From Chrysomallon squamiferum (Eukaryota; Animalia; Mollusca), in NCBI GenBank assembly GCA_012295275.1, contig CM022673.1, positions 9,672,001-9,736,000 on the forward strand: DNA of 64,000 nucleotides, written 5' to 3'. Of this stretch, positions 1 through 64,000 are shown piece by piece; position 1 is the first letter of the stretch; each line of letters starts with the position of its first letter. The translations under genes were made by a program, and so were the position numbers. The notes beneath the pieces are model-generated. The model did no database searches, had not been told where the DNA came from, and worked only from the letters and a program-made list of their open reading frames with translations.

Positions 1-1040
1 AAGATGGATAATTAATTTCTTTCAAATCAGAAAATCTGAATTTGAAATCGCTTACCATTATTTGTTATGCTCCACAATAACAAGACAAGTAGCATCTGTT
101 ACCTGACATTTATTCAGCCAATACAATTGTTCAAATATTTTGACAGAAATATTTTCTTGGGATAATTCCAGAAATGATACAAAGCCAAATATCTTGGCCT
201 TTGTTCCTTGGAGCTCCTTATTTAAGATATTGAGTTTTTCAAATATATCTGCTAAATAACTGACAAATGCTTTATCATAAACTGTCAGTAACAGAGTCAT
301 ATAAGGTTTGTCATCCAAGAACTCACTAAGAATATCAAATAATTCCATGAATCTTTTCAGGCAATTCCCCTTTGATAACCACCTTACATCAGTATGAAGT
401 AATGATCTTACATAGTCTGCATTTTGATCCTTGCAAAATTGTTTGAAAAGACGCTCACATTTGGCATTAGCTTTTATAGTGTTGATGCATTTTATAACTG
501 CATTCAATGTCTCGTTTAGAACAGGGGCAACTTTTTTGGAAACTAAATTCTGTCTATGAATAACACAATGCACTAACAACATTTGGGGATTGTCGTCTTT
601 CAATAATTTTAAAACTCCATTTTTCTTGCCCATCATCACTGGAGCACCGTCTGCAGCACAAGATATAAAGTTTTCCATTGGTATCTGCTTATCATCTAAA
701 TATGTTTTTAATTTCTTATATATATCAATTGCAATAGTGGTGGTTTCTAATGCTTCGCAAAATAGCATATCCTCAATAAATTCTCCATTATCAACATATC
801 TTACATAGGCCATTAACAGAGCTTCACTATCTCTTACAGTTGATTCGTCCAACTGTATTGAAAAATTTGTATATTTTAATTTTTCAACAAGTTGTACTTC
901 TACATCACAACTCATTTCATCAATCCTGCTATTAACAGTATTATTACTGAGCGATATGCTTTTGAGATCTTGGTCATCTTTTTCAAGAACCACTTTCAGA
1001 AAAGTTGATATTGCGGGCTTAATTAAATTCTCCCCTATTG
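1..1040 (-). pseudogene. hAT (Buster/ZBED8/SCAND3/FAM200-like) transposase remnant
   Basis: ORF 58..993 has hAT motifs QLDEST, ADGAPVM, HCVIHRQNL (CxxH) and RWLSKG. In-frame upstream sequence TIGENLIKPA stops at a (TA)n run near 1040, so the N-terminal BED region is missing. After the stop at 58 the homology appears to continue in another frame (VSDFKFRFSDLKEINYPS), i.e. a frameshift. Confidence 0.88.
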
Positions 1041-1686
1041 TATATATATAAAAAAATAAATTTAATATCTAACTTCTGTAACATACAAGGCACAATGTCA
1101 ATATGCAGTTGCCATTTCAAGTAAATATTGAGCTTTATATTCACAGTTTTAAATTAATGTTACTGTGACAAGATCAATTAATGGTTATTTTTATACATTA
1201 TTTTCAGAGAATAACAAGATCAATAATCATAATGAAAAGCACTTTAACCAGCCCTCTCAGTGAAGCTAAAAAACAGAGACAGATAACTATATCAACATGA
1301 AACTTGCATTTGTGTTTAATTCAGTCCTGCTTCCATGCTTTATTCTGCACATTTAATTTGGTTGTAGTTAGTTTCCTCTCTTTTTTTAGCTTCAGTGGGA
1401 GCGTTGAGCATCTGACTAAAACTCACCTTCTTAAACAAGTTAGAAGCCACGCATATAGCTGGTGCCAGATGCATGATAACATTAGTGGGTGAACACTTGG
1501 CTAGACTGCACAAGCTGTTGTGCTCAGCTAGGTTGTAATTACAATTTTACCCTATACATTTATAATTTTTACCCATATAGGGTAAAATAAAAAAAAATGT
1601 TGTTATTACTATATTTTTCATATTGCCCCCCTATTATTATTGAATTGCCCCCCAGTGGGGCGTAGGCCCCACGTTGGGAATCACTG
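1..1686 (-). mobile_element. Degenerate hAT-superfamily DNA transposon (Buster/Charlie-like); 5' end inside the window, 3' end beyond the left edge
   Basis: The terminal sequence read on the minus strand from 1686 is CAGTGATTCCCAACGTGGGG, a Buster/Charlie-type TIR. The adjacent 8 bp, ctcTAcac (1687-1694), fit the NNNTANNN Buster target consensus, and the same 8-mer occurs uninterrupted at the paralogous empty site 7814-7821. Subterminal TTTACCC/GGGTAAA repeats lie at 1544-1588. A transposase remnant is inside. Confidence 0.85.
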
Positions 1687-3464
1687 CTCTACACAAAACA
1701 AATACCAAAGGCTGAAGTCAAAATCATGATACCCAACAGATTGATTGTAAAATAAAAGAAGAAGAAAAAGGCGGATCGCGGGACCTCTCAAATCATTTGC
1801 TGTATCTGCTACGTTTCATTTATGCCGAGAAAAAATAGTAATAAATAACAAAGAATAAAAAAAATCAAATAACTAAAATAAGTGTTTCGATCACACATCA
1901 AAGTAGAATTTACTCGATGTGATCACACGCCAAAGTAGCACCAAAATATCTTATAACTTTATAATATATTCAGGAAAGAAGGTCATAAAAAATTCAATAT
2001 TACTAAGAGGTGTCACTCGCATTCAAGTTGCAAGCATGAAAACTCATTTATCTGCAGCTCCGTCAAAGTGAGAATATTCATTTAACTAAATGAGAAACTG
2101 CAGACGAGAAGAAATTAAGTCTCCAACATTTACACAGACATTCTTAACAGAAATAAACGAATTCTTGTATGGTGTTAGATTATTTTTGCTAGTAATGAAA
2201 TATGTCAAGGGCATCTGGTAAATATTAAATTCATAATTTTGTTGTAAATACAAGACGTGATCATTGTTAGGAATAATTCTCCTCCCAAGATTCACTGTGC
2301 TATTTTTCGCAAAGTGCTCTTGTAACTACGGGTAGGAGTAACACATAAAATATTCGTTAATTGTAAGTGGAAGAAAAACAGAGCAACTTTGCTATTAAGA
2401 GTAATTGTAGGAAAAAGAATCAGCTTCACATAATAATACATAAAGTTAACAAATTCAGATTGGTGATACTGTTAAACAAAATAAATTTAACTTTTCAGTT
2501 CCTGTGAATCAAAACCACGTACTCAAACGTCACCTTTCTTTAGATTTTTGATTACATATATATTCTGAAAGGTGAACAAAATGATATATATGTCCTAAAA
2601 TAAATATGTGTACAGATATCTAAATACTGTCTTGATTTTACTTAAAAGCACTATGAACTTTCTTCGAACCAAATACATTTCTGTTCATAAGACAAACTAG
2701 TCGGAGACTAAGACGTATCTAGGGAATATGGCGCTTACGACAAACTCTGAAACTGAGCTCCTGTCCAAACATTTGACAGCCATCTGTCAGACAACTAACT
2801 ATATGATAAAGTCAGCTCAAAAATATCAGTGAAGATTAAAAGAAAGTTGGATAAGATAATATTCCTTTTAGAATTTATCATCGTCAGCAAAAGAGAATTG
2901 CTTCCAATTAACACATTACTGTTCTCTTTGATGTCCACTTTAAAAATGACATTATACTGACACTATATCATTTTCCAAACTGTTTGAACTAACTCATGGC
3001 TTATAGTTTGTTCAACCAAAGTTTAGAATTTCACGTTTTCGGAACTGCGAGTATCTACTGGTTAAGATTAATTTGGTATGGCACCACACACTAGGGCTTT
3101 CGCTGCACCATCCATTATAGTCCCTGCGATTCAAAGTCAAATTAACAGAATGTACTATACACTTATACAGAATTTTGTGTTTAAACTGTCAATGTCCTGT
3201 AGACGTAAAGGTTTTCAAATACAAGAAATGGCAGTATACAGAATGTATTTAGTCTGTTTATTCTTCAAACGAAAATAGAAAGAATAATATGTTGTTGCCA
3301 GTCTGTTGTGCATCTATTAGTTTATCTATTAGTTCTGAAATGAATAATAAAATTACTGTTAGTATTTTATTAGCAAACCTTAACACCGCATGAGAAAAGA
3401 GAATTTTATCACACACAGACTACGAAACAAAACAATAATCTAATCCGAAGATCTGAAAGGTGTA

Positions 3465-3657
3465 TTCCGAACATAAATTATCTGACCAATGTAAATTTAA
3501 TGTAAAATTCCTCATTGGATATTCCATTTGGACTGATTACAAAGCAGCAGATGTCAACTAATTAGCATGTTAGTGATTATAAAAGGACCACTTCTACGAC
3601 ATCAACTTCATCCTGTCTGCAGCCAGCAAGTATACCACATCTACTTGAACCAACAAG
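3465..3657 (+). promoter_or_regulatory. Core promoter and non-coding exon 1 of acidic gene copy 1
   Basis: TATAAAA at 3578-3584, Inr-like TCA about 30 nt downstream, donor AAG|GTAATT at 3657/3658. The block is near-identical in all five copies (TATA also at 9656, 14614, 21912, 28651). Confidence 0.7.
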
Positions 3658-4065
3658 GTAATTTACTATTTTATAATAATTTAATAATTTGATAATGATT
3701 GGAAACAAAACAATATTTTATTGTAAATTTAAATATTTAAATAACATTTCGACATTGTTGAAGCCAGTAATATTAAAATAATATAGTGAATAGAGATAAA
3801 CTAATAGAATGTAATATACAAAACTATTCAGAGTTTCGTGTATAAACCATCAATGAACTGCCGGTCTGGAGTATTTAAAATAAAAGTTGTGGAAGTATAC
3901 AGAATTTATTTAGTCTATTTACTCTTCAAAGAAATACAGCAAGAAAACCATGAATTCAAATAAACCTATAGTCCATCAAATAAAGGAAAAGAGAAATTAA
4001 TAATATTTAAAATAAATTATCGAAGACTAAAGAAACAAACATATATTTCATATTTCTATTTACAG

Positions 4066-5453
4066 ATGAGATTTTGTATTTTCCTTCTGTGTCTTTTGGC
4101 AACCACAGCATTCGCCTACAGAATAACAGTGGAAGATGGGGGTAGGTCCAGTAATTCTCTTTATTTCATAAATTATATTAGAACTAATTGAGTTAAGTTT
4201 TCGATTCTTGCCGATTTCTAATCAGTTTTCCTTAAAATATTTACGATATTTATCACCAGTCGTTTAAACTTAATCATAAGTTAATTTAACATAAGTTGTA
4301 AAGAAATAATTAATGTTAGACTAATGACAAGAAGTATTTACTTCAAATACAATTTTGTGGTAGCTGTATGGCTGAGCATATTTGCATTTATATCTTGGTT
4401 TTTCTAATGATATCAAATATTATATATATATATATTTGAAAATGTCTTTACAAGCCAATCCTGTCTTAGATAATGATAAATTTCATGTGACTGTTGTTTT
4501 TCTTCTAATACACTTTCATTGATTCGTCCCTATACTGTTGTTACAACTGAAATGATGTGTATCTTTAGAAGACGTTTCCGATGATGGTGAAGTAGAGGAA
4601 TTACTGGAAACACTTTTAGAAGATATGGATGATTCTGACGACGGTGACGACGACGGAGACGACGACGAAGAATTAATTGAAGACCTTCTTGAGGCTGCTT
4701 TGATTTTGGAAGAAGACGACGATGATGATGAAGATGATGATGATGATATGGGTGATGATATGGATGATGGTTCCATGGATGAGGAAACTTTGATAGGTGT
4801 TTTGGAAAATATCCTGGGTGATGATGATGATGATGATATGGATGATGGTTCTTTGGATGAGGATTCTTTGCTAGGTGCTTTGGAAGAGCTCTTGGGCGAT
4901 GATGACAATGACAACGACGATGATGAGGGTGATGATGATTTGAGTGAGATGTTGGGTGATGGAGATGATGATGATGACGATGACGATGAATCTCCTGAAG
5001 GCTTGCTCGACCTGTCAGACAACTTGCGACTGTTAGGTAACGTTCTGGCTCAGAGGAAAGAAACGGAGGCTGCGGAGACTCTGATAAAAGCAGCAGACAC
5101 CATTGACAAAATAATTAACGATGCTGTGCAAGAAATGACCGGGGGCATGGAAGAGGAAATAAACGAAGCCGATGCAGAAAATAAACAGGATATAGAAGAA
5201 CAAGCCAAAGAGGCAGTGGAAGAAATTGCTGAAGAAGAAAGTGAAGAATCCCAAATTGAAGAGGAATTGAAGAAAGAAGAAGAGTCGAACCCGGAAGAAG
5301 TTAAAAGAGGTATGAAGAAAAAGCGGTTTAAATAAAGTATTATAGGTTAAGCTAAAATCATTTATTGTAAGTAACAACATTTCGTAATTAATTAATTCAT
5401 TCATTCATACAGTGAAATACAATACACCAACAACATTCACCACTCGTAAAGCA

Positions 5454-5527
<74 letters not shown>

Positions 5528-6045
5528 ATAAAAAATATAAAATAAAAGAACTAAATCTCCACTAACTAAATAAATAAATAAAAGTATTCAATGAAAAACG
5601 ACAAAGCAAAACAAATAAAAAGAAAAATGAAACAAAATCTAATGTTATAAATGTAACCAATATCGCTTGTACTAGTTACATCATACAGCAATAGTAAAAT
5701 AAAAAAAACAAAAATTAGAAAAACCCACTGTATTGTAAATGTAACCAATATCGTTTGTACCACTAACAAATTAACTATCCATACTGATACTTCTGTAATT
5801 ATTATTATCAATAATAACTAGTAATACTAGAGCAGCGGATCATTTTCAAACAGTTTGTTTTTCTTTTTAAACAACAGTTACTTAAATGAAGAATATTGTA
5901 TCTGCAATAATTAATACTGCTATTCTTGGTAATACTGTTAGTGCTGCTGTTGTAGTTGTTATTATTATTGAATTATGTTTCAGATGCAGATCAGGGAACA
6001 ACATGTCGACCTCGACGACGTCGCAGTACCACACAAAGCCCATAG
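4066..6045 (+). CDS. Secreted Asp/Glu-rich protein, copy 1 (292 aa)
   Basis: Coding exons 4066-4141 (MRFCIFLLCLLATTAFA|YRITVEDG, signal peptide), 4569-5309 (acidic domain) and 5984-6045 (DADQGTTCRPRRRRSTTQSP*). GT-AG introns, both phase 1, frame continuous. AATAAA at 6112-6117. Confidence 0.88.
5454..5530. repeat. (AAT)n microsatellite followed by a poly-A run in intron 3 of copy 1
   Basis: Directly visible. Confidence 0.9.
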
Positions 6046-7346
6046 ATCACTTGAACACACTCATCTTGACTACTGCACGTTTTCAATGACTTGAAATTGA
6101 ATCTTATCTGGAATAAAAAAGTATATTTAAAACAAAAATCACATTTGTTTGTTTTTACTGTTTCAAGGTTATTATTTTCTTATATAGTACAACAGTAAAT
6201 AAATATAAAGAAATAATTACAGTGTATAAATAATCTTTCGTACAAGAAACTCGCCTTCACAAGACTGTCCAAGATTTAAATACGTCAAGAGAGAATAAGG
6301 AAGTGAAACGAAACAAGCAAAAATTTGATGATAGAGTTTATGTTGAATCATTCAGAAGATGATCAAGAAAGAAAGCTCATAAGATAATTCTCCATGGGTC
6401 ACTTGAAAAAATAACAATAAAAATCCAAATTTAATGAGTTGGCTATTAGTTTCCAAGATTTCCACAATCTGGCTTCAAAATTCAATGTCGTGTCACAGAA
6501 ACTATTTGAAGTATTGTATTAAAGATATTTTGAAGATTTAAATATGCTGAAATGAAGAATGCAAAAACAACAACAAAAAAACCCCAAAAGCAACAAAACA
6601 AACAATAAGAACAAAAAACCATCTAAATAAATAAGTAAATGAATAGAAAAAAAACGTCAAAGAATTCATTATAGATTTTGAATGAGAAATCATCAGAAAG
6701 TTTTAATGAGAATTTGAATTATTACATGGAATATTTATATCTTTAATTTTATTTTTGTGTGCACTAAAACATTTACTTGAACAAAAATAAAAAATACCCC
6801 AATTTCACCTAAGAGTACCCAGATTTAACTAGTAGTTAACAAGAAAGTTTCAGTATTTCAGTATTGTCATATGTTTATATATCTTACACGTCTTGTAGAG
6901 ACAGACAAAACATTTTTTAACATTTGGTTGTTGGCTGTTTGTTTCTGATGGGTCGCAGGCAAATGTGAAGAGTAAAGTTGTTGGTTTATAACATAATGTG
7001 AAACAAGTTTAATTATTTAAACTTGAAAACATTGCTGTCAACACTGCAGCGATTTGGAAACAAAAGTAAGACTAGCCAGGGAAAAATTACTGTTAGAATT
7101 GATTATTGTTGTATAACGTCATTAATTATTATTTTCTTAAACTAGTGTAAGGTATAAAATTTACTAAATATAATTATCATGTAACATGATAGAATATGTA
7201 TTACGTAAATTTTTTTATGATTTTATTTTTTATTTTTTGCTGACTAATTTCTGCTAATAAAGATTTATCAATCTTTTTCATTAGTGTATCTTTTTGTGTT
7301 GGATATTTATTTATTTATTATTATTATTATTGAAAGTAATAGCAGT

Positions 7347-7372
7347 GTAGTAGTAGTAGTAGTAATAGTAGC

Positions 7373-7428
<56 letters not shown>
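7347..7428. repeat. (GTA)n microsatellite
   Basis: Directly visible; it generates the spurious poly-V and poly-Y ORFs. Confidence 0.95.
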
Positions 7429-10158
7429 CAACAACCATAGAAGCAGTAGCAATAAAAATAATGTGGTATATTATCAATGGAAACAATTAAGTGTATGCGA
7501 CACACAGATAACAAGGTAGTCGTGCCTCTTTACTATTCCAGGGTACGCAATCCGCGATTGTCTGTTCTATGTATATTCTATTTTGCCGTCGATTTTTTAT
7601 TTTTTATCTTTTTTAAATTTTATTAATTTAGTTTTCCTTATTAAATTAAACCCACAACGGAATTAGTGACAACCGTTCTCAAAAACTCGCATTCAGTGCT
7701 CATCAACGCCAGCAGATTCAAATGTTTTTCTCCCATCGTCTTTCTTTGTGTATTGGTTATGCGGCGCAGTTTGGAAAACGAACGCTCAACAAAAAAATTG
7801 TTCTAAAACGTACCTCTACACAAAACATAAATACCAAGGGCTGTAGTCAAAATCATGATACCCAACAGATTGATTGAAAAATAAAAGAAGAAGAAAAAGG
7901 CGGATCGCGGGATCTCTGAAAGCATTTGCTGTATCTGCTACGTTTCATTTATGCCGAGAAAAAATAGTAATAAATAACAAAGAATAAAAAAAAAAATCCA
8001 ATAACTAAAATAAGCGCTTCGATCAGACACCAAAGTAGAATTTACTCGATGTGATCACACGCCAAAGTAGCACCAAAATATCTTATGACGCCATTGTAGT
8101 TCATAACTTTATAATATATTGAGAAAAGAAGGTCATAAAAAATTCAATATTACTAAGAGGTGTCACTCGCATTCAAGCTGCAAGCATCAAAACTCATTTA
8201 TCTGCAGCTCCGTCAAAGTGAGAATATTCATTTAACTAAATGAGAAACTGCAGACGAGAAGAAATTAAGTCTCCAACATTTACACAGACATTCTTAACAG
8301 AAATAAACGAATTCTTGTATGGTGTTAGATTATTTTTGCTAGTAATGAAATATGTCAAGGGCATCTGGTAAATATTAAATTCATAATTTTGTTCTAATAC
8401 AAGACGTGATCATTATTAGGAAAAATTCTCCTCCCAAGATTCACTGTGCTTTTCTTCGTAAAGTGCTCTGATAACTACGGGTAGGAACACATAAAATATT
8501 CTTTAATTGTTAGTGGAAGAAAAACACAGCAACTTTGCTTTTAACACTAAATGTAGGAAAAAGAACGAGCTTCACATAATAATACATAAAGTTAACAAAT
8601 TCAGATTCGTGATACTGTTAAACAAAATAAACTTAACTTTGTTTTGATTTTTGATTACATATATATTCTGAAAGCTGCACAAAATAATATATATGTCCTA
8701 AAATAAATATGTGTACAAATATCTAAATACTGTCTGAATTTCACTTAAAAACACTATACACTTTTTTCGAACCAAATACATTTCTGTTTATATGAAAAAT
8801 GAGTCGGAGAAGGAGTGGTATCTAGGGCAAATGGAGCCTACGACAAGCACTGAAATTGAGCCCCCGTCCAAACATTTGACACCCCTCTGTCAGATAAATA
8901 ACTATATGATAAAGTCAGCTCAGAAATATCAGTGAAGTTTAAAAGAAAGAAACTTTAGATAAGATACCTTCTAGAATTTATCATGATCAGAAAAATATAC
9001 TTGAATCCAATTAACTGAGTTATTATTCTCTTTCATAGCGACTTTAAAAATGATATTCTACTGACACTTTATGATTTTTCTCAGTGTTTTGAGTAACTAA
9101 TGGCTTATAGTTTGTTTAGAATTTCACATTTTCGAAACTGCGAGTATCAGCTGGTGTAGATTGATTTTGCTTTGGCTACACACATTAGGGCTATGGCTGC
9201 ACCACCCGTTATATACCCACTGAAGGTCAAATTAACAGAATATAACAGACAGACCTGTACAGCGTTTTGAGTTTGAACTACCAACGTACTGTAGGTGTGA
9301 AGGTTTTCAATTGCAAAATTTGAAGTATACAGAATGTATTTAGTCTGTTTATTCTTTCGCGAAAATTAAAGAATAATATGTTGTTGCCGGTGTGTATTCT
9401 GTACCTATTAGTTATGTAATGAATTACAACATTACTATTAGTATCTCATTAGCAAACCTGAAAACCACATGAGAAAAGAAAATTCATCATTCACAGCCTA
9501 CGAAACAAAACAATAATCTAATCCTAAGATCTGAAATGTGTGTTCCGAACATAAATTATCTGACCAATGTAAATTTAATGTAAAATTCCTCATTGGATAT
9601 TCCATTTGGACTGATTACAAAGAAGCAGATGTCAGCTAATTAGCATGTTAGTGATTATAAAAGGACCACTTCTACGACATCAACTTCATCCTGTCTGCAG
9701 CCAGCAAGTATACCACATCTACTTGAACCAACAAGATAATTTACTATTTTATAATAATTAAATAACTTGATAATGATTGGAAACAAAACAATATTTTATT
9801 GTAAATTTAAATATTTAAATAACATTTCGACATTGTTGAAGCCAGTAATATTAAAATAATATAGTGAATAGAGATAAATTAATAGAATGTAATATACAAA
9901 TTTATTCAGAGTTTCGTGTATAAACCATCAATGAACTCCAGCTGTGGAGATTTTAAAATAAAAATTGTGGAAGTAAACGGAATTTATTTAATCTATTTAT
10001 TCTTCAAACAAGAACAGCGAAAAAAACTATGAATTTAAATTGTGGTATACAGTAAATCTATATTCCATAAAAAAATAAAAATAAAAAAGAGAAGAAAAAA
10101 ACAATTTTCAAAGAACAAAGAAAAAAACAGATATTTATATTTATATTTCTATTTACAG

Positions 10159-11980
10159 ATGAGATTTTGTATTTTCCTTCTGTGTCTTTTGGCAACCACA
10201 GCTTTCGCCTACAGAATAACAGTCGAAGATGGGGGTAGGTCCAGAAATTCTCTTTATTTCATAAATTATAGTAAAACAAATTGAGCTAAGTTTTAGATTG
10301 TTGCCGATTTCAATTCAGTTTTTCTTTAAATATTTACGATATTTATCACCAATGGTTTAAACTTAATCATGAGTTGTAAAGAAATAATGAATGTTAGCCT
10401 AATGATAAGAAGTATTTATATCTTATTTGCTAGTAATAAGAAATATTATATATGTATATATTTCAAAATGTCTTTACAAGCCATCCTGTCTTACACTATG
10501 ATACATTTCGTGTGACTATTGTTTTATTTCTAATACATTTTCATTGATTCGTTCCTATACTGTTGTTACAACTGAAATGATGTGTATCTTTAGAAGACGT
10601 TTCCGATGATGGTGAAGTAGAGGAATTACTGGAAACACTTTTAGAAGATATGGATGATTCTGACGACGGTGACGACGACGGAGACGACGACGAAGAATTA
10701 ATTGAAGGCCTTCTTGAGGCTGCTTTGATTTTGGAAGAAGACGACGATGATGACGAAGATGATGATGATATGGATGATGATATGGATGATGGTTCCATGG
10801 ATGAGGAAACTTTGCTAGGTTTTTTGGAAAATATCTTGGGTGATGATGATGATGATGATATAGATGATGGTTCTATGGATGAGGATTCTTTGCTAGGTGC
10901 TTTGGAAGAGCTCTTGGGCGATGATGACAATGACAACGACGATGATGAGGGTGATGATGATTTGAGTGAGATGTTGGGTGATGGAGATGATGATGATGAC
11001 GATGACGATGAATCTCCTGAAGGCTTGCTCGACCTGTCAGACAACTTGCGACTGTTAGGTAACGTTCTGGCTCAGAGGAAAGAAACGGAGGCTGCGGAGA
11101 CTCTGATAAAAGCAGCAGACACTATTGACAAAATAATTAGCGATGCTGTGCAAGAAATGACCGGGGGCATGGAAGAGGAAATAAACGAAGCCGATGCAGA
11201 AAATAAACAGGATATAGAAGAACAAGCCAAAGAGGCAGTGGAAGAAATTGCTGAAGAAGAAAGTGAAGAATCACAAATTGAAGAGGAATTGAAGAAAGAA
11301 GAAGAGTCGAACCCAGAAGAAGCTAAAAGAGGTATGAAGAAAAAGCGGTTTAAATAAAGTATTATGGGTTAAGCTAAAATCATTTATTGTAAGTAACAGC
11401 ATTTTGTAATTAATTAAGTTAAGTAATGAAACCTGAAATACAATATAGCAACAACATTCACAACTCGTAAAGCCAAAAGATATTAACAGAAAAGTATGTA
11501 ACTAACTAAGGAAATAAATAAATAAATAAATGAAAGATATCAATGGAAAATAGCCAGGAAAACAAAGAAAATTGTAATAAAACCAAAGCAAATGTTATGA
11601 ATGTAACCAATATCATTTACATCAACTAAGAAAAAAAAAAAAATAAAAAAAAAATAAAAAGATAAAAATAAAATGAAACTAAAAACAAAACAAAAACAAT
11701 TATATATTATAAGTGTATCCAGTATCCTTAAATAAAGAAATTAGATAAAGAATATTATATCTGTGATAATAATAATAATAATAATAGCAACACGAAGAAG
11801 AACGAAACATTCATGATTTTGTTATGCGTTTTCTTGTTTCTGTTGTTACTACTGCTGTTGTTGTATATACTGTTATTGTTTCTGTTGTAGTTGTTATTAT
11901 TATTACATTTTGTTTCAGGTGCACATGAGGGATCAACACATCGTCCTCGACGACGTCGCAGTACCACACAAAGCCCATAG
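10159..11980 (+). CDS. Secreted Asp/Glu-rich protein, copy 2 (291 aa)
   Basis: Exons 10159-10234, 10594-11331 and 11919-11980 (GAHEGSTHRPRRRRSTTQSP*). TATA 9656-9662, AATAAA 12055-12060. The 5'UTR intron donor reads AT instead of GT at 9736-9737. Confidence 0.85.
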
Positions 11981-12235
11981 ATCACTTGGACACACTCACC
12001 TTGACCACTGACCACTGGACTTTTCAATGATGCTTGAAATTTAATCTTATCTGGAATAAAATGTATATTTAAAGAAAAATCACTTTTGTTTGTTTTTAAT
12101 ATTTCGCTGTCGTGTCTGTCTCAAGAGGATTATTTTCTTATGTAGTGCAACATACAGTGAATAAATTTAAAGAAATAATTACATTGTATCAATAACGTTT
12201 CGTATGAGAAACTCGATTTCACAAATAGTACTACA

Positions 12236-12850
12236 GCCCGTAGCAAAACATAGCATAGGCCCCTACCACAGGCTACTTACAAAGTAATCGTCCCCAAACC
12301 AACGCCCACTATTATAATAGCTTTACAAACAAAATAAACATACCTGAATGCTCGAGCAATAAGTCAGATGTATTGTCGAGACAGAAGGAATCTTGCCAAC
12401 AGTACTGAAAACAGTGTAAATGCCATTAAATTATATCGTAACTGCATGTATGCCCCGAAAACGTGGGTCAAAGTTTAGGCCAGTAGACAAGTGAGATTCA
12501 GGCTCAGATTAAGATATATATATCGCGCCTTCGAGATATTTATAGGAACAAAGTCTTTTATAATGGAAGCAGTGTCAACCGTTCGCAACATTCGATGCTC
12601 ATCATCTTCAGCATATTTAAATGTTTTCCTGCCATCGTCGTTCTTTGTGTAGTTTATGCAGCGCAATTTGGAAAACGAACACTCAACAACAAACGTGTTC
12701 TAAAACGTGCCTCTAGAAAAAACAAATACCAAAGGGTATAGTCAAAATCGTGATACCCAACAGTTTAATTGAATAAAAAAAAGAAGAAAAGGGGATCGGG
12801 GGTCTCCTGATAACATTTGCTGTATCTCCAACGTTGTTAGTCCGGTACTG
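12236..12850. mobile_element. 5'-truncated copy of the array-associated MITE-like relic
   Basis: Homologous to 26172-26817 and ends in the TIR-like GTTAGTCCGGTACTG. Further copies at about 1687-1815, 7657-7942, 17347-17960, 19534-20148 and 31454-32027. Confidence 0.5.
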
Positions 12851-14842
12851 ACTACAGGTAAAAGGAAAATTTGTTTCATTCATATTGTGAAAAAAGAAAG
12901 AAAAAAGAGAAAACCAAGAAAAAACTAAATAATACTTAAAATAAGCGCTTCGATCACACACCAAAGCAGAATTTACTCGGTGTAGATTACACGCAAAAGT
13001 AGTACCAAAATAACTTATGATGCCGTTGTAGTTCATAACTTTATAATATATTCAGAAACGAACGTCATACAAAATTTTCACATCACTAACAGATGTCACT
13101 CAGATTCAGACTGAAAGTATGAAAATTCACAAAGCGAAAATATTCATTTAATAACTTCATCATAAATTATTGCAGACGAACAGAAATTAAGTCTCACAGA
13201 CATTCTTAACAGAATTAAACGAATTCTTGTATAGGGTTGGATTTTTTTCTAGTAATGATAGATGTCAAGAACATCTGGTAAATATTAAATTTATAATTTT
13301 CTTCTAAATACAAGGCGAGATTATTGCTAGGAACAACTCTCCTCACAAGACTCAGTTTGCTATTCTTCGCTTCTGTCCGTTGCAAACGACTCGTTTAGCA
13401 AAGTGCTGTGATAACTACGGGTAGGAAGTCATAAAACATTCGTTAATTTGCTAGTGGAAGAAAAACAGAACAATTTTGGTATTAAGACTAATTAGAGGAA
13501 GAAGAATGAGCTTCACATAATAATACATAAAGTTAACGAATTCAGATTCGTGGTGCTGTTAAACAAAATAAATTTAACCTTTCAGTTACGTGCGAATCAA
13601 AGTCACGTACCCAAACGCCCCTTTTTGATTATTAATTACAAATATATTCTGAAAGTTAAACAAAATGACACATATCTGCTTAAATAAATATGTGTACTAA
13701 ATACTGTCTGAATTTCACTTAAAAACAAAATGAATTTTTTTTTAACCAAATACATTTCTGTTCATATGACAAATTAGCCGTAGACTGAGACATATCTACG
13801 TGAAATGGCTCCTATGAGAAGCACTGAAATTGAGCTCCTGTACAAACATTTGACAGCCATTTGTCAGATAACTAACTATATTATAAAGTCAGCTCAAAAA
13901 TATCAGTGAAGTATAAAAGAAAGTAACCTAAGATAAGATTCCTTCTTGAACTTATCATCAACATGAACAGTATACAGGAATCCAATTAATAGACTTATTA
14001 TTCTCTTTGATGGCGACTTTAAAAATGCTATGTTACTGACACTGTGTGATTTTGCTCAGTGTTTGAAGAAACTAATGGCTTACAGTTTGTTCAACCAAAA
14101 TTCTGAATTTCACATTTTCGTGACTACGAGTATCTGTTGGTGAAGATTAATTTACTTTGTCTCCACACATTAGGGCTAAGGCTGCACCACTCGTTGTAGT
14201 TCCTGCGTTTGAAGGTCAAATTAACAGAATTTAATATACACATTTATACAGAGTTTTGTGTTTGAATTTACAGTATATGTAAGGTTTTTAAATACAAAAT
14301 TTAGAAGTATACAGAATGTAGTTAGCAACAATGCTAAGTTCTTTTCTGTGTGTGTTGTTTATCTATTAGTTTTGAAATGAATAATAAAATTACTATTAGT
14401 ATTTCATTAGTAAACTTGAACACCACACGAGAAAGCAAAATTCATCATACACAGAGTACGAAACAAAACAATAATCTAATCGTAAGATCTGTAAGGTGTA
14501 TTCCGAACATAAATTATCTGACCAATGTAAATTTAATGTAAAATTCCTCATTGGATATTCCATTTGGACTGATTACAAAGAAGCAGATGTCAGCTAATTA
14601 GCATGTTACTGATTATAAAAGGACCACTTCAACGACATCAACGTCATCCTGTCTGCTGCCAGCAAGTGTACCACATCTACGTGAACGAACAAGGTAATTT
14701 ACTATTTTATAATAATTAAATAACTTGATAATGATTGGAAACAAATTAATATTTTAAATTCCAATATTTAAATGACATTTCGACATTGTTCAAGCCAGTA
14801 ATAAATATAGTGAGTAGAGAGGAAGTAACAGAATGTAATAAA

Positions 14843-15084
14843 CAAATTTATTCAGAGTTTCGTGTATAAACCATCAATGAACTTATGCTATGTAACTTTT
14901 AAAAATGAAATTGTGATTTTATACAGAATCTATTTAGCCTATTTATTTTTCAAACAAGAACAGCAAATTTATTCAGAGTTTCGTGTATAAACCATCAATG
15001 AACTCCAGCTGTGGAGATTTTAAAAAAGAAATTGTGGAATTATACAGAATCAATTTAGCCTATTTATTCTTCAAACACGAACAG
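14843..15084 (+). repeat. 121-bp tandem duplication in intron 1 of copy 3
   Basis: CAAATTTATTCAGAGTTTCGTGTATAAACCATCAATGAACT starts at both 14843 and 14964; the other four paralogs have a single copy. Confidence 0.9.
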
Positions 15085-15213
15085 CAAGAAAACTGTGAAT
15101 TCAAATGTGGTATACAATAAATCTATATTCCATAAGAAAAAAATAATGTAATATTTAAAGTTAAATTATCGCAGAACAAAGAAACAAACACATATTTCTA
15201 TTTCTATTTACAG

Positions 15214-17092
15214 ATGAGATTTTGTATTTTCCTTCTGTGTCTTTTGGCAACCACAGCTTTCGCCTACAGAATAACAGTCGAAGATGGGGGTAGGCCCAGA
15301 AATTCTCTGTATTTCATAAATTATACTAAAACTAATTGAGCTAAGTTTTAGATTCTTGCCGATTTCAAATACGTTTTTCCTAAAATATTTACGATATTTA
15401 TCACGAATGGTTTAAACTTAATGTAATATCAATTGTAAAGAAATAATTAATGTTAGCCTAATGATAAGAAGTATTTACTTCAAATACAATTTTGTGGTGG
15501 GTGCACAGCTGAGGATATTTGCATTTATATCTTATTTTCTAATAATACGAAATATTATATATGTACATATTTGAAAATGTCTTTATAAGCCATTCTGTCT
15601 TACCTTATGATAAATTGCATATGAGTATATTGTTTTTCTTCTACTACACTTTAATTGATTCGTCCCTATGCTGATGTTACAACTAAAATGATTTGTATCT
15701 TTAGAAGACGTTTCCGATAATTGTGAAGTAGAGGAATTACTGGAAACACTTTTAGAAGATGTGGATGATTCTGACGACGGTGAAGACGACGGAGACGACG
15801 ACGAAGAATTAATTGAAGACCTTCTTGAGGCTGCTTTGATTTTGGAAGATGACGACGATGATGATGAAGATGATGATGATGATATTGATGATGATATGGA
15901 TGATGGTTCCATTGATGAGGAAACTTTGCTAGATGTTTTGGAAAATATCCTGGGTGATGATGATGATGATGATATGGATGATGGTTCTTTGGATGAGGAT
16001 TCTTTGCTAGGTTCTTTGGAAGAGCTCTTGGCCGATGATGACAATGACAACGATGATGATGATGGTGATGATGATTTGAGTGGGATCCTGGGTGATGGAG
16101 ATGATGATGATGACGATGACGATGAATCGCCTGAAGGCTTGCTCGACCTGTCAGACAACTTGCGACTGTTAGGTAACGTTCTGGCTCAGAGGAAAGAAAC
16201 GGAGGCTGCTGAGACTCTGATAAAAGCAGCAGACACGATTGACAAAATAATTAGCGATGCTGTGCAAGAAATGACCGGGGGCATGGAAGAGGAAATAAAC
16301 GAAGCCGATGCAGAAAATAAACAGGATATAGAAGAACAAGCCAAAGAGGCAGTGGAAGAAATTGCTGAAGAAGAAAGTGAAGAATCCCAAATTGAAGAGG
16401 AATTGAAGAAAGAAGAAGAGTCGAACCCGGAAGAAGCTAAAAGAGGTATGAAGAAACAGCGGTTTAAATAAAGTATTATGGGTTAAGCTAAAATCATTTA
16501 TTGTAAGTAACAACATTTTGTAATTAATTAAGTAAGTAATGAAACCTGAAATACAATATAGCAACAACATTCACAACTCATAAAGCCAAAAGATATTAAC
16601 AGAAAAGTATGTAACTAACTAAGGAAATAAATAAATAAATAAATGAAAGATATCAATGGAAAATAGCCAGGAAAACAAAGAAAATTGTAATAAAACCAAA
16701 GCAAATGTTATGAATGTAACCAATATCATTTACATCAACTAAGAACAAAAAAAAAAAAATAAAAAATAAAAAGATAAAAATAAAATGAAACTAAAAACAA
16801 AACAAAAACAATTATATAATATAAGTGTATCCAGTATCCTTAAATAAAGAAATTAGATAAAGAAAATTATATCTGCGATAATAATAATAATAATAATAGC
16901 AATACGAAGAAGAACGAAACATTCATGATTTTGTTATGCGTTTTCTTGTTTCTGTTGTTACTACTGCTGTTGTTGTATATACTGTTATTGTTTGTCTTGT
17001 AGTTGTTATTATTATTACATTTTGTTTCAGGTGCACATGAGGGATCAACACATCGTCCTCGACGACGTCGCAGTACCACACAAAGCCCATAG
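15214..17092 (+). CDS. Secreted Asp/Glu-rich protein, copy 3 (292 aa)
   Basis: Exons 15214-15289, 15705-16445 and 17031-17092 (GAHEGSTHRPRRRRSTTQSP*). TATA 14614-14620, UTR donor GT at 14694, AATAAA 17167-17172. Confidence 0.88.
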
Positions 17093-17263
17093 ATCACTTG
17101 GACACACTCACCTTGACCACTGACCACTGGACTTTTCAATGATGCTTGAAATTTAATCTTATCTGGAATAAAATGTATATTTAAAGAAAAATCACTTTTG
17201 TTTGTTTTTAATATTTCGCTGTCGTGTCTGTCTCAAGAGGATTATTTTCTTATGTAGTGCAAC

Positions 17264-20200
17264 ATACAGTGAATAAATTTAAAGAAATAATTACATTGTA
17301 TCAATAACGTTTCGTATGAGAAACTCGATTTCACAAATAGTACTACAGCCCGTAGCAAAAGATAGCATAGGCCCCTACCACAGGCTACGTACAAAGTAAT
17401 CGTCCTCAAACCGACGCCCACTATTATAATAGCTTTACAAACAAAATAAACATACCTGAATGCTCGAGCACTAAGTCAGATGTATTGTCGAGACAGAAGG
17501 AATCTTGCCAACAGTACTGAAAACAGTGCAAATGCCATTAAATTATATCGTAACTGCATGTATGCCCCGAAAACGTGGGTCAAAGTTTAGGCCAGTAGAC
17601 AAGTGAGATTCAGGCTCAGATTAATTTATATATCGCGCCTTCGAGATATTTATAGGAACAAAGTTTTTTATAATGGAAGCAGTGTGAACCCTTCGCAACA
17701 TTCGATGCTCATCATCTTCAGCATATTTAAATGTTTTCCTGCCATCGTCGTTCTTTGTGTAGTTTATGCAGCGCAATTTGGAAAACGAACACTCAACAAC
17801 AAACGTGTTCTAAAACGTGCCTCTAGAAAAAACAAATACCAAAGGGTATAGTCAAAATCGTGATACCCAACAGTTTAATTGAATAAAAAAAAGAAGAAAA
17901 GGGGATCGGGGGTCTCCTGATAACATTTGCTGTATCTCCAACGTTGTTAGTCCGGTACTGACTACAGGTAAAAGGAAAATTTGTTTCATTCATACTGTGA
18001 AAAAAGAAAGAAAAAAGAGAAAACCAGGAAAAAACTAAATAATACTTAAAATAAGCGCTTCGATCACACACCAAAGCAGAATTTACTCGGTGTAGATTAC
18101 ACGCAAAAGTAGTACCAAAATAACTTATGATGCCGTTGTAGTTCATAACTTTATAATATATTCAGAAACGAACGTCATACAAAATTTTCACATCACTAAC
18201 AGATGTCACTCAGATTCAGACTGAAAGTATGAAAATTCACAAAGCGAAAATATTCATTTAATAACTTCATCATAAATTATTGCAGACGAACAGAAATTGT
18301 CTCACAGACATTCTTAACAGAATTACCGTATATACTTGTGTACAAGGCGACTGTAGATTCCAGGCACTGTCAATATTTTTAGAAAAGTGTGACAGTGCCA
18401 TGAAGGCCTACATTGTACGCCTACTGTAACATAACTTGCACGAGCTGTAACTTGCACGTGCAATTCAAAGTAAGATAATTTCGGAGCCTCAGCAATATTT
18501 TTTTCTATCGAAACTCTGCTACAAGACACGCCCCCGATCCTATTCCTAGCGCGCTAATTGGCCGAGGATTCGCGCACTTGGCAACCGACTAGAATAACAA
18601 ATATGGCGAGAAGTTGAACTGATTTTTGTTGCAGAACGTTTATAGAAATTTAGTTTGTTTTCGATTTGTCGGTAGTGGATATTAATGACGATTGCAATAT
18701 TATTTCACCAAATTCTTTACAATTACACAAGTTAGTTTTGTTTATGAAATTAGGACCGATATTTAATGCAGTTTGGCAGAGAGTTCTGCATTCCTAGATC
18801 ATTGCAAAACGCCGCAAGGCATAATGCCGTACTGACGGTTTTCTCGCTTTAAAATGTATTTTTATGTCATTAAACGGAAGAATATTATGTTTTACATTCA
18901 TATTTGGTTTTGTTATTTAATTTTTCAAAATTTTTATACGATAAAATTTTATTTTTGAAAAGCTGAAAGACCGCGATTATTTTAGATGCATCCCGTAGCA
19001 AAAAATAGTCAAAATGGCGACTCTTCAGCGACAGCTACAAAAGCATTACCTATGTATAAGTCGACCCCCAAAATATTACCTTAAGATAGTCTCCCAAAAA
19101 TTCGATTTATACACAAGTATATACGGTAAACGAACCCTTGTATACGGTTAGATTTTTTTCTAGTAATGATAGATGTCAAGAACATCTGGTAAATATTAAA
19201 TTTATAATTTTCTTCTAAATACAAGGCGAGATTATTGCTTGGAACAACTCTCCTCACAAGACTCACTTTGCTATTCTTCGCTTCTGTCCGTTGCAAACGA
19301 CTCGTTTAGCAAAGTGCTGTGATAACTACGGGTAGGAAGTCATAAAACATTCTTTAATTTGCTAGTGGAAGAAAAACAGAACAATTTTGGTATTAAGACT
19401 AATTAGAGGAAGAAGAATGAGCTTCGCATAATAATACATAAAGTTAACGAATACAGTGAATAAATTTAAAGAAATAATTACACTGTATCAATAACCTGTC
19501 GTACGAGAAACTCCATTTCACAAATAGTACTACAGCCCGTAGCAAAACATAGCATAGGCCCCTACCACAGGCTACTTACAAAGTATATCGTCCCCAAACC
19601 AACGTCCACTATTATAATAGCTTTACAAACAAAATAAACTTACCTGAATGCTCGAGCAGTAAGTCAGATGTATTGTCGAGACAGAAGGAATCTTGCCAAC
19701 AGTACTGAAAACAGTGTAAATGCCATTAAATTATATCGTAACTGCATGTATGCCCCGAAAACGTGGGTCAAAGTTTAGGCCAGTAGACAAGTGAGATTCA
19801 GGCTCAGATTAATTTATATATCGCGCCTTCGAGATATTTATAGGAACAAAGTCTTTTATAATGGAAGCAGTGTCAACCGTTCGCAACATTCGATGCTCAT
19901 CATCTTCAGCATATTTAAATGTTTTCCTGCCATCGTCGTTCTTTGTGTAGTTTATGCAGCGCAATTTGGAAAACGAACACTCAACAACAAACGTGTTCTA
20001 AAACGTGCCTCTAGAAAAAACAAATACCAAAGGGTATAGTCAAAATCGTGATACCCAACAGTTTAATTGAATAAAAAAAAGAAGAAAAGGGGATCGGGGG
20101 TCTCCTGATAACATTTGCTGTATCTCCAACGTTGTTAGTCCGGTACTGACTACAGGTAAAAGGAAAATTTGTTTCATTCATACTGTGAAAAAAGAAAGAA

Positions 20201-20837
20201 AAAAGAGAAAACCAGGAAAAAACTAAATAATACTTAAAATAAGCGCTTCGATCACACACCAAAGCAGAATTTACTCGGTGTAGATTACACGCAAAAGTAG
20301 TACCAAAATAACTTATGATGCCGTTGTAGTTCATAACTTTATAATATATTCAGAAACGAACGTCATACAAAATTTTCACATCACTAACAGATGTCACTCA
20401 GATTCAGACTGAAAGTATGAAAATTCACAAAGCGAAAATATTCATTTAATAACTTCATCATAAATTATTGCAGACGAACAGAAATTAAGTCTCACAGACA
20501 TTCTTAACAGAATTAAACGAATTCTTGTATAGGGTTAGATTTTTTTCTAGTAATGATAGATGTCAAGAACATCTGGTAAATATTAAATTTATAATTTTCT
20601 TCTAAATACAAGGCGAGATTATTGCTAGGAACAACTCTCCTCACAAGACTCACTTTGCTATTCTTCGCTTCTGTCCGTTGCAAACGACTCGTTTAGCAAA
20701 GTGCTGTGATAACTACGGGTAGGAAGTCATAAAACATTCGTTAATTTGCTAGTGGAAGAAAAACAGAACAATTTTGGTATTAAGACTAATTAGAGGAAGA
20801 AGAATGAGCTTCACATAATAATACATAAAGTTAACGA
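17264..20837 (+). repeat. Tandem duplication of about 1.39 kb of intergenic spacer (17264-19450 and 19451-20837)
   Basis: At 19450/19451 the sequence jumps from ...AAGTTAACGA back to ATACAGTGAATAAATTT, which matches 17264. The first unit additionally carries the 801-bp MITE. Confidence 0.9.
18326..19126. mobile_element. Non-autonomous Tc1/mariner-superfamily element (pogo/Tc2/Tigger-like MITE), 801 bp
   Basis: Perfect 17-bp TIR CCGTATATACTTGTGTA, extending to 22/25. TA duplication at 18324-18325 and 19127-19128. The empty site AGAAT-TA-AACGAA is present in the paralogous spacers near 13211 and 20509. No transposase ORF. Confidence 0.92.
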
Positions 20838-22385
20838 ATTCAGATTCGTGGTGCTGTTAAACAAAATAAATTTAACATTTCAGTTACGTGCGAATCAAAG
20901 TCACGTACTCAAACGCCCCTTTTTGATTATTAATTACAAATATATTCTGAAAGTTAAACAAAATGACACATATCTGCTTAAATAAATATGTGTACTAAAT
21001 ACTGTCTGAATTTCACTTAAAAACAAAATGAATTTTTTTTTAACCAAATACATTTCTGTTCATATGACAAATTAGCCGTAGACTGAGACATATCTACGTG
21101 AAATGGCTCCTATGAGAAGCACTGAAATTGAGCTCCTGTACAAACATTTGACAGCCATCTGTCAGATAACTAACTACATTATAAAGTCAGCTCAAAAATA
21201 TCAGTGAAGTATAAAAGAAAGTAACCTAAGATAAGATTCCTTCTTGAACTTATCATCAACATGAACAGTATACAGGAATCCAATTAATAGAGTTATTATT
21301 CTCTTTGATGGCGACTTTAAAAATGCTATGTTACTGACACTGTGTGATTTTGCTCAGTGTTTGAAGAAACTAATGGCTTACAGTTTGTTCAACCAAAATT
21401 CTGAATTTCACATTTTCGTGACTACGAGTATCTGTTGGTGAAGATTAATTTACTTTGTCTCCACACATTAGGGCTAAGGCTGCACCACTCGTTGTAGTTC
21501 CTGCGTTTGAAGGTCAAATTAACAGAATTTAATATACACATTTATACAGAGTTTTGTGTTTGAATTTACAGTATATGTAAGGTTTTTAAATACAAAATTT
21601 AGAAGTATACAGAATGTAGTTAGCAACAATGCTAAGTTCTTTTCTGTGTGTGTTGTTTATCTATTAGTTTTGAAATGAATAATAACATTACTATTAGTAT
21701 TTCATTAGCAAACTTGAACACCACATGAGAAAGCAAAATTCATCATACACAGAGTACGAAATAAAACAATAATCTAATCCTAAGATCTGAAATGTGTGTT
21801 CCGAACATAAATTATCTGACCAATGTAAATTTAATGTACAATTCCTCATTGGATATTCCATTTGGACTGATTACAAAGAAGCAGATGTCAGCTAATTAGC
21901 ATGTTACTGATTATAAAAGGACCACTTCAACGACATCAACTTCATCCTGTCTGCAGCCAGCAAGTATACCACATCTACGTGAACGAACAAGGTAATTTAC
22001 TATTTTATAATAATTAAATAACATGATAATGATTGGAAACAAATTAATATTTTAAATTCCAATATTTAAATGACATTTCGACATGGTTCAAGCCAGTAAT
22101 AAATATAGTGAGTAGAGAGGAAGTAACAGAATGTAATATACAAATTTATTCAGAGTTTCATGTATAAACCATCAATGAACTGCAGCTGTGGAGATTTTAA
22201 AAAAGAAATTGTGAAATTATACAGAATCTACTTCGGCTATTTATTCTTCAAACACGAACAGCAAGAAAACTGTGAATTCAAATGTGGTATACAATAAATC
22301 TATATTCCATGAAAAAAATGTAATATTTAAAGTTAAATTCTCGAAGAACAAAGAAATAAACACATATTTATGTTTCTATTTACAG

Positions 22386-24168
22386 ATGAGATTTTGTATT
22401 TTCCTTCTGTGTCTTTTGGCAACCACAGCTTTCGCCTACAGAATAACAGTGGAAGATGGGGGTAGGTCTAGAAATTCTCTCTATTTCATAAATTATATTA
22501 AAACTAATTGAGATAAGTTTTAGATTCTTGCCGATTTCAAATACGATATTTATCACGAATGGTTTAAATTTAATGTAACATAAGTTGTAAAGAAATAATG
22601 AATGTTAGCCTAATGATAAGAAGTATTTACTTCAAATACAATTTTGTGGTGGCTGTACGGCTGAGCATATTTACATTTATGTCTTGGTTTTTCTAATGAT
22701 ATCAAATATTATTTATGTATATATTTGAAAATGTCTTTAGAAGCCATCCTGTTTTAGATTATGATAAATTTCATGTGAGTGTTGTTTTTCTTCTAATACA
22801 CTTTCATTGATTCGTTCCTATGCTGATGTTACAACTGAAATGATGTGTATCTTTAGAAAACATTTCCGATGATGGTGAAGTAGAGGAATTACTGGAAACA
22901 CTTTTAGAAGATATGGATGATTCTGACGACGGTGACGACGACGGAGACGACGACGAGGAATTAATTGAAGACCTTCTTGAGGCTGCTCTGATTTTGGAAG
23001 AAGACGACGATGATGACGAAGATGATGACGAAGATATGGATGATGATATGGATGATGGTTCCATTGATGAGGATACTTTGCTCGGTGTTTTGGAAAATAT
23101 CTTGGGTGATGATGATGATGATGATATAGATGATGGTTCTTTGGATGAGGATTCTTTGCTAGGTGCTTTGGAAGAGGTCTTGGGCGATGATGACAATGAC
23201 AACGATGATGATGATGGTGATGATGATTTGAGTGGGATGTTGGGTGATGGAGATGATGATGATGACGATGACGATGAATCTCCTGAAGGCTTGCTCGACC
23301 TGTCAGACAACTTGCGACTGTTAGGTAACGTTCTGGCTCAGAGGAAAGAAACGGAGGCTGCGGATGCTCTGATAAAAGCAGCAGACACCATTGACAAACT
23401 AATTAGCGATGCTGTGCAAGAAATGACCGGGGGCATGGAAGAGGAAATAAACGAAGCCGATGCAGAAAATAAACAGGATATAGAAGAACAAGCCAAAGAG
23501 GCAGTGGAAGAAATTGCTGAAGAAGAAAGTGAAGAATCACAAATTGAAGAGGAATTGAAGAAAGAAGAAGAGTCGAACCCGGAAGAAGCTAAAAGAGGTA
23601 TGAAGAAACAGCGGTTTAAATAAAGTAATAGGGGTTAAGCTAAAATCATTTATTGTAAGTGACGACATTTTGTAATTAATTAATTAAATAAAAAAAACTG
23701 AAATACAGTACACCAAAAACATACACCACTCGTAAAGCGAAAAAATAAAAATAAAATAAGATGATAAAATTAACTAAGTAACTAAGTAAATAAATGAATA
23801 AAAGAAATCAGCGAAAAAGAGAAAGCGAAAGAAATGAAAGAAAAATAAAATAAAAACAAATGTTATGAAAGTAACCAGTATCACTTGAACTACTGCAACA
23901 TCAGTTACATCATTCAGCACAAGTAAAAAAAAAACAAGAACAAAAATAGAAACAAAAACCAAACAAAAAAAAAACTTATAATGTAACCAATACCTTTTGT
24001 ACCACCACTAACACATTAACTATCCATACTGATACTTCTGTAATTATTTCCATCAACAATAACTAGTAGTACTACAGCAGTGCATCATTTCTGGAACAAT
24101 TTTTCTTTTTTTAAACAACAAGAAATTAAATAAAGAATATTATATCTGTAGTAGTAATAATAATAGTA

Positions 24169-24219
<51 letters not shown>

Positions 24220-24413
24220 GCAAGACGAAGAAGAACGAAACATTCATGATTTTGTTATGATTTTTCTTGTTTCTGTTGTTGCTATTGCTATGCTTGCTAA
24301 TACTGTTAGTGCTGCTGTTGTAGTTGTTATTATTGTTATATTCTCTTCCAGATGCACATCAGGGAACAACATGTCGTCCTCGACGACGTCGCAGTACCAC
24401 ACAAAGCCCATAG
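22386..24413 (+). CDS. Secreted Asp/Glu-rich protein, copy 4 (292 aa)
   Basis: Exons 22386-22461, 22857-23597 and 24352-24413 (DAHQGTTCRPRRRRSTTQSP*). TATA 21912-21918, UTR donor GT at 21992, AATAAA 24480-24485. Confidence 0.88.
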
Positions 24414-26171
24414 ATCACTTGAACACACTCATCTTGACTACTGTACTTTTTAGTGAGCATTGAAATGTAATCTTATCTGAATAAAAAGTATATTTAAAAA
24501 AAACATCACAACTGTTTGTTTTTAATATTTCACTGCCGCGTTTGTTTCAATAAGGTTAGTTTCATATGTAGTTCAAGAGCCGATAAATATATAAAAATAA
24601 TTACATTGTATAAATAATCTTTCGTACAAGAAACTCGATTTCCCAAGATTGTCCAAGGTTTAAATACCTCAAGAGAGAATAAGCGAAAGAGAGAAAAGTT
24701 TGATGAGCAGTGTTTTTGTTGAATGATTCAAATGATGATACAAGAAAGGAAACTCATAAGATAATTGCCCATGGGTCAGTTAAAAAACACCAATAAAAGT
24801 CCGAATTTAATGAGTTGGCTATTAGTTTCCAAGATTTCCACAATCTGGCTTCAAAATTCAACGTCGTGTCACAGAAACTGTTTGAATTATTGATTAAAGA
24901 TATTTTGATGATTTAAATATGGAGAAATGAAGAATGGAAAAAAACCAAGAAAAATAACACAAAATACAAAGAAACACCCCAAAAACAAGAAAAACCAAAC
25001 AAAACAACATCTAAATAAATAGGTAAATGAAATATAAAGATATGAGAATTTTGAATCAAAGAGATGTCAAAGAATTCATTGGAGATTATTAACGAGAAAT
25101 CATCAGAAAGTTTTAATGACAATTTGAATTATTACATGGAATATTTATATCTTTAATCTTTATTTCTGTGTGCACTAAAACTATTTTACTTGAACAAAAA
25201 TCAGAAATACCCCAATTTCACCTCAGAGTACCCAGATTGAGCTAGCAGTTAGTAAGGAAGTTTCAATATTTCAGTATTGTCATATGTTTGTATTTCTTAC
25301 GGGCCTTGTAGAGACACATAAAATATTTTTTAACATTTGGTTTGTGGCTGTTTGTTTCATACAAATGTGAAGAGTAAAGTTGTTGCTTTATAACATAATG
25401 TGAAACAAGTTTAATTATTTGAACTTGAAAACATTGGAATCAACACTGCAGTGATTAGGAACTAAAAGTAATACTAGCCAGGGACATATGAATGTTAGAA
25501 TTGATTATAATTATTTTTTAAACTAGCGCGAAGTATATAATTTACTAAATATTAATATCATGTAACGTTATAGAATAGCTAATAAGTACTTTCTCTGAAT
25601 ATATATATATATATATATATTTTGTTTTCGGTGACTAATTTATGCCAATAAAGATTTGTCAGTCTTTTTTATTGGAGTATCGTTTTGTTTTCGATATTTA
25701 TTTATTAATTATTAGGAGCATTAGCAATGTAGTAGTAGTAGTAGTAATAGCAGTAGCTACAGGAAAGGCTATAGTAATAGTAGCAGTAAAAATAATGTCG
25801 TGATATATTATCATTAAATATATTCGAAATGTATTCCCAGAGAAAACAAGGTCGTCCTGCCTCTTCACTGTTCCAGGGGACGCAAGTCGCGATGGTCTAT
25901 TCTATGAAAATTCTGTTTTGCCATCGATGATTTAATTTTTTTTTTTAAATGAATTAATTTAATTTTACTTATTAAATTAAACCCACAAAGATAGTGCTGC
26001 CCAATTTCTAAAATCTTGATCTGTTCCTGCATCTCAATCCATTGTTTAATATAGTTTAATCTACTAACCTAGATTTTCGTTTTATTTTTTGTATTTGTAA
26101 AGGAATTATTTTACTGCAGTTTTCGTTTCTTTTGAGCTTCGTATTTTTAATGGCAGACCGCGACTGGTACT

Positions 26172-26817
26172 CAGAGCCGGATTAAGCAAATGCGGGGGCC
26201 GTAGCAAAAGGTATGAAAGGACCTTACTACTGGCTAGATACACTAGTAAATGCCCCCCCCCGAACCCACGCCCTCTATTACAGTAGCTTTACGTACAACA
26301 TAAACACACCTTAATGTTCGAACAGCCAAATACATGTATTAAAAAAACAATAGGAATCTTGCAAAAAGTATTAAAAACCAGTGCAAATGTGATTAAACTA
26401 CAACGTATCTGTATGTATGACCCGTAAACGTGGATAAAAGTTTAGACTAGTAGACAAGTGAGATTCAGTCTCAGACTAATTTATATATCACGCCTTTGAG
26501 ATTTTAAATGAGCAAAGTCTTTCATAACGGAATAAGTGGCAACCGTTGTCAACAGCTCACGTTCGATGCTCATCAACGTCAGCATATTTAAACGTTTTTC
26601 TCCCATCGTCTTTCTTTGTGCATTGTTTATGCCGTGCAGTTTGCAAAACGAACGATCAACAACAAAATTGTTCTAAAACGTACCTTTTCGCAAAACAAAT
26701 GCCAAAGGCTATAGTAAAAATTGTGACACCCATCATTTTGACTAATACAAAAAGGGACTGATCCGAGGGATCCCTGAAAGCATTTGCTGCATCTGTTACG
26801 TTGTTAATGCGGCACTG
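26172..26817. mobile_element. Most complete copy of an old MITE-like DNA transposon relic (hAT- or Harbinger-type ends)
   Basis: Left end CAGAGCCGGATTAA; right end TTAATGCGGCACTG (12/14 inverted match). Inverted subterminal GTAGCAAA/TTTGCTGC motifs. No clean 8-bp target duplication, so the superfamily is uncertain. Confidence 0.55.
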
Positions 26818-29129
26818 ACTACAGCTAAAAGGAAAATTTGTTTCATTTATGCCGTGAAAAATAATAATTAAAAGGCAAGAATAAACAAAATAATAATTAA
26901 GAATAGAGGGTAAATCACACACAAAAGTACACAGGTGTAGATCACTAGATTGAGTAGGTGACACGCCAAAGTAGCGCCAAAATATCTTATGACGCCGTTG
27001 AAGTTCATAATTTTATAATATATTCAGAAATAAACGTCATAAATCATTTAAATGTTACTAATAGATGTCACTCGCATTCAAGGTGCAAGTATCAAAATTC
27101 ATTTATCTGCAGCTCCGTCAAAGCGAGAACATTCATTTCATAACTTAATGATAAAATAGGGCACACGAGCAGAAATTAAGTCTCGAACATTTACACAGAT
27201 ATTCTTAACACAACTAAATAAACTCTGGTATGGTGTTATATTTTTTTTATTTTTTTCTTGAAGTGAAAAATGTCAACGAAATCTGGTAAATATTAAATAT
27301 ATAACTTTTTCTAAATACAATACGTGATAATTCCTAGGATCAGTTCTGCTCAGAAAACTCACCGTACTATTCTTCGCTTCTGTCCATTTCCAACGACTCG
27401 TTTATCAGAGACATAGGCAAGGTGTTCTGCTAACTTTGGATAGAAACACATAAAACAGTTTTTAATTGATAGTGGAAGGAAAACAGAGCAACTTTGTTAT
27501 GAAGTCTAATTGTAGGAAAAAGAATGAGATTCATATAAAAATACATAATGTTAACCAATCCAGAGTCGTGGTGTTGTTAAACAAATTAAATTTGTTACTG
27601 TGAATCAAACTCACTTACTCAAACGCCACCTTGCTTTTGATTTTAATTACATATGTATTCTGAAAGATGAAGAAAATGACACATATCTGCTTAAACAAAC
27701 ATCTAAATACTGTGTTTGAATTTCATTAAAAACACTGTGCACTTTTTTCGAATCAAATACATTTCTGCTCATATGACGAATTAGTCGCAGACGAAGAAAT
27801 ATCTATGGAAAATGGCTCCTACAGCAAGCACTGAAATTGAGCTCCTGTCCAAACATTTGACACCCATTAGCAGATAATTATATGATAAAGTCAGCTCAGA
27901 AATATCAGTGAAGATTAATATACAGCAACCTAAGATAATATTCCTTCTAGAATTTATCATCATCAAAGATATATACTTGTATCCAATTAACAGAGTTATT
28001 ATTCTCTTGGATGCTGACTTTAAAAATCATATTTTACTGACACTGTATGATTTTGCTCAGTCTTTGAAGAAACTAATGGCTTATTGTTTGTTCAACCAAA
28101 CTTTAGAATTTCACATTTTCGTGACTACGAGTATGTGTTGGAAAAGATTAATTTGCTTTGGCTCCAAACATTGGGACTAAATGCACCACCCGTTGTAGTT
28201 CCTGCGTTTGCAGATCAAATTAATAGAATGTAATATAAACACATATACAGAGCTTTGTGTTTAAACTGTCAATGTACTGAAGGCTTTCAAACAGAAAATT
28301 TTGAAGTATACAGAATATATTAATTCTGTTTGTTCATCTAACGAAAATAGAAAAAATACTATGTTTTTAGTGTGTGTTGTTATCTTTTAGTTTATCTGTT
28401 ATTTCTGAAATTAATAATAACAATATTATTAGTATTTCATTAGCAAGCTTAAACACCGCATGAGAAAAGAGAATTTTATCATACACAGACTAGGAAACAA
28501 AACAATAATCTAATCCTAAGATCTGAAACATAAATTATTCCGAACATAAATTATCTGACCAGTGTAAATTTAATGTAAAATTCCTCATTGGATATTCCAT
28601 TTGGACTGATTACAAAGAAGCAGATGTCAGCTAATTAGCATGTTACTGATTATAAAAGGACCAATTCAACGACATCAACTTCATCCTGTCTGCAGCCAGC
28701 AAGTGTACCACATCTACGTGAACGAACAAGGTAATTTACTATTTTATAATAATTAAATAACTTGATAATGATTGGAAACAAATCAATATTTTAAATTCAG
28801 ATATTTAAAGGACATTTCGACATTGTTGAAGCCAGTAATAAATATAGTGAGTAGAGACGAATTAATAGAATGTAATATACAAATTTACTCAGAGTTTCGT
28901 GTATAAACCATCAATGAACTGCTGCTGTGGAACTTTTAAAAATGAAATTGTGGAATTGTACAGAATCTACTTAGCCTATTTATTCTTCAAACAAGAACAG
29001 CAAGGAAATTGTGAATTCAAATGTGGTATACAATAAATCTATATTCCATGAGAAAAAAATAATGTAATATTTAAAGTTAAATTATCGAAGAACAAAGAAA
29101 CAAACACATATTTATATTTATATTTACAG

Positions 29130-30940
29130 ATGAGATTTTGTATTTTCCTTCTGTGTCTTTTGGCAACCACAACTTTCGCCTACAGAATAACAGTGGAAGA
29201 TGGGGGTAGGTCCAGAAATTCTCTTTATTTCATAAATTATACTAAAATTAATTGAGCTAAGTTTTAGATTCTTGCCTATTTCAAATACGTTTTTCCTAAA
29301 ATATTTACGATATTTATCACGAATGGTTTAAACTTAATGTAACATAAGTTGTAAAGAAATAATTAATGTTAGCCTAATGATAAGAAGTAACTATTTCAAA
29401 TACAGTTTTCTGGTGGGTGTACTGCTGAGGATTTTTGCATTTATATCTTATTTTGTAGTAATAAGAAATATTATATACGTATATATTTGAAAATGTCTTT
29501 AGAAGCCGTCCTGTGTTAGATTATGATAAATTGCATGTGAGTGTTGTTTTTCTTCCACTACACTTTAATTGATTCGTCCCTATACTATTGTTACAACTGA
29601 AATGATGTGTATTTTTAGAAGACGTTTCCGGTGATGGTGAAGTAGAGGAATTACTGGAAACACTTTTAGAAGATATGGATGATTCTGACGACGGTGACGA
29701 CGACGGTGACGACGACGAAGAATTAATTGAAGACCTTCTTGAGGCTGCTCTGATTTTGGAAGAAGACGACGATGATGATGAAGATGATGATGATATGGAT
29801 GATGATATGGATGATGGTTCCATGGATGAGGACACTTTACTAGGTGTTTTGGAAAATATCCTGGGTGATGATGATGATGATGATGATGATATAGATGATG
29901 GTTCTTTGGATGAGGATTCTTTGCTAGGTTCTTTGGAAGAGCTCTTGGGCGATGATGACAATGACAACGATGATGATGATGGTGATGATGATTTGAGTGG
30001 GTTGTTGGGTGATGGAGATGATGATGACGACGATGACGATGAATCTCCTGAAGGCTTGCTCGACCTGTCAGACAACTTGCGACTGTTAGGTAACGTTCTG
30101 GCTCAGAGGAAAGAAACGGAGGCTGCGGAGACTCTGATAAAAGCAGCAGACACCATTGACAAAATAATTAGCGATGCTGTGCAAGAAATGACCGGGGGCA
30201 TGGAAGAGGAAATAAACGAAGCCGATGCAGAAAATAAACAGGATATAGAAGAACAAGCCAAAGAGGCAGTGGAAGAAATTGCTGAAGAAGAAAGTGAAGA
30301 ATCACAAATTGAAGAGGAATTGAAGAAAGAAGAAGAGTCGAACCCGGAAGAAGCTAAAAGAGGTATGAATAAATAGCTGTTTAAATAAAGTAATATGGGT
30401 TAAGCTAAAACCATTTAATGTAAGTAACAACATTTCGTAATCAATTAATTAAATAATAAATACAGTGAAATACAGTACACCAACAACATACACCATTCGT
30501 AAAGCGAAAAAATATAAATAAAATAATATGATAAAATTAACTAAGTAACTAAGTAAATAAATGAATAAAAGAAATCAGCGAAAAAGAGAAAGCGAAAGAA
30601 ATGAAAGAAAAATAAAATAAAAACAAATGTTATAAAAGTAACCAATATCACTTGTACTACTGCAACATCAGTTACATCATTCAGCACAAGGAAAAAAAAA
30701 ACAAGAACAAAAATACAAAAAAAACAAAAACAAAAAAAACCTATATTGTAAATGTAACCAATATCTTTTGTACCACCACTAACCCATTAACTATCCATAC
30801 TGCTACTTCTGTAATTATTTCCATCAATAATAACTAGTAGTACTAGAGCAGTGCATCATTTCTGGAACAATTTTTCTTTTTTTTAAACAACAAGAAATTA
30901 AATAAAGAATATTATATCTGTAGTAGTAATAATAATAATA

Positions 30941-30991
<51 letters not shown>

Positions 30992-31185
30992 GCAAGACGA
31001 AGAAGAACGAAACATTCATGATTTTGTTATGCTTTTTCTTGTTTCTGTTGTTGCTATTGCTATGCTTGCTAATACTGTTAGTGCTGTTGTTGTAGTTGTT
31101 ATTATTATTGTATTATGTTTCAGATGCAGATCAGGGAACAACATGTCGTCCTCGACGACGTCGCAGTACCACACAAAGCCCATAG
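29130..31185 (+). CDS. Secreted Asp/Glu-rich protein, copy 5 (293 aa)
   Basis: Exons 29130-29205, 29619-30362 and 31124-31185 (DADQGTTCRPRRRRSTTQSP*). TATA 28651-28657, UTR donor GT at 28731, AATAAA 31252-31257. Confidence 0.88.
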
Positions 31186-34090
31186 ATCACTTGAACACAC
31201 TCATCTTGACGACTGTACTTTTTAGTGAGCATTGAAATGTAATCTTATCTGAATAAAAAGTATATTTAAAACAAACATCACAATTGTTTGTTTTTAATAT
31301 TTCACTGTCGTGTCTGCTTCAGAAACATTATTTTAATATATATAGTGCAACAGTGAATAAATATATAGAAATAATTACATTGTATAAATAACTCGATTAA
31401 TCGTAGAAGAAACTCGATTTCACAAATAGTACCACCACCACTATTGCCACTACAGCCTGTAGCAAAACATAGCATAGGCTACTACTGGCTAGTTACAAAA
31501 GTAAACACCGCCCTCAACCCATGCCCCCCGTCAACCCACGCCCACTATTAACATAACTGTACATAGAACATAAACACACCTTAATGTTCGAAGAATAAAT
31601 CAGATGTATTGTCGAAACAAAAGGAATCGTGCGAACAGTATTAAAAACCAGCACAAATGCCATTAAACTATAATGTAACTGCATGTATGCCCCGAAAACG
31701 TGGGTCAAAGTTTAGGCCAGTAGACAAGTGAGATTCAGGCCACGGATAACTTTTTATATGAGCAAAGTCTTTTATAATGGAAGTAGTGTCAACCGTTCTC
31801 AGCGTATTTAAACGTTTTTCTCCCATCGTCGTTCTTTGTGCATTGGTTATGCTCAACAACAACATTGTTCTACACAAAACAAATACCAAAGGCTACAGTC
31901 AAAATTGCGAAGCCCCGCATTTTGATGAAAAAAAAAAAAAAAAAAAAAAAAAGTCACCCTCGGGGTTTCTGAAAGCGCGGGGCCTGTAAGAATTTACAAC
32001 ATCTGCTGCGTCGTTAATCCTTCGCTGCTGCTACTTCTGCATTACAGTTTGCACTGACATATCTGTTTGTCTCGCAATTCATTAAAAAAAATTAAATCTG
32101 ACGTAAACAATTTTGAGGCAGATTCGTCCTTCCACTTCTGCCAAGTCTTGCAATCTTGAGCCACCCAGTTATTCTAATGAGATAATTTCTACTGCATTAA
32201 CTTGTAATTATTTGAGGACTCAATTTATGTTCCCGGTTTAGGCAAGCCAGTAACTTGCAAGTCTTGTTTATAATATTAACTTTGACATTATCTTTACTGT
32301 TAACTCTTCTTTCCTGATGAAATATCAGTGAATGATAAAGGTGATTTATTGGCAAAGTGTTTGGAACGTTCATATTTTATTACCAGCCAGTGCACGGCAA
32401 AGATTTTTTAATTTTAATTTTAATTTTTTTTTCCTCCTAGTGCTGTTGCGTTAATATGAATGTTATTTTAGTTCTTTCTTATGATATATTAAGAACATAT
32501 TTATCAGGCAGCGAAGTTAATTCTTTGTTTCGTTATTTTGTCAAAATGATGAAGTCCCTTCCTGTATCTCTCTATTTCTCTCTTTCTTAAGGTTTTTAAC
32601 ATTTGTGGACATTTTAAGTCTTTTGTTTTATTAAGCTTTTTTTGTCTTATCTTTCTTTTTGTTTGTCTGTCCTTGAGTCTCGAAAAAACGAAAAGGAAGA
32701 AAAAAAAGAAAAAAAAAAAGAAAGACGAAAACTAATATTCCAAATATCTGGAATTTAATTTTTTTTTTTCCTTTTGTTTTTGTGCCCTGACATTAACTGT
32801 ATCCAGTAAATGTGTTAAAGTACCAGTTAAATGTTTCCATATTGAATAACTAGAGCACTTTTTCCCCCCTCTTCTTATCGTCTGCTTCGGTTCTTTCTGA
32901 TTCATCATTCATGCTCGTGTGAAGTCCCGCCAGATTGTTTCCCGCGCATGCCAACATTAATCACGGGTTTTTAAGATTGTTTTTTTCTCATACGCAGAAA
33001 CATCTCACCTAAATAGAAATGTAATGAAGAAATGTTTCGTTTTTATAATAATAATAATAATAATAGTAATAATAATAATTATAATTATAATACAGATGGA
33101 TTTATGACTGAATTGAGGTTGACAGGCAGACAACAAACAGATATACAGACAGACCTAACAGAGAGAAAGAGAGATAAAAATGAAAATAACATATAAATGT
33201 AATAAATCTACTACAAATTTGTCTATTCATAATAAACAACTGTCCGTCATTTCATCACACTTTTGTTGTTATTATGGGTCCTACTACCACCATCACCATT
33301 ACAACAACCACTACTGCAACATTACTTACCTCATCTTCTACATTGCTATTACTGAGCTACAACTCGTTTTAAAGGGAATATTTTTCTTCTTTGTTTTTAT
33401 TTTATTTTATTTTATTTATTTATTAATTTTTTTTTAATTTTTTATTTCTTTTTATATTTTATTATTATTTTTTTTGTGATACATTATCTAAATTTGATAG
33501 ATCTATTGAAATCAAACATTTTGTTCGTGTGATTCTTACAGTCGAATAATCACAGAATATAAATAAATAAATAAATAAATATATGTATATAATAATAAAT
33601 TTAAAAAAATAAATCAAACTCATATGTCTTATCCTAGAGAAACGATGCGGAACAAGCGAAACAAAAACGTAATTTATTTATTTACTTCGGTGGTCTCTGA
33701 TACAACCACATACCACAAACATCAAGTTCTCGGCAGTTCCAGTTTAAGTAAGTCTCATTCACAGAAATCGTCCTCTGTTTAGCGTGCGGACGAATATGTG
33801 CCGGCTTCCTGCCTGCCTTATCTTTGGACGACGTCTGCTGTCTAAACATTTTCATCTTTGTCCGAAACTCCTAATGAGGTGGAACTTCGGAAATGTCCGT
33901 ATCTCTTGTGCACATGTTTGTAAATATATTGCAGTGACCTAACTTGGACCGCACCCTGGAAACACGCGGTGCATCCCTTTTGGCGCGCGCGCGTTCTCTC
34001 CGTCTCGCTTAGCGTTTGCAGCGGTATTAAAGCTGTCGTCTGCAGACTGGATTTTACTTACTGAAACTAATTTCAAAATAAATACTAAAT

Positions 34091-34966
34091 ATGACGGCGT
34101 TTGGATACGTAACACTGCTGATTATTAGCTGTATTTTATGCGTTACAGGTAAGTTATGTTAAAGCATTTAAACTGTGAAATTAAAGAAAGAAATAAAATC
34201 ATGATTAAATAAGTATGTTAGTAGCTAGACGTCGCATTTTTAGTCAGTGAATACGTTTGTTTGTTTAAGATGGCAGCAAAATTAATAACTGCATAATAAA
34301 GCATGCAAAACATTTTTAACCATTTCTTTACAAACAACATTAAACCGTGGATAATGGTGTAGTTATAATGTTATCTGTTTCAAGTTTAAATATACGGTCA
34401 TGAATTTACACTTGAGGGATTACACTTTTACACTCGCTTATTCTTCTTGTTATTATTTTTATTAAACGACTGACCGAAAGACCGACCGACCTCACTCACT
34501 AAACAAACAAAACCCTAAATAAAATAAATAAATAAATAAATAAATAAATAAAATTTCAGGACTTCCGACAAACCAATTACCTATCACGTCAAAAGGAAGA
34601 TCTGTTGTTAAAGTGCTAGAAAAAACGAATGACCTGTCTTCGTCTGCGTCGTCAAAAGAAAAACTGAATATCACAGAGGATGTAATTGAGAGGATGTTAC
34701 CGTACGAAGCAGAGGAGGCCATTGTTACTAAAGAACGGATGGACGTGTCGAAATGGGGCAGACATTTGCCGAAGATTAAAGCACATGTGGAAACTGCCAG
34801 ACACAGAAAGGACTCGAAGCACACCAAGAAGAACAAACGAAAAGGGAAAGGAAGAAGAACGAGTAGCTCTTCGACGAAGGGTAAAAACAGGAACGGCAGA
34901 CGCAGTCACAGAAACGCTGATCTGAGAAAGAAGAAGAAAAGATTCCACAAGAATAACCGGAATTAA
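34091..34966 (+). CDS. Small secreted protein with a Lys/Arg-rich C-terminus (154 aa), unrecognised
   Basis: Exon 1, 34091-34148, encodes the signal peptide MTAFGYVTLLIISCILCVTG with donor CAG|GTAAGT. Exon 2, 34560-34966 (acceptor TTTCAG), joins in phase 1 and in frame with ORF 34613..34966. TATA-like TATTAAA at 34025-34031 in a CpG-rich upstream region. Confidence 0.78.
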
Positions 34967-35090
34967 ACTGATATCACACTGGTGTTTAATGAGCTGTGCT
35001 GTTATCAGACAGGCAGAGAAGGAAAGCGGAAAATTCGCCTCCATTACTTCCACTTGATGTTTTTCCAAAGTTAGTGGATTACTGGATTAA

Positions 35091-35129
<39 letters not shown>

Positions 35130-36318
35130 AAGTAAAGAAAAGAAAGAATTTCTACTTGGCTAAAGTCTGTGATAAACTGATAAATTTAGGATGTGATTTT
35201 TGCATCTATGAAGTATTAACAACCGATCAGGTGTCGTTCTTCATGCTTGTAGTTTTCTCTGTGTCCGTATGTCTGTGCTGAAAGATGTATGCTTTAGTCT
35301 AACATTTGAGAAGAAACTAGTCATAGATTGACAAATTATTAATGTTTTCAGAGGAGACATTTATATTATGGAGTCCGTTATAACGAATCTGTGAACATCG
35401 TGCTTATCATAGAGAAAGGATTAATCGTTCAGGACATCTAGTGTGTTATAAGTTAAATACTTTTTCAAAATATCAATATAAATATGGTCTCACTATCAGA
35501 TATGTTATTTCGCTCATGCTGATTGTTTTACAATAATAATAATAAAACGGATTTTTTCTTCTCGTTTTCTTTTTAACACTAAATAAATACAATATACACA
35601 ACTGAACGAATGAACAGCATGTAATGATGAAAACATAAATGATTTTTTGGTTTCATTATTTACTGTATCACTCAACCCTACGAGTATAGTCTGTTTCCTG
35701 TTCAGCTGTTCTTCAAAAGACTAGGTTATCAAATATCGTGATATGTGTGTATTTGTTTTTCTTCTAATCGAATATCAGAGAGCATGTTGATCTGTAATGC
35801 GCATCTCGAAAGTTATGAACAACACATAGTAATACAGCCAGTCCTTTTGTGCAAACCGCTGCATAGGCTATTTCTACGGAACAGAAAGAAAAGAAAATGT
35901 TGTAAGCATTTCCCCGCAATCAATATTCGTGAGACCCTGGCTGGAATGGGAAAACTGATTGGAGTAGAATAGATTACGCAATTAATAACGTTTCTGGCTA
36001 GAAGCGCACTACCACTGAGAAAGAAAAGGAAAAAAAAGAGACAAAAACGTCTAAAACAATATCAGTAAATTCGAAAAACAACGAAAAAGAAAGAAAGAAA
36101 GAAAAGAAAGAAAGAGAAAGGAATAAAATGAAATGAAATAAATTAAAATTAAAAATATAAATAAATAAATAAAATTATAACAAAACGTTAAAAAAATCAA
36201 ACAAAATATATTTAACGAAACCATTTCGTTAAAGAATAAATTACAGAAGCAAAGCATAAGAATTTTTTTTTTTTTTTTATCATGTTTAAAGCAGTTATTT
36301 AAAGATAACTGTAGGAAG

Positions 36319-36350
<32 letters not shown>

Positions 36351-37665
36351 GCGAAGATTAAGAAAAAAAAAAATAATGTGTAATATATAAAGAAAGTGGC
36401 ATAAATGCAGTTTTGCGATAAGGACTTTTGAAAAAAACTGTAAACATGCCAAGTATAAAACAAGACTAGTTTAAGGATAAATATATCACACACTCAGACC
36501 TCGTATTCCTTCAGTCACCCAGTTTCGTGGTTATTTTGCTCTACCGTCAACAGACACAACCAAAATAAACTTGGCAAAATCTTCTATTAAAAGATACTTC
36601 GTTAAAAAAAAAAAAAAAAAAAAAAAAAACTAACAGATGCATTTTCTTCTGTTTCTTTCCTTTTAATCTTGATGTGTATTTATTTAAGTTTTTCCTCTTT
36701 TTTTTTTTTTTTTTTTTTTTAAAATCACATGTAAAATACAGTTATTACGGCCACCTTTGACCTACTATCAAAATAATTAAATAAATAAATAATAATAATA
36801 ATAAGTAAATAATAATATTAAATTAAAAATTCATTTATAAAAATATATATATATATTTTTTTTTAAATCATAAAACGATTTATAATAGTAATAATAACAA
36901 ACAAATGAATAAATAAACAAAATAAATAAATAAATAAATAAATAAATACAATCACGTCTGCTTGCCTTTCATTAATTAATTCACAAGTTATTTCAAACAA
37001 AACCGTTATTGCATTCGTTTGTCATTTCTTACAATATGGCAACCAACAACCGTTGCATTTCCCGCATACTTTCGCCGAGCTGTGTGAATTCGACACAACA
37101 TTAAGTGAGCGTGCATTCCATGCATGCTTACAACGGAGAACCCAGACATATTCTTTTGGGTCTTTAAATCAGTTCTGCATCCTAGGGGAGAAGGAATAGG
37201 TTTTTTTTTTTTTTCGGTGTTCATTCTAATCCACTAGTTAAAAATATATAGTTAAGCAACACGATACTAATGTCACAACAATCTCGCACAACAGTTTGAT
37301 TTATTCAACAAAACCAGCCCACTGAGACCCAATCCATCACAAATATGCGCAGATCCGCCCCTGCATGCCTTCGCATAATATCCTCCGTCTTGCAACATAA
37401 CATTTTCTAACTCATCTGACGGCGGTAAAATATTCCCTTCTGATGATACCGATGCAACATTTTTATTATTCTTAAATACCACATGATTCACCGTGAAGAG
37501 AATAAACAACGACATAACGCGTCCGATAAACAATGGCAGACGAGTAGTTCGCGCCAAATTAAACAACTTTCTGGTTTTTTTCTTTTCTTTTTAAATACGT
37601 CTTCTGCGAATGAGATATGCACAGGAAATGAGGGTTTTATATAAATTGGGATAAAGTATGTTTGC

Positions 37666-37669
<4 letters not shown>

Positions 37670-37710
<41 letters not shown>
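37670..37710. repeat. (TG)n microsatellite
   Basis: Directly visible. Confidence 0.95.
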
Positions 37711-37713
<3 letters not shown>

Positions 37714-38456
37714 CAAGCATTTTATTTGATGTATGTTTTAGATTGTTTATTGTTTTTAGTGTATGATCTAAATGGAATTAATACGCAAACACAGAAGATA
37801 AATTTAAAGTTTGAGTTAACGAGAGATAACGAGTAGTATGACTGCAATAGACATGCATGTGTGTATGTGTGTGCGTGAGCACTGAGAAACAAACTGTTTA
37901 TATATTCCTTCCATCAGCATGGCATCTTCTTTATGCTTAACTTCGTAACTTTTTTCTTCTTTTTTTATCTGTCTATCAATGTATCACTTATCTTCTGATT
38001 GTTAATCTCATCTTATTTATAGCCTGTATGTACAAATAATTTTATTTATGTTTTATGTCGTTTATTGTTAAATTTGAATAACTTGTTGAAGTTAGAAGCA
38101 TCGGCCAAAGTAATAAAATAAAATAAAAAGATGGAAAGATAATTTTTTTCGTTTTTTGGTTAATGTTTTCAAACTATTTTGTTTTTTTGTTTTTTGTTTT
38201 CGTGATAGAAAACATAAACGACGTGGAGAAGACTCAGTCTTTATGGAGTTTTGTACTTTGTTTACTCGTTCTACGAACAGTGTAAACATGACGTGTGTGT
38301 GTGTGATAGACAGTGAAAAATAAAGAGACAATAAACGTATAACTTAAACATTATAGGAAAGAAAACAAAAAATAAATTTCGTTTCTGATGTTTTTTTTTT
38401 TTTTTTTTTTTTGTAAATCGGTTCTTACAGTACAGTTTTCCACTGTTTAAAACGAA

Positions 38457-38510
<54 letters not shown>

Positions 38511-38816
38511 TATATAGCAACAATAGAAAAAAGAGCCACAATACAATAAAATAACAAAACAAAACAAAAAAAAAATTAAAAAATACTAATAAAAACAATA
38601 ACCAAGAAAAGAAAAAGATAGGCTACCCATAATTTTGATTTATGTTTTATTTGGCTCATAACACTATACATTTTATTTTTTTATTTTATTTCTTATTATA
38701 TATTTTTAAACTGATTATTATTATTATTATTATTATTATTCATTAATTTTACACGCAATAAATATACATTTATTTTCTTTACTGGGGCAAAGTGCCCTTT
38801 TTATAAAGTGTTTCCA

Positions 38817-38977
38817 GATGGCGCCACGAACTTTGACAAGGATAATCATTCAGGATAAAGGGTAGACAATTCAAAAAGCTCTTTTACACTGGTCCAATCA
38901 CAACTTAACGTTTGTAAAATATTAACCAATAGAAATCATCAACACGAAAATAGATTGCGGAAGGCAGGAAATTCGAA
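38817..38977 (+). promoter_or_regulatory. G2/M-type promoter of the kinesin-14 gene: tandem CCAAT boxes plus CHR-like elements
   Basis: CCAAT at 38894-38898 and 38926-38930 (32-bp spacing). TTCGAA at 38972-38977, TTCAAA (reverse TTTGAA) at 38870-38875, AGATGGCGCC at about 38817. All lie within about 190 bp of the ATG. Confidence 0.55.
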
Positions 38978-39007
38978 AAAGGATCGTACAATATTATCGA
39001 AATTACA

Positions 39008-42000
39008 ATGTCTGATGCTGATATTCAGGTATTTAAATAATTATAAATGTCAGAGTATAACATAAAGTAGAATAATACTGAATCGAAATTATGCTTGTCA
39101 ATGTCATTTCATTTTTTTAAATATTATTTGCACAATGAAAGCACACAATATCATGAATACGAAATGATCATCATATAAATTAAAAAGAAAATATTTTAAA
39201 TATAAAATCATGATAACCTTAGTCGATCTAAAATTATGATAGTCTTGCGTTATATTTGTAAATTGCGTTTGCTTGATTCTGTTAACTATTTTGTGATAAC
39301 TAATAAACTACAGACTTATTTTAAACATCAAACTGATTTGCTCTAAATTCTAATTTGAATAAATCATAAATGATTAAATCTCAATAAGTGATGCTGATTT
39401 ACGAATGACATTCATGATTCATCATTCAGTATTCATTCATAATTTCAACATAAGTCTACCGTTTCATCAATGAATAAGTCTTGTGTCATCCAGATAAAGT
39501 TCATATTTCTGTTATAGACTAATAGAGCAGTAATTTATACCTTAGGTTTAAATTGTTTAACTTTAAAGCTAATCAAATTACAAAATCAGATGTTTAATGC
39601 TATGATTATGAACATTACAATAAACTGAAATTAATGTGAATGTCAGAATTAAATGATAACTAAATGTAATACAAATATGACAGACTACATTTATGTTAAT
39701 CAGTGTAGGATATATTTTGACACTGTATTAGTCAATTTAGTGTATACCTTATTTTTCATATCAGTCTATCTTACTATTTTTGATTTAACTCAATGACTCC
39801 AGGAGAACACAAAATCAAATATTTGCTCACAGACAATGTTAGAATGTCTAACATGTATTACACATAGATTTTATAATTTATTGATCCCCAAATTTTGAAA
39901 ATGGCATATCTGACAGTAATAGACTAATACGGTTTAATAATGTTACATAGAAAAAAGTCCAACTAAATATTGTATTTGAAATGATAAAAATATATCAAAT
40001 GCTTCAACACTTTAATAATGACACAAAGTTTAATGTGTAACACAATGATTTTATTTTCAGCGGAAACCGTTATCTGTAAAGAATACTAGTCGCTTACCAT
40101 TACCCGGAAGTAGGCTGAAAGCACCAACAAATTTCAAAAGAGCACGTAGTCCTGATGTTGAACATGATGAGGTTAGTTTAAGATTTTATCACATCAGTAT
40201 TACCACTGCATCTTATAGAGATATATATATATAAGAGACACTCTCTGATAATCTGTTTACAGGTATTTAAACATAAGCTAGTTTAAAGAGTATGTGCTAA
40301 TTCAGATTTATTATTACTAAATATTATGGTATTCCCTAAAGCATCAAAATTGTAGTATCATTTTGTTTAGTGACCCCAGTGTCAAATTCAAACACTGACA
40401 CATCTGCTTTGTTTTCTTTAAATATATAAAAATTTATGTATGATGTAGTGAGCCAATATGTCTATACCATGTTTGTGCCAGTGTTCATCAAATTCAAATA
40501 CTGTAATATCTACTTCTGTTTCTGTAGAAATATATATATATATGTAATTTAGTAAAACACTTTTTTTTTGTGCTATGTTTGTGCTACTTTCATCAGATTC
40601 AAATGCTGTGGTATTTGCTTTCCTTTCTGTAGAAATATACATATATATATTGATAAAGAATTCACTGTTACTGAACAATAAACTGTCTATGAAGTTAGGG
40701 CAATATATTTATTATTAAGTTTTATAATGAATGCATATCTTCCTCAGTTTAAAAAACTTAAGTTAACATGAAAATGTTATTAGAAAAAAATTAATTCACT
40801 TTATACAGTTATTATATCTTTTTTAACATGCTGTTTTGTTTCAGATTAAGCAGAGAAAGAGAAGCAGAACCGACAGCTTTGATGAAAGTCCTCCAAACTT
40901 GAAAAAAATGAAATCAACCTCGTGTCTTCCAGGTTCCAGAGCAACATCGACTCTGACAAAACAGCTGAGCAGGTCAAAATTTGCAGCTGTCACAGCTGCT
41001 ACTCAAAGAGCTAAACCAACCTTCACTGCAAAACCAGCACCAAGATCAGGTAGTGAAAATATTACATGACCAGTTCTGTAAGCATTATCTTCCTGTGTTT
41101 TTAAAAGATTGAATTACTAAGATCAAATTGCACATAAAATTTCTGTAAATTTACTGTTATTTTTAAATGGTTTTTTTTTTTTTTTTTTAAATAGTTTTCT
41201 GTTTGAATGTTAATTTAAAAATTTGAAAGTTCAATATCAAATGGTGTAAATTTGGATTCTTTGAATTTCACTGTCAAAATTTTCAAACACATTCACTCAC
41301 CAAATCAGCTTTTAAAAAAAAATTGTTTTCAGGATAAAATAAAAAAGAAATATAACTATAATAAATATGTATTTGTTTATAAAAAAGTTATATATATATC
41401 TTATATAATTTATGAAGGTAATTAAGAAATGTGTATTTCTTGCAGCAATTCCTGCTCAGACAAAATCCAAACCACTTGTTAACAATGGAATTAAGACAAA
41501 ACCTGTTGTTTCTACCAGTCGAAAACCATTAACAGGTAAAAATACTTGACTATTTCACAGTATGTGGTGATTAAAAAATAAATTCAAATATGTTTATTAA
41601 AACAATTAAAAGAAAAAGTTCTATAATTAGGCATATAGTGTATCATATATGTTCTATCAAATATATTTTGTCCAAACAGTGACAAAAAAAAAATCACGTA
41701 TAAAAGTAATAAATATTAGTGGCCCTAAATGTAATAATTTAGTGATATTACTGTTTTTGTTTCAAGGTCCTGCTAGCAAGCCAAAAATAAACACAGAGAA
41801 TGACAAACCACAAGTGACTGCACCAGCAGGTAACTCAATTAGATCTAATTAGAAGTGTAATATTTTCCTTTCAAATATTAGTCTTAATGAATTGTAGAAG
41901 TTAAAATATAAAACAAATACAGTTTGTCTTTAACTGTAAAAAAAATTATATATTGATATTAAAAGCAATCAAGACTGATAACAAAAATGTTTCAAAATTG

Positions 42001-45000
42001 ATGTTTATATATAAAAGAAAACAAAAACAGATTTCAAAGTGAATAGTTTTTAATGGTTAACACTACAACCTTGTTTTGATTACATGTTATATTTTCACTA
42101 TCTTTTTAATAATTCAGTATTTTAGTTAAATTTTTATTTTTATTAATCAAAAAAACAGCTGGTGGTAAAAAACGTGCTGCTTGGGATATTAAAGGTCGAC
42201 TGTTAGACAAGGAACAAGCTCTACGGTAAATCTTCAAATTTAAAACAAAAATTAATTTGCATAAACATGTGAATTCTTTAAAATATATGTTTATTTGTGT
42301 GTAAATATATCTAAGCATTCACTGTTAATAATGTACTGCTAGTGGTACATATTTGTAAAGATACAATTATTTTATTAGTTATTAATTTTTGATGACCTGT
42401 GATTGTTACTATAAATTAGCTAGCTTGTTAAAGCTGACATTTACTCTTTATGATATCAGTTTGTCTTGAGAAATAATTCTAAAAAATACATCATCTTTAT
42501 AAGACTTAGTTATATTGTTTTTTTGTCAATGACATAAAAATCATCACTATAATGTGTAAATGGAAAATCTATTCTATCATTTATGATATTTAATAATAAA
42601 ATACTTCATGAATAGCATATTATAAGGAAACTTTCTAGAATGTTAGGAAACTTAATTTAGTTTGCGACTTTAAAAGATTATTTTGAGTTTGTTAATCCCA
42701 GTGTTTCATTGTTTATAAAAATCCCCTAATTATATAATACATCTTCTAAACAGCCCATGGATATCTGCATACTCTCTGCTATTAGGTTTTTGTGTAGTTA
42801 ACACCACATTTTGACATTAATTAGCTAAACATTGAACAACAGTAAAAATATGAATTTATAAACATTATTATACACTATAGCTTAATAAATATTAGGGGTT
42901 ATTCTGCTTTAAATGGGCATGTGAAAATAAATGTAATATAAATATTATATAAATCACTAGATAGAACACAAAATTATGTTTAAAAACAAGTCTTTCAAGT
43001 CTGTCACACCTTCCAACCCCCACCCCAAGAACACCCATATATATTTTCTGTTTTGTAATATATGTTGAAATAAAATATCCACCTCTATGTGTATCTTACA
43101 TACAAATACTGATAACTTGTAATTTTTGTTAACTGATTCAGGGAATGTCAGGCTGAACTGAATGTGTTACGACAAGGCACGCAGCAGGAGATCAAAGATC
43201 TGCTCTACTCGAGGAGTTCCCTGCAGGAAGATCGAGACAGGCTTGATGATGAGGTGTCTTCTCTGAGACAGACACTTTCAGATCTCAGACACACTCACGA
43301 ACAGATGTCAGCAGAATTCGAAACAAACAAGGTTCGTTATTCACAGCAGTTACACAGTCGCTAGTTTGGTGAAATTCAACATTAAGTACATTTAATGTGT
43401 GTTTCATGTACGTGTGTATTTATGCAGATGAACAGGTGTGTGTTTACAGGACTCTCTGTCTGTCCACAGGACTCTCTGTCTGTCCATCTGTCAGTTTTAC
43501 TCTCGGTTTGTTTGTGTGTATTGAAATGTACTTTCTGTTGAAGCTTCACTGGGCTAGACTGTTTGAAAAATGCATTTAGTACACCCATCAAAACAAATCC
43601 TTTTCACTTAAAAATGTAATTCATTTTAATTCACTTTTTTACTTGTGCATTTTGGTATATATTATCTTCAGGTACATTTTGCAGATGTTTTTATACATTT
43701 CTATAGTTTGATAAATTTCACTTATGTATAAATTAGAATTGCTAAAAAATAGTATAAATAAATTTGAGACATAATGATTTACAAATCTTGTGTTAGGTAG
43801 AGTGATTTTCTTTTTTTTGATGCCAGCTCCCCAAACAAAAAACATAAATTGTGCATGAAACAAAATTCTTTTAAGTAAGATTTTAAAATAAACTTTAGTT
43901 TGTAATATTGAAGAATGAAAGAAAAAAAATGTTGTTCTGATTGTAGAGAAATTTGACTAAATCAAAAGAACTCTTAACAGCAAAGGAAACAGAGATAGGA
44001 CAGTTAAACAAAAACATCAGGATTGTCGAAGAACAAATTAAAGCAAGTTTGGAACGGGAGAAAAAACTTGAAACTGATATCAGGAATTCAGATGTTAAAA
44101 TTCATCACCTTGAGGTAGAAACATGGTGTGATAGTTAGCAGCTGCTTTAAAATAGGGAATATTTACTGAAAAGAAATTTAACTCTGGTGAATCTAAATAA
44201 TTAGATAATCACTTTTAAATGTAAATTTTGTTCTGAAATAAATTAAAATTTCCCTGCCATTTTGTGACATGGTAAAATGCAAATTATGTAAACATACCAG
44301 CATGGCATTATTAAATATATATATTAAACAAAAATAGAAACCTGATTATTTAAAAAAATATATTAAAATAAAACTAATTGTGGGTTTATCTAACATATAT
44401 GTTTATCAAACATTTCTTGGTTCTTGTTTTTGGTTTTTTGTAACTTAAACTATTTATGCCTCAGATTGGGAGCAGTGGTAGTATATTATAACCTGAGGCA
44501 TTAGAATGTTTCAGGAATGTTTTTGTTAAGAAATTAATGTAACTCCCTCTCCAGTCATTCTCGGCAGTTGTAACTAACCTTCAAGGTACACATAAATGGA
44601 AGAACAAAAAAATATGCTGGATATTCAGAAAACTACTATTTTAATTGTAGAAACAATTGGCTAGTGCTAATGAACTAATAGCAGAGAGGGATGTTGAGAT
44701 TTCTCAGTTAAAAACAAATATCGAAGCAGTCGAGAGGGAGATTGAAGAATCTAAGAAAAGAGAGCAAAAACTGGATGAGGAAATCCAGCACTGTAACAAG
44801 AATATTGAGAGACTTGAGGTATGAAAATAAATGAATGCATTTAATGAAATAAATAAGTAAATAAATACATAGACAGATAGATACATAAAAAGATAGACAG
44901 ACATAATTACTATTTATAAAATAAATAAGTAAATAAATAGATCCAACTGAAGTAAATAGTTCAAAATACATAACAGTTCATTTCCAGTATTTAGCACATA

Positions 45001-48000
45001 ATTAAAACAATATAGATTTTGCAAGTAGCCAGTTAATTTTCTTTATATTGTTAAAAAATATATATATTAAAGAAATGTGCCTCTACAATTCAGAAAAAAC
45101 AAAAGTATAATAAATGTGTAAAATCATAAATTTTTAACTTACTTATCTTTTGTTATTTTTAATTCTCTAATACCTGTTCTGCTTTGTTTCCTTTCAGTAC
45201 ACTTTTAACCATTCTGTTCATTTGACTAATTTTTAAAGTGTGTTTATGGTGTTAGGAACAGTTACCTGAAATATAATATATTTTTATATTTCCAGTTAGT
45301 TGCGTTATTTATACATATATTTGCTATGACAGTAACATAACAAACCTTATTTTATAACTATTCTTCCTTTGTCTTATGCAGTCATTTTGAATATAATTAC
45401 AAATAATGCAAATTTGTCAATGATTTATTTATTTTTTATTTTTTAACCTTTTCTATTAATGAGAAAATCTTCTGCAATATCATATTTCTTTTAACATTTG
45501 TCAGTTTTTTGGTCAATTAAGTACTAGTAATGTCATTAAAGAAAGAAATCTACTCTATTACTTCATTATTTACTTTATTAGTAGTAAAGTTTGGCACCAG
45601 TAAAAGAAACTATCACTTTAAAATATTCAGGATATATATATATATTTTAAATCATTTTTCTTCAAAATAAAAATGTTTAAAAAATACTAACATTTTTTAA
45701 AATATGTTTTCTAAAAAAAACAAAGATCAATAATTCATCTTCTCTCTCATTCTTGCTCTTTTGCAGAGGAACTTGCAGCAGGCCAAAGAGGACATTGTTG
45801 TGAGAGATGAGAAGATTACAGGTCTGCAGGATACTGTCCAGTCCATGCAGCAGTTGATAGAGGAATTTAAAAACAAGGAACTGTGGCATGAAACCGAGAG
45901 AAGGAAACTTCACAACATGGTGCAAGAACTGAAGGTGAGGGGGGTCACTTTTGTTATGTAACATGCATTTGTAATTTTTAGACTTCGATTTAGTACATGG
46001 ATAAATGCATGTGCATTATGCATATGGGTAATTGAAGAAGTGAAAGCGAGAATGTTAAGGATATATATTTTTACTCAGAACTTTCAGATGTGGATGGGCA
46101 TGTGTGTATGGTGTGTGTATGCTTATGATATAGGAACAGAAAATGAGAAGACTCACGATTAGGCCACATTTATTGTAAGTGTGTCTCTGGGTGTGTCTGT
46201 ATGTGTGAATAATTATATATATATGGCTGTGTTTGTTGCTTGTGTATGGGTGGTTATGTTTATAGATTGTGTATGTGTATCTTGTGTTGTTTATGTGTTT
46301 ATTATGTTGTATGTTGAGTGTATCTGTGTGTACATTTGTTTGATTATGGCATGATGATTTTGAATAAATATATTCTCTGAAGAATGTAAAATACAGAATT
46401 TCTTTTTGTAGGGTAACATCCGAGTGTTTTGTCGAGTGCGGCCTTTGTTGGAAAGTGAAACCCTTGGCAACAATGGAATAGTTCCTCACATGAACTTTCC
46501 TGATGTTGATCAGCATGTGTTGGAAGTGGAGAAAATCGAGTCCTGCTTAAATGAGGTTTGTATCAGTGAATGCTCCAGAGATTTAGTTAATAATGTTCTG
46601 TAATTAAAAGAAAAGTTAAAAAAAAAACTCAGTATCTACATAAATATGAAAAGAACTCTAGAAAAAAGTTGATGTGATTTCTATTGCATGATTTTTATTT
46701 CAGAACGTGTGTGTAAATGTGATGTGCTGTAAACTCATTCTTGCATGAATGATGGATCCATGCACAGTACAAATTGATTGATGATTTATGATTAAATATG
46801 TTCAGTTATGTTTAATTTTTCAGAGTATAATGTCTAGCAGTCGACGAGGACAGTCAAAGTACGAGTTTCAGTTTGACAGAGTTTTCCAGCCTGAAGCGAC
46901 TCAGGCCGAAGTTTTCAGTGAAATATCACAGCTCGTCCAGGTAACCTAACAAGCTAGCTAGAGTGAACTGTGACTGGTAGTTTTTTGTTAGTGAATTCAG
47001 CTTGTTTAGAGAAGAAAATCTCTGCATACAGTATTTTTACTTTTAAATGATAAAACATTAATGTTTTGTTCCAGACTCAGTCTTTTTCTTGTTCTTATAT
47101 ACCTGTCAAAATAACTAAATGTTGTTTATTAGGTACTTTGCTTACTTATTTGTTCTTTGCTCATAAAGAAAATTCTTTGGTTCAGATATGTCAGTAATAA
47201 TGGAAAAACTAAAACTTGTTATGAAGCATAAAAATTTCTGCATTACTTGAATTATGTCATTATAAAGCTAATAATTAAAAAATAAAAGTCTGTTTTGAAG
47301 ATGGTTTTTGAAAAAATAAATATTCTGTACTAGATCAGAAGTAAATTATTAATGTCTACGATTTGAAGTTCTGGGTTACTAACGCTCACTAACTCATTAA
47401 ATCTAGTTGTCATTTAAGCTACTTGGAGCATTTTCAATTGTTGAATTTAATTTGTTTGAAAAAAATGTATCTGACATAACAGAGAAATTGAAGGTTTATT
47501 CCTAAAAAAACATGAACCATAAATCCAAATATAATTAAAATATTGAAAAAACAACAACAACTTATTTTTATTTGTTAATTTCAGAGTGCGCTTGATGGCT
47601 ACAATGTCTGTATATTTGCGTATGGACAGACAGGATCGGGTAAGACGTACACAATGGAGGGACCCTCAGTTGATGATGATGTAGAATGTGGCATGATTCC
47701 AAGAGCAGTGAGACAGATTTTTGAAACAGCTAGGAAAATGGAAGATAAAGGATGGCAGGTTAGTGTCCAGGATTATTTTAAAATTTTATTATTAGTATTA
47801 TTAATCTGAATTTTTTAAACTTAATTATGAAAAAAACCTTTAGGTAAACAATCAGAAATTTCAGAGAGCTAGGATTAATCAGTTTATATATTGGATAAAA
47901 AATGATAGTGAATTTTTAATAAGGAAGATAGATAAAAGGTTAATAATAATAATAATAATAAATATATATATATATATGTGTGTTTTCCAATTTCAAATAT

Positions 48001-50520
48001 ATATATATATTTATTTTATTATTATTTTTTTATTATAATAATTATTCTTTTTTTTTTTTTTTTTACAGTATGAATTTCAGGCGTCGATGCTTGAAATCTA
48101 CAATGAGACTATCCGAGACCTGGTTGACTACAGCGCTGACAAGAAACATGAAATCAGACTTGTTGGCAAAGACAACACCGAAACAGAAGTCACAGACCTT
48201 GCTGTACTCGCTGTCAAGTCAGAAAAAGAGGTAATTAATAATAATAATGAATGATGATGATGATGATGATGATGATAATAACAGTAACTGTAAATGATGA
48301 TGCTACTAATATTAATATTAATACTATTACTATTACAATAATGATGATAATAATTATAATAATAATACTACTAACAATAATAATAAATATAATAATACCA
48401 AAACTACTACTACTACTATTACTACTAATAAATTAAGTAACACTTCTTGAAAAAAAAATACAGAATTGAAATTTTTTTTTATTAAAAAAATAATTTCAGT
48501 TGTGATTTCACTAGAAAATGTTAGTAAAACATGCATTTGTATAAATGGCCACCACCAAAATTTATGAAAATCAAGCACACACAGTATGGGATGGCTCTGG
48601 GGTTAATGTAGAATAATTATTCAGATTAATATTAATAATGTTTCTGGGTTTTTAAACATTTCAGGTACACAGGCTGTTGAAGAAAGCGTCACACAACAGA
48701 GCTGTTGCTGAGACGAAGTGTAATGAACATTCTTCTCGCAGTCACTCAGTCTTCCAGCTCAAACTTCGTGGTACCAACGCCATTACCACAGAAACCTGCT
48801 CCGGTACATATTCAGAACAATTCTGTTATTTGTTCATTTTTGTTTTACAATTATTTAATTGCAGAATTGTTTTATTTTTTTTATTTTTTTTTTTTTGGTG
48901 TTAGGTGAATGAATAGAATAGATTTTTAAACATTTGTAAATGGTGGGTGGAAAAAATTAAATAGATTTTTGAAACATTGCTGGAAAAAAATATTGCTATT
49001 TTTATTTCATTTCTTTCTTTTTCATATTTTGCTTTAATAAAAATATTAAATGTTATTTTTGAATACTACAGAAATAAACCCATTGATATTTATTAAATTT
49101 TGTTCTGGTTTCATGTGTTATAAACAGGTATTTTGAGTTTGGTTGACCTGGCAGGCAGTGAAAGGTTAAAGGAATCAGGATCTGAAGGTCAGAGGCTCAA
49201 GGAGACACTGAGCATCAACAAAAGTCTGAGTAACCTTGGCAACGTCATCATGGCACTTGGAAATAAGGTAACAGAGTTAGACATTTTCAGTATAAAGTTG
49301 TCTAATGTTGTAATTATTTTACATATATATTTTTATGTGAAGTTCAGTCCTGTTTTCAAATATACTTTATTATGATCTGTGTGTTTTTCTGTCTCTCTTT
49401 CTCTCTCAGTATATGTGTGCATATATATATATATAAACACATAAAATCAATCAGCCCAGAATACAGAGGGCTGTGTGCATTTCTGTTGCATTGTAAGAAA
49501 AAAAGAAAAAATAGTCTAACAGTATGAACTGTATGAAGTTTTGCAGATATGGTGTGTCCCATGTTGTAATGCTCAGTTGAAATGTCCTGCAACATAACCA
49601 GTGTAGTTAAATATTTCCACAGGTCCATTCTGATAGACTCTAACTTCATTATTTCCCTTGCCATTTACTTGGAATTCTAGATTTTAAACAATGTTCCTCA
49701 CATCTCATTGTCCAGGAATGTCTTTTACTGGTAATGTTATATGTTAATCAAAACAGTGAAAATAAGAATGGCTATGGTTCAGTTTATTCCGAGTATAAAA
49801 CTAGTTGTTGTGTTTGTTTAATGTACAGGACAGTCACGTACCGTACAGAAACAGCACTCTGACATACTTGCTGAAAAACTCGCTAGGTGGGAACAGCAAG
49901 ACGCTGATGTTTGTCAACGTGTCACCTAAAGAAGAGTGCTTTGCTGAAACACTCAGCTCACTGCGCTTTGCCACCAAGGTATTGTATTTTTCTCGTTATA
50001 AAACTCAGTATAATAATCATATTATTTTTTGGTTACAGGTTCAGTGTGATCTGTCAGTTTGGTTTCATTTGAATTTGTAACTGGTTTTTTTGTTTTATAA
50101 AATAGCATAAAGAGATAAATGTTTTTTGATTGTTTTAAAGGAATACTACATGCATCAGAATACAAGGTTTTATTCAAGGATGAACACTTTTATGTAGTAA
50201 TGAAAGATTGGTTTATAAGGCATAAATTGAAGAATGGAAATTTGTTTCAGTGGAGTAGTGTTAAGATTTACTTATGATTTGTTTTCTATACATACATATT
50301 TTCTCTCGTTCTTATTACTTGTTCTTTCTATTCCTTTTTCTGTTTCACACACACATATGCATGTACCTATACACACACCCACACAAAATTCTAATTAATG
50401 GTTATTCATAAAATTATAGTAACATTGGCCATGTATTTGCATATATATATTATTTTTTTCACATTTTTTTTACAGGTTAACCAGTGCAACATTGGAACAG
50501 CCAGGAAAAAAGCAAAATGA
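39008..50520 (+). CDS. KIFC1: Kinesin-14 family C-terminal motor protein (KIFC1/HSET/XCTK2/Ncd orthologue), about 773 aa
   Basis: 18 GT-AG exons in continuous frame: 39008-39028, 40061-40171, 40845-41049, 41446-41535, 41767-41829, 42159-42225, 43142-43331, 43947-44114, 44651-44818, 45767-45934, 46412-46555, 46824-46940, 47585-47758, 48069-48230, 48665-48803, 49128-49267, 49829-49978, 50476-50520. Motifs: [11 protein letters not shown] (KIFC1 tail), [24 protein letters not shown] (neck), GQTGSGKT (P-loop), SSRSH (switch I), DLAGSER (switch II). Confidence 0.95.
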
Positions 50521-53289
50521 AAAGTTTTTAAAATCATTATAAACATCAACTGAATGGCAGCAAATATTTTACATAAACCTTTGTGAAGGAAAAAATAGTT
50601 TTTAGGAAACCTCTGCAGATTGTACATGGATGTTGGTCTGAAGTTTTGTTTATGTTTTAAAGAACTTTTGCAGATGATCTGAATAGAGTGGTCTGAAAGT
50701 TGTACAAAAAATTATATTATTTAAAAGAAAAAACCAGAAAATATTTTTTAAATATTTTACAAACGATGTGTAAAAGAAAATATGTTTTTTAAATCTTATG
50801 TTTTAAAAAAGATGTCAAACGTCTTTTAAACCAGAAAACAGAACCATGTCTATTTATTTTTTAATCGGCTGTCTCGGTTGTTGTGAAATAATAATGGGTG
50901 CTTTTCAAAAAGAGAAAAAAGAAAAAGTAAACCACTTAGAAAAATAGGTTTGGATATCATATATGGAAAATGTGATGATAAACTTTCAAAATGAAAGCTT
51001 GTGCTGAATTTTAAATAGTACTTTTATTTTTGTATGTTGTGTTTTAAATTATCACAGAGAAAGTAAAATGTATAAAACTGCTCATTCAGTGCAGTTCTAA
51101 GCTAATTTCATCTTTGTTAACTTGACAATTCATCCATGCATCTTCCCATCTGATCTTCTTGTTTTGTATATAGAAACTTGCTTAAATTGCTTAAAAATAA
51201 CTGTTGGTGGAGATTTCTCTCATCAACAGCACGCATACAATCACAAAATTACATAGCTATGGCATGCACACACATACATTACAGTTATGGCATACATACA
51301 TGTCTTACACAAAGTGGCATACATACATACATTATATAGTTGTGGCATTTACACATTCACACACAAAGGCAACTGGCATAATATATACATTCACAACACT
51401 TGCACATTTTTTATGAGAGCAGAAACTCATACATAAAGCTGTTATGCAATGCACGCAGGCAACATTCATATATTAACATATCTAATTTTAAACAATGCAC
51501 AGTATGACTATTTTAAAATGTGAAGAATCTCAGTGTGCCTTAATTTTGTCATTCTAAAATGCATATAGAAAGGAACCTATTATACTGCAGTGATAAAATA
51601 TCTAATAAAGACCACAGCAGCAACAGCAAATTGACTACGAATTTAACAGAAAATAAAAGAAGAAAAATAAAATAATACAATGAAATTATCCAAGAGCCAT
51701 ACTTAGTTAATAATTATTTTTTTTTTTACATTATTTTTGTTATTGTACACAGTTATATTCCACAATGGATAACTTGTAAGATCTTAGATTTTTTTCTTTT
51801 TTTCTAGTGCATCAGTCTTAGAATCCTGCAGAAGGTGTTGTTATTTTAATTAATTTGGTTTGAACTGTTTTACATAGACACAGAATAGAGATTTTGTCAT
51901 GGTCACTATACTTTGTATATCACACAGTATTTACATGAAGGGAAAAAAGATTAACAGCTTAAAGTTAGTAAAATTTGAAAAATTTAAACCAGAAATTGAT
52001 TTTTAAACTGGTTTTTATTTTATTTAGATTTAATTTCGATTTAATTTCATTACTGAAAATTTGACTTAAATCATTCTCAAATGAAACATATATGCACATG
52101 TGAACACAAATAATATATTAAAAAAAGATAACTTTAACCAAAATACACCTATTATCCAGGATTACATCAAGCTGGGATTAATGAAATACAGATTATCCAA
52201 GGATTATATTGAGCTGGGATTAATGATAATTCATGTCTCATTTGTGTAAAATATTTTTTTCACTATAACTTTTATTTTTGTAATGCCTCAATGACAACTC
52301 AAATGTTTTCTTTTACTAGTAATACTGTTTGTTATTAATTTTATACTTTGTCATTATTTATAGTGTAGTTTCTTATCATAAACAATATAATTCATCTCAG
52401 AATTTTGTTGTTTATTTCTTAAAATTTGATCTTTGTTTTAACACTGCAGTGCATTTGAACATTCTCTTTTAAATCAGCAAGTTATTCTATTGTCTTATTC
52501 TTACCAAATTTAACTGGTCTAAAAAAAAAAAAAATTAAAATTTAAAATTAAAGTAATACAAAATTAATGCCTTAGATATATTTATTTATATTAGTATTTT
52601 TCTTTTCCTCATAAACTTATTTAATATTTATTTTGCCAACTCTTTGTTGTAAAATTTCCAAAGATGGACAGAATATTTGAAAACCTTTACAGAAATAAAA
52701 AATTATTTATAAATCATAGTTATTGTAGATAACATTTTGATATTTTATATCAAAACATTGAAGGACACAATCTGTGTAATAAATCTTGCTAAAATATCTT
52801 GGTGTAGATCTGATCGATTCTGTTGGAGAAACTGTTCAAGTAGTTTTGGAGAGTTCTGCCCTAAGAAAGTGAATGGTGAAAGAACATATGGTCTCATTTA
52901 GTAATTTTCCTTTTGTCAAATTTAAAAAAACAACATTATTATTGCCAAACTTTCAATGTTAACTCAAAATAGAACCATAGAATTTGTTACCTCTCTATGA
53001 CTTTGATATCAAAATGTCAATATTGCTGAACATAAAATAAATAAAGCTTGAACTTTACTATCAGCACCAGTATTTGTTTTTTAATACTGTTTTTTTTTTT
53101 TAACTGTCATAGATGGATTATAATACTGCATGTTTTGAGTTGACCATCAGTGAATATATTTTTAACTCATCTCTGAGATAGTCAGTTCACTTCATTGTGA
53201 GTCACTGATTGTCATGGTACTAATCCAATTTCAGATGATCACAGTATGGATTGGATTACTAGTTTTTCAGAACTGTTCCAGTAATATTT

Positions 53290-55697
53290 TCATGTCTTAT
53301 TGGGCCAGCCATACAAACACCATCGATAAAGTTGATGTAAACTTTCTTTATTCTGGGCTGAAAAAAAAAGATAATTTTCAAAAACAGACATTGTTTCAAA
53401 TGTTAAAGATGTTAAAAATAAATGACTAAACAACTAAAAAAAAAAAAACATTAAAAAAAAACCCTATAATTAATAGAATAGTAATAATAATAATAATCTG
53501 AAGAAGAAGAAGAAGCAGAAATTTTTCATAATATTCATAATAAAAGTCAGGTGTAAAAAGAAAAAAAAAAAAAAAAAAAATAATTTAAAAAAATAAAAAA
53601 TAAAAAATAAATAGTGGCAGTAGGTTTTCTGTTAAAACAGTATCAATAAGTTATATACTGGTATCTGACTTTCATAATTTAATTACTTTTAACATACATT
53701 TAGTTTTCATTAATTAATTATTAAATAACAACCTCCCAAATTGAAAAAGTTAAAAAGAAAGAAAAAAAAAAGAACAAAAAAAAAGAGAAAAAATGAAGGA
53801 AAAAAAAAAAAAAAAAAAAACAAAAAAGAAAAAAAAAGTGAAATAAATATATACATACCTAAATAAATAAATAAATACATAAATAAATAAATTCTAAAAC
53901 TATTTAGAAACAGGCCTGGTAGGCTTCATCTTGACATTATTACCCAAAAATTACATGTCATATTAATATTTTTCATTATTTTTACTATTCATTTAGTTTT
54001 TCATTTATTCATTCATTTGTACATCCATCTATCTATCCAGGTGTTGATACTCACAGTCAATGTTCAGTTTAGTTAACAGATGTTGTGTTTCTTCTTTCTT
54101 GCTCATCACCTGTATCAGGTTAATTGACTCAACTTGGGGCAGACTGATGTTGTAGTAGATGAAGATTCGATTGTGAAACGTTGCAAAAATAAAACAAGGA
54201 ACCTCGCCTTCATTTGTCAGACAGTAATGACCTAAGAGTGGATATAAATCTTCTGTAAATTTCTACTTGTGATGAAAAGAAATTTAAGCAGTAAAAAAGA
54301 GTTAAATAAAAATGAGTAAAACAGTGGAAGGGTTGATTTTCTTACGTTTCCAAGAAAAGTGGCATGAGAAGAAATTTATTATTACTACCTGAAATCTGCG
54401 TTCATGTTTTATTGTCAAACTTTATTATTAGTAAAGAGTGAATTTCCTAAAATCATCTGATATAATCACATGAAAGTGCACATAATATATTTTTGCTGTT
54501 TCTTATATCTTTTACAGTTTTAGAAATCTAAAAGTAACCAGTAATTGAGAATAAAGCATTTTGGGTTTAAACATAACTGAAAATTAAAAAAAAATGAAAT
54601 AAAATAAAATATGAAAATATAAAAATGATAAAAGATTTCAAATAAAAAATAATATTTATCCTCTGTTTGTTGGGAATGGTTGATGCAAAGGTGTTTTTGA
54701 CTCAAAGAAAACATATATACACGAGCTGATAACTTTCACTCTCAATTTATTCTAAATGGCAAAAAGCAGTGAATTCATTGATACAGAAATAACCAATTAA
54801 TTGACAACTAATTATGAAAAAAACCATCAAACTCCTTCATTTTGATATTAGAAAATTACCAGCAGTGAATCCGGCAACATTTTCCTGAAAATGATATCTT
54901 ACAACTTCTTTACTGTGATTTACAATATAAATTTGACCATCCCATGAACAGCAGACAACCTCTTCTTTGCCATTTCCCTGAAATTCAAAATAAACATTTA
55001 TATATTATTATACTGAAAACATTTGCATACAAAATAATTCAAATCTGATGTAAAATTTTAAATTTTTCACGAAGAATTATAATTTATTTACTGTGTCAGT
55101 CATTAATAAATTAGAAATTAAAAATACAATTCTTATAAAACAAATGAAATGTCCCCACCAAACAAAACACAATAATAAAAAAAAATAAATAATAAAAAAG
55201 TGAAATCTTTTAATTTTTTATAAATTCATTACATATTATTTACATAGTAGAAGTAATTTTTGAAAACTTGTAATAATATAAAAATAATAGCTTAGATTTT
55301 TTCTTTTCTAAAGAAAACCTTACAGTGACGTCCATTTTGTGCATTGAGAAAAGCTGATGATCAACTTGAAGTGACCATAAGATTTTGTCTGATTCAACAA
55401 GAGACAGGGTTCCTGTAACAAAGAACAAACAAATAATTTATCAATTATTGGTAAACTGGAACCTAGTCTATGGGGTACATACACAAAAAAGTTATTATTT
55501 TCACAAAAGATGCATTCTCTTGCAAAAACACATATGAATTATTCTCAGTATATTATCATACAGTTATTTTTTTTTGTTCTGTAGTAAATAATTATGTCAT
55601 CTACAACTGATTTTATTTAAATTCATTTTTTTATGTACAGTCCTTCCTTTGGAACGGCATTTAGTGATATATCCAATGGCAGTAATCAGTAAAGATA

Positions 55698-55731
<34 letters not shown>

Positions 55732-57707
55732 ATAACATTTTCTTTCATGTATCTTAATTATAAAAAATAAATATTATCAGGACTATAATTATTAATAAAA
55801 ACAGTTACATTGAGATGTCAATAAAACATATTCATTAATTCATGCATTATAATTCATTCATTTTAGTGATATATCATTCATCTAAATGGTAGCTAACAAC
55901 AAATCCATCCTTATTTAACACTCATTTTCTTTCATATCTTTTATGAAAATAAATATTATCTCAAGTAAAATTTCTATTAAAGGATTTTATATTATTATAT
56001 TTATAAAAATAACAGTATAGAGAGATATAAAAAGTAATTAATAATATGCACTCACCATCTAACGTAGCCAGAGCATAATAAGTAGAATGTGGTTCTGTTT
56101 TATCTTTCTTATCTCGGCTGATGCCTCCAATAATAATGGTGGAAACATTTTTTATTCCTTGCTCGACTGGATCCCAGTGGATGATAAATGAGACACTGAT
56201 GTTTGGGTTCATCACTGATGAAAAAACAAGTCTAATTTAAATCCCAGAAATAATTTATTAAAAGATTCCTGACTGATACAGTACTGAAATCTAAATAAAA
56301 TGGATTCTTATTCCATTTAATATATAGCCCAAATTTAGAATAAATCTATAAACGACGGGTTTTCTTTTTTGCTTTACCATAGTTTATTAAATAATACATT
56401 ATTTTAATTTTTTAATAATAATTTCTTAAATAATACATGATAATAATTAACAATATTATGTGAAATCCTCCTGGTCCGACACAATAAATGACATAGTGTT
56501 TGTGTGTTTATATGATGATGATACAGAATAGATTTAAATTTATTATTTAAGGTACATACAGTTCTTCAGTTGTGCTATCAGAATGACAGTGTGGATCTTG
56601 TAGAAGGGTGACAAATGTTCCCCCAGGTTGAGAAGCCATCAACTCAGACTGTCCCTTCTGACTGTGATTCACTGTAATAGTACCAATCTGAAAATATCAT
56701 TAAATTATTAATTGTTGCAGAAACTTACAAAGTGTTTTATAAAAGTAAAAAACAACAAAAAAAACAACAACATAATAATGGTCTGTTATTCAAAATGAAC
56801 TTGAAAATTAAATGTCTGTTCTCCAACTAAATCTTCAACCTTAATACAATCATACACAGTGATCTCCCCTTCCTGAATGGTGTGTCCAGCCCAGATGGGC
56901 AGATGTTGTTGTTAAAAGTTTCCCAACTAAACAAATAAACAAACAAACAAACAAAACAACCTCCCACCCCAACCAAAAAAAAAAATAAAGATATAAAAAA
57001 TAACAATAAATATAAAATAAAAATAAAAATTATATAAAAGATGCACCCTAGATTAATAGAAAAAAAAAAATAATAATATATATATTTTTTTTATTTACCT
57101 GTCCTGCAAGCTGCCATTGTTGTAACTGTAAAATTCTGCCAGAAGTGTAAGGTTCTCCTTCAGGAGCAGACAACCAGCGAAAGATTCTCACAACCCTGTC
57201 AGAGTAACCCACCACCATTTCTGTCTGACCATCATTGTCTGAATAAAATACAAACATAAATATTTTATAACATTTATCTTAATAAACACATATATATATA
57301 TTTCAGATTTATGTTATTACAAGAATAAATAAAAATATTCTATTTGATATTTTAATGCATTAATAAATGAATTTTTAAGACTACATCAGTCTTATTTTGA
57401 TTTGAACAGTTATGCGTGTGTTTCATACACTATGACAAAACCATCTTGCCAATCCAGTAATTACTCACATGGATTAGTACCATGGGAACTAACTGTAAGT
57501 ACCTTCCTAAAGAAAAGGATCAGAAACCAGCAGCCTGGTATGAACAGTTTCAAGATGGTTGACAGTTTATAGAAAGTGTGATTATAAAATGGGTATTATT
57601 CTATTACCTGTATCAGCAATAAGCATAACTCTTCCATTTGCTGGTAGATGCTGTGTGTATGCTGGTTTCATACATCTGTCCCCATCACAGTCATCTTCCT
57701 GTTATCA

Positions 57708-57765
<58 letters not shown>

Positions 57766-59173
57766 TCATACTACCAATATCAACTATAACAATATGCTAT
57801 AATAATAGTATAATTTTAATAATAATAATTAAAATTAAACAAAAAAATTATAATATTATAATCAAAAAAGTATTAAAAATAACTTTAAAATAAGAAAAAT
57901 TCAGATATAAATGTAACAAATAAGACATCTTCCTTTGATTAAAAAAAGTAAAAGTAAAATAAAATAAATAAATTAACAAAATAACTCAATATTTTTTATT
58001 ACTTGCCTCTAAAGCACCATCAGGTTTGATATCAAATATGTAACACCATCCCTCAGCTGTCAAACAAATCAAATTATTCTGAAAAAAAAAAAAATATAAT
58101 AAAATAAAAATATTTTTAAAAAATTACACACACATATATATATATATATAAGAAGTTTTATTACTAAGTCATAACTTTATTGTTATTGGCATCTAAGTAA
58201 GTTTGGACAAATATAACTTTTGTGAAATTTCTCATATGATGAAAATATAGTCTATTTATTTATATTTATTATTATATTAATATTAATATCCTCATCATGA
58301 TGATGATCATCATTATTTTTGCTATGAGATAATTATTATTATTATTGTTTTTTATGGCTAATACTTCTGTTCATATCAACCTTTCCTCTGTTGCAGAAGT
58401 CTCCAGCTCGTATGCAGGTTATCTGAAAGAACAAGAAAACATAATTAGGATTTGAGAAATAGAACACTGAGGTTGAAGTTTCCTATTTAATAAAATTCAT
58501 ATGATGGTGTTTGCATCAGATTCAGAAATTAATATATATATATATTTATATAGAGAAAGATATAGAATGAGAGAGAAAGAGAGAGAGAGAGAAACTGTGA
58601 AAAATAGAAAAAAACAGACAGATAGAAACTAAATGAGAAAGATTTACATTATCATCATTAAAGACAAAAATTATTTAGAAGAAAAAGAAAAGAAAATTTT
58701 ATAAACTTTTACCATTCCCAAACCAGAACCCTTTCTCCAAGCTAAAGGTTCACTACCCTTAAATAAGAAAAGCTCTCCATCTGTATTTCCAAGTACAAGT
58801 TCAGTTTTCTGAAATAATAAGTTATAATCTTTTACAAAAAGTTAATTTTATATAATTAATATGGTATAATAATAGTAATAATAATATAATTATTGTAATT
58901 GAGAAATGTTTTATAATTTATAAATAATAATTTGAATTTCGGTTGTTTACATTTCAAGTGGTGTGACATTATCTACTAGGTGCAAAGAAATGATCGTCTT
59001 ACAATTATAAAATAGTACATAACAACAAAGGTTAATCATATTTTTATGAAAACACCATATAACATGAATTATCTGCAATAATAAAATTACATAAAATGAT
59101 AAACATTTCACTTAAAAAAAAACATTAAAAAATCCTCCCCAATTACTCTTTATAATAATAATAATAATAATAA

Positions 59174-59209
<36 letters not shown>

Positions 59210-59401
59210 TAATAATAAATATATAAATAAATAAATATTTAGTTTATACTTCACTATAAATATTTCTTTAATTATAGCAGTAACAAGTTTTTTCAGCTTT
59301 ACCTCATCATTATCAACATCTCCCAGAATCAAAGCTTGATTCATTATATTACCAGAAAATTCGACCTCTATGTGGTCTACAAGTGCCACAGTTTTCCACA
59401 T
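53290..59401 (-). CDS. ITFG2: KICSTOR complex subunit ITFG2 (FG-GAP repeat protein), about 425 aa after correcting one frameshift
   Basis: 12 exons: 59401-59303, 58808-58713, 58422-58381, 58078-58007, 57698-57608, 57238-57099, 56687-56560, 56214-56056, 55412-55324, 54977-54860, 54231-54055, 53357-53290. Motifs LGDVDND, QHLPANGRVMLIAD, VVGYSDRVVRIFRW, NKNVST, LWSLQVDHQLF and EEVVCCSWDGQ match ITFG2 as I recall it. One extra base lies in the T6 run 56148-56153. Confidence 0.92.
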
Positions 59402-59909
59402 TATGTTTTAATGAGTGATAACAAAAATATCATAGCCACACTGACACTGGTATAAAGTTTACATTCTCATCTTTAGCAAAGAGCGAATAACTACAGGCTT
59501 ATATAATATTTTGATTAAAAACTCCATACCGTCATATATGAAATAAAACTAATTTTACTTCAGTACAAGTACACAAGAATAAATGATGATGCCGGCTGAA
59601 TTTAGCATTTATATTTTCAATTTCTTGAAATAAGGTGATAACAATTATTAATCATTGTAAATAAGTTGAAAATATTTATGTAAAATGCAAATGTATGCCA
59701 TATAAGGGTTTGGCCTTTTAGATCATGACTGAGTTATTCCCCTTCCATATTCTTCTCTAAGAAAAAACAACAAAAATGTTGAAATAGGAAAATGCAAAAA
59801 GTGACAACGTGACAATAATGTTTAAATAGATTTAATATAAACAGATTTACTTTTGCCATTTATATTTTTATTAAAGACTAAAGGAGAATATTTTAAAAAG
59901 ATTTTCAAA

Positions 59910-60673
59910 ATGATGCAAATTTCTGATTTTCAGAGTGAGTATATTTATAATGGAATTAATTAAATGTTCCATTTTTCAAATTTCGGTCTGCTTGACGTGG
60001 CTTTATCACACCTCAGTATATTAATGACTTACGTAAATACTAAGTATTATATTATTTTTGGGTATAAAATGATTGTATTTTTCTTTTCTATATTCTGTTT
60101 TATACAGTAGTCGAGGAAACAATAGAAAAACTCGCCCAGTTTTAATTTTTCCACCCTTAATTTCCATAAGGACTAACTTCACTAAGGCACATAATTCGAT
60201 TACTCATTTACTAAAACGTCAGTTATGAATAGATAATCATAATAAAATAAATAAAGTTAAAATTACAGACATAACGAATTATATATCTTTTTTATTTATT
60301 AAATACTTGACTGCTAAATGATAATATTATTAATAATTAAATAAAACAAAGGAACATTTCTAGTCATTAGAAATAATCAAGTGGATATAATATAATTATA
60401 CAGAGAAATGAGCATCAGTGGTGCTTTGACAATCCAGATATACTCATACTGGTAATGCATAATCAAAACATTCCCCTAAACAAAATAACCAGTAAATTAA
60501 CCAGTTTTACAAATTATGTTATAATAATTTGTGTTACATGTTAGTGTATCCACAGTATGGAACAATTACCAAGAATGAAAGATGTTTATAATTACTTTAC
60601 CTTCATTCAGTGCAAGCATATACTTTCTAATTAATTTACCTTGTATAGTAAAACTGATATTTAAATGAACTGT

Positions 60674-60722
<49 letters not shown>

Positions 60723-62796
60723 CAATAAATAATAAAAACTAATTAAAAGGAAATAAATATTTTTTATTTTTATTATTTTTTAAAATTATCATTAACTGGA
60801 AATGTTCAGTAAAATTTGTTTTAGATAAAAAAAAAAAAGTTTGTTTCTTTAATATGTACCATTGTATACATGTATATATTTTTCTTTCAGAAATTGGTGT
60901 TGGCTTGGCAGGTTTTGGAATAGCATTCCTATTTCTTGGAATTTTGTTTTTCTTTGACAAGGGTTTACTTGCTATTGGAAATGTAAGAAGAAATTTGTTT
61001 CAGATGTATAATAATTATTGTAACACTCACAATGTTGCACATTACCTCTCTCTGACTCCTCTCTCCATTCTCTTTCTGTCACTCCTCAAACCCACTGTCT
61101 CTTTTTCCTATCAAAACAATATTTTTGAAATTTGAAACAGAACATAAAAATACAAGAAAAATAATTACAGATACATATTGTTTTTAACGTATTTTGGTGA
61201 AGCATTAATCAACATATTTTCATCATTATAAAATTTTTTTTTTTTTTTTCAACTGTAAAAAAATTTAATGATGATTCAACTTTAATTAATTTATTCAGTC
61301 ATTCATTTATTTACTGTCTAAACATTTTTTTTTTTTTCCTTCAGATACTCTTTGTTTCTGGGTTTAGCCTTTGTTATAGGACTAGAAAGGACATTCAGGT
61401 TTTTCTTTCAAAAGCACAAAGTAAAAGCTACAGGTTTCTTCATGGGAGGTATAATGGTTGTCCTTATTGGTTGGCCTGTTATAGGCATGTGTCTTGAAAT
61501 GTATGGATTCTTTCTGTTATTCAGGTGAGCTAAGATTTCAAGACAAATTAATTTCTCTCCGTTTTATTGTGTTCATTTACAGAGAGCATAAATAGATTAT
61601 ATGTTTTAAAACTGACATAAAAGCATAACAATCTATTGTTACTTACATACATGATACACATTAAATTTTGTTGTTATTCCAATATTATTTATATTATTTT
61701 TAGAATTACTTGTGTACTGACAATATAGGCTTTTCTATGAAATATAATAATGATTTTTGTTCCTTTTTTAAGCTTTTAAAACTAAAAATTAAAACTCTTT
61801 ATATTTCCAATTTGATAACTTTTCATTAGAATTTGTTTATGTAAAAAACAAATGGTTGTCTTTGTAAACTTGTGAATTAATCTTTGAGACTTGTAAGGTA
61901 AAATTTTGTCTTTGGTTTTGTTTTCAAGTGGATTTTTCCCGGTTGCAGTAAATTTCTTGAGAAGAGTACCAGTTATAGGCACCATACTGAATCTGCCAGG
62001 AATTAGATCTGTAAGTATATTATATTTACCCTGAAAGATTTGGTGGAATTAAAATTATACTTTCTTTTATTGCCATAAGAATATAATTTTGGCTGCTGGT
62101 ACTTGCTTTTAATTTCATATTTAATATCATTATTTGAACTGACAAACATTGCACCTGTCAATTATTATCATGCTTTGTTAGTATTTTATGATATTTTGTT
62201 AGTCATAATGAACAGTCAGCAGTGACAGATAAACTTTGAGAATGATGCAGAGTATATTAAATTAATAAGACCATTATCTTCATGTAACTATAAAAAATAT
62301 TAGGGTCCTCTTTGGTGAGTGAAAGGCACATTTTCCTTTTCTGTCAAATTTCTGTGGTGATATATCAAAAAAAGTGACTCTATTATTACCACTAGCAGTA
62401 TCTTCAAATTTTAAATAGTCCAGTGATCAGTTTGTGGTAATAAAATTTATATGATAAATCAAATTTGTGCAGTAAATAATAGAAGAGTTTCTGCTATAAC
62501 TGAAAAGAAAAACTCCATGTCAGTGAATGTTATACAATTTTAAAAAGTGATACCAAATTGTTAAACCTTTTTGTCTGAGTATGTTTTATATATTTAATGC
62601 ATTTGTGATCTAGGAGTGTTTTTAAAAAAGTCTGTTGCATTTAATTTACTAAATTATTATTATCATCATCATCACATATGAATATATTATTATTAGTTTT
62701 TTAAATTATTATTATTAGTTTTTAAAATTATTATTAGTTTTATTTTTTATTTTTTAGGTGGCTGACAAAGTTGGAGAATCCAATTCAATGGTATAA
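59910..62796 (+). CDS. GOLT1B: Vesicle transport protein GOT1 (GOLT1A/B family), 138 aa after correcting one frameshift
   Basis: Exons 59910-59934 (MMQISDFQ), 60891-60982 (KIGVGLAGFG...FFDKGLLAIGN), 61345-61524 (GLERTFRFFFQKHK...IGWP), 61929-62010 (GFFPVAVNFLRRVPVIG) and 62758-62796 (VADKVGESNSMV*). One extra base lies in GGGTTT at 61360-61365. Confidence 0.93.
60676..60718. repeat. (CA)n microsatellite in GOLT1 intron 1
   Basis: Directly visible. Confidence 0.95.
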
Positions 62797-64000
62797 CAGA
62801 CATTTTTCTTGTGTATATAAAAATAAAACCATAATTAATTATGCTCATTAATGTTTAGTTTAAGAACAAAATTATTGACAGCATTGTATGGAACAGGCAG
62901 GTTCAGCATCTTTGTTTAAATTCCATCCGTCCTAGTTTTATTTTCATGATTTTGTTAATTTCTCTAACTGGAAACTTAGAAAAAGATGTCAATATATGAC
63001 CATATAAAGATGGTTGCTGAACATTTGGTGATAAATTATAATTATTACCAAATCAAATTTATTTTTCTTTCTTTTTTACTTTTCAAAAGAAAAATCTTTA
63101 TTTTATTTTGTTTTAAAATATTAATAATTTTATTTTCCCATTTCATTTAATAATTTTTAGATCAAAATTATTTATGGTTTCTTCTTCTTTTTTTTTTTTT
63201 TGTGTGTTGCATTAAGCATTCATTCATTCTGTTGTCTTCTGGGACACATCACTGTCTTCCCACCTTCCCATATATTTTTTCCCCACTACTTCTAAATGTA
63301 CCTGTCTGTTAATGGCTGATCAGAAAGCATTATATATTGATGCAGTATCTAACAAATGGTGCTGTTTTGAAAATATTTTGAAAATCACCTAAAAATATTT
63401 TCATCATATAAACTTCAGCAATTAAGAAAGAAAAAAAGAAAAAAACATGAAAAGAATAGTGACAATACACTTTCAAGGCAGTTTTACTATTAAGATGTTT
63501 CCACTTTGGAATATGAAACTAAAAGATTACAGTGCTGTGGATTTTAAAATTATTTCTAACATTTACATGACATTGCAGAGCTTAAACAGTATGTCATTTT
63601 CTTTTAACTGCTGCAATTTGTCAGCACAAATGGCAAAAAAGTTTGAATCTATGCAAATGAAAATGCATATTTAATTTCAGTTTCACTTGAATGAACTTTC
63701 CTTTTTCCAGTTTATTAATCTGGATGTGCCATTTGATTTATGCCTGCTTCAGTGCTAGTAATTTCTATAAACTAATGTTTTATTTTCTGTTTTATTAGTA
63801 AGTCTTATAAAAACCACTGACAGTCCATAAACTTTCATCTTCTTGATTCATATCAATAGTCAGACATCTAAGAAAATCATTTATACTTTGTTTTGTATCA
63901 ATTATTATTATTTCTATAAAGTCTCTGACACCATATTTTTAACTTAAATGGACATCAGAACACAATTGCTAGTTAGATTGTTCAGGTTGTGGTCAAAAGT

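What the first reader, a model, noticed from the sequence alone, without database searches (positions are those of the whole stretch)
3578..31257. Five-gene tandem array of an unrecognised secreted, hyper-acidic modular protein
Seen: five genes with identical 4-exon architecture and intact reading frames. Each has a signal peptide with an A-x-A type cleavage site, about 120 Asp+Glu in 292 aa (hand count, copy 1), a ~150-residue stretch with no Lys or Arg, a Glu-rich helical region and a basic tail on its own exon. Exon-3 lengths (741, 738, 741, 741, 744) differ only by whole codons. Known: secreted Asp-rich proteins such as molluscan Aspein and Asprich, coral CARPs and vertebrate SIBLINGs control CaCO3 or Ca-phosphate mineralisation, and granins are acidic Ca-binding granule proteins. 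I do not recognise this sequence as any of them. Inference: a lineage-specific, dosage-amplified Ca-binding matrix protein family (shell, eggcase, statolith or secretory granule).
Basis: partly seen in the sequence, partly recalled or inferred. Interest (0 to 1): 0.85.

Follow-up and report, generated by a model that had tools for sequence, protein, structure and literature searches.

The report
Vent-snail hyper-acidic secreted protein array
Five tandem genes, likely from a deep-sea vent snail, encode an undescribed, extremely acidic protein that is predicted to be secreted; its acid stretch is about 4.5 times longer than in the one relative found, and it likely gathers calcium for building shell mineral.

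Summary
The array is real. Five co-oriented genes encode 291-293 aa proteins (92-96% identical, 118-120 Asp+Glu) under purifying selection. Two corrections: copy 2 lacks its first splice donor, and copy 3 is a mosaic of copies 4 and 2. The neighbouring kinesin places the host near Gigantopelta aegis (vent snails, Peltospiridae); the species is not pinned. One homologue was found: an uncharacterised 143-aa G. aegis protein with three RefSeq accessions, apparently on the kinesin's chromosome. It shares the signal peptide, the mature N-terminus and a helix-plus-long-helix domain, but its acidic spacer is 31 aa against 141 here. Here the spacer alternates poly-Asp runs with short Leu-rich blocks. 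By sequence it is not Aspein, a SIBLING or a granin. Best reading (50%): a family-restricted mineral-matrix protein that condenses with Ca2+. Expression, splicing, tissue and ion binding are all untested; gland or granule scaffold and metal buffer remain live rivals.

The parts
3578..6117 (+). Copy 1: TATA-like box 3578; non-coding exon 1 ends 3657; exon 2 4066-4141 (signal peptide and mature N-terminus); exon 3 4569-5309 (acidic block domain and helical domain); exon 4 coding 5984-6045 (basic tail); AATAAA 6112. 292 aa.
9656..12060 (+). Copy 2: exon 2 10159-10234, exon 3 10594-11331, exon 4 coding 11919-11980. 291 aa, frame open.
9736..9737 (+). Copy 2 intron-1 donor position reads AT instead of GT; splicing of the 5' non-coding exon is likely impaired or shifted.
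   Evidence: consequence inferred
14614..17172 (+). Copy 3: exon 2 15214-15289, exon 3 15705-16445, exon 4 coding 17031-17092. 292 aa. Mosaic: 5' flank 96-100% identical to copy 4's, 3' part 97-100% identical to copy 2's, middle distinct from both.
14843..15087 (.). 121-bp tandem duplication inside copy 3 intron 1, where likeness to copy 4 starts to fall; likely a crossover scar.
   Evidence: interpretation inferred
21912..24485 (+). Copy 4: exon 2 22386-22461, exon 3 22857-23597, exon 4 coding 24352-24413. 292 aa.
28651..31257 (+). Copy 5: exon 2 29130-29205, exon 3 29619-30362, exon 4 coding 31124-31185. 293 aa.
4741..4896 (+). 78-bp (26-codon) internal duplication in the acidic domain, 82% identical; found in all five copies. 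Trace of growth of the acidic tract by module duplication.
4985..5308 (+). Conserved helical domain (copy 1 residues about 165-272): a 19-residue helix, a turn and a 75-residue helix; 31% identical over 75 residues to the G. aegis homologue.
5310..5336 (+). Possible alternative end if intron 3 is not spliced: short Lys-rich tail, stop at 5333-5335 overlapping an AATAAA.
   Evidence: untested

Best explanation
The array encodes a protein, predicted to be secreted, that likely acts as a calcium-gathering matrix component of calcified tissue (most likely shell) in a peltospirid vent snail. Shown: the gene anatomy, the composition, purifying selection, one homologue with a short acidic spacer. Predicted: a cleaved 17-residue signal; a disordered 141-residue tract in which poly-Asp runs alternate with four or five short Leu-rich blocks; then a helix, a turn and a long amphipathic helix. 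Inferred mechanism: the long helix oligomerises or docks on the organic matrix; the Asp runs bind Ca2+, which screens a net charge near -100; the Leu-rich blocks then act as stickers, so the chains collapse into Ca-rich condensates that hold amorphous calcium carbonate and steer its crystallisation. The Arg-rich tail would anchor the protein to polyanions or be trimmed by a convertase. Capacity was likely raised twice: by internal duplication of the acidic module and by unequal crossing-over to five genes.
For: Composition: 59 Asp + 22 Glu, 33 Leu/Ile/Val/Met/Phe and no Lys/Arg in residues 26-166; net K+R-D-E of -100 to -102. Selection: pN/pS 0.47 overall, 0.20 helical, 0.12 signal region; 39 non-synonymous of 59 distinct changes against an 80% expectation, p about 0.008; helical 5 of 11, p about 0.012 (rough because copies are not independent). 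Changes in the acidic tract are mostly Asp/Glu/Gly or hydrophobic swaps. Host: kinesin neighbour matches G. aegis best, summed 1181 bits against 784 for the next of 16 proteins tested. Homologue P0123 was found with a query that lacked exon 2, yet matches exon 2 at 17 of 24 residues. Both AlphaFold models give the same helix-turn-long-helix layout after a low-confidence acidic spacer. Analogy: Asp-rich Aspein collapses and condenses with Ca2+ in simulations (bioRxiv 10.64898/2026.06.03.729799, passages); coral AGARP forms liquid protein-calcium condensates (bioRxiv 10.1101/2024.06.04.597398, abstract). Peltospirid shells use many family- or species-specific proteins: 19 of 49 uncharacterised shell/sclerite proteins were family-specific (PMC11871041, sections 8 and 11).
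Against: No transcript, tissue or protein evidence. The genes could not be linked to any entry of the published peltospirid shell or sclerite proteomes, whose supplements list ids without sequences. The G. aegis form is only 29% Asp+Glu with a charge-balanced helix (25 acidic, 14 basic in 89 aa), so the ancestral job may not depend on a poly-Asp tract. Amphipathicity is significant for only 3 of 8 blocks tested (p <= 0.04: one acidic-domain block and two in the helical domain), and the four short helices lie in regions with pLDDT under 50. Likeness to Aspein rests on Asp content alone, which is weak ground (as noted for a limpet protein in PMC3374290, passages). Dibasic sites and an acidic-plus-helix layout fit a granule protein equally well.
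Confidence: 0.5

Rival explanations
1. Granin-like scaffold or bulk product of a gland (mucus, egg capsule, reproductive or other secretory granules): the protein condenses at low pH and high Ca2+ in the late Golgi, packs cargo, and is processed at its basic sites.
For: Signal peptide, extreme acidity, long helix, Lys-Arg at 271-272 and an Arg-Pro-Arg-Arg-Arg-Arg site. Chromogranins form liquid scaffolds in the trans-Golgi (PMC9526250, search listing only). High gene dosage suits a bulk gland product (inference).
Against: No granin family hit in Pfam at E <= 1. The basic sites sit only at the C-terminus and are missing from the G. aegis homologue. The family is restricted to two snails.
Confidence: 0.2
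2. Soluble extracellular ion sink: a blood or tissue-fluid polyanion that buffers or sequesters Ca2+ and vent metals such as Fe2+, or seeds detoxifying mineral granules.
For: About 100 net carboxylates per chain; host relatives live at metal-rich vents (PMC7895826, passages).
Against: No His or Cys clusters (0-2 His, 0-1 mature Cys in most copies), so no selectivity for soft metals; G. aegis shares the habitat yet has the short form.
Confidence: 0.12
3. Lipid-surface or yolk protein: the long amphipathic helix coats lipid particles or membranes, as apolipoproteins do, and the acidic tract carries calcium for embryos.
For: Residues 191-216 have a high hydrophobic moment (0.53 against 0.17 in shuffles, 0 of 5000 reached it). 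Read by eye, 14 positions spaced 4-3-4 (an 11-residue period) are hydrophobic in 12 of 14 here and 11 of 14 in G. aegis; that period is typical of lipid-binding helices and of some coiled coils (recalled).
Against: No sequence or fold match to an apolipoprotein; the same pattern fits self-association; the by-eye period has no statistical test.
Confidence: 0.09
4. Precursor of a short cationic peptide: conserved signal, acidic spacer, Lys-Arg site, then a 20-residue Arg-rich peptide on its own exon, as in antimicrobial peptide precursors (architecture recalled).
For: The tail follows Lys-Arg, lies on exon 4 and carries 6 non-synonymous against 1 synonymous change.
Against: 6 to 1 is close to the neutral expectation for 43.7 N and 16.3 S sites. 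The tail is absent from G. aegis, where the helix is what is conserved. A 255-residue spacer for a 20-residue product is disproportionate.
Confidence: 0.04
5. Part of the array is an assembly artefact or decaying: copy 3 could be a false duplication and copy 2 a young pseudogene.
For: Copy 3's flanks are 96-100% identical to those of copies 4 and 2, which is within allelic range; copy 2's first donor is broken.
Against: Copy 3's middle (about 14800-15970) is only 86-97% identical to any other copy and carries private amino-acid changes. All five frames are open. In the DNA run that holds the locus, a copy-1-specific contig has depth 48 while shared pieces reach 160-292; this is weak, uncalibrated support and the run may be the window's own source.
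Confidence: 0.05

Closest known systems
Gigantopelta aegis uncharacterised protein (XP_041366316, XP_041367339, XP_041367381; LOC121381992, LOC121381193), P0123
   Same: True homologue: 17 of 24 identical over signal and mature N-terminus, 31% over 75 residues of the helical domain, same predicted layout, more than one locus, and on a contig of the same length (84,917,595) as the matching kinesin.
   Different: 143 aa against 292; acidic spacer 31 against 141 aa, without Leu-rich blocks; helix charge-balanced; no Arg-rich tail. It has no described function.
Aspein / Asprich (bivalve prismatic-layer Asp-rich proteins)
   Same: Signal peptide followed by a long disordered Asp-rich tract; the likely working model for Ca2+ capture.
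   Different: Aspein is 60.4% Asp, 1.5% Glu, 13.2% Ser, 16% Gly, built of SG(D)n blocks to its C-terminus. Here the tract is 42% Asp, 16% Glu, 4% Ser and 23% large hydrophobics, followed by a 100-residue helical domain. No homology detected.
Coral acid-rich proteins (CARPs, AGARP)
   Same: Secreted Asp/Glu-rich disordered polyanions; AGARP forms protein-calcium condensates (abstract).
   Different: Coral proteins; none was hit. Convergent at most.
Accripin11 (Pinna nobilis prism protein)
   Same: Clade-restricted shell protein joining predicted helices to a disordered Asp-rich part (PMC9808598, abstract).
   Different: 103 aa, only moderately acidic, with a cysteine pattern and the acidic part at the C-terminus; this protein has no conserved mature cysteines and its acidic tract comes first.
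Granins (chromogranin A/B)
   Same: Signal peptide, acidic, helical segments, basic cleavage sites (features recalled).
   Different: No Pfam match; basic sites only at the C-terminus; no conserved N-terminal cysteine pair; two-species distribution.

Membership tests
Aspein / Asprich | Signal peptide plus long Asp-rich disordered region | tested here: met
   Hydrophobic N-terminus read from sequence (no signal predictor run); 59 Asp in 141 residues, pLDDT under 50.
Aspein / Asprich | Poly-Asp domain of SG(D)n blocks, about 60% Asp, very little Glu, running to the C-terminus | tested here: not met
   Aspein figures; here 42% Asp, 16% Glu, 6 Ser, 33 large hydrophobics in the tract and a helical C-domain.
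Aspein / Asprich | Sequence homology outside low-complexity parts | tested here: not met
   Searches returned only the G. aegis protein as a real hit.
Aspein / Asprich | Presence in shell mineral; effect on CaCO3 crystallisation | not testable with these tools
   Published peltospirid proteomes give ids without sequences.
Coral CARPs / AGARP | Secreted, strongly Asp/Glu-rich, disordered | tested here: met
   40-41% Asp+Glu overall; low-confidence acidic region.
Coral CARPs / AGARP | Coral origin and homology to a CARP | tested here: not met
   Host is a gastropod by neighbour homology; no coral hit.
Granins | Granin family profile match | tested here: not met
   No granin family among Pfam hits at E <= 1 for exon 3 or P0123.
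Granins | Multiple paired basic sites through the chain | tested here: inconclusive
   Arg-Lys 188, Lys-Lys 260, Lys-Arg 271 and an Arg run at 283-286; none in residues 20-178. Feature recalled.
Granins | Localisation to dense-core granules; Ca/pH-driven aggregation | not testable with these tools
   Needs tissue and biochemistry.
SIBLINGs (DMP1, DSPP, OPN, BSP, MEPE) | RGD motif, many Ser-x-Glu phosphorylation sites, phase-0 introns, vertebrate origin (features recalled) | tested here: not met
   No RGD in any copy and both coding introns are phase 1; two Ser-x-Glu sites; gastropod host.
Any solved fold (helical domain) | Structural match standing above generic helical hairpins | tested here: inconclusive
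   Foldseek: 0 of 98 matches at E <= 0.001. VIA-align: best Z 8.2, rmsd 1.6, 55 aligned, with unrelated rows tied within 1 Z.
G. aegis LOC121381193/LOC121381992 family (unnamed) | Homology in two separate regions plus shared chromosomal neighbour | tested here: met

The most novel reading that the evidence does not exclude
The host is the scaly-foot snail, and this is a moderately acidic peltospirid secreted helix protein that became a block-copolymer polyanion in that lineage alone. It would capture Fe2+ or Ca2+ in the shell or scales and give a protein handle on iron-sulfide armour, now thought to form by abiotic iron diffusion (PMC9156901, passages). The short G. aegis form would be a natural control.
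Probability: 0.1. Interest if true: 0.85.

Novelty: new variant of a known kind. Interest (0 to 1): 0.5.

Why it matters
Highly acidic shell proteins are well studied in bivalves and corals but are lineage-specific and hard to trace, because likeness rests on Asp runs alone. Here a traceable pair exists: the same signal, N-terminus and helical core carry a 31-residue spacer in one vent snail and a 141-residue block tract in another. That makes the origin of a hyper-acidic mineral-type protein directly testable, long form against short form. The alternation of poly-Asp runs with Leu-rich blocks, tied to a long helix, differs from Aspein and suggests a self-assembling polyanion of interest for mineral-templating materials. 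Without tissue data the function stays a reasoned guess, and acidic lineage-specific secreted genes in tandem are not rare in molluscs.

Tried and rejected
No whole genome is held for the window. No RNA holder was listed; three RNA runs added under the same organism label gave only short low-complexity pieces on copy 1, which says nothing about expression. A depth calibration on single-copy neighbours and an RNA positive control were not obtained, so copy number from depth stays uncalibrated. Word-index search with residues 140-246 of exon 3: 0 of 373 candidates at E <= 0.01, lengths 135-431 only. Profile search: 1 of 1488 candidates, P0123 itself, lengths 13-251 only; longer fused forms were covered only by the full-library search. 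Three of the 4 hits are long repeat proteins matching 28-44 residues and were dropped as chance. Pfam: only sub-threshold hits. PDB sequences: septin and seryl-tRNA synthetase coiled coils at E 0.006 and 0.06, generic. Fold searches: generic helical hairpins. Metagenome contigs: 592 pattern matches, none confirmed. The protein atlas and the complex predictor were not available, so oligomerisation has no model. Linking to published gene models failed: six peptides, the RefSeq ids, neighbour gene names and length guesses were not found in the supplements of PMC11871041 or PMC7142155. Two tandem 'LEA related' mantle shell proteins were considered and rejected, since their alignments run past residue 560. 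Unread supplements that may bear on this: PMC11871041 file 4 (scans), its MOESM2 (too large) and the cut end of file 3; PMC7142155 MOESM12 (too large). GC content does not settle the species: the window is near 30% against 34.5% and 37.5% published for C. squamiferum and G. aegis. The 11-residue period of the long helix has no computed test. Two earlier scan notes returned by sequence were bacterial Asp-rich proteins sharing 5-6 of 180 words and were unrelated; none by place.
Full report
1. The observation. Self-comparison of the window shows five related units of 5-7 kb between about 1.7 and 31.9 kb. Gene models built from coordinates give, for all five, a TATA-like box, a non-coding first exon, a 76-nt exon 2, an exon 3 of 741, 738, 741, 741 and 744 nt, a 62-nt coding exon 4 and an AATAAA. 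Both coding introns are phase 1 with GT..AG ends. The products are 292, 291, 292, 292 and 293 aa, 92-96% identical, with 118-120 Asp+Glu, net K+R-D-E of -100 to -102 and a Lys/Arg-free stretch of 158-160 residues. Three corrections: copy 2's first donor reads AT; copy 5's signal ends T-F-A; and the exon-4 tail competes with a read-through end that stops on an AATAAA in copies 1-4. No transcript data were obtained.

2. Is it functional? Exons 2 and 3 are 96-100% identical between copies, introns 1-2 85-96%. Exon 4 is 89-98% against 75-83% for intron 3 in 8 of 10 pairs, which supports exon 4 as real. pN/pS is 0.47 overall, 0.12 in the signal region, 0.47 in the acidic tract, 0.20 in the helical domain and 3.4 in the tail. 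Distinct changes give p about 0.008 overall, 0.012 for the helical domain and 0.06 for the acidic tract. These tests are rough, as the copies share history and may convert each other. The tail's 6 to 1 count is compatible with neutrality.

3. History of the array. Copy 3's upstream 1.8 kb is 96-100% identical to copy 4's, and its intron 3, exon 4 and downstream are 97-100% identical to copy 2's. A 121-bp duplication sits in its intron 1. This is the pattern expected from unequal crossing-over between copies 4 and 2 (inference). A false duplication could mimic the flanks, but the middle of copy 3 is distinct from all other copies and has private changes. In the one DNA run that holds the locus, a copy-1-specific contig has depth 48 and shared pieces 160-292; that is uncalibrated and may be the window's own source.

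4. The host. Downstream lie a kinesin, an ITFG2 gene on the minus strand and a Got1-family gene (Pfam). One kinesin exon matched Gigantopelta aegis at 86% and Haliotis at 79-83%. Over the whole gene G. aegis scores 1181 summed bits, about 70% identity, against 784 for the next best of 16 proteins tested out of 120 listed. The host is therefore likely a neomphalid gastropod other than G. aegis. The scaly-foot snail is the obvious candidate, but other peltospirid genomes exist (PMC13768707, listing only) and nothing here pins the species.

5. Relatives. A word-index search found none. The full HMMER scan of 1.84 billion representatives with the last 108 residues of exon 3 gave 4 hits, of which 3 are unrelated repeat proteins. 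The fourth, P0123 (E 3.5e-4), is a 143-aa uncharacterised G. aegis protein with three RefSeq accessions and at least two locus ids, on a contig of the same length as the kinesin's. Its N-terminus matches exon 2 at 17 of 24 residues although exon 2 was not in the query, which confirms homology independently. The seven residues after the predicted cleavage site are identical. A profile of both species found nothing else within 13-251 residues. The two genera that may be involved split 66-116 million years ago by two estimates (PMC7736800 and PMC7895826, passages).

6. Anatomy. Residues 1-17 read as a signal peptide. Residues 26-166 hold 59 Asp, 22 Glu, 33 large hydrophobics and no Lys/Arg: five Asp runs alternate with short Leu-rich blocks, which AlphaFold draws as four helices at pLDDT under 50. 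A 78-bp duplication, 82% identical, lies inside this tract. The G. aegis spacer is 31 residues, so the tract differs about 4.5-fold; the internal duplication favours growth in this lineage, but there is no outgroup. Residues 169-187 and 191-265 form a helix, a turn and a 75-residue helix at pLDDT mostly 70-92, and G. aegis gives the same layout. Residues 191-216 are strongly amphipathic. Read by eye, positions spaced 4-3-4 are hydrophobic in 12 of 14 here and 11 of 14 in G. aegis, an 11-residue period. The helical domain is more acidic here (35 acidic, 11 basic in 106) than in G. aegis (25 and 14 in 89). The 20-residue tail follows Lys-Arg, holds an Arg run and is absent in G. aegis. No family, solved sequence or specific fold matches.

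7. How it likely works. I commit at 50% to a mineral-matrix role. Secretion is predicted from the signal. Ca2+ binding is inferred from carboxylate density and from Aspein and AGARP, which collapse or condense with Ca2+ (bioRxiv 10.64898/2026.06.03.729799, passages; bioRxiv 10.1101/2024.06.04.597398, abstract). Self-assembly through the long helix and the Leu-rich blocks is inferred and has no model. The shell link is circumstantial: a shelled host, and peltospirid shells are rich in family-restricted proteins (PMC11871041, sections 7, 8 and the first part of 11). Against: only 3 of 8 blocks tested are significantly amphipathic, the homologue manages with a short spacer, and no tissue data exist. 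Rivals: gland or granule scaffold 20%, extracellular ion sink 12%, lipid-surface or yolk protein 9%, cationic-peptide precursor 4%, partial artefact or decay 5%.

8. Comparison with known systems. It likely works like Aspein, Asprich or CARPs but fails their membership tests on composition, architecture and homology. It fails the SIBLING features and has no granin profile match. Its only family is the unnamed one shared with G. aegis.

9. Novelty. A search for the five G. aegis ids found 0 papers. Nine topic searches listed no paper describing this family, judged from listings and the passages read. The library lacks most subscription papers, and the genes may sit unnamed among the uncharacterised ids of PMC11871041 or PMC7142155 (passages and supplement searches). 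Verdict: a real, selected, undescribed family; a new architectural variant of a known functional kind; interest 0.5.

Noticed in passing
window 34091-34966 (+), exons 34091-34148 and 34560-34966: A two-exon gene 3 kb after the array appears to encode a 154-aa secreted, strongly basic protein: hydrophobic N-terminus, then about 39 Lys+Arg against 14 Asp+Glu in 134 residues by hand count. No Pfam hit above threshold. It could be a polycationic partner of the acidic proteins; homologues were not searched.
   Followed up: partly
window 3139-3284 and 3798-3945, and matching places in the other copies: An element of about 145 bp occurs twice per gene unit, once upstream of the promoter and once in intron 1, at 71-75% identity; a shared regulatory element or an old small transposon.
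   Followed up: no
window 17264-20843: The spacer between copies 3 and 4 holds recent partial duplications at 97-98% identity (17264-18325 with 19451-20515; 19127-19456 with 13216-13545 and 20514-20843), a sign of continuing rearrangement or a local assembly problem.
   Followed up: partly
window about 39008-50521 (+): Carboxy-terminal (kinesin-14 type) kinesin gene; best match G. aegis.
   Followed up: yes
window about 53200-59400 (-) and 60891-62796 (+): An ITFG2 gene and a Got1/GOLT1-family gene lie head to head.
   Followed up: partly
window 58-1068 (-): A 336-codon open frame that looks like a hAT-type transposase remnant (recalled likeness; no Pfam hit), just upstream of the array.
   Followed up: partly
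P0123: The G. aegis homologue is one identical 143-aa sequence under three RefSeq accessions and at least two locus ids, so that species also carries very recent copies.
   Followed up: partly
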